Shown piece after piece: positions 1 through 55,114 of a stretch of 55,114 nt of DNA. The DNA lies in the NCBI GenBank assembly GCA_937991975.1, contig CALKLC010000123.1, forward strand, positions 1-55,114, read 5' to 3'. Every line of letters starts with the position of its first letter. The stretch's first letter is position 1. The translations under genes and the position numbers were made by a program. The DNA is from an uncultured Spirochaetales bacterium (GTDB lineage Bacteria; Spirochaetota; Spirochaetia; DTKZ01). The notes under the pieces are model-generated. The model had not been told where the DNA came from. It made no database searches and saw nothing but the letters and a program-made list of their open reading frames with translations.

Positions 1-70
1 TGTACACTGCTCTAAAATTTGTATCACTTTACCCCAGCAGGAACCATGCTTCCTTCTCCGATCCTCGTAG

Positions 71-99
71 TTGCGTAAGCACCCGGATACTGGTATGCT
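71..99 (+). promoter_or_regulatory. sigma70-type promoter of ymdB (TTGCGT-17-TATGCT, extended -10)
   Basis: TTGCGT 71-76, 17-nt spacer ending TGG, TATGCT 94-99; ATG 9 nt later with no SD. Confidence 0.5.
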
Positions 100-108
100 C
101 CCCTCATC

Positions 109-930
109 ATGCGGATCCTGTACATCGGGGAAATCGTCGGGAAGGCGGGGGTGTTCTGTGTAAAGAGCCTGCTCCCTGCTCTGAAAAGAGAGAGGCAGAT
201 CGATTTTGTGATAGCCAATGGGGACAATGTTACGGGCGGTTTCGGGTTGGGAAAGAATCATTCCATCTATTTGAAAAAGCTTGGAATCGATGTCCTTACG
301 GGCGGGGAATGTATATATTATAAAAAAGATATGGTAGAGCATATCGGAAATGTCCCCTATATCCTGCGTCCCGCGAACTATCCGCCGGGGAACCCCGGAA
401 GAGGGTATGGAATCTATTCAGTGGCAGGAGGCAAACTGGCGGTGTTGAACCTTCTGGGACAATCTGGATTCAATCGGGTGCATCTCAGTAACCCCTACAG
501 TTTACTGTCCCAACTGGTAGGAAGGATTCGGGAAACAACACCCTGTATCCTGGTAGATTTTCATGCAACTACCACTGCGGAAAAGTATTCTCTCTTTTTC
601 CATGCAGATGGGATGGTTTCCGCTGTTGTAGGTTCTCACATGAAAGTGCTGACTGCAGACGCCCGGCTACTTCCTAATGGCACAGCAGTGATCTGCGGAG
701 CAGGGAGAACAGGCAGCATCAACAGCGTAGGGGGGTTGGATCCCGAGATAGAGATCCGCAAGTTCCTCACCCAGATTCCCGAGCGTTCAAAGGATACCTG
801 GGACACATTGGAATTGCAAGGTGTGGTGATCGAAATTGAAGAAACGGGGAAGGCTCGCTCCATCGAAGCGATCCGTGTACCCTGCCGGGAGGTTCCGAAT
901 GAGAGAAATCGGGATAGTGACGAAGATTGA
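109..930 (+). CDS. ymdB: YmdB/TIGR00282-family metallophosphoesterase
   Basis: MRILYIGEIVG, ANGDN..GGFG, LRPANYP, DFHA.TTAEK, VVGSH..V.TAD motifs; several canonical metal ligands look substituted. Confidence 0.85.
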   Translation: MRILYIGEIVGKAGVFCVKSLLPALKRERQIDFVIANGDNVTGGFGLGKNHSIYLKKLGIDVLTGGECIYYKKDMVEHIGNVPYILRPANYPPGNPGRGYGIYSVAGGKLAVLNLLGQSGFNRVHLSNPYSLLSQLVGRIRETTPCILVDFHATTTAEKYSLFFHADGMVSAVVGSHMKVLTADARLLPNGTAVICGAGRTGSINSVGGLDPEIEIRKFLTQIPERSKDTWDTLELQGVVIEIEETGKARSIEAIRVPCREVPNERNRDSDED

Positions 931-1339
931 GGGTGATCGGGTACTGGTAGAGTGTAAACCCAGTGCGGCCTGTCATTCCTGTAAGGGAGAGTTGTGCGCG
1001 GTAAAGAATCGAAGTATTCCTGTAAAGAATATCCATCATCTGTCTGTGCAGGTGGGCGACCGGGTACAGATCTTCGTTCCTCCTGCGCAGGCCCTTACCG
1101 CTGGGTTCCAGGTCTTTGGGGTTCCTCTATTACTCTTTGTAGTATTCTATCTATCGGTTGGGTATGTTTTTCCGAATACATCGGAGGGTGCCCGGATTGG
1201 TTTGGGAGTCGGGGGGCTCGTGTTGGGATTTCTGGGAATGTTCCTCTGGGGGAAGAGATCGGCTCAATTCCCTGTCCTGGAAAAGCGGTGGGAAGGTCCT
1301 CTTCTAGAAGATTTCATAGAGAAAGTGCAGGAAAATTAA
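899..1339 (+). CDS. rseC: RseC/MucC-family membrane protein
   Basis: ATG 899 after GGAGG; MREIGIV, CxxCxxxxC, VGDRV, two C-terminal TM helices. Confidence 0.75.
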   Translation: MREIGIVTKIEGDRVLVECKPSAACHSCKGELCAVKNRSIPVKNIHHLSVQVGDRVQIFVPPAQALTAGFQVFGVPLLLFVVFYLSVGYVFPNTSEGARIGLGVGGLVLGFLGMFLWGKRSAQFPVLEKRWEGPLLEDFIEKVQEN

Positions 1340-2538
1340 GGTGCATATTCCTTCACAAGCTTATTGAGGGTTTCTGCCATTTTGGCCAGGGAGACCTGAT
1401 ACTGAATGAAGCCGTTCTCGAAGGCAACCCGGGGCATGCCGTATACGATGCAGCTTTCCTCATCCTGCCCGATGGTTATCCCTCCTTCCCGATAGATAGC
1501 TCCGATTTGTGTGGCTCCGTCCTTTCCCATCCCTGTCATGATTACTGCCAGGGCCCGGTTCCCGTACTGCCTGGCTACGGATTCGAAAAGTACATCCGCT
1601 GAAGGCCTGTGTCCATTTACAGGCGGGGTATCCAGCAAATGCACGATCGCGGCCAGGGGCCTTTTTTCTACCACGATGTGTCGATTTCCCGGGGCAATGA
1701 GGATTCGCCCGGGTCGAAGGATATCCCCTTCTGCGGCCTCTTTCACTTCCAACGCGCAGATACGGTCGAGACTTTTCGCGAACTCTTCGGTAAACCCGGC
1801 CGGCATGTGCTGCACCACGACGATGGGAACGGGGAAGGAAGCGTCGAGTTTGGGAAATACTTCCCGTAGGGCGTTAGGACCGCCGGTAGAGATGCCTATT
1901 GCCACGATCTCGATAGGTCCAGGAGCTTTTCTTGGAACAGGAGGTTTTTCTATCCGTTTCTCTACCGGTAAAACTTGAGAGGGAGAAGGGGTAAAAGAGG
2001 CCCGGGTATCCCCTCTGTTCAGTTCTTTTTTTTCGGAGGGGGTAGGTGGTACGCTTATTTGGGTCGATGGAACGGAATCCATACCTGATAGGACAGAAGT
2101 TTGGGAAGGTTTGCTTCGACTTTTCTTGTACTTTCCTCCGTAGGCACGAATCATTTCTACCAGGACCTTGTGAACACTCTGTAAGTCGATGCCCTCCTCT
2201 CCGGTGGGTTTCATGATGAAATCGGAGGCTCCCAGGGATAACGCCTCCATCGTAATGTGGGCCCCCTCTTCTGCATGGGAAGAAAGGATAATCACAGGAA
2301 TCTGAATGTTCCGGCGTTGTCGCTCCCGAAGGAACTCGATTCCGTTCATTTCAGGCATTTCCAGGTCCAGGATAATCACGTCTGGGTCGAGCTTTTCCAG
2401 TTTTGCCAGGGCAAAGGCTCCGTTCATAGCCTTTCCTGCCACCTGTAGATCCGGTTCGTGCTCTACGATCCGTCCGATCAAGTTACGCATGAGGGCAGAG
2501 TCATCTACGATTAGAACGGAGATTTTTTCGTCCGACAC
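1336..2538 (-). CDS. cheB: chemotaxis response regulator protein-glutamate methylesterase
   Basis: receiver domain (VDDS, LDLEMP) + long Pro/Ser linker + GISTGGP, QHM, RPSADVLF, MTGMGKDG. Confidence 0.95.
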   Translation of the reverse strand: MSDEKISVLIVDDSALMRNLIGRIVEHEPDLQVAGKAMNGAFALAKLEKLDPDVIILDLEMPEMNGIEFLRERQRRNIQIPVIILSSHAEEGAHITMEALSLGASDFIMKPTGEEGIDLQSVHKVLVEMIRAYGGKYKKSRSKPSQTSVLSGMDSVPSTQISVPPTPSEKKELNRGDTRASFTPSPSQVLPVEKRIEKPPVPRKAPGPIEIVAIGISTGGPNALREVFPKLDASFPVPIVVVQHMPAGFTEEFAKSLDRICALEVKEAAEGDILRPGRILIAPGNRHIVVEKRPLAAIVHLLDTPPVNGHRPSADVLFESVARQYGNRALAVIMTGMGKDGATQIGAIYREGGITIGQDEESCIVYGMPRVAFENGFIQYQVSLAKMAETLNKLVKEYAP

Positions 2539-2595
2539 TTTTTGCTCCTTCGCAGATATTACGGTATGAAATATAAAGTAAATGAATCGTACGAA

Positions 2596-3411
2596 TCAAA
2601 CGAATTTTCGATAGATGCAGGCCCAATCGGTTTTCAGGAATTCGAACTTCGTATTCATGCCGAAGAGGGATTCCGAATGTCCGATGAATAGGTAGGAGTG
2701 GTTGCTCATCGCTTCCCAGAAACGTTCTATGGTGGCTTTCTGGGCTGCTTCATCGAAATAGATCAGAACATTTCGGCAGAAAACGATATCAAGATTGCGG
2801 AGGCCGCTATCGTTTTTCAGGTTGTGATAGTCGAACTGGATAAGCTGCTTCAATTCTTCTTTTACCTGGTACCCGTTGCCTTTTCGTTCCATGTATTTTT
2901 TCAGATACTTTTCAGGAATATCCTGTATCCGATTGTCGGGGTAAAACCCCTCTTTCCCTACCATGAGGGACTTGAGACTGATATCGGACGCAACGATCTT
3001 GGTCCGGAAATTCGGGGGAAGGGTTTCTTTCAATACCATGGCAATGGTGTAAGGTTCTTCACCGGTGGAACATCCCGCACTCCAGACCCGGATTTCCCTG
3101 TCTCCTTTGGGTGTTTTGTACTGAATGAGATCGGGTATGACGTAATGTTCGAGAGTATCGAAATGAGCGGTGTTTCGGAAAAATCGGGTAAGGTTGGTAG
3201 TGACCGCATCCAGAAGGAGCTTCAGTTCTTCCGGATCTTTTTTCAGTTGCTCGTAGTAAGCGGATGCGGTGGTTTGATTTACCGTTTTCAACCGTTCCCG
3301 GATTCTACTTTCGAGAATCGTACGGTTCGTGCTGGAAAAGTGTATTCCACTGGCTTCATAGATAAGGGTACGGAACTTTTCGAACTCTACATCAGTAAGG
3401 GCTTCTGACAT
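2596..3411 (-). CDS. cheR: chemotaxis protein methyltransferase
   Basis: TTNLTRFFR, VWSAGCSTGEEPYT, DIVFCRNVLIYF, IGHSE. Confidence 0.95.
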   Translation of the reverse strand: MSEALTDVEFEKFRTLIYEASGIHFSSTNRTILESRIRERLKTVNQTTASAYYEQLKKDPEELKLLLDAVTTNLTRFFRNTAHFDTLEHYVIPDLIQYKTPKGDREIRVWSAGCSTGEEPYTIAMVLKETLPPNFRTKIVASDISLKSLMVGKEGFYPDNRIQDIPEKYLKKYMERKGNGYQVKEELKQLIQFDYHNLKNDSGLRNLDIVFCRNVLIYFDEAAQKATIERFWEAMSNHSYLFIGHSESLFGMNTKFEFLKTDWACIYRKFV

Positions 3412-3420
3412 GCACTAGGT

Positions 3421-3449
3421 AGAATAGGGTTCTGAACCTTTACTGTCAA
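3421..3449 (-). promoter_or_regulatory. sigma70-type promoter of cheR (TTGACA-17-TATTCT)
   Basis: perfect -35, 17-nt spacer, -10 ends 9 nt before ATG. Confidence 0.6.
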
Positions 3450-3464
3450 GATCGGCTTTTTCGA

Positions 3465-3493
3465 TTGACATTTGTCTTACCGGTGCGAATAAT
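3465..3493 (+). promoter_or_regulatory. sigma70-type promoter of pyrG (TTGACA-17-AATAAT)
   Basis: perfect -35 at 3465, -10-like at 3488-3493, ATG 8 nt later; divergent from the cheR promoter. Confidence 0.5.
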
Positions 3494-3501
3494 ACCAGTA
3501 C

Positions 3502-5142
3502 ATGAAGAAATATATTTTCGTCACGGGAGGCGTGTGTTCGAGTCTGGGGAAGGGGATTGCGGCCGCATCCATCGGCTGCCTGTTAGAGCATCGGGGGATG
3601 CGGGTAAGGATGATCAAGATCGACCCCTACATAAATGTGGATGCGGGAACGATGAGTCCGTACCAGCATGGAGAGGTATACGTTACCGATGATGGTGCGG
3701 AAACAGATCTGGATCTGGGAAACTATGCCCGATTTACCAGTTCACCCCTTTCAAGGGCCAACTCCATCACCACAGGGCAGATCTATCAAGAGGTAATCCA
3801 GAAGGAACGGGAAGGAAGATACCTCGGACGAACGGTACAGGTGATTCCCCATATCACAGACCGGATCAAGCAGCGGATCTGGGCAGTCGGTGAGGAACCG
3901 GATGTGGATGTCACCATCGTGGAGATTGGGGGAACAGTGGGAGATATCGAATCGATCCCTTTTCTGGAGGCCTGCCGCCAGATGATCCATGAGTATGGGA
4001 AAAAGAACGTCCTTGCGGTACATCTGACCCTGATCCCTGAGGTATTTGGAAATGAACTGAAAACGAAACCCACTCAGCATTCGGTGAAAGAGTTGCGGGA
4101 AATCGGGATCCAGCCCGACATCCTCCTCTGCAGAGCCCCTCGGCCCTTGAGTGAGGACCTCCGAAGAAAGATCGCCCTCTTTACCAATGTGGAGTACGAG
4201 GCAGTGATCTCTGCCCATGATATAAAGACCACCATCTATGAGATTCCCCTGATCTATCAGCAACAGAATCTGGATATTATTGCCTTGCAGAAGCTGGAGC
4301 TGCCTATCCGCGATCTCGATATGGAGGATTGGAGACGGATCGTGCAAGCATTTGTAGAATCGACGGATATTGTGCGGATCGGAGTGGTGGGAAAGTATAT
4401 CGATCTTCACGATTCATACAAATCCGTGGACGAGGCCCTGTACCATGGGGGATTCGCCAACGGTGTAAAGGTACAGCTTACCAAGATAGATTCGGAAAAG
4501 CTGGAAAAGGTACGGAACCTGGACGAAGTATTCGAAGGGCTCCATGGGATCCTGGTCCCGGGAGGGTTTGGGCAGCGGGGCATTCTGGGAATGATCAAGG
4601 CTGCAAAATGGGCACGGGAACATAGGGTTCCGTACTTCGGGATCTGTTTGGGATTACAGATCATGGTGATCGAGTTTGCCAGGTCCGTTCTCAAACTGGA
4701 GGATGCAGATTCCACGGAGTTTTCCCCCTCCTGTAAGAACCCGGTAGTGGTTCTTCTGGAAGAGCAGCTGGATGTGAAGAACTATGGGGGTACAATGCGG
4801 CTGGGCCGTTGGGATACCCAGTTGAAACCAGGTTCCAGATTGATAGAAATCTACGGTACCGATGTAATCCATGAACGGCATCGACACCGGTATGAGGTGT
4901 CAAACCGGTACCGACAGCAGTTGGAGGATGCCGGAATGCGGGTAGTGGGAACTACCCTCGATGGCACCCTGGTAGAGATTATGCAGTGGGAGAAACACCC
5001 CTGGGGAATCGGCGTGCAGTTCCATCCGGAGTTCCAATCTAAACCTACCCAGGCCCATCCCTTGTTTAGAAGTTTCATTCGGGCTTGTAAGGAATACAGG
5101 GATGTCCGTGCCGGAGAACAGATACCAGAGCGAGAACCGTGA
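3502..5142 (+). CDS. pyrG: CTP synthase
   Basis: [50 protein letters not shown]. Confidence 0.98.
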
Positions 5143-5690
5143 AAACGTATCCGATAACGGCAGTACTTTTAGGGCTCTTGTTTCTATCCTGCAGCTTCGA
5201 TTATAGGGAAGCTCAGGTGCCAGAGGATCTTGAGGATACGATACCCAATATTGTGTTGAAGGGATTCCGGCAGACTGTTGTTTCCAAAGGGAAAGTGGTA
5301 CTGCGGATCCAGGTAGAAAAAGCGGAGGGGTTTGAACGGAAAAAGCGGACGATCTTTCAACAGGTGGAATTCTCGGAGTTCGACGAAGAGGGCCAGCTCC
5401 TTACGAGAGGAAGGGCTGATTCGGTGGTGTATGAATCGGATACCAGGAATGCGACAGTATCAGGGAAGGTGATGATCCATTCCTTGCGGGAGGAGGGAAA
5501 GATACGGGCAGAAAGCCTGACCTGGAATGACAAGGAACGGGTCCTGACGAGCCCGGAAGGAGACCGGGTCCGCCTGGAGGATGATAAGGGTTCCTGGATC
5601 GAGGGAAAGGGGTTTACGGCCGATTTGAGGCGCCTTTCAGTCACCTTCAGTGGACCGGTGCGGGGTGAGTATGTGGTGGAAAAGAAGTAG
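5139..5690 (+). CDS. lptC: LPS export periplasmic protein LptC-like (lipoprotein signal LSC)
   Basis: position between pyrG and lptA/lptB; beta-rich jellyroll-like sequence, G.GF.AD C-terminal motif. Confidence 0.7.
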   Translation: MKTYPITAVLLGLLFLSCSFDYREAQVPEDLEDTIPNIVLKGFRQTVVSKGKVVLRIQVEKAEGFERKKRTIFQQVEFSEFDEEGQLLTRGRADSVVYESDTRNATVSGKVMIHSLREEGKIRAESLTWNDKERVLTSPEGDRVRLEDDKGSWIEGKGFTADLRRLSVTFSGPVRGEYVVEKK

Positions 5691-6321
5691 GCTTTTTGGA
5701 GTATGCATACTTTTTATCAGCTTCCTGGCGCCACTATATCCAGATGTGTTTAAGTTTTCCGGTGATCAGGTGAACACGACCCTTGCCAAAGGGAAAGAGA
5801 GGACCGTTCTCAGGGGGAATGCGACAATACAATCTGACAATACCCGGATCATGGCAAAGGAAATCGAGATCTACGGGAAAGATTTTCAGTTTGCCCGGTG
5901 TTCCGGTGAAGTCACTGTATGGGACTCGGAAAAGAAAATTTTCATTACCTGTGAATCCCTCTCTTACGATCGGGTAGAGAAGGTCATTGTAGCTTCCGGA
6001 AACGCGTACATGGAGGACCGGAAGAACGAAATGATCGTTCGGGGCGAACGGTTGGAAAACAGGGATAAAGAAGATCTGACGATCATTCAGATCGGTGTAC
6101 GAATCCTGAAGAAGGATCTTTCTGCGCGTGCTGAATATGTTCGGTACAAACGGGATACGGATATACTGGAACTTTCCGGGCTCCCGCAGGTGTTCTGGAA
6201 AAAAGACCAGTACCGGGCGGCAAGGATCATCATGAATCTGAAAACCGATGAAATAACCCTCGCAGGGGATGTGGAAGGTTCCATCGTTTCCAAACCGGAG
6301 AAAAAGACGGATGGGGAATAG
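5671..6321 (+). CDS. lptA: LptA/OstA-family periplasmic protein
   Basis: signal peptide, OstA-like LRGNA/LSGLP/LAGDV repeats, directly upstream of lptB. Confidence 0.7.
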   Translation: MWWKRSRLFGVCILFISFLAPLYPDVFKFSGDQVNTTLAKGKERTVLRGNATIQSDNTRIMAKEIEIYGKDFQFARCSGEVTVWDSEKKIFITCESLSYDRVEKVIVASGNAYMEDRKNEMIVRGERLENRDKEDLTIIQIGVRILKKDLSARAEYVRYKRDTDILELSGLPQVFWKKDQYRAARIIMNLKTDEITLAGDVEGSIVSKPEKKTDGE

Positions 6322-7057
6322 TGAAAGGGCAGTACTGAGGGTCGATGGGTTACGAAAGACCTTCGGCAGGAAAGAGGTGGTCCGGAACGTTACCTTTACG
6401 ATGGAAAGTGGAGAGATCGTAGGGTTCCTTGGATTGAACGGAGCGGGAAAGACCACCACCTTCTACATGATCGTGGGGTTCATACGGCCAACAGGAGGGA
6501 ATATTTACCTGAATGAACGATGTCTTACCAACGAGCCTATGTATAAGCGAGCCCTGGCAGGGATCACTTACCTCCCTCAGGAAACATCCGTGTTCACAAA
6601 ACTTTCGGTGGAAGACAACATCCTGGCGATCCTGGAGACCCGTAACGATCTGGGTAAATCGGAAAAGAAAGAACGGCTGGAACAGTTACTGGAAGAGTTT
6701 GGGTTGAAGGACAAACGGAAACAGAAGGCCATTACCCTTTCCGGGGGAGAGCGCAGAAGGACAGAGATCGCCCGTGCTCTGGCCATACGGCCCAAGTTCC
6801 TTCTTCTGGATGAACCCTTTGCGGGGATCGACCTGAAGACTGTTGCGGAACTGAAACGAATTATCCTGTCCCTTGCGAAGGGCGGAGTGGGGATCCTCAT
6901 CACGGATCATAATATCTACGATACCTTCGATATCACGGGGCGGGCATTCATCATGGATAAAGGAGAAATTGCATTCCACGGAACCCCCAGGGAACTGAGC
7001 GAGAACGAGGATGTGCGGAGGATTTTTTTGGGGGAAGACTTCCGGATGCAGCGATAA
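6311..7057 (+). CDS. lptB: LPS export ABC transporter ATP-binding protein
   Basis: GLNGAGKTT, YLPQE, LSGGERRR.EIAR, LLDEPFAG, ITDHN, C-terminal LGEDF. Confidence 0.93.
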   Translation: MGNSERAVLRVDGLRKTFGRKEVVRNVTFTMESGEIVGFLGLNGAGKTTTFYMIVGFIRPTGGNIYLNERCLTNEPMYKRALAGITYLPQETSVFTKLSVEDNILAILETRNDLGKSEKKERLEQLLEEFGLKDKRKQKAITLSGGERRRTEIARALAIRPKFLLLDEPFAGIDLKTVAELKRIILSLAKGGVGILITDHNIYDTFDITGRAFIMDKGEIAFHGTPRELSENEDVRRIFLGEDFRMQR

Positions 7058-7177
7058 GATACTTGCATCCTGCAGCGGCCCCTTCCAACGACAATTCTTA
7101 ACAAGCGGGTGAATTTCTTTCGGCGATTTTGAAGCAAATCTCACACCACCTTCGTCTTCTATACCGGAGGTTGAAAG

Positions 7178-8299
7178 ATGGATGGGTTTTGGGTGCAGGT
7201 CTGGAGGAGCTTCGGGATGAAGCCCCGGGGGTTCCGAAGGCGGTGGACACGATGGGGTTCTGTCCTGTACTTTCTTGCAGGCTTCGCTTGCAGTTACCTG
7301 GGAATCCTGGCGGCTCTTTCCAGCTGTGCCCGGCCTCCCCATATTGAGCCTATCTTGATCGATCCAGCGACCCTCAGGCCACCCCAATTGCTGGGAGTCC
7401 AGGCAGGAGAGGGGAATTGGGTCGAGCTCAGGTTCGACAAATCCGCCTGGATAGAGCTCTCTTCCATCCGTATCCTACCATCCCTTTCAGTACAGAGAGT
7501 GGAGGATGGAGATGTGGTTTGCCGAGTCCATCTGGAGGGAGCAGGTGTACCAGGGAAAAAGTATACCCTGGAAGCCCGTACGAGGGATGAGCGGGGAAAT
7601 ACATCGGAGTTCCTCTATGGGTTCTATGGGTTCAACGATCGGATTCCTAAGTTGCTGATCAACGAGTTCATTACAACCTCATCTACCACTGTTCTGACCC
7701 AGGTAGAGATTGCCGTTCTATCCGATGGGAACATGGGAGGGGTAACGTTCTACGAAGGGACGAAGAATGTGCCCGATAAGACCTATATCTTTCCTTCTTT
7801 TGAAGTGAAGGCTGGGGAGTTCATCCTTCTTCACTTCAAGCCAGAGGGTATTCCTGGTGAAATCGATGAAACCTCGGATAAAACAGTGGCTACGGGTAAG
7901 GGGGCATCCCCTACTGCGTACGATTTCTGGGCTAAAGGTACAGGGAACCTTTCAGAAGACAACGATGTATTGAGTCTGTACACGAACCCCGAAGGGAAGC
8001 TGATGGACGCGGTGCTTTACTCCTCCAAAGTATATGAATCGGGGATGAAGTACAACGGCTTTGGAACGAGTGCAATGCTGGGGAAAGTTCTTGCTTTGAA
8101 GGAGGAAGGAGGATGGGTATTCGCAGGAGCGGATCCGTACCCAAGCGATGCGGTGAATCCAAAAGGAGCTACTTCCCGAAGATCGATCTGCCGGGACAGT
8201 CGGTTCAGCGATACCAATAGTAAAGGTGATTGGCATATCGTGCCATCGGGTTCCGCTACCTTCGGGGCCGTGAACTCGGATGCGGTGTATATTCCATAA
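7178..8299 (+). CDS. putative lipoprotein with lamin-tail-like domain (start uncertain)
   Basis: hydrophobic stretch ending LSSC, Ig-like region, LLINEF...QVEI...V.AGEFILLH...DAVLY...ATFG.VN pattern. Confidence 0.55.
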   Translation: MDGFWVQVWRSFGMKPRGFRRRWTRWGSVLYFLAGFACSYLGILAALSSCARPPHIEPILIDPATLRPPQLLGVQAGEGNWVELRFDKSAWIELSSIRILPSLSVQRVEDGDVVCRVHLEGAGVPGKKYTLEARTRDERGNTSEFLYGFYGFNDRIPKLLINEFITTSSTTVLTQVEIAVLSDGNMGGVTFYEGTKNVPDKTYIFPSFEVKAGEFILLHFKPEGIPGEIDETSDKTVATGKGASPTAYDFWAKGTGNLSEDNDVLSLYTNPEGKLMDAVLYSSKVYESGMKYNGFGTSAMLGKVLALKEEGGWVFAGADPYPSDAVNPKGATSRRSICRDSRFSDTNSKGDWHIVPSGSATFGAVNSDAVYIP

Positions 8300-8403
8300 A
8301 CGGCGCATCAGTAGGAGGTTGGAATTTATAGGCTCCCATCATTCTGAGCAACGCAAAATTCCTCGGTAAGAGAGCCTTCGGGCCTGATGAGAAAAGTTTG
8401 GTT

Positions 8404-8730
8404 TTAGGAGATGTACGGTTTTATGAGGTTTTCCAGAGTCTGGCGGGGAGCCAGGCCAACGTGCTGGGCAACAGGTTTTCCTTTATGAAAGAGGATTAAC
8501 GTGGGGATACTTACAATCCCATATTGGGAAGCAACGTCAGGTTCTTCATCCACGTTCAATTTTGCAATCTTGAGTTTGCCGTTATAGATCTTAGAAAACT
8601 CTTCCAGTGTAGGGGCGAGCATTCGGCAGGGCATGCACCACTCGGCCCAGAAATCCACCAGAACCGGAAGTTCGGACTGCAGAACTTCCGTCTCGAAGTT
8701 TTGCGTGGTTAATGTTACTTCATTTGCCAT
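8404..8730 (-). CDS. trxA: thioredoxin
   Basis: VLVDFWAEWCMPC, SIPTL. Confidence 0.95.
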   Translation of the reverse strand: MANEVTLTTQNFETEVLQSELPVLVDFWAEWCMPCRMLAPTLEEFSKIYNGKLKIAKLNVDEEPDVASQYGIVSIPTLILFHKGKPVAQHVGLAPRQTLENLIKPYIS

Positions 8731-8736
8731 GGCGAG

Positions 8737-8765
8737 AGTATGACACGATCCTGTCGGGGAGTCAA
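8737..8765 (-). promoter_or_regulatory. promoter of trxA (TTGACT-17-CATACT, extended -10), leaderless geometry
   Basis: -10 ends 6 nt before ATG; no SD. Confidence 0.6.
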
Positions 8766-8801
8766 GGAAGAGCAGCGGGGCGTCCCAGCAGTCACGGAGG
8801 T

Positions 8802-9298
8802 ATGGAAAAACCCGATTGTATCCAAAACATCCCCTGAACCTTTTTTTGATCTTTTAGAAGGTTCTTGAGTGGTGGCTGTTCAGCCAGGACACTGGTTGGT
8901 GGAGGAACTACCCGATGAGTTAAGCCGACTGCGAACCAGTAGGGCCGTGTATGGAGAAGTGCGAGAGGTGGACGTAAATCTGCAGTGAACGGTAGTTCCT
9001 TTCCCGGATTCCCGCCTCCCAGCCCTACTCCTCCTGAGGAAGGGTTTCTGACTCCTTTAGTTTTCCCCTGAGTTTCCATAGGGAACTCTGGAGGACCGGT
9101 GCGTCTCAGGCCTTCGCCAGATTCGCCCCCCTGTGGCACTTAGAACCTGGCACTATCGTGTTGCCTGTAGATGAAAAGGAGGAATGGTACGAAGTGTTTG
9201 TCCGTTCTCGCTATGCCACAGGATGGCTCCGGAAATCGGAGACTTTCCCGGTACCCGATCCCCGCTGGCCGATGCCGGGAGAAACAGTAAACAATTAA
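8802..9298 (+). pseudogene. decayed gene ending in a bacterial SH3-like domain
   Basis: GGAGG+ATG at 8802, several in-frame stops; VRLRPSPDSPP / LWHLEPGTIVLPVDEKEEWYEV...GWLRKSE joined by a frameshift at C6 (9126-9131). Confidence 0.5.
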
Positions 9299-9348
9299 AA
9301 GGTTTTATTCCTCTCAGAAGCTGACCGTTTTACGGACGACTCTTTCCT

Positions 9349-9705
9349 TCAAGTTCGTATACGGATAACATGCACGGTTACACCTAGAGCAATCCCAATA
9401 AGGAGAATACGGATCCAACCCTGATTTACTACAAAAAAGGCAGAGAGCAAAATGGTTGCCCAGAGTAAAGTTAACACCCCCAGTTTAACAGACAAGGGGA
9501 TGCCTTTCCCTTCCCGATAGTTACGAATATACGGCCCAAACAGTGAACTTTCCATAAGCCATGTGTAGAATTTCCGGGACCCCCTGGCATAACACGCAGC
9601 TGTAAGAAGAAGGAAGGGGGTTGTGGGAAGAAGGGGCAGGAATATGCCTAAAATTCCCAACCCCAGGGCAAGGGTGCCTGTAATAATGTAGAGATATCTA
9701 CGCAT
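9349..9705 (-). CDS. YbaN/DUF454-family inner membrane protein
   Basis: GIFLPLLPTTPFLLL...RGS...WL....FGPYI.NY motif; start chosen at MRRYLY. Confidence 0.85.
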   Translation of the reverse strand: MRRYLYIITGTLALGLGILGIFLPLLPTTPFLLLTAACYARGSRKFYTWLMESSLFGPYIRNYREGKGIPLSVKLGVLTLLWATILLSAFFVVNQGWIRILLIGIALGVTVHVIRIRT

Positions 9706-9788
9706 GCGCATTCCGCAAAAGGTCAGTTGCATACTATTAACAATTTCCACTAATTGTGTCCATGGTAATTTCTGCTTATACTAGCCGT

Positions 9789-9950
9789 ATGAAAAGAAAG
9801 ATTATCATCATTCTTGCTCTAGCTCCTGGATGTATCTCTTTACTGGTTATTGGGTTCTTTGTTAGTATAAAAGGAATGAATAATCGGCTGAACCAGAATT
9901 ATGAGTCCATAGCCTCTATAGATCTGTCCAAAAAACCCAACGGAACTTAA
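9789..9950 (+). pseudogene. truncated membrane-anchored protein, probably FMN-binding-domain family
   Basis: TM anchor followed by IDLSKKPNGT-stop, resembling the 'IDLS..DGTY.G' start of FMN_bind domains; upstream TTGTGT-17-TATACT promoter. Confidence 0.45.
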
Positions 9951-9969
9951 TCAGTTGCAAAGAGCAGTT

Positions 9970-10914
9970 CTACTCCCACACGGGCTGTAACCAGTGGAGA
10001 TAGTCTTTATCTTTCCCCAGTACAATAGAGCGGTAAGTCTCTGCGATGCGTTTTGTTATAGGGCCTATTTCACCTGAGCCAACAGGGATACGGTCTACCG
10101 ATGCTACCGGCATAATCTCCCAGCCTGTGCCCACAAAGAACACTTCCTCCGCTACATAGAGCTCTGTTCGGTCTACAGGCCTTTCCACAAACTCCAAACC
10201 CAAACGAGGCTTACAGAACGCAGCGACTGTATCCCGGGTAATGCTCTCTAAAATACCCGAAGTTACGGGCGGAGCGATAACCTTTCCATCCCGCACCAGC
10301 AGGAGGCAGGCCCCCGGCCCCTCGGTAACTTTTCCTGCATCATCCAGCAGAATCGGCCAGTCATACCCGTTTACCGTTGCCTCCATGGCGGCTAGTCGTC
10401 CATTGTGGTAGTTGGAGAAACATTTTAACCGGGGAGGCATTATATGGTCTGAAATACGAACCCAGGAGCTGACCCCCACATGGAGGGCTTTATCCATGGA
10501 TTGGTACGCTTCAAAAGGCCAGGAGTCTATAACCAGCTCGGTCGGTTTCCCAGGTTGAGGCTGGAGAAGCTCCCGAACCATCCCTTTCTGAAACACATAT
10601 GGTCGAATGTAAACATTCTGTCGGTACTTGTTTGCCCTCAGAAGATCTATCACTGCTTGTTCCAATTGTTCGAGCGTATAAGTGAATCCATACCGTACCA
10701 TCCGGATGGAAAAAAGGAACCGTTTCATATGATCTTTGAGTCGGAACACGTAAAGCTGCTGCTTTTCCTCGTTCCAATAGGCTTTAATTCCTTCGAATAT
10801 CCCGGCTACCGAAGCGTGCCCCACCGCATTTACATGTATCAACGCATCTTTCCAGGGCAGTATTTCCCCGTTTCTCCAGATAAACTCTGCAATGTCTTCT
10901 TTGTAGATGGCCAT
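9970..10914 (-). CDS. ilvE: branched-chain-amino-acid-type aminotransferase (PLP class IV)
   Basis: GIFEGIKAY, YIRP, catalytic K in PPRLKCFSNY, EGPG, ILESITR, EVFFVGT. Confidence 0.85.
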   Translation of the reverse strand: MAIYKEDIAEFIWRNGEILPWKDALIHVNAVGHASVAGIFEGIKAYWNEEKQQLYVFRLKDHMKRFLFSIRMVRYGFTYTLEQLEQAVIDLLRANKYRQNVYIRPYVFQKGMVRELLQPQPGKPTELVIDSWPFEAYQSMDKALHVGVSSWVRISDHIMPPRLKCFSNYHNGRLAAMEATVNGYDWPILLDDAGKVTEGPGACLLLVRDGKVIAPPVTSGILESITRDTVAAFCKPRLGLEFVERPVDRTELYVAEEVFFVGTGWEIMPVASVDRIPVGSGEIGPITKRIAETYRSIVLGKDKDYLHWLQPVWE

Positions 10915-10948
10915 AACCCCTCCTGAATGATTCTTTGAATAGACTTAC

Positions 10949-10970
10949 GTGGTGCCAAAATTGTGGCACC
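10949..10970. repeat. 22-bp hairpin element GTGGTGCCAAAATTGTGGCACC, copy 1
   Basis: GGTGCCA/TGGCACC stem; identical copy at 29364-29385. Confidence 0.8.
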
Positions 10971-10984
10971 CCTATTCAAGAAAA

Positions 10985-11980
10985 TTAATAAAGATGGCAG
11001 GAAACCCAATGATTGGGTGCTGTCATCCGTTCTTCCGGATACACTTCGTTACATATTTCCATGGCGTATGGACAGCGCTCATGGAAATGACAACCCGAAG
11101 GCAGGTGCAGAGGGCTGGGAATTTCGCCCTTTATAGGAGGTGTATGCTCCAGGTTTTTGCCCTCCAGCCTGGGGATAGAGTTAAGCAGAGCGATGGTGTA
11201 GGGATGTTTGGGGTTGGAAAACACATCCTGCTTTCTCCCTTTTTCCACAATTTTCCCCAGATACATGATTCCCACATGATCACTGATGTGTTTTACCACC
11301 GCTAAATTATGAGCGATGAATAAATACGAAAAATGAAACTCTTTTTGCAGGTCCATCATTAAGTTCAAGATCTGTGCTTGGATAGATACATCCAGAGCAG
11401 AAACAGGCTCATCCGCTATGACAAACTGAGGATGGACAGAGAGGGCACGGGCAATTCCGATCCGCTGCTGCTGACCTCCGCTGAACTGGTGGGGGTACCG
11501 GTTTGCCTGCTCCGGCCGGATACCGACCTTTTGAAGGAGATCCATAGCCATTTCCGTTGCCTGTGATTTTGTATCCGCCAAACGGTGAAAGAGAATCGGT
11601 TCACGGACTATATCCAGCACCCGACTTCTAGGATTCAAAGAAGCATACGGGTCTTGAAAGATCATCTGCATTTGTTTGCGTAAAGGCAGCATTTCTTTTT
11701 TTGAGAATCGGGTTATATCCATCCCCTGGAACAGAATCCGGCCCCCTTTTGGTTCCAGTAGCTTTATGATGGTTCTAGCGGTAGTTGATTTACCGCAGCC
11801 CGATTCCCCTACCAGGCTGAACACGGTACCTCTTGGGATTTCAAAGGAAACCCCGTTTACAGCGTGTACCCGGAGGGTTTCCCGAATGAACCTTCCGTTT
11901 TGAAACGTAAGTTCATCCAGTAGTCCTTTGCCCACACGAAAACTTTGGATTAAATTTTCCACCAATAGAATATTTTCCAT
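10985..11980 (-). CDS. dipeptide/oligopeptide-type ABC transporter ATP-binding subunit (DppF/OppF-like)
   Basis: GESGCGKST, FQDPYASLNP, FSGGQQQR, oligoHPY tail with GCHFHERC. Confidence 0.92.
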   Translation of the reverse strand: MENILLVENLIQSFRVGKGLLDELTFQNGRFIRETLRVHAVNGVSFEIPRGTVFSLVGESGCGKSTTARTIIKLLEPKGGRILFQGMDITRFSKKEMLPLRKQMQMIFQDPYASLNPRSRVLDIVREPILFHRLADTKSQATEMAMDLLQKVGIRPEQANRYPHQFSGGQQQRIGIARALSVHPQFVIADEPVSALDVSIQAQILNLMMDLQKEFHFSYLFIAHNLAVVKHISDHVGIMYLGKIVEKGRKQDVFSNPKHPYTIALLNSIPRLEGKNLEHTPPIKGEIPSPLHLPSGCHFHERCPYAMEICNEVYPEERMTAPNHWVSCHLY

Positions 11981-11983
11981 AGA

Positions 11984-12964
11984 CTACGAATCCTTCCAGA
12001 GCGGGAAAAAGCAGAGAGCTTTTCGGCCTTTGGGTCCCTCGAAAAGGGGTGGTTCCTCCTGCGTGCATATGGTTTGGCAGCGGGAACACCGATCGGCAAA
12101 CTTGCAACCCTGCGGAAGTTCGAACATGTTCGGTACTATCCCTGGTATAGGTTCCAGCCTGGACTTTTCTTGTTCGATGTCGGGAATAGAACGCAAAAGT
12201 CCTTCGGTATACGGATGCGCAGGATTATGAATGATATCTTTGGTATCTCCCGTCTCTACTAATTTTCCACAGTACATTACCATAACCCGGTCTGCAAGTT
12301 CGGATACTACGGCTAAATCATGGGTAATAAGAATCAACGCGCATCTTGTTTCTTCCGACAACTTTTTCATTAATTTCAATATTTGAGCTTGAATCGTGAC
12401 GTCCAGCGCTGTGGTAGGCTCATCGGCAATAATCAAGTCAGGCTGTGATGCGAGAGCGATAGCGATGATTACCCGCTGTCTCATGCCGCCGCTGAATTGA
12501 TGGGGGTAATCAAGAAGCCTTTTTTCTGGATTAGGTATTCCCACCATGGAGAGCAACTGGATACATTTCTGCTTTCTTGCCTCTTTTGTCAAATTTTGAT
12601 GAATAATTAAGCTTTCCTCCAGCTGGTACCCCACGGTGAATACAGGGTTCAAAGAAGTCATGGGATCCTGGAACACCATAGAAATTTCTTTCCCGCGGAT
12701 AGATTGCAGGTGCTGTTCAGAGGCTTTCAATAAATCGGTCCCTTTAAAAAGAATCTCCCCCCCTACGATCTTTCCCGGTTCTTCTATAAGCCTGAGGATG
12801 GAGAATCCTGTAACCGACTTACCTCCGCCCGACTCACCCACAATTCCCAATACCTCGCCCCGCCTTAACTCAAAACTAACCCCATCAACCGCTTTCACGA
12901 CCCCTTTAAGGGTAAAAAAGTGGGTTTGCAGGTTTTTTATTTCTAGCAAAACATCTGTACTCAT
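11984..12964 (-). CDS. dipeptide/oligopeptide-type ABC transporter ATP-binding subunit (DppD/OppD-like)
   Basis: [40 protein letters not shown]. Confidence 0.92.
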
Positions 12965-12968
12965 ACAT

Positions 12969-13859
12969 TCACTTCAATCTAGGATTTAACTGATCTCGGA
13001 GAAAATCCCCAAACAGGTTAATGGCAAACACTATGAACACTATGTACAATCCCGGGAAAAAGGATACCCACCATAAACCGCTATATAGGACAGAAAACCC
13101 CTCACTGCATAACATGCCCAGTGTGGGCCTTGTGGGAGGCACGCCTAATCCCAGGAAACTTAATGTGGCTTCCAGAAGAATGAACGTACCGATTTGAATG
13201 GTGGATAACACGATTACAGAGTTGAGTACATTGGGGAGCACTTGTTTCACCATAATGTACAGATCCGAATACCCGATAACTCGGGAAGCCTCTATATATT
13301 CTTTTTTCCGCACGGAGAGGGTTTCTCCTCTAACCACTCGAGCGTACCGAACCCAGCCTATTAGAGTGAGGGTAATAAGGATATTGGTGATGCTTCTTCC
13401 GAAGGTGGTCATAAGGAAAAGGGCAATGAGCATGCTCGGAAAGGAAAGCTGAATATCCGCAATTCGCATAATAATGGATTCAACCTTTCCCCCGATATAG
13501 CCGGCAACTAGACCGATCAGTATGCCGAAGGTTGCAGCAAAGAAAACCCCAGCTATCCCTATAAACAGTGAAACACGGCTTCCGTATACAATGGCACTCA
13601 GGATATCCCTTCCCTGCTGGTCTGTACCTAAAAGAAACCTGAGTTCACCTCCGTCAAGCCATGCAGGGGGCTTGAAGGCATCGGCCAGAAAAAGATTGGA
13701 AAGGGCATAGGGATTCTGCGGAGTAAGAAAAGGCCCTGCTATAGCCACAAGGATAACAAACAGGATCATGAGGGAGGAGACTATGGCTGTAGTGGATCGA
13801 CGATAATGATAGAAAAAGTCCGAGGCGAAAAATCTCTGCAGGATAGGAATACTTTTCAC
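12969..13859 (-). CDS. peptide-type ABC transporter permease (DppC-like)
   Basis: LGTDQQGRD, EYIEAS, LEATLSFLGLG. Confidence 0.9.
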   Translation of the reverse strand: MKSIPILQRFFASDFFYHYRRSTTAIVSSLMILFVILVAIAGPFLTPQNPYALSNLFLADAFKPPAWLDGGELRFLLGTDQQGRDILSAIVYGSRVSLFIGIAGVFFAATFGILIGLVAGYIGGKVESIIMRIADIQLSFPSMLIALFLMTTFGRSITNILITLTLIGWVRYARVVRGETLSVRKKEYIEASRVIGYSDLYIMVKQVLPNVLNSVIVLSTIQIGTFILLEATLSFLGLGVPPTRPTLGMLCSEGFSVLYSGLWWVSFFPGLYIVFIVFAINLFGDFLRDQLNPRLK

Positions 13860-13873
13860 CCGTGAGCCCCCCT

Positions 13874-14836
13874 CTACAACTCTACCCGCGGATCAATCAG
13901 GGTGTATATGATGTCTACCGCGAAATTGATGGCCACAAACAACACGGACACAAACAAAAGATAGGCCGACACGATAGGCCGGTCCAGATTCATGATCGAA
14001 TCTATCAGCAACTTGCCCATCCCTGGCCAGGCATAGATGGTTTCGGTTATGGTTGTAAAAGCAATTAGTTCTCCCAATTGCAGCCCAAAAATAGTCACTA
14101 CCGGAATCATGATATTTTTTAATGCGTGTTTAAAAAGGATATCTTTCTCTCCCACCCCTTTAGCCCGTGCAAACTTTATGTATTCCTGCCGCAGTGTTTC
14201 CATCATGCCCGCCCTGATCAACCGAATAATGGTGGCAATATTGATAACCGCCAGGGTAAAAGCGGGCAGAAACACGTGCCTCCATCCTTCCAGGGTGAAC
14301 AGGCTGCTCCGGATGCCTAGAAAAACTCCTGTTTCGCCCCTGCCGGATACGGGAAACCAGCCCAACCGCACGCTGAGAAAGAAGATAAACACCATACCGA
14401 TCCAAAAGGAGGGAAGAGAAATTCCCAGAATGGAAAAACCCATGATGCCTTTACTCAATTTCCGGCGTGGATAAGCCCCGGCATATACCCCTCCGCTGAT
14501 CCCTATCACTATTGTTAGGAGCATTGCCACAATTACGATTTCTAAGGTGGCTGGGAACCTGCTGAAAATGAGACGTAACGCCGGTTGATGATGTGTGTAG
14601 GACATCCCAAAATCTCCCCGCAGGGCGTTTCGAAGAAAGATGGCATACTGGTAGTACAACGGCTTGTCCAGGCCAAGCATTTTTCTAACCTGTTCCACCT
14701 GTTCCGGGGGAGCACGCTCGGGGAGCATGTTGTAAATGGGATTCCCTATAACGCTGGTGATAAAAAATACAATGGTAGAAACAATCAGAAGCACTCCTGC
14801 CATCTGGAGGAGCCGCTTAACTAGGTACTTCCACAC
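13874..14836 (-). CDS. peptide-type ABC transporter permease (DppB-like)
   Basis: GLDKPLY.QY, GDFG.S, ARAKG, ET.YAWPGMG, DPRV. Confidence 0.9.
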   Translation of the reverse strand: MWKYLVKRLLQMAGVLLIVSTIVFFITSVIGNPIYNMLPERAPPEQVEQVRKMLGLDKPLYYQYAIFLRNALRGDFGMSYTHHQPALRLIFSRFPATLEIVIVAMLLTIVIGISGGVYAGAYPRRKLSKGIMGFSILGISLPSFWIGMVFIFFLSVRLGWFPVSGRGETGVFLGIRSSLFTLEGWRHVFLPAFTLAVINIATIIRLIRAGMMETLRQEYIKFARAKGVGEKDILFKHALKNIMIPVVTIFGLQLGELIAFTTITETIYAWPGMGKLLIDSIMNLDRPIVSAYLLFVSVLFVAINFAVDIIYTLIDPRVEL

Positions 14837-14868
14837 AGAATACCGGTCCTTTCACTTCAAAATACAAT

Positions 14869-14909
14869 CCTCGCGGGCGCCCCACCAGGGGTTTTTCCGC
14901 CCCGCGAGG
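14869..14909 (-). terminator. GC-rich stem-loop after the ABC substrate-binding gene (stabiliser/partial terminator)
   Basis: CCTCGCGGG...CCCGCGAGG inverted repeat in the intergenic gap. Confidence 0.5.
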
Positions 14910-14922
14910 GAGTAATACCAGA

Positions 14923-16560
14923 TTACTTAGGGAAAGAAATGTCCCAGGCGTAAATGTGCTGATCGACCCTCGGTTTGTATATAATGTTCTGGCCATGCGC
15001 GTAAATCGCCGTTTCCCTGTGGGTTGTAAATAGGGCTACATCATCCCAGGCTATCTTCCAAACCTGCTGCATGATGGAATCCCGCTCCTTCGGGTCTACC
15101 GTAGCCAGCGCTTTTTCAATCAGTGCATCTACCTGTTCATTGGCGTAGTAGCCTCTATTTACTCCACCCCAGCCTTTCCGTTTGGGGGCATTAAGATAGG
15201 CACTGTACAGTAGATCCTTGGCTATCAGAGCGCTCTCGCCGCTGGGTTCTGACCAGGCACTCATAATAAAGTGACTCTTAAAACCTTCGTACATGCGGAT
15301 GTATCCCCAGAAAACCGATCGAGACATAAGGTTTACATTGCATTTGATTCCAACCTTTTCAAGATACCCTCCAATAGCTGTTGCAATGGCCGCGTCGTTG
15401 ATGTATCGGTCATTGGTGGCATCTAAGGTGATTTCGAAGCGGTATCCATTCGCCTGGCGTTTATACCCCGCAGCATCAAGCAGCTGTTCTGCTTTGGCTG
15501 GATTATACTCGTATTTCTTCAGATTCGGATTGTACCCATTGAATCCTTCAGGTACGGGGGTATGGGCGACAACTGCGTATCCTCCCATAATTTTTTCAAT
15601 TATTTCTTTTTCATTTACCGCATGTACAATCGCCTGGCGGACCTCCCGAACCGATAGAGGATTCGATCCATCGGGAGATTTGATCGGCATCGGTGCATTG
15701 GGGCTCGGGTTTTGCTTTGTCTGCCCCATGGCGAACATCATGGTGCTGATTCCAGGCTCTGTGAGAACTTTAACCCCGCTCCTTGTTTTCAGCATATCCG
15801 CATCCCGCACAGGAACATTGGTAATCAGATCTACCTCCCGGGCCATTAGACTAGCCGTCCTTGTCCCAGCCTGTGGAATAGGCCGAAACACCACCCGTTC
15901 GATCTGCGGTTTTTCTCCCCAGTAATCTTCGTTCCGTACCAGCACCAGACGATCATCCTTTACATACTCTGCCACTTTATACTTTCCCGTACCCACTATG
16001 GTGGTTTCCATGGCTTCCGGCCCTTTACCTTCTAAGGTTTCTTTACTGACTATGGCAATGTTCCTCAGGTGGCTGGGCAAAAGCACATCGGGGACAATAG
16101 TAGTAATTTCAACGGTATAATCATCTACAGCTCTCCAACTTTTGAAGTTGCCCAGAGCGTCGGCCCAACCCCTGCCGTCCGCCTTGCAAACATCAAAGGA
16201 ATACACCACATCTTTTGCTGTAAAGGGCTTGCCGTTATGAAACTTGACGCCCTGTCTGAGTTTTATGGTCCACACACTGGCATCCTTATTGGGGGTCCAG
16301 GAGAGGGCTAACCCCGGCGACGCGCTGAGATCGTTGTTCACATAGATAAGTGTCTCAAACACATGCCTCTGCATCGAGTTTGAGATAACTTCGTTGCGGC
16401 TGAAGGGATTCCAGGTTGTTACATCCCCAGGCATGGCAATGGTAACCGACTTGGGTTGGGCGGCTTTGGGGGCTTCCTGCTTGCCGGCGCCAAAAAGCGT
16501 GCCTGCAACTCCAAAGACAATCAGAAGAAACACCCCGCCCCCATGCATTTTTTTCTTCAT
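14923..16560 (-). CDS. ABC transporter substrate-binding protein, family 5
   Basis: signal peptide, LRQGVKFHNG.PFTAKDV, GTG.YK, RNEDYWG. Confidence 0.92.
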   Translation of the reverse strand: MKKKMHGGGVFLLIVFGVAGTLFGAGKQEAPKAAQPKSVTIAMPGDVTTWNPFSRNEVISNSMQRHVFETLIYVNNDLSASPGLALSWTPNKDASVWTIKLRQGVKFHNGKPFTAKDVVYSFDVCKADGRGWADALGNFKSWRAVDDYTVEITTIVPDVLLPSHLRNIAIVSKETLEGKGPEAMETTIVGTGKYKVAEYVKDDRLVLVRNEDYWGEKPQIERVVFRPIPQAGTRTASLMAREVDLITNVPVRDADMLKTRSGVKVLTEPGISTMMFAMGQTKQNPSPNAPMPIKSPDGSNPLSVREVRQAIVHAVNEKEIIEKIMGGYAVVAHTPVPEGFNGYNPNLKKYEYNPAKAEQLLDAAGYKRQANGYRFEITLDATNDRYINDAAIATAIGGYLEKVGIKCNVNLMSRSVFWGYIRMYEGFKSHFIMSAWSEPSGESALIAKDLLYSAYLNAPKRKGWGGVNRGYYANEQVDALIEKALATVDPKERDSIMQQVWKIAWDDVALFTTHRETAIYAHGQNIIYKPRVDQHIYAWDISFPK

Positions 16561-16588
16561 ACTCTTTTCCTCCTAGAAATAGTTTTAT

Positions 16589-18070
16589 CTAATAATGGAC
16601 TGCCCGCCAGAGATTTTTTGGCAAGCCGGCCATTCCCTCAAACCCCAAACGCTGTAAAGCTTTCCAGGCCTCTTCCTGACTTTGCATTAATACCTGTTCT
16701 TGATTGATATGAGGAATCTTTCTATTCCGCATGACCATCTTTCCATCCACCAGCACTGTATCCACATCAGAGGGGTACGCCTGGTATACTACCCGCAGAG
16801 GTTCCTGCCACAGGGGGTATAGATGCGGTTTTTGTACATCTATCAGTACCAGATCTGCCTTTTTCCCTACTTCGATCGAGCCAATCTGGTCCTCTAACCC
16901 CAGAGCCCTGGCTGCATGAATCGTTACCATCTCCAAAGCCTTCCCCGCGGGAAGCAGTTCAGGGTCTTTAAAATGCACCCGCTGAAGGCGGATCCCTACT
17001 CGCATTTTTTCGAATAAATCGTACGTTCTATCTGGTGCACTTGCATCGGAACAGAAGGTTACATTGCAGCCTGCATTCAGTAACTCTATAACAGGACAGC
17101 GGTTTAAAATGTAGGCGGTGGTACAGGGGCCGGAGCACACAGAAACGTTCTTCTGTGCCAGGATATTTACTTCTTCGCTGGAGATCCCTGTACAATGGGC
17201 TAAAGAGAGGTTTGGACCCAATAGAAAAGGAAAATGCTGCTGAGCAAAGAGGATATCTCCACCGTAGGAATGCCCGTGAATGGGCACCCCGTATTCTTCG
17301 GAAAGACGAAATACCTCTTTATGTTGAAAAATATGCTCTTCAAGGCTCAGCCCCTCCCTCTTTCCCACTCCCGAGGGAGTTGGGTAGCAAAGGATTCTTC
17401 CGTTGTAACACGAACGATACCGCTTGACGGCTTCTTCTGTTTTTGACAGGGCCTCTTTATGCGTGAGGGAGTATTCCTTGTATGTAGTATTGTTTTTCCA
17501 GATACGAAAGGTTTTTGGATAGGGCGGATTCGGGGGTCCAACCCCCAGAATATCCCGTATACCCACTTCTGCCATAGCCTCTACATGGGCGTCCCACGAT
17601 TCTGGATCGTCAAACCGGGGGTAGGAGCCAAACATGCTGAGGCCCGTGGTAATTCCTGCCTGGATTTTTTCTAGACCGGAAAGATAGGCTTCTGCTTTCC
17701 AGAACTCCGGCGTGGTGCCCTGGAAATACAGACGCTCCATCATGCTGTCCCAGCTGTCCCTCATGCCAGCTCCACCTTCGCCCAGCGTTTTCGTGAGGCC
17801 ATGACCCGCATGGGCATGGGAGTCAATAAGACCAGGAATTAAAACATTCCCCCTGCCATTTATAATGCGATCTTCTTGAAAGGAGTCTTTTGGGAAAGGG
17901 CAATCGGTCAAAGTCCCCACATACGCGATGGTAGAGCCTTTTACTACCACACAGCCGTCTTTCAGAACTCTTCTATCGCGGTCTAAAGTAATGATTGTAC
18001 AGTTTGCTATAAGGAGAGAATCCCTCTCTTCTTGATCTGGTTCTATACGGTCCGCATGGTAGCACGCCAT
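16589..18070 (-). CDS. metal-dependent amidohydrolase (Atz/Trz/MTA-deaminase-like)
   Basis: PGLIDSHAH, AHC, SD, IGSIEVGKKADL. Confidence 0.85.
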   Translation of the reverse strand: MACYHADRIEPDQEERDSLLIANCTIITLDRDRRVLKDGCVVVKGSTIAYVGTLTDCPFPKDSFQEDRIINGRGNVLIPGLIDSHAHAGHGLTKTLGEGGAGMRDSWDSMMERLYFQGTTPEFWKAEAYLSGLEKIQAGITTGLSMFGSYPRFDDPESWDAHVEAMAEVGIRDILGVGPPNPPYPKTFRIWKNNTTYKEYSLTHKEALSKTEEAVKRYRSCYNGRILCYPTPSGVGKREGLSLEEHIFQHKEVFRLSEEYGVPIHGHSYGGDILFAQQHFPFLLGPNLSLAHCTGISSEEVNILAQKNVSVCSGPCTTAYILNRCPVIELLNAGCNVTFCSDASAPDRTYDLFEKMRVGIRLQRVHFKDPELLPAGKALEMVTIHAARALGLEDQIGSIEVGKKADLVLIDVQKPHLYPLWQEPLRVVYQAYPSDVDTVLVDGKMVMRNRKIPHINQEQVLMQSQEEAWKALQRLGFEGMAGLPKNLWRAVHY

Positions 18071-18106
18071 TCTATTTTTTTATACTAAGGTGAGAACAGA
18101 AGAATG

Positions 18107-19546
18107 TCAATCTAAACTTAAAGGGGCGATAGTGTTCAGACTCCTCCCCTTAGGATCCACGAAGGGAACCCGTTTAATCACCTGCTCCTGTGCTTGCTGC
18201 TCCCTTTTCTTGCTTTGTTCCCAATCCATCGTTTGGATGGTCCCGTTTTTTACAACAATTTCCCCATCGATGTACACATCCCGTACGGCCCTCTCAGCTG
18301 CGACAAAGACTAAACTTCGCAAAGGATCGTGAACTGGCAGCATGGACGGATGATGAAGATCGACCAGCACCAGATCGGCCTTGCATCCCGGGGCAAGACG
18401 TCCAATGTCATTCCTGAGTAAGGCCCGAGCCCCTCCTACCGTAGCTGCGAAAAATGCATCTTTAGTGGAAGTGTCAAACACCGATCCAGCGGAAACTCGG
18501 GCTAGATAGATTGCGTTTCGTATTTCTTCCAACATGTTGTAGGGATACGAATCCGTTCCAATGCCGAGATTGATTCCCGCTTTTCTGTATTTACCAAAGG
18601 TATGAAGACTCATTCCGGTACGAGCAAACACAGTAGGGCAGTGGGCTACGGAAACGTTATGGGCAGCGAGGCGGTACATATCTTCCTGACTGCGAAGGGG
18701 GGACCAGGGATGATGGTCGAGAAAGATGCCATGCCCCAGGGTGGTTCGTTCACTGAGGACTCCTAGTTCTTCTAACCATTGGATAGGGGAAATCCCGTGC
18801 CTGCGGAGAATCTCGTGCACTTCTATTAAAGTCTGCGCTCCATGGGTATGAAAAGGAACATTCAAGGCTACCGCCTGACGAAAAGCCTCCTGGAATAGAT
18901 CGGGTTTACAGGTATCGACCTGAGCTGGCATAATAATTCCGCCCAGCCTGCCCGAAGGATGGCTCCTGGCCTGTTGCACCGTTTGTATCGCTTTTTCTAG
19001 CCCCTCCCAGCCTGCTTTCTCGTTCCACTCGTAGCGGACTTCCCTTCCCTCTACATCCACCCATCGAGCCTGACGGAAACTCTCCGCTATATACACTCGT
19101 AAGCCGCTTCGCAAAAGGAGGTCCCATTTGCCGGGGAAACTTCTTGAAATATCCACCACAGTAGTGACACCGCTTCGAAGAAGTTCACAGAGAGCCCCTT
19201 CCACCGAATCTGGCGCCTCTTCATCCTCCATCTGTAAGAGGGAACTGTAGGAATACAAGGCATGACCATAGAGGGCCTTGGCCCCTATATCGTCAAAAAT
19301 TCCTTTATCTACACTGCCTCCGTATAGGTGACAGTGAAGATTTACTAACCCGGGCATCACTAAAAGATCCGTGCCAGAGATCTCTGTATCTACTTCTCCC
19401 TTGTATGCAGGTCCTATGTACTGAATGTGTTTCCCTTGAAAAACCACATCCAGGTTACGGCCGTACCGGTGTGTTTCTTTTTCCGCGTCCCAGTATATGA
19501 CCCAGGAAGCATTCCGTATAACTGTTGTAGTTCCTTTTTCTTTCAT
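18107..19546 (-). CDS. metal-dependent amidohydrolase (chlorohydrolase-like)
   Basis: PGLVNLHCH, SGVTT, HTHGAQ, VAHCP, GIGTD, GRLAPG.KADL. Confidence 0.85.
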   Translation of the reverse strand: MKEKGTTTVIRNASWVIYWDAEKETHRYGRNLDVVFQGKHIQYIGPAYKGEVDTEISGTDLLVMPGLVNLHCHLYGGSVDKGIFDDIGAKALYGHALYSYSSLLQMEDEEAPDSVEGALCELLRSGVTTVVDISRSFPGKWDLLLRSGLRVYIAESFRQARWVDVEGREVRYEWNEKAGWEGLEKAIQTVQQARSHPSGRLGGIIMPAQVDTCKPDLFQEAFRQAVALNVPFHTHGAQTLIEVHEILRRHGISPIQWLEELGVLSERTTLGHGIFLDHHPWSPLRSQEDMYRLAAHNVSVAHCPTVFARTGMSLHTFGKYRKAGINLGIGTDSYPYNMLEEIRNAIYLARVSAGSVFDTSTKDAFFAATVGGARALLRNDIGRLAPGCKADLVLVDLHHPSMLPVHDPLRSLVFVAAERAVRDVYIDGEIVVKNGTIQTMDWEQSKKREQQAQEQVIKRVPFVDPKGRSLNTIAPLSLD

Positions 19547-19559
19547 ACCCTATCCTTTG

Positions 19560-19958
19560 TCAGAATAGAACCTCCTGTATTTCGATCTGATACCCTTCGG
19601 GATCCTCGAATACAAAGGCTCTGATCTTCAACTCCCTGCTCTCAAAAATATCGGACAGGTTAGGTACAGAGATATTCTTACAGAACTCATACCAGGCATC
19701 CAGGTTAGATACCCTGATACAGATCTGCACGGGCTTTGCTGCCTCCCACCGATGCATTCCCCGCTTTTCATCTACGATACCCAGGTACCCGGCTTCAGAA
19801 ATGCGGTAGATTTTGCACCATCCTTGATCGATCGCCAGCGGAAACCGGAATACCTTCTCATAGAAATCAATTCCTTTCTGTAAGTCTCTGTAGTAGATGA
19901 AGGTTATGAATTTTTCAATGCTATGTAGATCGGGTGGCGGAACATCAGGCTTCATCAT
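19560..19958 (-). CDS. VOC/glyoxalase-fold protein
   Basis: DL.KG.DFY, F.DPEGY.IEI. Confidence 0.8.
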   Translation of the reverse strand: MMKPDVPPPDLHSIEKFITFIYYRDLQKGIDFYEKVFRFPLAIDQGWCKIYRISEAGYLGIVDEKRGMHRWEAAKPVQICIRVSNLDAWYEFCKNISVPNLSDIFESRELKIRAFVFEDPEGYQIEIQEVLF

Positions 19959-21486
19959 TTTTTTCTCCTTCGTTGTTCATGTAATAGAATGGTTTTTTGC
20001 AGACCTGCTCGATTTCCTTTGCCTGGCTGGCAAAATACCGGGTAAGGGCCTGTTTTAACGAACGCAAGCTCTCCTGCGCTTTCTCGAATTGGTCGGCATA
20101 GTCCAAAGGGATGGATTCTTTCAGTTTCGTGAGGACTTCTGTTTTATCTATCTGGGTAAGCTTTCCGTTCTCCAGCACGATCTTGCCGCCGATCAGCACA
20201 TGGGTAATGTGGGATTTCCTGCCCCTCTGCAGAAGCACCTCCACAGGATCATGATAAGGGTATGTAAAAGGTTCTGTCATACGAGTGTAGTCCAGGAGAA
20301 CTACGTCTGCAGGCTTCCCTACCTCTAGTTTCCCTATCTGGAGACCGATGCAACGTGCCCCTCCTTCGGTAACCATGTGAAATACTTCCCTACTGCCCAG
20401 ACACCCGGAACCGGGGACATGGTCTACCACACGGTGAAGTTTTGCCGCCATGCGAGCCTCTTCTATAAAGTCTCTCTCGTCACCGAACTCCTTATCGTCC
20501 ATCCCTATGCCGACGGTAACCCCTGCCTTCCATAGAGGCCATACGGGACTGATCCCGTTACGTACTCGCAGGTTGCAGGAGGGGTGATGCGTAACATTCA
20601 CACCCGTTTGGCGGAGGGTGTGCACATCTTCTTTTGTGATCCAGACACAGTGACCTAACGTTACATGGGGCCCGAGGATCCCCTTTTCAGCCATCCAGGC
20701 GATCAGCGTCTTGCCGTACTTTTTCAGTCCATAGAGGAACTGGTGGGGTGTTTGCTGTACATGGGTAAACAGCATTTTATTTTCCCTTCGGGCCCTGCGA
20801 TCTATTTCATAGAGAACTTCTTCCTCTACCCACTGGGGAGCCATGGGACCGTGATGGATCTGCATTTTGTCTGTGCTAAAATCCTTACTCAGCGAGTCTA
20901 CTGTATCGAAGTACCGCTCGGGAGAGAATTGCTTCGAGTTCTGCATGATCGCTTCCGCTTTCTTACGGTCTTCCATACTGAGGGAGGCAAGGAAGGGTTC
21001 CTGGTCACCATACACAAAGGTGTTCACATAGGACAGTGCAGGGGCAAAGGCTACACGGAGATCACTGGCCTGGTACGCTTTTAAAATATTACCCATTTCT
21101 TCCCCTGCCTGCAGGGGGCTCGTAGGAGTATGGTTGTGCATAACAGCGGTAACCCCGGATTCTATCAGGAGAATAGCCTGCCATAAGGTATCCCAGTACA
21201 GGCTAACAGGGGGGTATTTTCGGAACTTCCACACCTCCAGCGTGTCATCCACTGCTCCTCGCTGAAAATCTGTAATGCCCCGTCCATGGCCGTGGGCATT
21301 GATCAGCCCGGGGATAATAAGGGAATCAGCACTCCCTACTGTACGATCGGGACGATATTGTTCTACTAGCTCCCGGTAGGGGCCCAAAGCCTGAATCACA
21401 CCATCTTGAATATAAACGGCGCCCCCCTCCATCGTGGTTCGGCTGTCGGGTATTACATACTTTCCATAGAGTAAAAGACTGCTCAT
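19945..21486 (-). CDS. metal-dependent amidohydrolase
   Basis: PGLINAHGH, SGVT, LGHCVW, HHPSCNLR...GI, GMD, GKLEVGKPAD. Confidence 0.85.
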   Translation of the reverse strand: MSSLLLYGKYVIPDSRTTMEGGAVYIQDGVIQALGPYRELVEQYRPDRTVGSADSLIIPGLINAHGHGRGITDFQRGAVDDTLEVWKFRKYPPVSLYWDTLWQAILLIESGVTAVMHNHTPTSPLQAGEEMGNILKAYQASDLRVAFAPALSYVNTFVYGDQEPFLASLSMEDRKKAEAIMQNSKQFSPERYFDTVDSLSKDFSTDKMQIHHGPMAPQWVEEEVLYEIDRRARRENKMLFTHVQQTPHQFLYGLKKYGKTLIAWMAEKGILGPHVTLGHCVWITKEDVHTLRQTGVNVTHHPSCNLRVRNGISPVWPLWKAGVTVGIGMDDKEFGDERDFIEEARMAAKLHRVVDHVPGSGCLGSREVFHMVTEGGARCIGLQIGKLEVGKPADVVLLDYTRMTEPFTYPYHDPVEVLLQRGRKSHITHVLIGGKIVLENGKLTQIDKTEVLTKLKESIPLDYADQFEKAQESLRSLKQALTRYFASQAKEIEQVCKKPFYYMNNEGEKNDEA

Positions 21487-22871
21487 ACTTGCCTCCGTGT
21501 ATGAAAGGCGGCGTAGGATGAGGGGTGTTCCCCCTGCGGGATGTATTTCCCCTGCCCATCTTGTGCGACTAGTTTTTCTTTCTGTACTACCGGCTGTCCT
21601 CTCTGGTATACAGCCTCCAGGGATCCTTCGATACGCAATCCCTCATACAGGGTGTATCCTGCTTTAGAATGCTGTGTGGATCCCTGTAAAATGTAAGGTT
21701 TTCGTGGGTCTACCAGTACAAAATCGGCGTCGCTCCCTGGTTCCAGCGTCCCTTTCTTTGGATACAAACCAAAAATACGAGCCGGGTTTTCTGCCAAACA
21801 CCGAACAAGCTGGGGGAGAGTGAGGAACCCCTCCACAAAGCCTTTCTGATACAAGGTGTAGAACAAGGTCTCCGCCTGCGGCGAACCATAGCCGGCTGCA
21901 AGAAAGTCATCGGTGATTTTCTTTGTCTTTGGAGCATGATCGCTGGCTACCACATCGATTTCGCCGTACTTTAGGCCCTCCCATAATTGGTGGTTATCCT
22001 CCTTTGTGCGCAAAGGAGGGCCAATTTTTGCTAAAGGCCCCCACTTCTGGAAGTCTTCTTCGGTTAAAAGGAGGTACTGGGGGCAGGTTTCTGCGTATAC
22101 TGTTTGTCCCCTTTCCCGGGCTCTGCGAATGGGTTCCATTCCTTTCCCGATACTGATATGGGGGATGTATAGGGGGCAAGAACAAACCCGCGCGATGGCA
22201 ATGGCTCGGTTGATTGCTTCCTCCTCTAACTCTGCGGGTCGAACTTTTACAAAAACCTCTTTGGCAGGAACACCTAGTTTTTGGTATTTATCCTCCAGGT
22301 AATCGGTCACCAACCCGTTCTCCGCGTGAACCATCACCATGCCCCCGTGTGCAGCTGCTAAATCCATGGCTGCTGCCAGGTAGTAGTCGGTTGTCATTCT
22401 TCCCAGTTTGGCATAGGTCATGAACATTTTGAAACTTTTCACCCCGTAGGGGAATGCACGAGGGATATCCATGTACTGTTTTTCCACCTGAAATAACCCC
22501 AAATGAAAGGCGTAATCGATACAGGAACCCTTAGCCTTTTCAAAAGCAGTATCTAGAGCTTGTTCGACTGTCTCCCCCGGGAAAGCATACGCGTAGTGTA
22601 TAACGGTAGTCGTACCCCCGTAGGCAGCCACCTGGGGGAGGCTTACAAAATCGTCTTCATAGTACGGATGGGTGTGGGCATCGATAAAACCCGGCAATAC
22701 ATACATTCCAGAAGCATCTATTACTTCCTTTGCCTCTGCCTCTGAAAGTTCCTCTCCTATAGCTGCAATCTTCCCACTCACAATACCTAAAGTGCTATTT
22801 TGGTATCCCTTTCCCGTGACAACGAGTCCGTTCTTCACAATTAAATCTAATTTTCCCCGTTTTACTTCCAT
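21483..22871 (-). CDS. dihydropyrimidinase/hydantoinase (cyclic amidohydrolase)
   Basis: DAHTH, GGTTT, SFKMFMTY (carbamylated Lys), VHAEN, HIS, ETCPQYL, SDH, G.YPKKG. Confidence 0.88.
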   Translation of the reverse strand: MEVKRGKLDLIVKNGLVVTGKGYQNSTLGIVSGKIAAIGEELSEAEAKEVIDASGMYVLPGFIDAHTHPYYEDDFVSLPQVAAYGGTTTVIHYAYAFPGETVEQALDTAFEKAKGSCIDYAFHLGLFQVEKQYMDIPRAFPYGVKSFKMFMTYAKLGRMTTDYYLAAAMDLAAAHGGMVMVHAENGLVTDYLEDKYQKLGVPAKEVFVKVRPAELEEEAINRAIAIARVCSCPLYIPHISIGKGMEPIRRARERGQTVYAETCPQYLLLTEEDFQKWGPLAKIGPPLRTKEDNHQLWEGLKYGEIDVVASDHAPKTKKITDDFLAAGYGSPQAETLFYTLYQKGFVEGFLTLPQLVRCLAENPARIFGLYPKKGTLEPGSDADFVLVDPRKPYILQGSTQHSKAGYTLYEGLRIEGSLEAVYQRGQPVVQKEKLVAQDGQGKYIPQGEHPSSYAAFHTRRQV

Positions 22872-22874
22872 TCC

Positions 22875-22903
22875 TTGATTCCCCCTGTCCTTTATCCTAT
22901 ACT
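22875..22903 (+). promoter_or_regulatory. promoter of the IclR gene (TTGATT-17-TATACT), leaderless geometry
   Basis: -10 ends 6 nt before ATG 22910; no SD. Confidence 0.6.
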
Positions 22904-22909
22904 ACCCCT

Positions 22910-23722
22910 ATGATACACGTTGAAAAGCCTGTAGGTATCGCATCAGTTCGATCTTTAGATAAAGCTTTATCAATACTGGAGCTCATTGGCACAAAAAGCT
23001 CTCCTATTGATCTTGCCACCCTTTCTAGAGAAGCCCGTATGCCAAAAACCACTACCCTTCGGATGCTTTCCACCCTGGTCAAACGAAATTTCCTTTCTTA
23101 CGATCCCCATGCAAAAACCTACACTCTTGGCATCTCTCTTATCTATTTAGGTAAAAAGGCAGAAGAGCACTTCAGCCTGACCCGGATCCTCCGGCCATTC
23201 CTTCTAGAAATATCGAACGAGGTACAGGAAACGGCTTCTCTTGTCTTGTTGGAGTACGATACGGCAGTGTACATAGACCAGATTATTAGTAAAAACCTCA
23301 TTCGAGCGGTTCCTTCTGTGGGGGCCCACTTAAACCTGTACTGCACTGCCTCGGGAAAACTTTTCCTTAGTCAATTCTCCCATGAACAGCTGGAAGATTA
23401 TTTGCAAACCCATCCCTTAACTCCCTTAACCCCAAAAACCATAACCGACCCTAACCTTTTAAAACAAGAATTAGAAAAAATCCGCGCACAGGGATATAGC
23501 ACAGACGATGAAGAGACAGAAATTGGAGGCTTCTGCATTGCCGTTCCCATATGGAATCAGATGGGAGACCTCGCAGCTGTGTTCAGTATCACGGGTCCCG
23601 CGGAACGGATCCGATCGAAGCAAATATCCCATATAGCCTCTTACCTAAAAGCGGTTTCTGAAAAAGCTTCCGAAGCCCTTGGTTTTAAGCAAAGGAAAGG
23701 TTCTCCTGCAGGGCCTAAGTAG
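22910..23722 (+). CDS. IclR-family transcriptional regulator
   Basis: VRSLDKAL.ILE HTH, YCTASGK, T.KT, GYS.DDEE...G..CIAVPI. Confidence 0.93.
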   Translation: MIHVEKPVGIASVRSLDKALSILELIGTKSSPIDLATLSREARMPKTTTLRMLSTLVKRNFLSYDPHAKTYTLGISLIYLGKKAEEHFSLTRILRPFLLEISNEVQETASLVLLEYDTAVYIDQIISKNLIRAVPSVGAHLNLYCTASGKLFLSQFSHEQLEDYLQTHPLTPLTPKTITDPNLLKQELEKIRAQGYSTDDEETEIGGFCIAVPIWNQMGDLAAVFSITGPAERIRSKQISHIASYLKAVSEKASEALGFKQRKGSPAGPK

Positions 23723-23747
23723 GTCATAAAGGAAGCAACCTATACCC

Positions 23748-25064
23748 TCATTTTAACAATAGATTCGGCAGCCAGGTGGCGATTCCCGGAAACAATAGCA
23801 ATGCGACCAAAACAATGAGATCACATACTACAAAAGGCCAGATTCCCGCGAAGATATCCTCTAGACTCACGTCTTTCCCTGCCACTCCCTTCATGGCAAA
23901 CACATTTAAGCCTACCGGCGGGGTAACCGCACCAATTTCGGTCATTTTCAGGCAGATCACCCCAAACCAAATCGGGTCGTATCCCAGGCGGAGGATAATC
24001 GGATATACAATGGGAAGGGTAAGGGCATAGATCCCTACAGGAACCATGATCATTCCCAGGAAGAACATCAAAAGGACTATGGCAAGTAGAATGACAAAAC
24101 TCGGAACGGGTAGTGCGTCGATCATGCGGGATAATTCCGCGGGGAGTCGGGTGATGGCCAGCACCCTGCTGTAATATAGAGCGCCGATATTGATTAAAAA
24201 GATCATAGCCGTTGTATTGGCGGAATCCTTCATAGCCATTACCACTTCACGGAAACTTTTTACGTCTTTTAACCTCCAGCCAATGAATAAAGTGGCAAAA
24301 GACCCTGCCGCGGCAGCTTCGGTAGGGGTAAACAGTCCTCCATACATGCCGCCCAGCACTATCAATGCAACCAGAGCTATCGGCCATAGTTGGGAACCTT
24401 CAGAGAGGCGCTTGGAAAAGGACCAGCTTTCTTTTTCGAAGCGTGGGGCCAATTGGGGATTTTTCTTAACCCTATAGATGATCATCAGAGAGTAGACAGT
24501 AGCGGTAATCAACCCCGGGATAATACCTGCGGCGAATAATTTCCCCACGGAGGTTTGGGTAAACATCGCATAGATAATGAACATCATGCTGGGAGGAATC
24601 ATGGAAGCAAAGGTTCCCGCGGAAGCTATGCAACCTGTGGCGAGCTTTTTATCGTAATTGTATTTTGCCATCTCCGGAAGAGCGAGCTTTCCAAAAATAG
24701 CTGTAGCGGCGATGGATGACCCGGAGATTGCTCCAAAAGCGGCGCAGCCGAAACAGGTAGCCACACCTAAGGAACCTGGTACGCCGTGGGTTAAACCATA
24801 TACGCCCCTGAATGCTCTTGCCGCAAAGCTTCCGATGCCCGCAAAAGCTCCCATTAAGATAAACAAAGGGATACATGCCCACGTAGGGGTAGCTATAGCA
24901 TGGTATGCAGTTTGACTTAAGAGGGAGAGTGCTCCATTCAGCCCTATTAGAATCCCGCTTCCAAGGAGGCCGCTAAGAATAAAGGCTGTTCCAATCGGTA
25001 TACCCAGAGTCATGGTAAAAAGTAGAAGCAGTATGGTTAAGGATCCGATGGTAAGAAAATTCAT
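23748..25064 (-). CDS. dctM: TRAP transporter large permease
   Basis: IPLFILMG, GAISGSS, IPPS, TPTEAA, TPPVGLN. Confidence 0.92.
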   Translation of the reverse strand: MNFLTIGSLTILLLLFTMTLGIPIGTAFILSGLLGSGILIGLNGALSLLSQTAYHAIATPTWACIPLFILMGAFAGIGSFAARAFRGVYGLTHGVPGSLGVATCFGCAAFGAISGSSIAATAIFGKLALPEMAKYNYDKKLATGCIASAGTFASMIPPSMMFIIYAMFTQTSVGKLFAAGIIPGLITATVYSLMIIYRVKKNPQLAPRFEKESWSFSKRLSEGSQLWPIALVALIVLGGMYGGLFTPTEAAAAGSFATLFIGWRLKDVKSFREVVMAMKDSANTTAMIFLINIGALYYSRVLAITRLPAELSRMIDALPVPSFVILLAIVLLMFFLGMIMVPVGIYALTLPIVYPIILRLGYDPIWFGVICLKMTEIGAVTPPVGLNVFAMKGVAGKDVSLEDIFAGIWPFVVCDLIVLVALLLFPGIATWLPNLLLK

Positions 25065-25076
25065 ACGATACTCTCC

Positions 25077-25613
25077 CTAAAATGAAACATCCGAGGGTAA
25101 ATCAGGAGTTTCCGCCTGTTTAGCAAAAGGATCTTCCGCATATCGGGCATTCTTTATACTGGTTGCCGTATTCATCAGGATGGACGTTAAATAAAAAAAT
25201 AATCCAATGACAATCAACACTTTGACTGGCCAGATGGGCAGTTGTACTGTCCCGGCAACTGCTTCATTGGTACGGTACGCGATCAAGGTGTTCCTGCCCA
25301 TTTCATAAAGGAATATACTCACTACCCCTAATTGGATAACATTGATTAGTACCAGCAGGAGTTTCTTTATTTTCCAGGGCAAAAAGTGTAAGAAAATCTC
25401 GATTCGAACGTTTTCGTCGTTCTCTTCACACCGGGCAAGACCCAGATAGATCACCACCATCATGACAAATACCGACATTTCGGCTATCCCCTGGAAGGGC
25501 TTGTCTATACCACGGCTTACAATGTCAAGGAGGAGCAAGGCCATCATGAGAAGCATAAGCCATCCGGAAAAAGCGGACAAGAACTCGTTTATTGTATGCA
25601 AGACTTTGCGCAT
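25077..25613 (-). CDS. dctQ: TRAP transporter small permease
   Basis: four TM helices, between dctP and dctM. Confidence 0.85.
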   Translation of the reverse strand: MRKVLHTINEFLSAFSGWLMLLMMALLLLDIVSRGIDKPFQGIAEMSVFVMMVVIYLGLARCEENDENVRIEIFLHFLPWKIKKLLLVLINVIQLGVVSIFLYEMGRNTLIAYRTNEAVAGTVQLPIWPVKVLIVIGLFFYLTSILMNTATSIKNARYAEDPFAKQAETPDLPSDVSF

Positions 25614-25640
25614 TTTAACACCCCCCTTTCAGCATAGTAC

Positions 25641-25677
25641 AAAAAATCGCATATGGGATACCCTCCCATATGCGATT
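25641..25677 (-). terminator. intrinsic terminator-like hairpin between dctP and dctQ
   Basis: 14-bp perfect stem AATCGCATATGGGA/TCCCATATGCGATT followed by a U-run on the minus strand. Confidence 0.65.
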
Positions 25678-25699
25678 GATGCGATCGAAAAGCAGGGCG

Positions 25700-26776
25700 C
25701 TATTTCTTATCCCGTGCCATGGCTTCTTTCATGATATCTCGCATTTTTTCCATGATCTTATCCGCATTGGTGATGCCTGCTGCTTTATTTTCTTCCACCC
25801 ATTTTGCATGAAGCTTTACAAGCTCTTTTTCGTTTTCCCACTTCTTTAATTCTTCTTCGGTAATAACCGCTACTTTATATCCCGCTTTCTTTTGAGTTTC
25901 GAAGATGCGTTCCCAGGCTCCGGCAAAGGCCTTGCCAAACTCGTCCATGGCAAACTTATTCGCTCGTTCAATGCCCTCCTGCACCTCTTTCGGCAAAGAG
26001 TTCCAGAAATTTTTGTTAGCTACAATTAGAAAGGGAGTAGCCCACCAAATTTCCTTGGTAACCAGCAGGTTAGGAGCCGGCTCTTCAAACTTCATCATGT
26101 GCAGCCCGTCATAGTTGGTAAGAACCCCGTCAATGGTTTTTGTCTGTAACGCCATATACACGTCCGCCCAGGGAACCGATACAGGGATAGCCCCCGCGTT
26201 TCGAAGGTACTCCAGCACCCATCGGCTGGAAGCCCGCCATTTCTGTCCTTTAATGTCATCTATACTGGTAATGGGTTTTGTGCTCGCAAATGCCCCTGGA
26301 AGCCCGGAGGTGTATAGCATGATCTTCAGGTTCCATTGATCTTCGATTTCCTTTTTTAATTCTGGAATCTCTTGGTACGCTGTATCGTACACCCATCGTA
26401 TAACTTCCCATTTCCCGGGCCCAATGGGGAATAGTTTGAAAATCTGATGCAGAGGAAGTTGTTTGGGATAAAACTCGGCGAATACGAATCCCATTTGAGC
26501 CACTCCGTCGGATATCCCTTTTAAAGCTTCCGGTGCCGATAGCAGGGCCGCCCCCCAGAAATCCTGGATTTTCACTGCTCCCTTTGTTTCCCTCTCTACA
26601 GCGGGAATCCATACATTTTTCAAAAATTCTGTGCGCACCCCTCCAGGGGGATCACTATCCGAATATTTTACAGTGATAGTAGCCTGTTTTTGTGCAGGTG
26701 TCTCTTTCGCACCGCCCGCAAAGAGAAGACCTGCGACAAGCAGGAAAACTCCCAGGATAGTTAAAGCTCGTTTCAT
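25700..26776 (-). CDS. dctP: TRAP transporter substrate-binding protein
   Basis: signal peptide, D.KG.KWR, GA.PV.VPW.DVY.ALQTKTIDG. Confidence 0.9.
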   Translation of the reverse strand: MKRALTILGVFLLVAGLLFAGGAKETPAQKQATITVKYSDSDPPGGVRTEFLKNVWIPAVERETKGAVKIQDFWGAALLSAPEALKGISDGVAQMGFVFAEFYPKQLPLHQIFKLFPIGPGKWEVIRWVYDTAYQEIPELKKEIEDQWNLKIMLYTSGLPGAFASTKPITSIDDIKGQKWRASSRWVLEYLRNAGAIPVSVPWADVYMALQTKTIDGVLTNYDGLHMMKFEEPAPNLLVTKEIWWATPFLIVANKNFWNSLPKEVQEGIERANKFAMDEFGKAFAGAWERIFETQKKAGYKVAVITEEELKKWENEKELVKLHAKWVEENKAAGITNADKIMEKMRDIMKEAMARDKK

Positions 26777-26941
26777 ACGTATCCTCCTTGGATAAGTTTT
26801 AAAAAGTCTAACTAGTAGAGGTCTTTTCTGTCAATATAAAATTCAATTTTTTGGTATAAAGTTTCTATAAATGGAATAACTTCATACATTTTTGTAGTTA
26901 ATTGGAATCAAGCATACTCTAAAGTATTATTTAATCTGTTC

Positions 26942-26977
26942 TTGACAGATAAAACTAAGATTTGGTATAGTATTCCA
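26942..26977 (+). promoter_or_regulatory. larA promoter (TTGACA...TGGTATAGT) overlapped by an IclR-type box TGGTATAGTATTCCA
   Basis: -35 at 26942, extended -10 at 26963-26971, imperfect TGGAA-N5-TTCCA palindrome at 26963-26977. Confidence 0.6.
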
Positions 26978-27001
26978 CCATAAGGAACAATTGCCATTTT
27001 G

Positions 27002-28228
27002 ATGAGGGAGATTTTTTCCATACAACCCCAACATACGCCACCGGAGGCATCCCCACGAAAGATCGTGGAAGAGGGACTGCGAAAACCTCTGGGATCTCCC
27101 CCCATCGAAGAGTTGATCCATCCAACCGATTATGTGTGCATACTCATTGATGACATTACCCGCCCAACTCCCCAGAAAGTGTTACTCCCTCCTCTATTGG
27201 ATGTACTTAAAAAGTGCGGAATTTCTGATTCTCATATCACCTTTCTTATCGCTCTCGGAACCCACAGGCCTATGAATCTAAAGGAAATCGAACAACATGT
27301 AGGATCTGAAATTGCGTCTCGATTTACCATCAAGAATCATGAGTGGGATAATCCTGATGCTCTTTTTTTCGCAGGAACCACGCCTGGAGGAACTCCGATC
27401 TATGTGAACCGTTTATTAAAGGAGGCCGATTTCTCCATCGGTGTTTCCAGTGTTGTGCCTCATGCCCAGGTCGGCTGGGGGGGCGGATCAAAAATAGTAC
27501 TGCCTGGTGTAAGTGGCGCAGAGACCGTAGGCGCCATGCACCTTTTCGCTGCCTCCCTTCCTGGGTATCCAAGGTTCGCGGGGCAGGTAGATACTCCTGT
27601 TCGAGCTTTGATCGAAGAGATCGGCCGAAAGGCAGGACTTTCCTATATCGTAAATGCTGTTTTTAATGCCAGCTACGAGCTGATCCATGTGGTTGCCGGC
27701 GACCCTGTATCAGCCCACCGTCAAGGGGTTCAACTAGCTCATGATATCTTCATTCGGCCCATACCTGACCTTGCCGATGTCGTCGTTGTAGACGCGCATC
27801 CCGCGGACCTTGAGTACTGGCAGGGACTAAAACCCCTAACCCTTGGACATTTAGCCGTAAAGAAAGGGGGAGTCCTTATCCTTCAGGGGAGATTCCCCGA
27901 AGGGATAAGCCGTACACATACGGAACTCTCCCGGTATGGGAAATTATCCAGAGGGGAACTTGACCAGGTGGTGAAAGAAGGGCTTTTAAAGGATGGGGCC
28001 TGCATAGGGGCTCTCTACCAGCATATCCTTGTCCGGGAACATTGCGCCGTATTTTGTGTATCTGAGGGGTTGACTCCCCATATGTGCGACAACCTTGGTT
28101 TTGAATATTATCCTACTGTAAAAAAAGCCCTGGATGAGGCAAAGCACCGACTTTCAGCTGGGGCAACAGTTGGATGGATTCATGAGGGAGGGGAGACCGT
28201 CCCGGCGGTTATTGAGCAAAAAAACTAA
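27002..28228 (+). CDS. larA: LarA-family nickel-pincer-dependent 2-hydroxyacid racemase/epimerase
   Basis: DDITRPTP, ALGTHR, PH..GWGGGSK...PG and downstream His match LarA active-site positions. Confidence 0.85.
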   Translation: MREIFSIQPQHTPPEASPRKIVEEGLRKPLGSPPIEELIHPTDYVCILIDDITRPTPQKVLLPPLLDVLKKCGISDSHITFLIALGTHRPMNLKEIEQHVGSEIASRFTIKNHEWDNPDALFFAGTTPGGTPIYVNRLLKEADFSIGVSSVVPHAQVGWGGGSKIVLPGVSGAETVGAMHLFAASLPGYPRFAGQVDTPVRALIEEIGRKAGLSYIVNAVFNASYELIHVVAGDPVSAHRQGVQLAHDIFIRPIPDLADVVVVDAHPADLEYWQGLKPLTLGHLAVKKGGVLILQGRFPEGISRTHTELSRYGKLSRGELDQVVKEGLLKDGACIGALYQHILVREHCAVFCVSEGLTPHMCDNLGFEYYPTVKKALDEAKHRLSAGATVGWIHEGGETVPAVIEQKN

Positions 28229-28251
28229 AGAATACGTAATGGAGGAAAACC

Positions 28252-29352
28252 ATGGGAGAAACTGTGTACTTTCGGCCTGAAGATTTAACTTCCTACATCG
28301 AGCGGTTTTTTATCACCTATAAGGTACCCCAAAATCATGCAAAACAGATTGCGGAGGTCATTACAGAAGCAGATCTGCGGGGTGTGCATTCCCATGGGAT
28401 ATCGCGTCTCCATGTGTACTATGGGGACAGACTACGGGCAGGGCTGATGGATCCTGCTACGCCGTATAAAGTACTCAGTGAAACGGAAACAACCATCCGG
28501 TATGACGGCGGGAACGGCTTCGGCCAGGTGGTGGGTATTGCCGCCATGGAAAAGTGTATCGAAAAAGCGAAAATCCATCAGGTGGGAATAGCCACTGTCT
28601 GCAATTCCAACCACTATGGAATCGCCGCCTATTATTCGATGATGGCTCTCCCCCACGGGATGATAGGGATCAGCATGACCAATTCCCAGCCTTTAGTTGC
28701 CCCCACGTACGGACGGGAACGAATACTGGGTACAAATCCGATTTCTGTAGCGGCCCCTGCCCATAGGAGGAAACCTTTTGTACTGGATATGGCCACAAGT
28801 ATTGTTCCCATGGGGAAAATTATGCTGGCGGAAACAAAGGGAGAAACAGTCCCTCTCGGGTATGGAATCAATGCAAAAGGGGAGTTAACTCAGAATCCAA
28901 CCGAAATCCGGAACGGAGGCGCTCTTTTGCCCCTTGGGGGCCCTGATTATTTATCCGGATATAAAGGGTACGGGTTAGCCCTTTGGGTGGATATTCTCTG
29001 CGGCGTACTGGCTGGAGCGGCTTTTGGCAAGGATGTGGGCAGCCCTGTAGCCACATCCGGAACTCCCACGAACATCGGCCATTTCTTTCTGGCATTAAAC
29101 ATACAGGCTTTCCGCGATCTCTCCGATTTTACCCGGGACATGGATGCTTTGATTGAACAGCTAACCAGCTGTCCTAAAGAACCGGGGAAAGAGCGGATTT
29201 ACATCCATGGGGAAAAAGAGTTCGAGCAAAAAGAACGGTATTTGAAGGAGGGGGTTGCCCTGCCCGTAGAAGTTGTAGAGGTACTTCAAAAGAAAGGGAA
29301 GGAATCGGGGGTCCCGTTTGATTTAAGGCCCCTTCATTCTAAAGCAGGTTAA
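28252..29352 (+). CDS. Ldh_2-family (type 2 malate/L-lactate/sulfolactate/ureidoglycolate) dehydrogenase
   Basis: ADLRG.HSHG, SNHYG, GTNPI, LDMATS, GYKGYGL, IHGEKE. Confidence 0.88.
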   Translation: MGETVYFRPEDLTSYIERFFITYKVPQNHAKQIAEVITEADLRGVHSHGISRLHVYYGDRLRAGLMDPATPYKVLSETETTIRYDGGNGFGQVVGIAAMEKCIEKAKIHQVGIATVCNSNHYGIAAYYSMMALPHGMIGISMTNSQPLVAPTYGRERILGTNPISVAAPAHRRKPFVLDMATSIVPMGKIMLAETKGETVPLGYGINAKGELTQNPTEIRNGGALLPLGGPDYLSGYKGYGLALWVDILCGVLAGAAFGKDVGSPVATSGTPTNIGHFFLALNIQAFRDLSDFTRDMDALIEQLTSCPKEPGKERIYIHGEKEFEQKERYLKEGVALPVEVVEVLQKKGKESGVPFDLRPLHSKAG

Positions 29353-29363
29353 TTCATGCAGGA

Positions 29364-29385
29364 GTGGTGCCAAAATTGTGGCACC
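29364..29385. repeat. 22-bp hairpin element GTGGTGCCAAAATTGTGGCACC, copy 2
   Basis: identical to 10949-10970; lies between convergent stop codons. Confidence 0.8.
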
Positions 29386-29387
29386 TC

Positions 29388-30656
29388 TTAAATTGATTCT
29401 TCCAGGCAGATTTGCCGGGCTGCCAGGAATAGGGCTTGTACCCCCTTATTGACCGCCTCGGGCTCACACCATTCCTCCGGTGTATGACTGCGACCCCCTT
29501 TGCAGGGAACAAACAGCATTCCCACCGGTGCCAGGGAAGAGATCTGATTCATATCATGGCCGGCCCCGCTGGAGAGTTCCATCCAGCGGGGAGTAAGAAC
29601 AGCTGCAACTTCCTTTAAAACTCTCTGTAAGCCCGGATCTGTCGCGATGGGAGGGGATGTGGAGAGAACCTCCATAGATAGGGGTACCCCTCTCCTTTCT
29701 CCTATCTGTTCTGCCTGCTGTCGAATCGATTGGGTTAAGGCGTCGAGGGTATCTACCTGCAGGCTTCTAATTTCTGCGAAAGCTTCTACTCTTTCTGGAA
29801 TAACGTTTGCCGCATTCGGATACACAGTGAGTTTTCCTACCGTTCCCACAAGGGGTTCAGGGTCGATCGTAATAGCCATTCTTTTACAGAGAGTTTCTAG
29901 GACCAGTACGAGCTCTGCCATGGCGGTTAGAGCATCCTTTCGGTATGCCATGGGGGTGGTTCCCGCATGATCCGCCCGTCCATGGGCTATGAACTTTATT
30001 CTGCGGATTCCCACTATTCCCTTTACAACGCCTAGATCTTTTCCGTTTGATTCCAGTACAGGCCCCTGTTCGATATGCAATTCTAGACCCCCGAAAATAC
30101 TGGCTGGTTTCCAGGCAGCTTTTGCAACCAGGATAGAGTCTCCGCCTGCGGAATCGATCGCTTCCGCAAGGGTGCGGCCGTTACTGTCCCGCCGCTCTAA
30201 GGCGTCTACAGGCAAAGTACCGGCCATGGCTCGGCTTCCAATGGTAGAAATTCCGAACTCTGTAGGCTCTTCAGCCGTGAAATCCACAACGATAAGTCCC
30301 CTTAAGGGAGAAAGGCTGTGCAGTGCCTTCGCAACCTGAATCCCCCCCACAACACCCAGCACCCCATCAAACCGCCCCCCCTGCAATACCGTGTCAGTAT
30401 GGGAACCTAGGAGGAGGGGCGGTAACGTAATGTCCTTTCCAGGCAAGAAGCCCAGTAAGTTCGCTGCCGGGTCTTGCTTCACTTCCAGACCCGCATTCTC
30501 CATCCATTGTTTTACCAGTTGCCTCCCCTGATTGTATGCGGGTGTAAAGGCCCGGCGTGTCCACCCTGGAATATTTTTTTCCCGGATTTCGGATAATTCC
30601 ATGATCTGTTTAAAGGCATCCGGAAAGTTGGGCAGAATGGTTGGGTTCCTATGCAT
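29388..30656 (-). CDS. M20 Zn-dependent N-carbamoyl-L-amino-acid/allantoate-type amidohydrolase
   Basis: GSHTDTV..GG.FDG, EE, ELHIEQG, HAGTTPM, SGAGHD, SH.PEE. Confidence 0.88.
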   Translation of the reverse strand: MHRNPTILPNFPDAFKQIMELSEIREKNIPGWTRRAFTPAYNQGRQLVKQWMENAGLEVKQDPAANLLGFLPGKDITLPPLLLGSHTDTVLQGGRFDGVLGVVGGIQVAKALHSLSPLRGLIVVDFTAEEPTEFGISTIGSRAMAGTLPVDALERRDSNGRTLAEAIDSAGGDSILVAKAAWKPASIFGGLELHIEQGPVLESNGKDLGVVKGIVGIRRIKFIAHGRADHAGTTPMAYRKDALTAMAELVLVLETLCKRMAITIDPEPLVGTVGKLTVYPNAANVIPERVEAFAEIRSLQVDTLDALTQSIRQQAEQIGERRGVPLSMEVLSTSPPIATDPGLQRVLKEVAAVLTPRWMELSSGAGHDMNQISSLAPVGMLFVPCKGGRSHTPEEWCEPEAVNKGVQALFLAARQICLEESI

Positions 30657-30712
30657 GCGTACACCATAGAACTTTTACGTCTCGTTTTTCAACCAGTTTA
30701 AGCGGGGTTACA

Positions 30713-30760
30713 TTGACAAAATAGGAATCCTGGGGTAAAAATAAATGGAATACTGTTCCA
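30713..30760 (+). promoter_or_regulatory. promoter (TTGACA-17-TAAAAA) with IclR-type operator TGGAATACTGTTCCA
   Basis: perfect TGGAA-N5-TTCCA palindrome at 30746-30760, at the predicted start site. Confidence 0.65.
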
Positions 30761-30781
30761 CAATGAGGTATATCTAACCGT

Positions 30782-32926
30782 ATGGCAAGTTCACTGTTCC
30801 CAGATCTGCATCCTATGATGGAACCTGCATCTATCGCTGTAATTGGCGCTAGCGAGAACCGGGGGCCGGGAAGGCAGGTATTGGAAAACCTGTTCCAGTT
30901 AGGATACGCGGGTAAGATTTATCCCATCAACCCGAAATACAGCAAAGTGCTGGACCTCCCCTGTTACCCGAGTATGCAAAAGGTGTACGAGGAGCAGGGT
31001 TCGGTAGATATGCTGGCAATTCTTTTGGGCAGGGACGCCATTCTTCCAGTATTAGAAGAAGCCGCCGAGGCAGGGGTAAAGGCTGCCTGGGCGTTTGCAA
31101 GCGGGTTTGCAGAAGCAGACGAAGAAGGGAAGGCATTGCAGCATAGGCTTACCGACTTTTGCAAGAAGCACCGTATCCTCTTTTGCGGTCCCAACTGTGT
31201 GGGATTCTTGAATCCGGCCAAAAAAACGGGTACCTACAGTGCGCCGGCTCCCAAGGAAATCCGTGCCGGGAACCTGGGGTTTGTCGCCCAAAGCGGGTAC
31301 GTCTGTTTAGCCATGGCGAACTCCGGCAGGGGAATTGGGTTCAGCTCCATCTGTTCTTCAGGGAACGAGGCAGTGTTGGACGCTACGGATTACATGAACT
31401 ACCTGCTGGAACAGGAAGAGACGAAAGTTGTCGGCGGTTTTATCGAACAGTTCCGGTATCCGGAAAAGTTGATTCACCTTGCGCAAAAAGCCCGTGACCG
31501 TGGAAAACCTCTGGTGCTGATAAAAGTTGGAAAATCAACCCTGGCCAAACGAGCTACGGAAGCGCACACAGGGGCATTGGCTGGAGAAGATGATGTGCAG
31601 GATGCTCTTTTCGAAAAACTCGGAATTATCCGCGTACAGGATCTGGAAGAATTGTTTGAAACAGCCGAGCTGTGTATCAAATATCCTGTTCCCCCCTCGG
31701 GATCCAGAGTGTTTGCCTTTACCCTGTCAGGAGGTATCATCAGTCTCTTTGGAGACCTGGCAGAACCGGTAAGGTTGCAGCTCCCCCAGTGGTCCGATGA
31801 GGGCGTGCGGGAAGTAAAACAGCACCTTCCGCCCTATGCTTCTGTGTCCAACCCTCTGGATGCCTGGGGATACGGGAAGATCGAACAAACCTACCCCGCT
31901 TTTCTAAAAGCCGCTGCAAAAGAAGAAGCGGATGTCCTGCTAATTCTTCAGGACCTACCCCCTGGAATGGCGAAACCTCAGGTGGAACAATACATGGTAC
32001 CGGTGCGAGCAGCCGCAGAGGTGTATGCCACTTATGGGAAACCGGTCATTGTGCTGAGCAATACCGCCTCTGGGCTTCATGAAGAACCCAAAGCGTATCT
32101 GGATAATGCAAAGGTGCCTCTCCTGCAGGGAACCCGACCAGGGCTTGCCGCTCTCGAGAAATGGCTAGAGTACGGGAAAAAACTCTCTACCCCCCTTCAA
32201 GTTACAGACTTATTCCCCCTTCGATCGAAGTCTCCGTCACCTTCATGGCTTTCGGAGTTCCCCAAGGGAGCCTTGTCTGAAGCCCGGTCCAAACAGCTCC
32301 TTTCCCGGTTTGAAATTGTATGTTCTCAGGAATACCTGTGTTCCTCTTTGGAGGAAACCCTACAGAGGGCGGAAGAGGTGGGGTACCCTGTGGTTCTGAA
32401 GGTTATGTCCCCGGATGTACCGCATAAAACCGAGGCCGGCGCTGTGGCGCTGGGGGTCCGGGGACCTGCTGAACTGAAGGAAGCATACAATCGTATCGTC
32501 ACAAACACGAAAACATACAAACCAACTGCACGGATCGAAGGAGTCCTCTGCCAGAGGATGATCGAACACCCTGTGGCCGAATGCTTCTGCGGAGTTCTTG
32601 TGGATCCTTCCTTTGGGCCGGCTATTCTGTTCGGTTTGGGCGGGGTATGGGTCGAGGTGTTCAGGAACCGGTCTGTGGGGATACCCCCCCTCACGATGCA
32701 TGAAGCCTATGAAATGATCCGGCGGACCTTCGTGTATTCCCTTCTTAACGGGTACAGAGGGCGGCCAGAAGGGGATATAGAAAGTCTTGCCCAGCTTCTC
32801 TGCAAGGTGGGAGACCTGGCTTTAACGCTGGGGAAAAACCTGCAGGCGTTAGATTTGAATCCTGTCCTTGTTCTTCCCAAAGGGCAGGGAGTGTATCTGG
32901 CAGATGCACTTATCATACTGCAGTGA
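30782..32926 (+). CDS. ADP-forming acyl-CoA synthetase (acetate-CoA ligase family, fused subunits)
   Basis: SIAVIGAS, GPNCVG, QSG, SGNEA, AHTGALAG (phospho-His), NPLD, ATP-grasp HKTE, LDLNP. Confidence 0.9.
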   Translation: MASSLFPDLHPMMEPASIAVIGASENRGPGRQVLENLFQLGYAGKIYPINPKYSKVLDLPCYPSMQKVYEEQGSVDMLAILLGRDAILPVLEEAAEAGVKAAWAFASGFAEADEEGKALQHRLTDFCKKHRILFCGPNCVGFLNPAKKTGTYSAPAPKEIRAGNLGFVAQSGYVCLAMANSGRGIGFSSICSSGNEAVLDATDYMNYLLEQEETKVVGGFIEQFRYPEKLIHLAQKARDRGKPLVLIKVGKSTLAKRATEAHTGALAGEDDVQDALFEKLGIIRVQDLEELFETAELCIKYPVPPSGSRVFAFTLSGGIISLFGDLAEPVRLQLPQWSDEGVREVKQHLPPYASVSNPLDAWGYGKIEQTYPAFLKAAAKEEADVLLILQDLPPGMAKPQVEQYMVPVRAAAEVYATYGKPVIVLSNTASGLHEEPKAYLDNAKVPLLQGTRPGLAALEKWLEYGKKLSTPLQVTDLFPLRSKSPSPSWLSEFPKGALSEARSKQLLSRFEIVCSQEYLCSSLEETLQRAEEVGYPVVLKVMSPDVPHKTEAGAVALGVRGPAELKEAYNRIVTNTKTYKPTARIEGVLCQRMIEHPVAECFCGVLVDPSFGPAILFGLGGVWVEVFRNRSVGIPPLTMHEAYEMIRRTFVYSLLNGYRGRPEGDIESLAQLLCKVGDLALTLGKNLQALDLNPVLVLPKGQGVYLADALIILQ

Positions 32927-32950
32927 ACAGTAAATCCATTATTCAGGAGG

Positions 32951-34765
32951 ATGATTGTGAAAGAGATACTTTCGGGGAATGAGGCGATTGCCCGGGGAGC
33001 TTACGAAGCGGGGATCCAGATCGCCGTCGGGTACCCCGGAACCCCCAGTTCAGAAATCATAGAAAATATCGTGAAGCGGTATGGCGACACAATCTATGCG
33101 GAATGGTCAGTAAATGAAAAGGTCGCCATGGATGCAGCCGCAGGGGCAGCGTATTCAGGTAAGCGTGCCCTGGTAACCACCAAACAGGTAGGGATGAATG
33201 TGCTATCCGACTCCCTCCTGTACACCGTGTACACAGGTGCCGAAGCGGGTTTAGTGGTCCTCACAGCTGACGATCCTGGATTGTTCAGTTCGCAGAATGA
33301 ACAGGATAACCGCTGGTACTCGAGACTGGCAAAAATCCCTACGCTGGAACCGGCGGACAGCCAGGAAGCGAAAGATTTTATCGTGCAGGGTATCCAGCTA
33401 TCAGAACAGTTCGACATACCTGTACTGGTTCGATCTGTGATGCGGGTATCCCATTCGAAGAGCATCGTAACCTTAGGGGAGCGGAAGGAGAATCCCAAAA
33501 CGATCGGTCCTTTCCCGAGAAAACCGGAGAAGTACAATTGCACTGCCTCTCACGCCCGGCACATGCATGTGAAACTGGAAGAAAAGCTTAAAACCATCCA
33601 GGCTTTTGCCGATACCTCGCACCTGAATCGGATAGAATGGGGAGACAGGGAACTGGGTATCATTACAAGCGGTGTGGTGTACACGTACGCCAGGGAAGTC
33701 TTTCCGGATGCCTCCATTCTCAAACTGGGTATGAGTTATCCGATTCCCAAAGGAATGATCCTCGAGTTTTCAAAAGGGGTAAAACAACTATTGGTGATCG
33801 AGGAGTTGGACCCTGTATTAGAGGAACAGATCCGGGCCATGGGAATTGCGGTTCGGGGTAAGGATGTGTTCCCGCCCTATTTTGAACTACTCCCCGATGA
33901 TATTCTGAAGTACTGCAGGGAAGCAGGCATATCCATTCGTAAGAGTTTCCCTGTCAAGGAAACGGTTAAACCTCAAAATCTCCCTATTCGATCCCCGGTT
34001 TTTTGCCCAGGCTGTCCTCACAGGTCCTCCTTTTACCTGTTCGCCAAGCTGAAGCTCCCTGTGGCTGGAGACATTGGCTGTTACAACCTCGGCACCCTGC
34101 CGCCCTTCAAGGCCCAGCACACGATGGGCTCTATGGGAGCCAGTATTGGGGTGCTCCACGGGATGGCTCTGGCAGATATTCCGGAAGATCGGGTCTGCAC
34201 CATAGGGGACAGCACCTTCTTCCATGCGGGCATCCCCCCTCTTGTGAACATGGTGCACACGGGTACACGGGGAACGGTGATCATTATGGACAACTCGGTA
34301 ACCGCGATGACTGGACATCAAGACCATCCGGGAGTGGACTGGTCCGTGGTGCCTAACCGCAAGGCAAAAGCCGTGGACATAGAATCCCTCGTGAAAGCCA
34401 TTGGTGTCGGTTTCGTAAAGACGGTAAATGCCTTCAGTATAAAAGAGGTAGAGGAAGGGTTAAAAGAATGCCTTGCCTACAAGGACGGGCCCTCGGTTCT
34501 TATTACCAAAGGGCCATGCATCTTCGTAAGCAGGGAACCCAAACCTCCCTACCGGGTGGACCAGGACATCTGCATCGCCTGCGGAACCTGCTTTAAAGTA
34601 GGGTGTCCGGGTAATGTGCTTTCCGACGTAAAGCATCCCAAGACCGGGAAGTTCAAAGCCGCGATCGATCCGACCTTATGTAATGGGTGCGGGGTTTGTT
34701 CGCAAGTCTGCCCGGTGAAAGCGATTAAACCCACTGGAACCGCTTCTGATTCTGTACAGTTTTAA
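32951..34765 (+). CDS. iorA: indolepyruvate:ferredoxin oxidoreductase subunit alpha
   Basis: GNEAIARG, YPGTPS, NEKVA, SSQNEQD, CPGCPH, GDIGC, GDSTF, AMTG, two C-terminal 4Fe-4S motifs. Confidence 0.92.
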   Translation: MIVKEILSGNEAIARGAYEAGIQIAVGYPGTPSSEIIENIVKRYGDTIYAEWSVNEKVAMDAAAGAAYSGKRALVTTKQVGMNVLSDSLLYTVYTGAEAGLVVLTADDPGLFSSQNEQDNRWYSRLAKIPTLEPADSQEAKDFIVQGIQLSEQFDIPVLVRSVMRVSHSKSIVTLGERKENPKTIGPFPRKPEKYNCTASHARHMHVKLEEKLKTIQAFADTSHLNRIEWGDRELGIITSGVVYTYAREVFPDASILKLGMSYPIPKGMILEFSKGVKQLLVIEELDPVLEEQIRAMGIAVRGKDVFPPYFELLPDDILKYCREAGISIRKSFPVKETVKPQNLPIRSPVFCPGCPHRSSFYLFAKLKLPVAGDIGCYNLGTLPPFKAQHTMGSMGASIGVLHGMALADIPEDRVCTIGDSTFFHAGIPPLVNMVHTGTRGTVIIMDNSVTAMTGHQDHPGVDWSVVPNRKAKAVDIESLVKAIGVGFVKTVNAFSIKEVEEGLKECLAYKDGPSVLITKGPCIFVSREPKPPYRVDQDICIACGTCFKVGCPGNVLSDVKHPKTGKFKAAIDPTLCNGCGVCSQVCPVKAIKPTGTASDSVQF

Positions 34766-34778
34766 CAGGAGTATAGGA

Positions 34779-35372
34779 ATGAAAGAGATCAATTTTTTAA
34801 TTCTCGGTGTAGGGGGGCAGGGAACGATCCTCGCGGGAGATGTGCTTTCCGAAGCAGGGATGGTGGCTGGATACGATGTAAAAAAGTCCGATATCCTGGG
34901 GCTGGCCATAAGGAGCGGGAGTGTTACCAGTTTCATCCGGTGGGGGACACAGGTGCACTCCCCGGTGCCGCCGAAAAACTCGATCGATTACCTCGTTGCC
35001 TTTGAACCCCTGGAAAGCCTTCGGATGCTGGATTATTTAAAGTCAGATTCAACCGTGATCCTGAATGAGTACAAAATTCCGCCTGTGGCCGTTTCCACCG
35101 GCCAGGCTACCTATCCGGCTCAGGAAGAGATCCTTCGGTACCTGGAGCAGAACTCTTCCCGCATTATCCGACTGAATGCCACGCAACGAACACAAGAGTT
35201 AGGGAGTGTCAAGGTGCTGAACATCTTCATGATCGGAGTCCTCGCTTCTCTTCTTCCCGTTTCACCGAGCGTCTGGGAAGCAGCTATTAAGAAATTCGCT
35301 CCCCCCAAATTCCTGGATCTGAACCTGAAAGCTTTTTACAAGGGTTACGAACAGTACGTAAAGGCAAAATAG
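34779..35372 (+). CDS. iorB: indolepyruvate:ferredoxin oxidoreductase subunit beta
   Basis: GVGGQG, GL..R.GSV, FEPLE.LR, N.KAF. Confidence 0.9.
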   Translation: MKEINFLILGVGGQGTILAGDVLSEAGMVAGYDVKKSDILGLAIRSGSVTSFIRWGTQVHSPVPPKNSIDYLVAFEPLESLRMLDYLKSDSTVILNEYKIPPVAVSTGQATYPAQEEILRYLEQNSSRIIRLNATQRTQELGSVKVLNIFMIGVLASLLPVSPSVWEAAIKKFAPPKFLDLNLKAFYKGYEQYVKAK

Positions 35373-35400
35373 ACGCCTGAACAATTATTAGGAGAATAGT

Positions 35401-36126
35401 ATGAAAATCATGGTGATCAATCCGAATAGTTCTGTAGAAATGACCCGGCATCTGGAAAAGGAACTGGTAAAAATCAAACGGCCGGACACTGAACTGAGGG
35501 TGGTATGCCCGGACTGCGGTCCCATTACCATTGAATCCAATTACGACGCAGTAATCGCGGCCTCCTGCATGCTCCCTCTGGTTAAAAAAGCGAATGCCGA
35601 GGGGTACGACGCCATTATTATCGCCTGCTTCAGCGATCCAGGGATTGAGGCGGCTAAGGAAGTGTCCGATATCCTGGTGCTAGGGATCCAGGAAGTGTCC
35701 CTCCATGTAGCAGCGATGCTAGGGGCAAAGTTTACCATCCTTACCCCCTTACAGAAGAGAGTTCCCGCTAAGGAGTATGAAGTGCGGCGGTACAAGCTGG
35801 AACAGGCCCTCGCTTCGGTTCGGCCTCTCGGTATGACCGTGGCGGAAACGGACGCCGATCCTGTCAGAACAAAGGAACGGATTCTAGAAGTGGCCAGGCA
35901 GGCAGTCGAGGAGGATGGGGCAGAGGTGATCGTGTTGGGATGCGCGGGAATGGTGGGATACGCAGAGGAAGTGGAAAGAAAACTGGGAATCAAAGTGCTG
36001 GATCCTTCTTCCGTAACCCTGAAAGTCTGCGAGGGAATGGTGGACGCGGGCCTAAAGCACGCCAAAAGAGCCTTCTACGCTACCCCCCCTGCAAAGCTCT
36101 TTAAAGGATCCCCTTGTAACGCATAA
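35401..36126 (+). CDS. hydantoin/allantoin racemase (Asp/Glu/hydantoin racemase family)
   Basis: MKI.VINPNSS..MT, IACFSDPG, LGCAGM (two catalytic Cys). Confidence 0.88.
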   Translation: MKIMVINPNSSVEMTRHLEKELVKIKRPDTELRVVCPDCGPITIESNYDAVIAASCMLPLVKKANAEGYDAIIIACFSDPGIEAAKEVSDILVLGIQEVSLHVAAMLGAKFTILTPLQKRVPAKEYEVRRYKLEQALASVRPLGMTVAETDADPVRTKERILEVARQAVEEDGAEVIVLGCAGMVGYAEEVERKLGIKVLDPSSVTLKVCEGMVDAGLKHAKRAFYATPPAKLFKGSPCNA

Positions 36127-36140
36127 ATGCACTAATCCTC

Positions 36141-36169
36141 TTGACAATACATCCCATTCCCTGTATTTT
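36141..36169 (+). promoter_or_regulatory. trp operon promoter (TTGACA-17-TATTTT)
   Basis: perfect -35; -10 ends 6 nt before the leader-peptide ATG. Confidence 0.65.
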
Positions 36170-36175
36170 ATAGCC

Positions 36176-36253
36176 ATGATCGTTTCTATAAATAGAAACA
36201 AATCAGGATGGTGGTGGCTCAATTCCCCGATACCTCGAACGGCGCCCGAATGA
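36176..36253 (+). CDS. trpL: trp leader peptide MIVSINRNKSGWWWLNSPIPRTAPE (25 aa)
   Basis: three tandem TGG codons at 36209-36217 directly upstream of attenuator hairpins and trpE; not in the ORF track. Confidence 0.85.
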   Translation: MIVSINRNKSGWWWLNSPIPRTAPE

Positions 36254-36312
36254 AACGGAAGGGCATAGCCGCCGGTATCGGAATAGGAAGCCACCGGCGG
36301 CGGGATAAAAAG

Positions 36313-36339
36313 ACCGCACCGGCAAGGTGCGGTTTTTTT
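36313..36339 (+). terminator. trp attenuator terminator
   Basis: ACCGCACC-GGCAA-GGTGCGGT followed by a T-run. Confidence 0.85.
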
Positions 36340-36342
36340 ATG

Positions 36343-36412
36343 GGCAGAGAAGAACAGGCAGAGAAGAACAGGCAGAGAAGAGCAGGCAGAGGAGGACGGG
36401 CAGAGGAGGGCA
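36343..36412 (+). repeat. five tandem 14-bp degenerate repeats (GGCAGAGAAGAACA)
   Basis: units at 36343, 36357, 36371, 36385 and 36399. Confidence 0.8.
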
Positions 36413-36496
36413 TCCCTATGGAAAAAGAGCACTGGGAAACGAAAACAGGCATTCGAATAGCGTGAATAACATCAAAAGGATAGCAGGAGGATTTTG

Positions 36497-38005
36497 ATGG
36501 AAAAGCAGAAAAGCATCGTAAAGATCATTCCGGGTGAACGGTTCACCCCTGTCACGCTGGCCAAGAAGCTGGGAGCGTTCGCTCTTTTGGAATCCTCTTC
36601 CTTTGTAAAGGGGAAGGAACGATACTCCCTTCTTCTGGTTCGAAAAGGTTTCCAGCTGGAACAACGGGATGGTACGGTTTTCTATATCGACGAAACAAAA
36701 CGGGCAAAGATGTCCACCGTGTATCGGGATATCCTCGATGCCTGTTCCTACTTTGCCGAACAGCACCATCCGCCTGCCCAGGACTTTCCCTTCCCTTCCG
36801 GAGGGGTAGGGTTTTTGAGCTATGAGTTCGCCCGGTACTGCGACACGATCAAATTCAGAGACCGGCCCGATCCTTTAGGCTTGCCGGAAGCTTCCTTTCT
36901 CTTTGGGCATGTGTTCGTCGTGTTCGACCATTATACGGACCTTTTGTACTTGATCGGATTGAACTACGCAGAACATCGGATCGATCTGGAACGGGCCCTT
37001 CTCGAAACAGAAGAAACGATCCGGGATTTCAACTTCAATTACTTGCAGGAACCGAGCGGCAAGTTTTCGATGAAGGTGGAGGAGGATCCCTTCGATCGCA
37101 AACGATTTATCCAGGGCGTGGGGACCCTCCGAAAGGAGATTATCGCGGGAAACCTATTACAGGCCGTTCTGTCCCGCCGGATCACACTGACTACAACCAT
37201 GCCCGCTTTCGAAGCGTACCGAAACCTCCGGAGAGTCAACCCTTCCCCCTACCAGTTCTACCTTCATTTCGGAGACTACGAGTTGTTCGGCGCTTCCCCG
37301 GAGATGCACGTCAAAGTGAAGGATGGGAAGGCGGTAATTCATCCCATCGCAGGTACCCGCCGGAGGGGTAAAACAGAGAAGGAAGACAGGGCATTGGAAG
37401 CAGAACTGCGGGAAGATCCCAAAGAAAAAGCGGAACACCTGATGCTGGTGGACCTGGCACGGAATGATCTGGGAAGGATCTGCGAGCCTGGTTCCGTACG
37501 GGTGACCACCTTCATGAACGTGGAACGGTATTCCCATGTGATGCACCTCGTTTCAGAGGTAGAAGGAGTGATCCAGAAGGGTAACGCCGGGGGTTCAAAG
37601 GCAGACGGTGCAGGTTCAAGCCCGGCTATGGCGGGTTCCATCTCGGCAGCTGGAAGTTCGCATCCGGAGGCAGCCCATGTAGCCGATGTGATTCGGGCCA
37701 CCTTTCCCGCAGGTACGGTTTCGGGGGCTCCCAAGATCCGGGCGGTTGAAACCCTCGATCGGATAGAGCCCGTGCCAAGGAGTTTCTATGCGGGACTGGT
37801 GGGGTATTTCGAAGCGGGAGGTGGATTCGATTCCTGCATCACCATCCGCAGTGCTCTGAAACGGGGAAACCGGATCGTGCTCCAGGCAGGCGCCGGAGTG
37901 GTGTACGATTCTACTCCCGAGAGAGAATACGAGGAAACACAGGAAAAGCTCGGAGCCTTAGAGGCGGCCCTCGGTTTGACCCAGGATAGCGAATTAGCTC
38001 TGTAG
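36497..38005 (+). CDS. trpE: anthranilate synthase component I
   Basis: LLESS, GRYS-like ERYS, NPSPY, GASPE, PIAGTR.RG, EHLMLVDLARND, FPAGTVSGAPK, QAGAG.V.DS. Confidence 0.95.
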   Translation: MEKQKSIVKIIPGERFTPVTLAKKLGAFALLESSSFVKGKERYSLLLVRKGFQLEQRDGTVFYIDETKRAKMSTVYRDILDACSYFAEQHHPPAQDFPFPSGGVGFLSYEFARYCDTIKFRDRPDPLGLPEASFLFGHVFVVFDHYTDLLYLIGLNYAEHRIDLERALLETEETIRDFNFNYLQEPSGKFSMKVEEDPFDRKRFIQGVGTLRKEIIAGNLLQAVLSRRITLTTTMPAFEAYRNLRRVNPSPYQFYLHFGDYELFGASPEMHVKVKDGKAVIHPIAGTRRRGKTEKEDRALEAELREDPKEKAEHLMLVDLARNDLGRICEPGSVRVTTFMNVERYSHVMHLVSEVEGVIQKGNAGGSKADGAGSSPAMAGSISAAGSSHPEAAHVADVIRATFPAGTVSGAPKIRAVETLDRIEPVPRSFYAGLVGYFEAGGGFDSCITIRSALKRGNRIVLQAGAGVVYDSTPEREYEETQEKLGALEAALGLTQDSELAL

Positions 38006-38016
38006 GAGGTACCTTC

Positions 38017-39603
38017 ATGTATGTTTTGATCGATAACTACGATTCTTTCACCTATAACCTGTACCAGTATTTGCGGGAATTGACTCCAGAACCCGTACGG
38101 GTGGTGAGGAACGATGAAACCACTGTGAATGAATTGGAGGAAGCCAGGCCAAAGGGAATCATTCTTTCCCCGGGGCCGGGAAGGCCTGAAGAGGCAGGGA
38201 TTACGGTAGAGGTGGTAAAGCAGTTTGCTGGAAAGATTCCTATTTTAGGAGTATGCCTGGGGCATCAGGCTATCGGGTATGCCTTTGGGGCAAAGATCGT
38301 GCAGGCCAGGCAGATCATCCACGGGAAAGTAGAACCTATTTTAGTGGACGGGAGAGGGTTGTTCCGCTCTATTCCCAATCCTGCCCCTTTTGTGAGGTAC
38401 CATTCCCTGGTGGTGGAGGAAGAGAGCCTTCCTCCTGAGCTGGAAGTGTCGGCCCGAAGTGCCGATGGGGACGTGATGGGGATTCGGCACAAGGAGTATC
38501 TGGTGGAAGGGGTCCAGTTCCACCCTGAATCTATCGGCAGCGAAGCAGGTAAACTCGTTTTGAAGAACTTCCTCCGCTACAGGCGGGAGGCTTTCAACCC
38601 GAAGCAGGCCCTCAACTGGATCATGGCCCGCCGCGACCTCTCGAAGAGCGAGGCGGAAAACTTTATGGAGGAGTTGACGGAAGGTACATTGACTCCTGCC
38701 CAGATCGCCGCTTTCCTTGTAGCCCTCAATGCGAAGGGAGTGACAGGGGAAGAAATTGCCGGGTGTGCGTCTGTTCTCCAGAGGAAACGACGGAAGGTAG
38801 AAATCGGGATCCCTGTCCTGGACACCTGCGGTACCGGAGGAGACGGTGTAGGGACCTTCAACATCTCTTCCTTCGCAGCCCTGATCGCGGCAAGCGCGGG
38901 GGTTCCCGTGGCCAAGCATGGAAACCGGGCTATCAGTTCCAAGAGTGGCAGTGCCGACTTCTACAGTGCCCTGGGTATCCCCATCGAGCTTACCAGCGAG
39001 GAAGCAGCCGAATCCCTCGCTCGACATAACTTTGCCTTCCTCTTTGCGCCTTTGTACCACCAGGCGATGCGGTATGCAGCGCCGGTACGGCGGGATATCG
39101 GGATCAAGACGATCATGAATCTCCTCGGCCCTCTGGTGAATCCAGCCGGAGCTCAATACCAGCTGATTGGGGTGTATGACGGAGCCCTCTGTCGCCCTAT
39201 TGCAAAGGCCGCTTCCCTCCTGGGGATCCGGCGGGCCCTCGTGGTCCATGGAGAAGATGGGCTGGATGAAATTTCTGTTGCGGCTCCCTCTCTTCTCATC
39301 TGGCTCGAAGAGGACGGGTCGTTACGGGAAGAGACCTTCGATCCCCAATCGATCGGGATCATGCGCTTCCCGGGTGAAGAGCTCCTGGGAAGCGATGCGG
39401 AGGGGAATGCGAAGCTGGCCCTTCAGTTGGCGGAAGGAACAGGACCTGAAGCGTTGAAACAGGCCGTGCTCCTCAATGCGGGAGCTGCGCTGGCTGTGTA
39501 CGGGAAAACCCGCACCCTCGAGGAAGGGTATGCTCTGGCAAAGGATACTCTGGAATCCGGGGCGGTGCTGGCAAAGATCCATAGCCTCCGTAAACATGCA
39601 TAG
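38017..39603 (+). CDS. trpGD: bifunctional anthranilate synthase component II / anthranilate phosphoribosyltransferase
   Basis: IDNYDSFTYNL, SPGPG, GVCLGHQ, QFHPES; then DTCGTGGD, NIS, KHGNR, GLDE. Confidence 0.95.
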   Translation: MYVLIDNYDSFTYNLYQYLRELTPEPVRVVRNDETTVNELEEARPKGIILSPGPGRPEEAGITVEVVKQFAGKIPILGVCLGHQAIGYAFGAKIVQARQIIHGKVEPILVDGRGLFRSIPNPAPFVRYHSLVVEEESLPPELEVSARSADGDVMGIRHKEYLVEGVQFHPESIGSEAGKLVLKNFLRYRREAFNPKQALNWIMARRDLSKSEAENFMEELTEGTLTPAQIAAFLVALNAKGVTGEEIAGCASVLQRKRRKVEIGIPVLDTCGTGGDGVGTFNISSFAALIAASAGVPVAKHGNRAISSKSGSADFYSALGIPIELTSEEAAESLARHNFAFLFAPLYHQAMRYAAPVRRDIGIKTIMNLLGPLVNPAGAQYQLIGVYDGALCRPIAKAASLLGIRRALVVHGEDGLDEISVAAPSLLIWLEEDGSLREETFDPQSIGIMRFPGEELLGSDAEGNAKLALQLAEGTGPEALKQAVLLNAGAALAVYGKTRTLEEGYALAKDTLESGAVLAKIHSLRKHA

Positions 39604-39613
39604 GAGGCCACAG

Positions 39614-41521
39614 ATGAAGGATTCTACCATGCAGGACTCCAGGGAAACGGCGGTGGGGAATACCACTGGTTCCAGTGGCAGAGAGAATATCCGGGATACG
39701 ATTGTGGAAAGCCGAAGGGTTCGCCTACAAACGAAGGGTCACGCTCAGGGGTTACCGCTCCCTGAAACACGGACGGCTCCCCTTGTCCCCTTCTCCCCTC
39801 CTCCTCTTCTGATCTGTGAAATCAAGCGGCGCTCCCCCTCGCGGGGAAATATCGATCCCGGCCTGGATCCTGTGCAGAGGGCTCACGAGTATTACCTGGG
39901 CGGTGTGCGTACCTTCTCTATATTGACAGAGGAAGAGTTCTTTGGGGGAAGCCTGTCTGATCTGGTAGCTGTGAAAACTGCCCATCCAGAGGCTACGATC
40001 CTCCGAAAGGATTTCCTTCTCGATAGTGAAGACGTGGATGTCTCCTTCCGGCTTGGTGCAGATGCCATTCTACTCATCGCTTCCGTTCTGGAGAAAGAGA
40101 GACTGGATGCGCTGTATCGTCAGGCTACTGATCTGGGTCTTTCGGTTCTGGTGGAAGTCCACACGAAAGAGGATGTGGAAAAAGTTCGATCCCTCAGGCC
40201 CGAGTGGGTGGGAATCAATGCGCGGAACCTCGAAACCTTTCGTACGGATCTTCTCCATCCCCTGCGGGTGCGGGGGTGGATCGATTGGAGCGCGAAGGTA
40301 GTGTTCGAATCGGGAGTGCAGTCTCCTTCGGACGGGTGGTTCGTGGGAAGTGCCGGATTCGAGGGGCTCCTTGTGGGGGAATCGGTGGTACGAAACCCAT
40401 CCTCTGTACCAAAGTTACGGCTATCCTACGAGGAAGGGTATGAAATGGCCTGCAGTATACGGGGAAAGCGAAAACAGGGAGACGCCCTTTTAGAAGAGCC
40501 TACCCAGGAGAAAGGGAGTAACCTTCCTGCACCCGATAGCTTGAACGGTTCTACGCGGCAAGATTTCGGCCAGTCTAAACTGGAAGGCCCATTCCTGGAA
40601 CCGCGCAAAGACACAGGACAGAACAGTTCGGTTGGCTTTGATCCGTCTGACAGGAAAGGTTCGAATCGACAGGCACAGTTCTGGACCCGGGTAGCAGAGG
40701 CGTTGGGAAAAGCCGGGGCGTCTGTATTAGCTGGTTCGCCTCAAAAGGCCGAACCCCAACAGCCCGAGCCGAACAAAGATGCAATGCAGGAGATGCCGCC
40801 TAAAAGAGAACGCATACAGCCGCCGCAGGAAAATCTTCGGATAGAGCAGCATGTAAGGCGGCCTCTTGTGAAAGTGTGCGGAATCACGAACTCCACCGAT
40901 GCCTACCTGGCAGTGGAAGCTGGAGCTGATCTACTCGGGTTCATCTTTGCCCCCTCCCCTCGGCAGGTACATCCTACCTTTATCCGGGAGCTACGGGGCC
41001 TTCCGGTGCTGAAAGTGGGGGTCGTGGTGGCCAGGGAAGTAGGGGAAACGGCGAATCGAGCCCGGCTGGCTGAATTATTTGATCTTATACAGGGTGGGTA
41101 CCTCGATGCGCTCCAGGTGCATGGAACGGAGGGCGACGGATCTTTTTTGCAAGGATTGAGAAGCAGGGGGATTCCCTATTACACTGTGTGGAATCCCAAA
41201 TCCCCGCAGGACCTAAAGACCGTGCTGGAGAAGGCTCAAAGTCCCCGTTTCCTGGTTGACGCCTCGAAAGAAGGGATGTATGGAGGCACGGGGGTTCGAG
41301 TTCCCGATGAAGTGCTTCAGGAATTCCTGGAACGGGCAGTTCCCCTCTGGCTCGCGGGGGGCCTACGACCTGAGTCGATCCGTGAAGTGGTAAAAAAGTG
41401 GAATCCGGAACTGGTGGATGTTTCCAGCGGGTTAGAAGCGTTTCCAGGGAAGAAGGATCCGGAAAAAATTCGAAAATTTTTCAAGGAGATACAGGATGCA
41501 TGTGCAGCCGTCGGCGGATAG
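39614..41521 (+). CDS. trpCF: fused indole-3-glycerol-phosphate synthase / phosphoribosylanthranilate isomerase with long linker
   Basis: ATG after GGAGG; EIKRRSPSRG, LRKDF, GINARNL, ESG; then VKVCGIT, QVHG, GGTG, LAGGL, DVSSG.E..PGKKD. Confidence 0.9.
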   Translation: MKDSTMQDSRETAVGNTTGSSGRENIRDTIVESRRVRLQTKGHAQGLPLPETRTAPLVPFSPPPLLICEIKRRSPSRGNIDPGLDPVQRAHEYYLGGVRTFSILTEEEFFGGSLSDLVAVKTAHPEATILRKDFLLDSEDVDVSFRLGADAILLIASVLEKERLDALYRQATDLGLSVLVEVHTKEDVEKVRSLRPEWVGINARNLETFRTDLLHPLRVRGWIDWSAKVVFESGVQSPSDGWFVGSAGFEGLLVGESVVRNPSSVPKLRLSYEEGYEMACSIRGKRKQGDALLEEPTQEKGSNLPAPDSLNGSTRQDFGQSKLEGPFLEPRKDTGQNSSVGFDPSDRKGSNRQAQFWTRVAEALGKAGASVLAGSPQKAEPQQPEPNKDAMQEMPPKRERIQPPQENLRIEQHVRRPLVKVCGITNSTDAYLAVEAGADLLGFIFAPSPRQVHPTFIRELRGLPVLKVGVVVAREVGETANRARLAELFDLIQGGYLDALQVHGTEGDGSFLQGLRSRGIPYYTVWNPKSPQDLKTVLEKAQSPRFLVDASKEGMYGGTGVRVPDEVLQEFLERAVPLWLAGGLRPESIREVVKKWNPELVDVSSGLEAFPGKKDPEKIRKFFKEIQDACAAVGG

Positions 41522-41537
41522 AGATTCGACCCAAAGA

Positions 41538-42836
41538 ATGATGGAAGGCAAACACAGAATCACAGGGTTCTTCGGCTCCTTTGGGGGGCGGTATGTGGCA
41601 GAAGTGTTACGGAAACCGCTGGACGAATTGGAGGAAGCCTTCATCACCATCGTCCCCTCCAGGGAGTTCCAGGAAGAGTACCAGGGAAAACTCAGGACCT
41701 TCGTGGGAAGACCCACCCCCCTTTACTACGCGGAGAACACCACCCGTCTCCTGGGCGGGGGAAGATTGTACATCAAGCTGGAAGGCCTCGCTGCCACAGG
41801 CGCCCATAAAATCAACAATGCCCTGGGTCAGGGGCTTCTGGCGAAACGGATGGGGAAGAAACGGGTGATTGCGGAGACTGGAGCGGGCCAGCATGGAGTG
41901 GCAGTGGCAGCCGTTTGCGCCCATCTTGGGATCCCTTGCAGGGTGTATATGGGTGAGGTGGATATGATGCGGCAAAAGCCCAACGTGTTCTGGATGGAAC
42001 GGTACGGAGCCGAGGTGGTTGGCGTATCTTCCGGCTCCCGTACCCTGAAAGACGCAGTGAACGAAGCGTTGAGGGATTGGGCCTCCCATCCGGATGACAC
42101 CTTCTATATTCTGGGGAGCGCGCTGGGCCCTTCCCCGTATCCGGATATGGTGCGGACCTTTCAGTCTGTGATCGGAAAAGAAACGAAGGAACAGCTGGCT
42201 GCATTAGGTCTCGAGCCTGCGGCTCTTATCGCCTGTGTGGGGGGAGGATCCAATGCGATCGGGTTCTTTTCTCCCTATGTATATCCTGGCAATTCCCCGT
42301 ATGAAACGGATGAGCAGGGAGCATCGCGCCCCGAAGGCGAAAAGGCGCCCCTACTGATCGGTGTGGAGGCTGGAGGGATGGGTTCGGGGATCGGACAACA
42401 TGCTGCCCGGATGACGGGAGAAGGAAAGGTGGGTATCGTACAGGGGTACAAGAGCCGATTCCTCCTGGATGAGGATGGGCAGGTACTTCCGACCCATTCA
42501 GTCTCCGCGGGTCTGGATTATCCGGGGATTGGGCCTGAGCTTGCCCATCTTGGCGAAGTGGGGAGGATCGAGTTCACCACGGCGACGGACAAAGAAGCGA
42601 TGGAGGCGATGGATTTCTTTGCCCGTACCGAGGGGGTCCTCTTTGCGCTGGAATCTGCCCATGGGGGAGCGGCGGCTATTCGCTTGTTACCCACCTTTCC
42701 CCGGGAGGCGGTAGTGGTGGTGAACATGTCGGGAAGGGGGGATAAGGATCTATTCATTACCGCAAAGGAGCTGGATCGGGAACGGTGGAAGGAGTTCCTG
42801 TTACGGGAGGCAGCCTCCCTGGGAGGATCCCTATGA
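41538..42836 (+). CDS. trpB: tryptophan synthase beta chain
   Basis: FGGRYV.E, GAHKINN, AETGAGQHG, CVGGGSNA, SAGLDYPG.GPE, SGRGDKD. Confidence 0.96.
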   Translation: MMEGKHRITGFFGSFGGRYVAEVLRKPLDELEEAFITIVPSREFQEEYQGKLRTFVGRPTPLYYAENTTRLLGGGRLYIKLEGLAATGAHKINNALGQGLLAKRMGKKRVIAETGAGQHGVAVAAVCAHLGIPCRVYMGEVDMMRQKPNVFWMERYGAEVVGVSSGSRTLKDAVNEALRDWASHPDDTFYILGSALGPSPYPDMVRTFQSVIGKETKEQLAALGLEPAALIACVGGGSNAIGFFSPYVYPGNSPYETDEQGASRPEGEKAPLLIGVEAGGMGSGIGQHAARMTGEGKVGIVQGYKSRFLLDEDGQVLPTHSVSAGLDYPGIGPELAHLGEVGRIEFTTATDKEAMEAMDFFARTEGVLFALESAHGGAAAIRLLPTFPREAVVVVNMSGRGDKDLFITAKELDRERWKEFLLREAASLGGSL

Positions 42837-42904
42837 AGGCTGATATCCCTACCGGCATTGCTCGCGCAATCCACTCCTGCACTTCTTTAGGAGGATCCGT
42901 ATGA
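42833..42904 (+). CDS. 23-aa mini-ORF MKADIPTGIARAIHSCTSLGGSV bridging trpB and trpA
   Basis: own SD (GGAGG), ATGA overlap with the trpB stop and again with the trpA start. Confidence 0.5.
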   Translation: MKADIPTGIARAIHSCTSLGGSV

Positions 42905-43701
42905 CTGCTGATTCCCCAAAAAAGCTCATGTGTCATCTGGTTGCCGGGTATCCCACGATGGAACTCTCCTTTCAGGCAGCTCTTGGGATGGTGGAAGGGG
43001 GGGCTTCGTACCTGGAGGTGCAGTTTCCCTTTTCGGATCCCACCGCAGATGGTCCCCGAATCCAGGAGGCCTGTGTTCAGGCTCTGGAGGGAGGTTTTAC
43101 CCTCGAGAAAGGCTTTCAGTTGGTGGGAAACCTTGCCCAGACTTTCCCAACCGTACCCCTCTTTATCATGAGTTACGCTTCTCTGTTGTATCGACGGGGG
43201 ATCCCCTGGTTCCTGGATCAGGCTCAGGAAGCAGGGGCAAAAGGGTTGATCGTTCCGGATCTTCCCTTTGATCAGGATGAGGGGTATTACCAGGCTGCAT
43301 GGGATCGGGGGTTACATCCTGTTTCGGTAGTGGTTCCCACGATGGATCCAGGGCGGCTGGATCAGCTTTTGTCTTTTTTACGCGGCCATGGGGAACCCTA
43401 CGTGTATGTAGCTCTCCGAACGGGGATTACGGGAGACCCTACCAGGCTTTCAGACGAAAATCTTTCGTTTTTGAAATCCCTGGCGACGAAGGGTCTCAAG
43501 CTGGTTGCCGGTTTCGGGATTTCTTCCCGCGAGCAGGTAGAAGCGTTGAGCCCTTACGTAGAGGCGGTAGTGGTGGGGAGTTACCTGGTTGGGATTATCC
43601 GGGAAGCCGCATTCCCATCAAAGAGTTCAGAGGGTGGGAAAGATGCCCTGGTGAAAAGAGCAGTGGCCGCGGCAGTATCGGGCTTGATCCAATCGAGGTG
43701 A
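42901..43701 (+). CDS. trpA: tryptophan synthase alpha chain
   Basis: AGYP, EVQFPFSDP.ADGP.IQ, VPDLP, GITG, GFGIS, VVGS. Confidence 0.95.
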   Translation: MTADSPKKLMCHLVAGYPTMELSFQAALGMVEGGASYLEVQFPFSDPTADGPRIQEACVQALEGGFTLEKGFQLVGNLAQTFPTVPLFIMSYASLLYRRGIPWFLDQAQEAGAKGLIVPDLPFDQDEGYYQAAWDRGLHPVSVVVPTMDPGRLDQLLSFLRGHGEPYVYVALRTGITGDPTRLSDENLSFLKSLATKGLKLVAGFGISSREQVEALSPYVEAVVVGSYLVGIIREAAFPSKSSEGGKDALVKRAVAAAVSGLIQSR

Positions 43702-43750
43702 TACTGCCACAATTTTCCCACCACTAAAGCACCGCTTAATAATTTTTTGC

Positions 43751-44125
43751 CTATTCCTTTTTCTTAATGGAAGCCTTTACTGAAGAGCCCAACTGCCGAA
43801 GAGCGCTGGTGTCTCCCTTGATTTTTCCTAACGGAACTCCCGGAGAAGCCATTCGGGGGCGAGAATCGGAACTGGCCGGGGTAGGGCCAAAGAAGATACA
43901 GAAGGCGTTTCCCGGCGGCCAGAAGGCGATTTCACCCACCTCGTACAGGTCCCGAAGAGTGGAATCTTCCTTTACAGGAGCACCGCAGGAGCCATAGAAC
44001 TCGTCTCCCCACCGGGACATCCGGATTTCCTGAGGGAGACTATTGTAAAAGGCCTTAGGTCCGTTTCCTTCGTACAGATCGGCTTCGTAGGTCTGGTTCC
44101 CGATCTGAATGGTAATGGTAGGCAT
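43751..44125 (-). CDS. cyclophilin-like fold protein (DUF369/TM1367-like)
   Basis: LP....SRWGDEFY, GEIAFWPPGNAFCIFFGPTP. Confidence 0.8.
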   Translation of the reverse strand: MPTITIQIGNQTYEADLYEGNGPKAFYNSLPQEIRMSRWGDEFYGSCGAPVKEDSTLRDLYEVGEIAFWPPGNAFCIFFGPTPASSDSRPRMASPGVPLGKIKGDTSALRQLGSSVKASIKKKE

Positions 44126-44154
44126 GGTTTCCTCCTGCTGGGTATTCCGGAAAG

Positions 44155-44238
44155 TGCCGACGATCGGACTCGAACCGATACACCCTTGCGGGCGGCAGAT
44201 TTTGAGTCTGCTGCGTCTACCAATTTCGCCACGTCGGC
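44155..44238 (-). tRNA. tRNA-Leu (CAA)
   Basis: GCCGACG acceptor stem, D-loop TTGGTAGAC, anticodon arm GCAGA-CTCAAAA-TCTGC, long variable arm, GGTTCGAGTCC; CCA not encoded. Confidence 0.95.
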
Positions 44239-44257
44239 AAAGGTTCGACGGAAATAA

Positions 44258-44286
44258 AGAATATCTACCTTTCCGTAGACTGTCAA
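44258..44286 (-). promoter_or_regulatory. tRNA promoter (TTGACA-17-TATTCT)
   Basis: near-consensus hexamers upstream of tRNA-Leu. Confidence 0.65.
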
Positions 44287-44320
44287 TAAACCTGTCGATA
44301 TATTAAACTAGAGAAAAAGG

Positions 44321-44755
44321 ATGAGTAGAACCAGAAGAATCGGGGCACTGCTCTTCGCTATTCTTACTATGGGGGGCTGGTGGGCGTCGGGTTTAGAGCA
44401 GTATGAGGAGGTGCAAGTGGAGAACCGGACAGGGTATCCCCTGGTCAAGCTATACATAGCTCCGAGCTCCAGACCCGCGTGGGGAAGGAACCTTCTCGAA
44501 AGAGAGATCCTTCGGGATACTGAATCCAGGCAGGTACACGTTTCCGCGCTATCCGAAGGAGAGCGGTTCTTCGATATCCTGGGAGTGGATACGGATGGGG
44601 ATCGGTACCTTCGATCCGGAGCTGATTTAACAAAGGGTTTGCCCATAGTACTGACGTTCAGAGATTTTCTCGAGCCCAGCAAGGAAAGTGGATGTTGGGA
44701 AGAGTATTTTGAGGAGTATGGCAATGAAGGCGTTCAAAATTCGGGACAGAAATAG
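44321..44755 (+). CDS. small secreted hypothetical protein
   Basis: signal peptide; N.TGY....LYI.P....WG.NLL beta-sandwich-like motif. Confidence 0.6.
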   Translation: MSRTRRIGALLFAILTMGGWWASGLEQYEEVQVENRTGYPLVKLYIAPSSRPAWGRNLLEREILRDTESRQVHVSALSEGERFFDILGVDTDGDRYLRSGADLTKGLPIVLTFRDFLEPSKESGCWEEYFEEYGNEGVQNSGQK

Positions 44756-44945
44756 GCCGTTAGCCCAACTACCGATTGGGGAATTCCTACAAAAGGTAGA
44801 AGCGCTTGATCCGACAACCGCGAAAAAAGTGCTCCAACTCCAGAAGAAGCACCCTTCCAGAACCTTTGGGCAGATTGCCCTGGAAAAAGGGTATGTGAAA
44901 GACGAGCTCGCTCGCAAGTACCTCTCTTCCAAAGGATTCTTTTGA
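44724..44945 (+). CDS. small stand-alone MshEN-like domain protein
   Basis: GAGGAG SD; IGEFL...L......VLQLQ...FGQIALEKGYV tandem motif. Confidence 0.55.
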   Translation: MKAFKIRDRNRPLAQLPIGEFLQKVEALDPTTAKKVLQLQKKHPSRTFGQIALEKGYVKDELARKYLSSKGFF

Positions 44946-44954
44946 TTTGATTAT

Positions 44955-45917
44955 ATGGATCAATATCATCGTTGTGTGCTCTGTAACCGTTCCTGTGGGG
45001 TAAACCGGTCAGAAGGCAGTCGAGGGTTCTGTGAAGAAGGGTCAACCCTCCGGGTGGCATGGGCAGGGATCCACCGGGGAGAAGAGCCGGTGCTCTGCGG
45101 TCCCGGCGGATCGGGGACCATCTTCTTTACGGGATGCACCTTGAAGTGTTTTTTTTGCCAGAATTATCAACTCAGCCGGGACGGGATGGGTAGGGAAATA
45201 ACGATTGAAACTTTTGCCTCCCTCTGCCTAAGGCTCCAGGATGCAGGTGTGGAAAACATCAACCTGGTGACCGGTACACAGTGGATCCCTTCCATTGTAG
45301 AGGGGCTTTCCAGGGCAAAGGATTCCGGTTTGCGGATCCCTGTACTGTGGAACTCTTCGGGATTCGAGAATGACCTTGCCCTATCCCTTCTCGAACCCTT
45401 GATCGACGTGTATCTTCCGGATCTAAAGACCCTGGATGCTGATTTTTCCAAGGAACTATTTGGCACACCTCGGTATCCTGAAACAGCCACAAAGGCGATT
45501 TTGCGAATGGTAGAGACGCGGCCGCCTCGGTTCGAAGAGGATCGGATGGTGCAGGGAGTCATCGTGAGGCACCTGGTTTTGCCCGGTTTTCTGGAGAATA
45601 CGAGGGAAGTGCTAAAGTGGTTTTCCCGGCATCTGCGGTACCGGGCAATCCTTTCCCTCATGTTCCAGTATACTCCTCTGCCGGCCGGTGTATTTCCGCA
45701 GGCCAAAGTAAGAGCCTCTTCATCGGTCGAGTGGGGTCGAGGAATTTCCGAAGCTGAATACCATTCGGTATTGGACTACCTGGAAGAGTTCGGAATCCGG
45801 GATGGGTTCGTGCAGGAATACGCACCAGTAGAAAATCTATTGCCCGATTTTTCCCGGCCCGATGCTTTTCCCAAAAATCTCGCCACCCCCCTCTGGTCCT
45901 GGGCGGAATCGGGATAG
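44955..45917 (+). CDS. radical SAM protein, PflX-like
   Basis: C.LC.R.CGVNR, GEEP, GSGTIFF.GCTLKCFFCQN, YLPDLK, VRHLVLPG, MFQYTP. Confidence 0.88.
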   Translation: MDQYHRCVLCNRSCGVNRSEGSRGFCEEGSTLRVAWAGIHRGEEPVLCGPGGSGTIFFTGCTLKCFFCQNYQLSRDGMGREITIETFASLCLRLQDAGVENINLVTGTQWIPSIVEGLSRAKDSGLRIPVLWNSSGFENDLALSLLEPLIDVYLPDLKTLDADFSKELFGTPRYPETATKAILRMVETRPPRFEEDRMVQGVIVRHLVLPGFLENTREVLKWFSRHLRYRAILSLMFQYTPLPAGVFPQAKVRASSSVEWGRGISEAEYHSVLDYLEEFGIRDGFVQEYAPVENLLPDFSRPDAFPKNLATPLWSWAESG

Positions 45918-46121
45918 GCTAACACGTACTGCCTGCCCCGCAAATCCTATCATAATGCATCACCAACCTGCACGTTTCGGTTCGTCACCCTTCTCGGTTA
46001 AACAAGTTTCACGGCTTCTAGGGGGTTTGAGGAAGCCCGGCAGGGAGAATCGTTAAAGTGCGGTGCCTTGGATTCGATGAAGTACGGGACATCAGATGTG
46101 TGGGACCGTTGTGTGTCAGCC
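45917..46121. ncRNA. candidate structured RNA / degenerate palindromic element
   Basis: nested pairings GGCTAACAC/GTGTCAGCC, CATC/GATG, CCAA/TTGG, CTGCAC/GTGCGG, CGGTTC/GAATCG, GGCTTC/GAAGCC; family not identified. Confidence 0.35.
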
Positions 46122-46126
46122 TTCCG

Positions 46127-46816
46127 CTAATCCGGGCCTATGGTGGTACCGTTAAAAGGCCTGTCTTCCAGCAGGTTCTTCAGATTAGGAAGGTCGGTTC
46201 CCGATGCAACGATCACCTTCAGGTGCAACTCCTGTGCTTTTTGAGCCGCAATGGGGTCGAAGGGTGCATGGGAACCTGGAAGCCAGGTGTCCCCCACGAG
46301 AGATCGAAAGGCAGCCCAACTGAGCCTGGGAATAGGTTGGGCGGAAGGATCCTTTTTCGGGTCTGCCGTATACACCTGATCGATATTGGAGAGATTGATT
46401 ACCGTATCTGACTGAAAAGCTTCTGCCAGGAGTACGGCGTCGTAGTCGGATGAACAGCCTGGTTTCCATCCGGCTGCAATGAGGATGGATCCTTCGAAGG
46501 AATGGACCGAAGTGGGATCTGTAACAAGGCTGTTTGGACATTCGTTACGAAAGATCCCTCGAAGGAGTTCCCCATTCAACCGGGTGGCAGCAATGCCGAT
46601 CCAGTCCTGAGACTCGTTGTCCGGGGAATTCACAATAGCCCTGTACGCTTCCTGGTATTCCCGGGCAGGCCTGCCGCCCCCCACAATGAACACAAGTTTC
46701 CTATCGGGGCGGTCGTGAAGGTGGGATCGTACCAGGGCTGCCAACTGTTTTAAATACTCTACATTTATGGAATTAGGGACTACGATGGAGCCCCCTAGAG
46801 AGATGATTTTTACCAT
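46127..46816 (-). CDS. pyrH: UMP kinase, archaeal/spirochaete type
   Basis: IISLGGS, VGGG..AR.YQ, D.IGI.ATRLN, GWKPG.SSDYDA, VY.ADP, PFDP.AA. Confidence 0.9.
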   Translation of the reverse strand: MVKIISLGGSIVVPNSINVEYLKQLAALVRSHLHDRPDRKLVFIVGGGRPAREYQEAYRAIVNSPDNESQDWIGIAATRLNGELLRGIFRNECPNSLVTDPTSVHSFEGSILIAAGWKPGCSSDYDAVLLAEAFQSDTVINLSNIDQVYTADPKKDPSAQPIPRLSWAAFRSLVGDTWLPGSHAPFDPIAAQKAQELHLKVIVASGTDLPNLKNLLEDRPFNGTTIGPD

Positions 46817-46893
46817 GGGGCCGAGTATAGCAGAAGCTTGGAGGATAGGGAACCTTGTTACCTTCCCCAATTTTTCTTAGTATATTTATGCAT

Positions 46894-47637
46894 ATGAATC
46901 CCGACATTACGGAACTTTTGGAAGAATGGCCGTACGATCCAGAGTCCTCGGTGCGGATCATTTCGGCCAACGATGGAAGGAACGTCCTGCAAGTGCGGTT
47001 GCCGTTAGGGATCGAACAGTATGAGCTGGACGGCCGTCCCGATGGGATCAAACCCCATGGGCAAAAGACCTACCTCGATTTCATCGAATCGAGATTGCAG
47101 GAGTTCGTTCGAGAGCACCGAACCGATACGGGATTCATCGTTTCCCATGAAGAGTTCCAGAAACTCCATGAGGAAGGAACCCTGTTCTACTACCGGTACC
47201 TGTTGCTCTTCCAGATCAACGATTTCGAGCGTGTCCTTCGGGATACTTCCCATAATCTGCGGATTTGTGCGTTAGTGGAAAAGTACGTGCAGAGCCAGGA
47301 GGATAAAAGCACCCTTCTCCAGTATAAGCCTTACATCCTTCGGATGAATGCGCTGGCCCGTTCCATGCTTCTCATCCAGCGGCGGGAGGAAGAGCGCGCC
47401 AGAGAGGTGCTCTCCGATACGATCGAACAGATCCGCTCCCTCCCGGAAGTGGACTCTCCCACATTCCAATTTGAAAAGATTCGTTCCATCAACTATTTGA
47501 CCTCTACCCTGAAACAGTTAATGGGAGACTGGGAGGATACGGTGGAACGCTTGAAGAAAGAACTGGAAAAAGCCGTAAAAGAGGAAAATTACGAACTGGC
47601 AGCCAGGTTGAGGGACCAGATCAGGGAGCTGGAATAA
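46894..47637 (+). CDS. hypothetical protein with C-terminal UvrB/UvrC (UVR) motif
   Basis: LQVRLPLGIEQYELDGRPDG N-domain; L..AVKEENYELAARLRDQI. Confidence 0.75.
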   Translation: MNPDITELLEEWPYDPESSVRIISANDGRNVLQVRLPLGIEQYELDGRPDGIKPHGQKTYLDFIESRLQEFVREHRTDTGFIVSHEEFQKLHEEGTLFYYRYLLLFQINDFERVLRDTSHNLRICALVEKYVQSQEDKSTLLQYKPYILRMNALARSMLLIQRREEERAREVLSDTIEQIRSLPEVDSPTFQFEKIRSINYLTSTLKQLMGDWEDTVERLKKELEKAVKEENYELAARLRDQIRELE

Positions 47638-47702
47638 CCCTTGCAACTGCGAACTTGACAAATACTTCCCTTTCAGTATGATGATCGTAGTAGGTTCCAA
47701 CG

Positions 47703-48389
47703 GTGAAGGTAAATAACAAATTCTTATTCATATTGTTTCTAATTGGACAGATACGTTTTATCGCTTCAGGGCAGGAAATTCTCACGGCAGAAAACTTTTT
47801 TGACCGTGTATCTGCTACCTATGGAGATGTAAAGGATTACATTGCCCAGATAAGTATCACTGCAGAAAAAGAGGTAATGGAAGGTACTCTCTTCTACAAG
47901 ATACCCAACCTGTTGCGGATCGACTTCTCCAATCCCGAGGAACAGGTTCTTGTTACGGATGGAAGGAAACTGACCCTCTATATTCCTCAGTATCGGGTAG
48001 TAATGTCTCAAACATTGAAACGACGGTCATCCGCGGCCATTGCATCTATGGCTAGCCGTCAAGGTTTACTCTTGTTGAAGAGGAACTACAGTATTGCGTA
48101 TCTAAATACCCCTGCCCCTGTACCGTTAGAAGAAAAATCCAAAGAGATGGTAACCAAGCTGAAACTATCCTGGAAGTCCAGCGATGAGGGATTCAGGGAG
48201 TTGATTCTTTCCGTGAATTCCGAAGGTCTTATCCGACGAATCGAAGGGATCACTGTGGGGTACCAGAGGATCGTGTTCGATTTCAAGAATATACGGGTAA
48301 ACCAGAACATTCCTGAGAGTCGTTTCAGGTACGATCCGCCGGCCTCTGCCAATGTAATAGAAAACTTTCTCTTCGATCCGGAAAGTTGA
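47703..48389 (+). CDS. lolA: outer-membrane lipoprotein carrier LolA
   Basis: signal peptide, G.L.YK.P..LRIDF..P.EQV.V.DG, F.Y.PP..A.V. Confidence 0.75.
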   Translation: MKVNNKFLFILFLIGQIRFIASGQEILTAENFFDRVSATYGDVKDYIAQISITAEKEVMEGTLFYKIPNLLRIDFSNPEEQVLVTDGRKLTLYIPQYRVVMSQTLKRRSSAAIASMASRQGLLLLKRNYSIAYLNTPAPVPLEEKSKEMVTKLKLSWKSSDEGFRELILSVNSEGLIRRIEGITVGYQRIVFDFKNIRVNQNIPESRFRYDPPASANVIENFLFDPES

Positions 48390-48408
48390 AGCAGGAAGGA
48401 ACAAACCG

Positions 48409-49497
48409 ATGGAGTCTGTAGGAGAGAAGCTTAGGAAAGCCCGAGAGGCAAAGAACGTATCCCTGGACCAGGTTTCGAGGGAGACGAACATTTCCAAACG
48501 GTATCTACAAGCTCTGGAAGAGGAGGATGCATCCCAGTTCCCGGGTGATACCTATGCGATGGGTTTCCTCCGTAACTATGCCGAATACCTGGGGTTGAAT
48601 GCCAGCGAATTGATCACTCTCTATAAAAATATGCGGTTGCAGGAACAGCCGGTTCCCATCGAAGCCCTTCTGGAAAAGAAACGATCCATCAATCCCACCC
48701 TTCTCGTTGGAGGTGTGCTGTTAATCGTGATTGCCGTGGGGGTATTCTTTTTTCTCCGCCCCACAGAAGGGAAAAAGGAAAAACAGGAAGTTGCCTCCCG
48801 GTCACCCACAAAAGTCGAATACCGAGAAGCTCCTCTCGAGCAACCTTTTATCGAGGGGGATGAAATCCTCTTCCCCGCCGAGATCGGTTCCGTACGGGTG
48901 GTAAAGGTGGGTGCTACCGTGGAACTGGCGGGTAATTTTGGCCGCCTGGTAATGAAGCAGGGGCAGGAATCCCTTCTGGATTTACCCGGCTCAAAACAGC
49001 TGGTCAAGGTAATATGCCGGGCTCTGCAACGAGAGGGGAAAACTTCCAAAGCTTTCCTGAAGTTCGAGATGGTTCAAAGAACGGGAGGGCCCGTTCCTTC
49101 CGAAGGTAGTAAAGTGGGGGTCGAAGTGTCTGGGTCGGCAGTCCCTGTGGGGAGTACTACTGAATCAGCTCGCGCGCAACGATCCCGGGTGATTCTCGAA
49201 TCTCCCCATAGTGCTCCTTTTACCCTGGAAATCGAATTTACCGGGTACTGTTTCTTCCGGTACCGAGCGGACAATGGAGAACGGGAAGAAAAGTACTTCC
49301 GCAAAGGTGAAACATTCAAGATGGATATCCAGAAAGAAATATTTTTAGGATTTTCCAACGCCGGCGCTCTCCGGGGAAGGATTCAGGGTAAGGAGATAGA
49401 GTTTGGTAGACCGGGCCAGGTAGGGGTGGGTATCCTCAAATGGGTGGAAAATCACGGAGCAGGCTCTTACCGTCTTGAGTTCGTTCCCCTATACTGA
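48409..49497 (+). CDS. rodZ: RodZ-like HTH_25 membrane protein
   Basis: GEKLRKARE...TNIS.RYL.ALE...Y..GFLRNYAEYLGL, single TM, C-terminal SNAGA. Confidence 0.75.
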   Translation: MESVGEKLRKAREAKNVSLDQVSRETNISKRYLQALEEEDASQFPGDTYAMGFLRNYAEYLGLNASELITLYKNMRLQEQPVPIEALLEKKRSINPTLLVGGVLLIVIAVGVFFFLRPTEGKKEKQEVASRSPTKVEYREAPLEQPFIEGDEILFPAEIGSVRVVKVGATVELAGNFGRLVMKQGQESLLDLPGSKQLVKVICRALQREGKTSKAFLKFEMVQRTGGPVPSEGSKVGVEVSGSAVPVGSTTESARAQRSRVILESPHSAPFTLEIEFTGYCFFRYRADNGEREEKYFRKGETFKMDIQKEIFLGFSNAGALRGRIQGKEIEFGRPGQVGVGILKWVENHGAGSYRLEFVPLY

Positions 49498-49507
49498 ACA
49501 GCATACT

Positions 49508-50866
49508 GTGGGAACTGGAATCCAGAAAAAGAAGTTCTATATTGAAAATCTCGGTTGCGCGAAGAACCTCGTGGATGGGGAATCTCTCGCGGGGATGCTC
49601 CTACAGGAAGGTTGGGAAGCTGTCGAAGATCCTGAAGCTGCAGACTATCTTCTCGTGAATACCTGTGGATTCATCGGGCCTGCAAAGGAAGAGTCTATCA
49701 ATGTCACTCTAGAGTTCCGCGAGCGATATCCTTCTAAAAAGATCCTCCTTACCGGATGTCTGTCCCAACGATACGGGAAAGAGTTGTTTCACCATCTTCC
49801 GGAAGTAGATGGGGTATTCGGGAATCGGGATCTAACGAAAATCGTGGAAATCGTCCAGCAAATGGAAGAAGGGAAAAAGGCTCTTCTGATTCCCGAAGGG
49901 TATGGATCCCACCCGGTTCGTCCTCTCCGGCCCGCTACTCCGGGTTCCACCTATATCAAGATCGCAGAGGGGTGCCGGAATCGCTGTTCCTACTGTGCCA
50001 TTCCCCTTATCCGGGGAGATCTCCGGAGCCGTCATGAGTCGGAGGTCGTGGAGGAGATTCGCACCTTTTTACAGGTTGGGATTCGGGAGTTCAACCTCAT
50101 TGCCCAGGATTTGGGCTCCTACGGCCGCGATAAAGGAAAAGAGGAGGGACTTGTTGCTCTCCTGCGCCGGATTCAGGAGCTTCCAGGCAATTTCTGGATC
50201 CGTCTTCTCTATATCCATCCGGAACATTTTCCACTTGCTCTACTGGACATCTGTAAGGAGGATCGTCGGATCCTTCCTTATTTCGATCTACCTTTTCAGC
50301 ACGCTTCCACAAGGATCCTCGAGGCGATGGGGCGAAGCAAGAGGAGCAAAGAAAACCTCGAGCTGATAGATACGATCCGATCCACCCTGCCCGATGCAGT
50401 TCTACGCTCCACCCTTCTCGTGGGTTTCCCCGGGGAAACAGAGGAAGATTTCGAGGAACTCCTTAAATTTCAAGCTTCTGCAGCCTTCGATTGGTTAGGG
50501 GTATTCACGTATTCACGTGAAGAAGGTACCCGGGCAGAGGAGATGGATCGAAAGAGAGCCCTCCATGTAAAACGATCCGTGGCTCTTTCTCGAAAGAGGA
50601 GGATCGAGGAGGCTCAGATGAATATCACTGGCCAGAAGCTGGATCGGTTCGTGGGAAGGCAATTGGAGGTTCTGGTGGAAGAAAGGGTGGCAGGGGAAAG
50701 TCTCGCCCTCGGCAGAGGGTACCTCCATGCCCCGGAGGTGGATGGTCTTTTGGTGATCCACGATGCTCTGGCCGAGCCGGGCGAAATCGTTCCTGTGCAG
50801 GTGATCCGGCGGAACGGGATCGATCTGGAAGCTGTTCCTGCATGGAAAGAGGGTCTCCATGGGTAA
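49508..50866 (+). CDS. rimO: ribosomal protein S12 methylthiotransferase (start uncertain, 49475 or 49508)
   Basis: LGCAKNLVD, NTCGFI..AKEES, IAEGCRNRCSYCAIP, APEVDG TRAM tail. Confidence 0.92.
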   Translation: MGTGIQKKKFYIENLGCAKNLVDGESLAGMLLQEGWEAVEDPEAADYLLVNTCGFIGPAKEESINVTLEFRERYPSKKILLTGCLSQRYGKELFHHLPEVDGVFGNRDLTKIVEIVQQMEEGKKALLIPEGYGSHPVRPLRPATPGSTYIKIAEGCRNRCSYCAIPLIRGDLRSRHESEVVEEIRTFLQVGIREFNLIAQDLGSYGRDKGKEEGLVALLRRIQELPGNFWIRLLYIHPEHFPLALLDICKEDRRILPYFDLPFQHASTRILEAMGRSKRSKENLELIDTIRSTLPDAVLRSTLLVGFPGETEEDFEELLKFQASAAFDWLGVFTYSREEGTRAEEMDRKRALHVKRSVALSRKRRIEEAQMNITGQKLDRFVGRQLEVLVEERVAGESLALGRGYLHAPEVDGLLVIHDALAEPGEIVPVQVIRRNGIDLEAVPAWKEGLHG

Positions 50867-52967
50867 GGATGACCTTTGGTACCTGGCCGGGCTAAACCCC
50901 CCGCAACGGGAGGCGGTCCTGCACAGGGGTGAGCCTCTTTTGATCCTGGCAGGGGCAGGATCGGGGAAAACCCGGGTGATCACGGTAAAAATTGCACACC
51001 TTATTTTGCGTGAAGGGGTGAACCCTCGATCCATCCTGGCAGTGACCTTCACGAACAAAGCTGCGCAGGAAATGAAGGAACGAGCGATTCAGATCTGTCC
51101 CCAGGCAGGGGATGTGCTGATCAGAACCTTCCATTCCTTCTGTGCCTGGTTTCTCCGACGGAACGCGGCGCTGGCAGGGTTGGACCCCCACTTTTCCATC
51201 TATGATGAAGAAGATTCCCTCGCTCTTCTCCAGTCCCTCTACCCTGATAAGGGAAAAAAGTACCTCTCTTCTTTTGCCTTTGCTATAGGAAGAGCGAAGG
51301 ACTATGGGTTATCCCCGGAAGACCCCCTGGATCGAATTTCCCTTCATCCCGAGTTCGAGGAAATGTTCAGGAGGTACTCGGAGCGTCTCCGGCAGATAGG
51401 AAGTTTGGATTTTGGGGATCTCATTCTACGGAGCCTCGAGGTTCTCCGGCAATTCCCCGAAGTAAAAAAGCGTACGCAGGACCGGTTTCGGGTACTTCTG
51501 GTGGATGAGTACCAGGATTCTAACGTAGCCCAGCATCAGTTGTTGAAGGAGCTATATTCACCCCAAACGTACATCTGTGTGGTAGGGGATGATGATCAAT
51601 CCATCTACCGGTTTCGAGGGGCAGAGGTAGGGAACCTGTTGACCTTTGCCGATGAGTTCCCGGGTACACGGATCATCCGGTTGGAACAGAACTATCGATC
51701 TACTGAAAAGATCCTTCAGGCAGCTTCCGCAGTGGTCAGAAACAATCGGGGGAGGCTGGGGAAAACCCTGTGGACGGATCGGAAAGGAGGGAAAGAACCC
51801 CTGATCTTTTCCTGTATGGATCAGGATGAGGAGGCCAGAATCTGTGTAGATTTGATCCGGAAGAATCCAGGCCTGGAAACCGCTATCCTCTACCGGATCA
51901 ATGCCCAGAGTCGTGTGTTCGAGACTTTGCTCCTCCGTGAAGGGATCCCGTACCGCCTTATAGGAACAGTCCGGTTCTATGAGCGGGAGGAAGTGAAGGA
52001 TGCCCTTGCGTTCCTGCGGTTCCTTTTAAACCCGAAAGATGAAGTCTCCTTTCGCCGGATCGTGAATAAGCCCAGCCGTGGCATAGGTGCGGCTACTGTA
52101 GAAGGGATTCTATCCCATCGGGAAGCGGTGACCGAAGGACTCCTCCAGGCAATGGAAGTAGAAGCTTCCTCGCGGAGAGGAAAAGCCCTGGAAAACCTGC
52201 AAGGCTTCCTTTCCCTCTGCCATCGTCTTCAGGAAGAACTGGAAGCTCTCGAACTTTCCCGGTTCGTGGAGCTATTGATCCGAGAGTCGGGCCTGGAGGA
52301 GTACCATCGGGCACAGGATCAGATCGCAGGTTCCCACAAGATGCGAAACCTGGAAGAACTGGTCAATGCGGCTGAGAGGTATCCCCGAGGGCGGGGTGGG
52401 CTGGCGCAGTTCCTCGAGGAGATCGAACTGGACGCGGCGAGGGTTGCTGCTGAAGAATCCAGCCATGAAAGGCCGTTGGTGACCCTCATTACCATGCACA
52501 ACACGAAGGGGCTCGAGTTCGATCGAGTGATCGTGACAGGGATGGAAGAAGGGCTTTTCCCCCGAGGGGGAGATGAGGGGGAGGAGGATCTAGAGGAGGA
52601 ACGGAGGCTATTCTACGTGGCTATAACCCGGGCTAAGGAGGAGTTGTACTTTACCTACTGCAGAACCCGGAGGCTCCAAGGACGCATTCAGGAGGTTAAA
52701 CCCAGTAGATTCCTCAAAGAGTTACCCTCCTCTGTGTGGGAGCAGTCCAAACCTTTCCTGGATCGGGCTTCCTCTGGTTCGGTTGGGGGTAATGGGTTTG
52801 AGCCAGGCACCCTCGTGTACCATGAGGACTATGGACAGGGGATGGTGATTCGGCAGTGGGTACAGGATGGGATCCTGGTTGTACAGGTGATGTTCGAGAA
52901 TGGCAGGGTAGCGCAGTTCATCCCGCGGTACGAAAGACGGTTGGAAAAGGTTACAAGAGATGGATGA
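50859..52967 (+). CDS. pcrA: ATP-dependent DNA helicase PcrA/UvrD
   Basis: AGAGSGKT, TFTNKAA, VDEYQD, VGDDDQSIY.FRGA, LEQNYRS, KGLEF, EERRLFYVAITRA. Confidence 0.93.
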   Translation: MGKDDLWYLAGLNPPQREAVLHRGEPLLILAGAGSGKTRVITVKIAHLILREGVNPRSILAVTFTNKAAQEMKERAIQICPQAGDVLIRTFHSFCAWFLRRNAALAGLDPHFSIYDEEDSLALLQSLYPDKGKKYLSSFAFAIGRAKDYGLSPEDPLDRISLHPEFEEMFRRYSERLRQIGSLDFGDLILRSLEVLRQFPEVKKRTQDRFRVLLVDEYQDSNVAQHQLLKELYSPQTYICVVGDDDQSIYRFRGAEVGNLLTFADEFPGTRIIRLEQNYRSTEKILQAASAVVRNNRGRLGKTLWTDRKGGKEPLIFSCMDQDEEARICVDLIRKNPGLETAILYRINAQSRVFETLLLREGIPYRLIGTVRFYEREEVKDALAFLRFLLNPKDEVSFRRIVNKPSRGIGAATVEGILSHREAVTEGLLQAMEVEASSRRGKALENLQGFLSLCHRLQEELEALELSRFVELLIRESGLEEYHRAQDQIAGSHKMRNLEELVNAAERYPRGRGGLAQFLEEIELDAARVAAEESSHERPLVTLITMHNTKGLEFDRVIVTGMEEGLFPRGGDEGEEDLEEERRLFYVAITRAKEELYFTYCRTRRLQGRIQEVKPSRFLKELPSSVWEQSKPFLDRASSGSVGGNGFEPGTLVYHEDYGQGMVIRQWVQDGILVVQVMFENGRVAQFIPRYERRLEKVTRDG

Positions 52968-53940
52968 TCCGAAGAGGATGGGTGATATAAAAGGGATCCA
53001 TACCTTTCTTCCGGAGGTGAACCGAGCCAGAGACTGCCGGTTGTACGATCGAAAGGGGAACCGGTACCTGGACCTCTGGCGGAATGGGGGGCGGGCCCTC
53101 CTGGGGCATCGGCCGGACAGGGTGTATAAAGAACTAAAGAACGTTTTGCAGAAAGGGATAGTAGCCGAGTACCCTTCTGTCTATACGTCTCGACTGAAAA
53201 AAGCGCTTCGAGCCCTGATCCCGGGGAGCTGGGAAATCCGGATCTTTGCATCCCGGGACCGGGCGCTATCGGTAGCGAAGGGATTGCTCTACCGAAATGG
53301 GGAAGGAGCCCCCCTGCAGACTGGAGATCAGCTGAAGGATCAGCTGAGGGATCAAGGAAAGGATATAGAGTGTATAAACTCACATCACGGGCCATCCAGC
53401 ACCGCTACACCCCCTATCCCACAGAGCAAAGAGCAGAACTTCCTGGTTGTGGAACCCTTCCTCTACACCATGCAAAAGTTGGTTGATCAGGAGTATGATA
53501 GAGGGGTGTTCTATCGGCCTTTCCTCTCTTTTCCCTATTCCCGGTTCCCGGTGGTGGTTCCTGTGTTGCCTTTTCCAGGAGCCTTTGCTCCCCAGCCTCT
53601 TTTGATCGGAGAACCCTTTTCCAGGGAAGAGCTTCCCCCAGACGATCCTGTATCCCCGGTTCTATCAGCTGCCCTTGCCTGCACGGTCTGGCACCTCATC
53701 CGAGCTTACACTTCGACAGTGCCGAAGTGGGAAGACTGGGAGTTGCCTGGGTGGAATCGAATTACCTGCTATGGGGTCCCTCAGTTCGATCTTTCCCGGT
53801 ACAATCGAGTGTTTGTTTCATTCCTTGAACGCAAGATCCTCATTCCGCCGACACCGGAGGATCCCTTGATTCTACCGATGGAATGGTCCAAAGGGGAAAA
53901 AGCCCTGGTGGAACGTACAGCGAAGGAGCTTTTTGGGTAA
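52960..53940 (+). CDS. hypothetical protein, degenerate class-III aminotransferase-like fold
   Basis: RARDCRLYDRKGNRYLDL...G.ALLGH N-terminus; no recognisable DEV/PLP-lysine motif. Confidence 0.55.
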   Translation: MDDPKRMGDIKGIHTFLPEVNRARDCRLYDRKGNRYLDLWRNGGRALLGHRPDRVYKELKNVLQKGIVAEYPSVYTSRLKKALRALIPGSWEIRIFASRDRALSVAKGLLYRNGEGAPLQTGDQLKDQLRDQGKDIECINSHHGPSSTATPPIPQSKEQNFLVVEPFLYTMQKLVDQEYDRGVFYRPFLSFPYSRFPVVVPVLPFPGAFAPQPLLIGEPFSREELPPDDPVSPVLSAALACTVWHLIRAYTSTVPKWEDWELPGWNRITCYGVPQFDLSRYNRVFVSFLERKILIPPTPEDPLILPMEWSKGEKALVERTAKELFG

Positions 53941-53950
53941 GGAAGGTAGT

Positions 53951-54256
53951 ATGGAAATGGATAAGGTAGTTCTCTTGCTGAGTCGGATCATCATTGGGGG
54001 AGGCGCCACCTTCTGTGCCATTCTTCTTTGGTCGAAGACGAGGGATACAGGGTGGGTGCTTGTGGGGCTGGGTGTCTTCGCCGGATACGCGGAGATTCTC
54101 TACACTACGTTGAAAAGTTTCGGGGTGATTCCTTCTTCTTTATGGGTGGTGAATAATATCTCTATCGTAGAATTGATACTGGTGAATCTACCCTTCATTC
54201 TCATTATGATCGGCTTCATTGTTACGATCACTCGCAGATCCCCTCGCCAGGGATAG
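53951..54256 (+). CDS. small hypothetical membrane protein (3 TM)
   Basis: three hydrophobic segments, AI.LWSKTRD.GW; SD-like AAGGAAGG. Confidence 0.65.
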   Translation: MEMDKVVLLLSRIIIGGGATFCAILLWSKTRDTGWVLVGLGVFAGYAEILYTTLKSFGVIPSSLWVVNNISIVELILVNLPFILIMIGFIVTITRRSPRQG

Positions 54257-54451
54257 TACTTCGTCCTCTTCGAAGAGAATCGATCTGGAAGGGCAATCTT
54301 CGGCGATCTGAGCCACGAGAGGCTCTTCCTGCGGAGTAAGAGTTCTGCGACGAACCTGAGCGTGAAAAGCCCCCATCACAAATAACTGAGGTAAGGTCTC
54401 TGCACAGAGCCCGCACCCCACACATCTGGAAGTATCGATCTTAACTTTCAT
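54188..54451 (-). CDS. single-cluster ferredoxin
   Basis: MKVKID..RCVGCGLC....P..F...EDCP..SI; C-terminal tail overlaps the convergent gene. Confidence 0.75.
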   Translation of the reverse strand: MKVKIDTSRCVGCGLCAETLPQLFVMGAFHAQVRRRTLTPQEEPLVAQIAEDCPSRSILFEEDEVLSLARGSASDRNNEADHNENEG

Positions 54452-54599
54452 ACGATTCTTTAGATTAAAAGTACTTATGATACGATGAAAAAGCCAATTA
54501 TAACTGTAGGGTTTAGGGAATTTTTAGGCTGATACAGGTTTTTTAAAAGCTAAGGTTTACTGATACTCAGAATCCGGTTTCCCCCTTCAAGTTAATTAA

Positions 54600-55114
54600 G
54601 GCCTACTGAAAAACGATTTGGGAGGTAAAAAATAAGCGTTTAGTGATAGAGAGAACAAAAGACAAAAAAGCCCAGTAGGCTTTTCCCAGGTTATGGGCAA
54701 TAGCCGCCATGCATATCCAGGTAATCGCGGTGGATACCAGGCGAGCCCGAATCTCATCCCAGCTGTACCGACGCTTCAGTTCGCCCAATCCTCCCTCCAC
54801 CTCGACTCGCTCCCGTTCATCCAGAAGGATCTGCTTCTGTACTTCCCGTACCCGATCCGCAGACAGCGGACGTCCGTGCGCAGGACCCGACAACCGAATG
54901 TTCTTTTCGGTACAGAACTTTCGGTTCTCTCGCGTACGGTAGATCTTGTCCGCCTGCAGGTAGGGATTCTCGAAGATCTGTTCTACCGTCTCTTCGTCAC
55001 TCAGCTGCAAGATCTCTTTTATGATTTGCGAATCCAGCGCAATACGGAACGATAGCGCCGGAGCCCCCGTCTCAGAGCCGCTCAACGCCGCTTCGTACAA
55101 CGGCTCAAGCTCCC
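54600..55114 (-). mobile_element. IS5-family element, internally deleted, running off the window
   Basis: transposase motifs LSDEETVEQI.ENPYLQ, ADKIYRTRENR..C....IRLSGP, E....EG..GE.KRRY; IR-like end GGCCTACTGAAAA next to TTAATTAA. Confidence 0.8.

Follow-up and report, generated by a model that had tools for sequence, protein, structure and literature searches.

What does the gene island at positions 9970 to 36126 of this DNA do, and do its parts belong to one catabolic system? The window, which is the whole analysed stretch of 55,114 nucleotides, comes from an uncultured Spirochaetales bacterium whose assembly is 79% complete, and the island fills 26 kb of it with 22 genes. A preliminary description had proposed an undescribed anaerobic pathway leading from N-heterocycles through hydantoins, amino acids, 2-oxoacids and acyl-CoA to ATP. 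Combining the open reading frame list with Pfam and NCBIfam profile searches, we recovered all 22 genes at the positions and with the families assigned there. Judged by its sequence, the island looks like one that couples the opening of hydantoin-type rings to ferredoxin-dependent oxidation of 2-oxoacids and the formation of ATP. The linkage of hydantoinase to ATP-forming genes was supported; the membership of the aminotransferase was weakened, and the claim to novelty has to be moderated.

On the map of open reading frames, a long minus-strand operon runs from 22871 down to 9970. Its first gene encodes a D-hydantoinase/dihydropyrimidinase-type cyclic amidohydrolase (Hyd, 21483 to 22871; Amidohydro), the end of which is overlapped by 4 nt by the start of AH_A (19945 to 21486), a COG0402-type amidohydrolase (Pfam Amidohydro_1/3). 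There follow a 132-aa VOC/glyoxalase-fold protein (19560 to 19958; PF00903, 27.9 bits), two more amidohydrolases of the same type and Pfam assignment, namely the PRK06151-like AH_B (18107 to 19546) and AH_C (16589 to 18070), and the whole set of a Dpp/Opp-type ABC importer (10985 to 16560). The importer comprises an SBP_bac_5 binding protein (14923 to 16560), two permeases (13874 to 14836 and 12969 to 13859) and two ATPases with oligo_HPY (11984 to 12964 and 10985 to 11980), all assigned by Pfam. From Hyd to the second ATPase, genes overlap or are separated by no more than 106 nt, the widest gap being that between the binding protein and the first permease, and a class-IV aminotransferase gene, ilvE (9970 to 10914), ends the operon. 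Divergent from Hyd across a 38-nt gap lies a plus-strand gene for an IclR-family regulator (22910 to 23722; HTH_IclR and IclR_C), followed by minus-strand genes for the TRAP transporter components DctM, DctQ and DctP (23748 to 26776), plus-strand genes for a LarA-like 2-hydroxyacid racemase/epimerase (26999 to 28228; Lar_N, 179 bits) and an Ldh_2-family 2-hydroxyacid dehydrogenase (28252 to 29352; Ldh_2, 402.6 bits), and a minus-strand gene for an M20 N-carbamoyl-L-amino-acid amidohydrolase-type enzyme (29388 to 30656). A plus-strand operon with spacings of 13 to 28 nt then encodes a fused alpha-beta ADP-forming acyl-CoA synthetase (ACD, 30782 to 32926), IorA (32951 to 34765), IorB (34779 to 35372) and a hydantoin/allantoin-type member of the Asp/Glu/hydantoin racemases (Race, 35401 to 36126). 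The racemase family had been called correctly, but its position is corrected here: it closes the ACD-IorAB operon and lies 12.5 kb away from Hyd, on the opposite strand.

The arrangement recurs. One metagenome contig, L092, keeps the order of 18/18 genes from ACD to the second ATPase at 62 to 92% amino acid identity, and two spirochaete metagenome-assembled genomes, G041 and G042, carry the same gene set rearranged, which makes the clustering more than chance. In G042, contig C75 has DctPQM-Ldh2-DUF6282-ACD-IorA-IorB-Race-IclR on one strand, and Hyd diverges from M20-nitroreductase-LarA on C25; in G041, a TRAP system precedes LarA-M20, divergent from Hyd, on C23, and AH_B-ABC precedes IorA on C35. 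The TRAP genes are 75 to 91% identical in L092 and 48 to 69% identical in G041 and G042, where they stand beside Ldh2 or LarA. Locus L177 keeps the order ACD-IorA-IorB-Race (50 to 67% identity), with Ldh2 inside a TRAP-ACD-IorAB operon. In a survey of the top 80 Hyd matches among metagenome loci, island partners were confined to the 7 that shared 46% identity or more; in distant contigs, Hyd was 47 to 62% identical and lay beside M20, LarA, Race or IorAB with ACD. These seven loci held every partner (L092), M20 and LarA (L093), IclR and a Race at 56% (L094), VOC and an IorA-like gene in the order VOC-Hyd-IorA (L095), DUF6282, MBL and M20 (L096), IorA-, IorB- and ACD-like genes directly downstream (L097) or AH_A only (L091). 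Among the remaining 73 loci (34 to 39% identity), IorA, ACD, M20 and LarA were found in none at the thresholds used, and a Race-like gene in 9. LarA adjoins Hyd and M20 in L183, L184 and L093, and M20 is divergent from or adjacent to Hyd in these three and in L096. A DUF6282 protein encoded within the ACD operon of L177 and one encoded next to M20 and Hyd in L096 share 54% identity, a second link between the two modules. Evidence for the whole island comes from one lineage, L092, G041 and G042 being kin rather than independent cases. At E <= 1e-40, none of 200 further genomes drawn from the phylum had a Race match, so no phylogenetic profile was possible. The co-occurrence of the sub-operons elsewhere is what the preliminary description had asked a neighbourhood comparison to reveal, and the joining of hydantoinase, M20 enzyme, racemase, IorAB and ACD, and likewise of TRAP, LarA and Ldh_2, is borne out by recurrent neighbourhoods, distant contigs and a common palindrome.

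This operator-like palindrome occurs as TGGTATAGTATTCCA at 26963 to 26977, overlapping the -10 element of the LarA promoter (26942 to 26971; 11/12 matches to a sigma-70-like promoter), and as TGGAATACTGTTCCA at 30746 to 30760 ahead of ACD, directly after a promoter-like TTGACA-17-TAAAAT site. Both are kept at corresponding places in L092. Exact matches to TGGWATNNNNTTCCA numbered three in 2.4 Mb of fetched loci, two in L092 and one at the DctP promoter of G041; G041 also has related palindromes between M20 and Hyd and ahead of IorA, and G042 has one after the -10 element of the operon that runs from TRAP to Race. The palindrome's number in the window shows no enrichment (7 sites where 2.4 are expected, a count matched in 4/100 shuffles; 14 against 11.3 under a relaxed definition). 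The IclR protein reached no NCBIfam equivalog; its gene is preceded by a promoter-like TTGATT-17-TATACT (22875 to 22903) ending about 7 nt before the ATG, and it has an orthologue in the same position in L092 (78%) and a 43% homologue after Race in L177. We infer from this pattern that IclR is probably a repressor, acting via TGGAAT-N3-ATTCCA on, at a minimum, the LarA-Ldh_2 and ACD-IorAB-Race promoters and those of the divergent TRAP and M20 genes.

Individual enzymes fit the scheme to different degrees. Hyd scored 387.2 bits against a cut-off of 393.25 for D-hydantoinase (TIGR02033) and 237.6 against 650 for ErtD; its closest solved structure is the D-hydantoinase 1nfg (283 bits), and reading by eye located DAHTH, SFKMF, VHAEN, PHIS and SDHAP motifs. 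M20 exceeded the subfamily-level TIGR01879 cut-off (351.5 > 204) and is closest to the L-carbamoylase 3n5f (291 bits), and Race contains Cys76 and Cys181, also read by eye. IorA passed the indolepyruvate model TIGR03336 (659.3 > 650.9), while IorB and ACD reached no NCBIfam equivalog cut-off. LarA (265.5 bits, malate racemase cut-off 500) and Ldh_2 (257 bits, sulfolactate dehydrogenase cut-off 500) stayed below their models; no LarC (PF01969), which the LarA cofactor requires, turned up in the assembly (79% complete), and the TRAP system has no close liganded structure (best match 92.9 bits). The aminotransferase, previously placed within the pathway, passed two ilvE equivalogs (NF005146, 291.4 > 279; TIGR01122, 267.4 > 245.55) and has no comparable second copy in the 79%-complete assembly, where the next match is 27% identical. 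The 70-nt gap before it holds a promoter-like site (10958 to 10930), and no ilvE lies beside the ABC operon in L011 or L012, the two other genomes compared. It is probably a housekeeping branched-chain aminotransferase with its own promoter, and it does not belong to the conserved set.

From gene content, operon structure, the recurrence of parts and the conserved palindrome, we infer one catabolic system of separable modules, in an anaerobe whose fermentation substrate would be a cyclic ureide, with a 5-substituted hydantoin or a closely related ring as the likeliest candidate; we favour this reading tentatively, at somewhat less than an even chance. Race would interconvert the ring enantiomers, Hyd would open the ring to an N-carbamoyl acid, and M20 would remove the carbamoyl group as CO2 and NH3. 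The 2-amino acid would be brought to the 2-oxoacid level by an aminotransferase outside the conserved set, with IlvE at hand, or that level would be reached through a 2-hydroxy acid by LarA and Ldh_2, and the corresponding free 2-hydroxy or 2-oxo acids may enter via TRAP, LarA and Ldh_2. IorAB would then form acyl-CoA and reduce ferredoxin, and ACD would make ATP.

The same genes could serve an allantoin/ureidoglycolate-type ureide route rather than an amino-acid route, with an allantoin-like Race, an allantoinase-like Hyd and M20 as allantoate or ureidoglycolate amidohydrolase. A 2-hydroxy acid product would be racemised by LarA and oxidised to the 2-oxoacid by Ldh_2 acting as AllD; IorAB and ACD would replace oxamate carbamoyltransferase and carbamate kinase, and no aminotransferase would be needed. 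Such a route would explain both the absence of a conserved aminotransferase and the company that LarA and Ldh_2 keep with Hyd and M20 in L183, L184 and L093. Among solved structures, Race is closest to two allantoin racemases (3qvj, 142 bits; 5lfd, 131 bits), the second-best solved relative of M20 is a ureidoglycolate hydrolase (228 bits), and Ldh_2 matched ureidoglycolate dehydrogenase models at 215.7 and 209.2 bits. In L094, AllG, an oxamate carbamoyltransferase subunit, follows Hyd and Race, and AllR belongs to the IclR family (IclR match, 97.8 bits). However, no allantoin-pathway model was reached, and the shortfalls were larger than for the hydantoinase and carbamoylase models: Hyd reached 299.3 of 357.85 bits for allantoinase (TIGR03178), compared with 387.2 of 393.25 for D-hydantoinase; M20 reached 365.6 of 399 for allantoate amidohydrolase, compared with 483.6 of 520 for ErtE; and Ldh_2 reached 215.7 of 356 for AllD. 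IorA passes the indolepyruvate model, and we know of no ferredoxin oxidoreductase that acts on oxalurate or glyoxylate. We consider this route unlikely, at about one chance in five.

In the favoured hydantoin-fermenting system, Hyd-AH_A and VOC-AH_B-AH_C-ABC would be feeder modules that import and then trim or open a larger nitrogen-rich precursor. The three amidohydrolases match Trz/Atz-type NCBIfam models, each below cut-off, and keep the metal ligands; the HxxE glutamate of the compared deaminases and SsnA is missing, so they may not be deaminases. AH_A stayed below every NCBIfam cut-off (SsnA NF005540, 131.9 of 444 bits) and has HVQQT at the HAAE position of SsnA, kept in 3/3 aligned homologues; AH_B (NF004801, 369 of 416 bits) has HGAQT instead of HxxE, with Q238 invariant in 14/14 aligned family members; and in AH_C, closest to the AtzA structure 4v1x (151 bits), as in 3/3 aligned homologues, the region is deleted or replaced (HSYGG). 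A promoter-like TTGACA-17-TAGTAT (18110 to 18082) lies just upstream of AH_C. The VOC protein matched no NCBIfam family and has orthologues at 68 to 75% identity in L012 and L092; no similarity to the VOC protein of L095 was detectable. The importer genes are 67 to 93% identical, in the same order, in L011, L012 and L092, and SBP_bac_5 has no close liganded relative in the PDB (best match 134.7 bits). Relatives of AH_B at about 48 to 50% identity occur in many Alphaproteobacteria; in 40/40 sampled relatives of the source genome no orthologue was found (best 31%). Microvirga genomes have the order Hyd-AH_B-Race-AH_B' adjoining an amino-acid-type ABC system, which ties the AH_B family independently to hydantoinase and racemase families.

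As unlikely as the allantoin-type route, at about one chance in five, is a mosaic without a common substrate, in which rearrangement joined unrelated modules: a peptide-like importer with unusual hydrolases (VOC-AH_B-AH_C-ABC), a pyrimidine-related Hyd-AH_A pair, an ordinary fermentation unit for aromatic or other 2-hydroxy and 2-oxo acids (TRAP-LarA-Ldh2, IorAB-ACD) and a housekeeping ilvE. The feeder modules can indeed function, or at any rate be maintained, apart from the rest of the island, since VOC-AH_B-AH_C-ABC stands isolated in L012 and Hyd-AH_A in L091 (92% nucleotide identity to L092), both flanked by unrelated genes; the Hyd-AH_A pair also occurs in L092, L185 and L186. In 80 AH_B loci the main neighbour was an ABC-type transporter (40 to 59 loci), with Hyd in 4, Race in 3, M20 in 2 and IorA in 1. 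Paralogous AH_A'-Hyd2 pairs lie beside pyrK, pyrD, pyrE and pyrF in G041 and G042, which hints at a pyrimidine-related rather than a hydantoin role for the pair. The search of the window for an operator-like site or a promoter ahead of the Hyd operon found neither, and amino-acid fermenters frequently carry IorAB together with ACD. Against a mosaic, two arrangements have a hydantoin/allantoin-type racemase built into the ACD-IorAB operon, IorAB-ACD homologues immediately follow Hyd homologues in the distant contigs L097 and L095, the G041 palindromes mark the M20/Hyd gap as well as the TRAP and IorA promoters, and DUF6282 is common to both module types.

Ordinary purine or pyrimidine catabolism with canonical substrates (the 2,8-dioxopurine route, the reductive pyrimidine route or orotate fermentation) is very improbable: the families match (COG0402 hydrolase, hydantoinase/dihydropyrimidinase, M20 decarbamoylase), Hyd nearly reaches the dihydropyrimidinase model (387.2 of 393.25) and homologues of YgeW (62%), YgeY (48%) and YqeA (49%) lie on other contigs of the assembly, but no island enzyme reached an NCBIfam equivalog cut-off for a canonical purine, pyrimidine, allantoin or ergothioneine enzyme, and the island holds no molybdenum hydroxylase, flavin reductase, carbamoyltransferase or carbamate kinase. 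Neither of the outcomes named beforehand as speaking against a joined pathway, modules that never co-occur elsewhere and answer to unrelated inducers, or orthology to ordinary catabolic enzymes, was therefore what we found.

The hydantoin-fermenting system is not without precedent. As described in two 2025 preprints, an anaerobic route takes an N-heterocycle through a COG0402 hydrolase to a hydantoin, and through hydantoinase and decarbamoylases to an amino acid and pyruvate: SsnA makes ureidomethyl-hydantoin by ring cleavage, HyuA opens it, and M20 and carbamoyltransferase steps yield the amino acid and then pyruvate (10.1101/2025.05.19.654654). The general scheme thus has a published counterpart in the reductive uric-acid/2,8-dioxopurine pathway, but its enzymes have no orthologue among the island genes. 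AH_B and AH_A share 24.6% and 23.6% identity with SsnA, and Hyd shares 34% with E. coli HyuA; in the 79%-complete assembly no protein exceeded the cut-offs for SsnA (best 120.9 of 455.5) or PreA (best 125.5 of 335), and YgeX and XdhD had no match at E <= 1e-10. By analogy, the consecutive action of SsnA and HyuA offers a model for the putative feeder role, and the island looks like an uncharacterised cousin of the anaerobic uric-acid pathway, itself solved only recently.

The source assembly is a 2.63-Mb metagenome-assembled genome (MAG) of 222 contigs that is 79% complete, and the window is its contig C123. ORF listing together with Pfam and NCBIfam scans confirmed the presence and position of every gene named in the preliminary description. 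On the minus strand, a tight operon running from 22871 down to 10985 encodes a hydantoinase-type cyclic amidohydrolase (Hyd), an Atz/Trz-like amidohydrolase (AH_A), a glyoxalase-fold protein (VOC), two further Atz/Trz-like amidohydrolases (AH_B and AH_C), an SBP_bac_5 binding protein (SBP5), two permeases, and two ATPases; neighboring genes overlap or lie no more than 106 nt apart. The ilvE gene follows the second ATPase gene after a 70-nt gap that contains a promoter-like site. An IclR-family regulator with HTH_IclR and IclR_C domains is divergent from Hyd, with 38 nt between the two start codons (22871 to 22910), a spacing kept in L092, a related metagenome contig. Next come the TRAP transporter genes dctMQP (minus strand), the genes for a LarA-like protein and an Ldh_2 protein (plus strand), an N-carbamoylase-type M20 amidohydrolase gene (minus strand), and a tight plus-strand operon encoding an ADP-forming acyl-CoA synthetase (ACD), IorA, IorB, and an Asp/Glu/hydantoin-type racemase (Race), downstream of which lie a trp leader and then the trp operon. 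Race is not adjacent to the hydantoinase gene but is the final gene of the IOR/ACD operon, and the Hyd, M20, and Race genes are spread over three separate transcription units.

Scanned against Rfam at gathering thresholds, the whole window gave a single match, a tRNA (44155 to 44238), and no riboswitch that would identify a ligand. Between dctP and dctQ, a strong 14-bp hairpin with a T-run (25645 to 25677, minus strand) may act as a partial terminator that raises the level of the binding protein over that of the membrane components. A 373-amino-acid ORF at 7178 to 8299 precedes thioredoxin and DUF454 genes and matches no family in Pfam or NCBIfam. At the other end of the island, the stretch between Race and trpE (36176 to 36339) contains a short ORF, MIVSINRNKSGWWWLNSPIPRTAPE, that includes a run of three Trp codons; a promoter-like stretch (TTGACA...TATTTTAT) precedes it, and a GC-rich hairpin and T-run follow at 36307 to 36339. 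This intergenic stretch has the appearance of a classical trp attenuator with a leader peptide. Between its terminator and the trpE start (about 36343 to 36410), a 13-nt unit resembling CAGGCAGAGAAGA is repeated in tandem about five times.

Among the island enzymes, curated NCBIfam cut-offs were reached only by IlvE, by IorA, and by M20 for a broad subfamily (TIGR01879). Hyd narrowly missed the dihydropyrimidinase/D-hydantoinase model TIGR02033 (387.2 bits versus a cut-off of 393.25) and scored below the allantoinase model (299.3 versus 357.85 bits) and the ErtD models (237.6 and 223.5 bits versus 650 and 600). Its translation contains the metal-site motifs DAHTH (H66 and H68), SFKMF (K148), VHAEN (H182), PHIS (H238), and SDHAP (D311), which we take to be the HxH, carbamylated lysine, two histidines, and aspartate of a binuclear site, and its nearest solved relative is the D-hydantoinase 1nfg. 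M20 clearly exceeded the cut-off of the hydantoinase/carbamoylase amidase subfamily TIGR01879 (351.5 versus 204 bits) and fell below the allantoate amidohydrolase model (365.6 versus 399) and its best NCBIfam match, the N-carbamyl-L-glutamate amidohydrolase ErtE (NF058540; 483.6 versus 520). By its match to ErtE, M20 might act on an acidic N-carbamoyl amino acid. The nearest solved relative of M20 is the N-carbamoyl-L-amino-acid hydrolase 3n5f (291 bits).

Race matched Asp_Glu_race (PF01177; 177.1 bits) and no NCBIfam family at an E value of ≤1e-5. Its nearest solved relatives are hydantoin/allantoin racemases, namely 3qvj (142 bits) and the allantoin racemase 5lfd (131 bits), and it carries Cys76 (IIACFSD) and Cys181 (LGCAGM), presumably the catalytic pair known from work on hydantoin racemases. 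In one of two related spirochaete MAGs, G041, contig C134 (L193, 3536 to 6308) holds three adjoining hydantoin-racemase-family paralogues that are 44%, 63%, and 61% identical to Race, one of them with an in-frame TAG. With a fourth on C117, these four paralogues are grouped with no other island gene on either contig.

For the oxidative branch, IorA reached the IOR alpha equivalog TIGR03336 (659.3 versus 650.9 bits), and IorB scored below the IOR beta models (204.2 versus 237, 201 versus 230, and 166.6 versus 205.8 bits). ACD has the full CoA_binding_2/Succ_CoA_lig/ATP-grasp_5 architecture and lies below every named equivalog cut-off (for example, 391.3 versus 1200 and 311.6 versus 567.15 bits). 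The LarA-like protein matched Lar_N (179.1 bits), with malate racemase as its best equivalog (265.5 bits, below the cut-off of 500), and a search of the 79%-complete assembly for LarC (PF01969) gave no match. Ldh_2 matched its Pfam family at 402.6 bits and scored below the AllD models (215.7 versus 356 and 209.2 versus 496.2). The class-IV aminotransferase assigned to the pathway in the preliminary description is present, but it passes two IlvE equivalog cut-offs (NF005146, 291.4 versus 279 bits; TIGR01122, 267.4 versus 245.55 bits), is of a housekeeping type, and is not conserved with the cluster; ilvE is also the sole good copy in the 79%-complete assembly. Among solved structures, neither DctP (best, 92.9 bits) nor SBP5 (best, 134.7 bits) has a close relative with a bound ligand, which leaves no hint to what they bind. 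The hints that the family matches give to the substrate side chain conflict: IorA, by passing the indolepyruvate model, points to an aromatic side chain, whereas the best models of M20 (N-carbamyl-L-glutamate amidohydrolase) and LarA (malate racemase) point to an acidic one.

The three Atz/Trz-like proteins belong to COG0402 and have as solved relatives only remote members of that group (117 to 151 bits). In all three, the amidohydrolase-superfamily metal ligands align (HGH, HCH, and HAH; later histidines; and GMDD, GTDS, and CSDA), but the HxxE glutamate that follows the third metal ligand is missing from each of them. AH_B has HGAQ where 3hpa, 4f0r, and 7ww2 show HLAE, HIHE, and HLAE, and its Q238 was invariant in 14/14 aligned family members. 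At the same position AH_A has HVQQ and AH_C a deletion, each found likewise in 3/3 aligned homologues; Escherichia coli SsnA (HAAE) and GuaD (HLCE) retain the glutamate. This residue is the proton shuttle of COG0402 deaminases, and its absence is compatible with nondeaminase chemistry of a kind that the motif does not tell. The AH_B family is widespread in Alphaproteobacteria at about 48 to 50% identity, mostly adjoining ABC-type transporters, and three Microvirga loci show the order Hyd-AH_B-Race-AH_B′ beside another amidohydrolase and an amino-acid-type ABC system. We left out the corresponding counts for AH_A (42 loci) and AH_C (20 loci), which are mostly cross-matches to AH_B itself. As conserved COG0402 subfamilies without the usual catalytic glutamate, the three, one of which is widespread in Alphaproteobacteria, are good targets for function discovery.

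The system is absent from close relatives. AH_B had no match above 31% identity in any of 40 sampled relatives of the source genome, and Race had none at an E value of ≤1e-40 in 200 other genomes sampled from the phylum, so the system is too rare in this sample for co-occurrence statistics or a phylogenetic profile. Evidence for the whole island comes from related uncultured genomes only. In L092, all 18 genes from ACD to the second ATPase occur in unchanged order with 62 to 92% amino acid identity. G041 and G042, two MAGs titled as spirochaetes, contain rearranged parts of the island. In G042, contig C75 carries DctPQM-Ldh2-DUF6282-ACD-IorA-IorB-Race-IclR on one strand, and C25 carries Hyd divergent from M20-nitroreductase-LarA; in G041, TRAP genes and LarA-M20 divergent from Hyd lie on C23, and C35 has AH_B-SBP5-ABC, a second SBP5 gene, and then IorA at the contig end. 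Among the best 80 metagenome loci for Hyd, partners were found only at the seven with at least 46% Hyd identity. These include M20-Hyd-LarA (L093), IclR-Hyd followed at some distance by Race (56%) and AllG (L094), VOC-Hyd-IorA-like (L095), DUF6282-MBL-M20 divergent from Hyd (L096), and Hyd-IorA-like-IorB-like-ACD-like (L097). At the remaining 73 (34 to 39% identity), IorA, ACD, M20, and LarA were absent at the thresholds used, and a Race-like gene was present in 9. The joint occurrence of the sub-operons was recovered outside the window, as the whole order in L092, as shuffled parts in G041 and G042, and as partner genes at L093 to L097. The VOC protein of L095 is not detectably related to that of the window, and this seeming recurrence is confined to the level of the fold family. 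DUF6282 recurs as a partner in G042 and L096, and the source assembly has no homologue of it; the proteins of L096 and of the G042 ACD operon (L177) are 54% identical.

On the opposite side there is evidence for modularity, with parts of the island found separately. The VOC-AH_B-AH_C-SBP5-ABC unit stands alone in G042 (L012), flanked by unrelated NUDIX, thioesterase, PAS, and STAS genes. The Hyd-AH_A pair of L091, another metagenome locus (6267 to 9264), shares 91.8% DNA identity with that of L092 (9924 to 12921), and their flanks share nothing: in L091 the pair stands between efflux-pump and unrelated genes, and similarity stops at its borders. Between close relatives, this two-gene unit has been relocated. 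A paralogous AH_A′-Hyd2 pair (AH_A-like, 45 to 46%; Hyd-like, 44 to 46%) that retains the glutamate-less HVQQT motif lies directly upstream of pyrK/pyrD-like genes in G042 (L185, contig C55, 7098 to 11864) and G041 (L186, contig C81, 3 to 8168), followed in G041 by pyrE- and pyrF-like genes and a second DHO_dh-like gene. The pair may be either a biosynthetic pyrC with a partner gene or a catabolic set.

The right half of the island, from TRAP to Race, has two divergent promoter regions, and each carries a palindrome, TGGAAT-N3-ATTCCA. One copy (26963 to 26977) overlaps the −10 element of a promoter before LarA with 11/12 matches, and the other (30746 to 30760) directly follows TTGACA-17-TAAAAT before ACD; both are kept at orthologous positions in L092. 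In 2.4 Mb of loci, the three exact matches were those two L092 sites and one at the G041 DctP promoter, where the palindrome is perfect. Related sites were found in G041 in the M20/Hyd gap, adjoining Hyd, and 53 nt upstream of IorA, and in G042 after the −10 element of the operon running from TRAP to Race (CGGAACATAGTTCCG). The palindrome, which we take to resemble the E. coli IclR box and IclR- and AllR-type palindromes, is not enriched by count within the window, even in relaxed form; the argument for an operator is one of position and conservation. For the Hyd operon of the window, we found neither such a palindrome nor a promoter. The promoter-like −10 element of the IclR gene stops roughly 7 nt short of the ATG, and the mRNA may therefore be leaderless.

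In the reading that we consider most likely, the right half of the island together with Hyd would form one IclR-controlled system. This system would take a cyclic ureide to a 2-oxoacid, and free 2-hydroxy or 2-oxo acids matching the ureide would reach the same 2-oxoacid through TRAP, LarA, and Ldh_2; IorAB would convert it to an acyl-CoA, from which ACD would yield ATP. The preliminary description had joined two halves, a conversion of an N-heterocycle or hydantoin to an amino acid and a fermentation of that amino acid via a 2-oxoacid and an acyl-CoA. The strongest links between them are the presence of Race in the IOR/ACD operon and, in L097, the position of IorAB-ACD homologues immediately after Hyd. 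The weak part of the scheme is the conversion of the amino acid to the 2-oxoacid: no aminotransferase is conserved. LarA and Ldh_2 steadily accompany Hyd and M20, which suggests that the true intermediate may be a 2-hydroxy acid, like those of allantoin/ureidoglycolate/oxalurate chemistry; this is the main rival reading. As for the Hyd-AH_A pair and the VOC-AH_B-AH_C-ABC unit, they are most readily viewed as putative feeder modules, on the model of SsnA and HyuA in the reductive uric acid pathway described below. Taken as a whole, the island could encode a complete uncharacterized anaerobic route, a reading that we offer tentatively and consider rather doubtful: a new, glutamate-less COG0402 branch (AH_A, AH_B, and AH_C) and the VOC-fold enzyme would open or trim an imported nitrogen-rich ring without a redox step to give a 5-substituted hydantoin, Race, hydantoinase, and L-carbamoylase would free its carbon skeleton, and IorAB and ACD would deliver reduced ferredoxin and ATP, all within one IclR regulon. 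The imported ring compound might be a modified base, a peptide-like ureide, or a cyclic guanidine or imino-hydantoin, for example, a hydroimidazolone of the glycation type.

Several known systems share families with the island. Ergothioneine catabolism, from which ErtD (hydantoin-5-propionate amidohydrolase) and ErtE take their NCBIfam names, provides the best match of M20, but both the ErtE and ErtD cut-offs are missed and the island has neither ergothionase nor thiourocanate hydratase. In E. coli, the IclR-type regulator AllR controls the anaerobic allantoin pathway, which comprises AllB, AllC, AllD, AllFGH, and carbamate kinase. Hyd, Race, M20, Ldh_2, and IclR have family-level counterparts there, yet the island misses all allantoin models by wide margins and has IorAB and ACD in place of oxamate carbamoyltransferase and carbamate kinase. 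The combination of aminotransferase, IOR, and ACD is an amino acid fermentation branch of Thermococcales and many anaerobic bacteria. The island resembles it in that IorA passes the IOR alpha equivalog and the ACD architecture is complete; it differs in that IorB and ACD lie below their equivalogs, the only nearby aminotransferase is the nonconserved housekeeping-type ilvE, and the operon carries a hydantoin-type racemase.

The hydantoin-utilization (hyu) clusters underlying the industrial "hydantoinase process," as in Arthrobacter aurescens, combine a permease, hydantoin racemase, hydantoinase, and L-N-carbamoylase, and they share the three core families with the island but not the wiring. 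In the island, these three genes occupy three transcription units, with Race inside the IorAB-ACD operon, and are combined, in an anaerobe-type MAG, with 2-hydroxyacid enzymes, ferredoxin-dependent oxidation, and a trio of unusual COG0402 proteins. The natural substrates of hydantoinase/carbamoylase/racemase sets are a long-standing puzzle, and a set wired to an energy-conserving fermentation branch and two importers offers a concrete physiological setting for a substrate search. The non-subscription literature yielded no description of a hydantoinase together with IOR, ACD, or LarA and none of the ergothioneine enzymes.

The closest known system, in families and in logic, is the reductive uric acid/2,8-dioxopurine pathway, encoded in E. 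coli by xdhD-ygfK-ssnA-hyuA-ygeW-ygeY-ygeX-yqeA and described in two preprints (10.1101/2025.05.19.654654 and 10.1101/2025.04.24.650524). In this pathway, the COG0402 enzyme SsnA makes a hydantoin by ring cleavage and not by deamination (10.1101/2025.05.19.654654). A COG0402 amidohydrolase and a hydantoinase open N-heterocycle rings via a 5-substituted hydantoin, an M20 enzyme takes off the carbamoyl group, and the amino acid is converted to a 2-oxoacid in connection with ATP and short-chain acids. The island enzymes are not orthologues of this set: compared with E. coli K-12, SsnA shares 24.6% identity with AH_B and 23.6% with AH_A, and HyuA shares 34% with Hyd. SsnA keeps the HxxE glutamate, whereas the three island amidohydrolases do not. 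The island lacks XdhD, YgfK, YgeW, YgeX, and carbamate kinase, would conserve energy through IorAB and ACD instead of the last, and adds the racemase, the LarA-like enzyme, Ldh_2, and TRAP and ABC importers. In the 79%-complete assembly, nothing reached the SsnA cut-off (TIGR03314, 455.5; best, 120.9 for AH_A and 114.8 for AH_B), PreA had no match over its cut-off, and neither YgeX nor XdhD had a match at an E value of ≤1e-10. Together with the low identities to SsnA and HyuA, this argues against the island enzymes being ordinary purine or pyrimidine catabolic enzymes, the outcome that the preliminary description had named as contrary to its proposal.

Homologues of parts of these pathways do occur elsewhere in the source genome. 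YgfK-like matches on C132, C37, and C81 are partial (26 to 36% over about 40% of YgfK), and none is in the island. At C120 (18284 to 21296) and C219 (4743 to 5606), YgeY (48%) and YgeW (62%) homologues adjoin each other, and a YqeA carbamate kinase homologue (49%) is on another contig; C120 also has a LarA paralogue. On C114 (3 to 1568), an M20 paralogue (33% identical to the island M20) adjoins a DHO_dh/PreA-like gene with an in-frame TAG, a pair that may be what is left of a reductive pyrimidine set or a variant form of one. If the feeder reading is true, the island would represent a second anaerobic route from an N-heterocycle to ATP, unrelated in sequence, beside the 2,8-dioxopurine pathway; if it is false, the island would still be a well-delimited predicted IclR regulon that joins ureide hydrolysis to 2-oxoacid oxidation.
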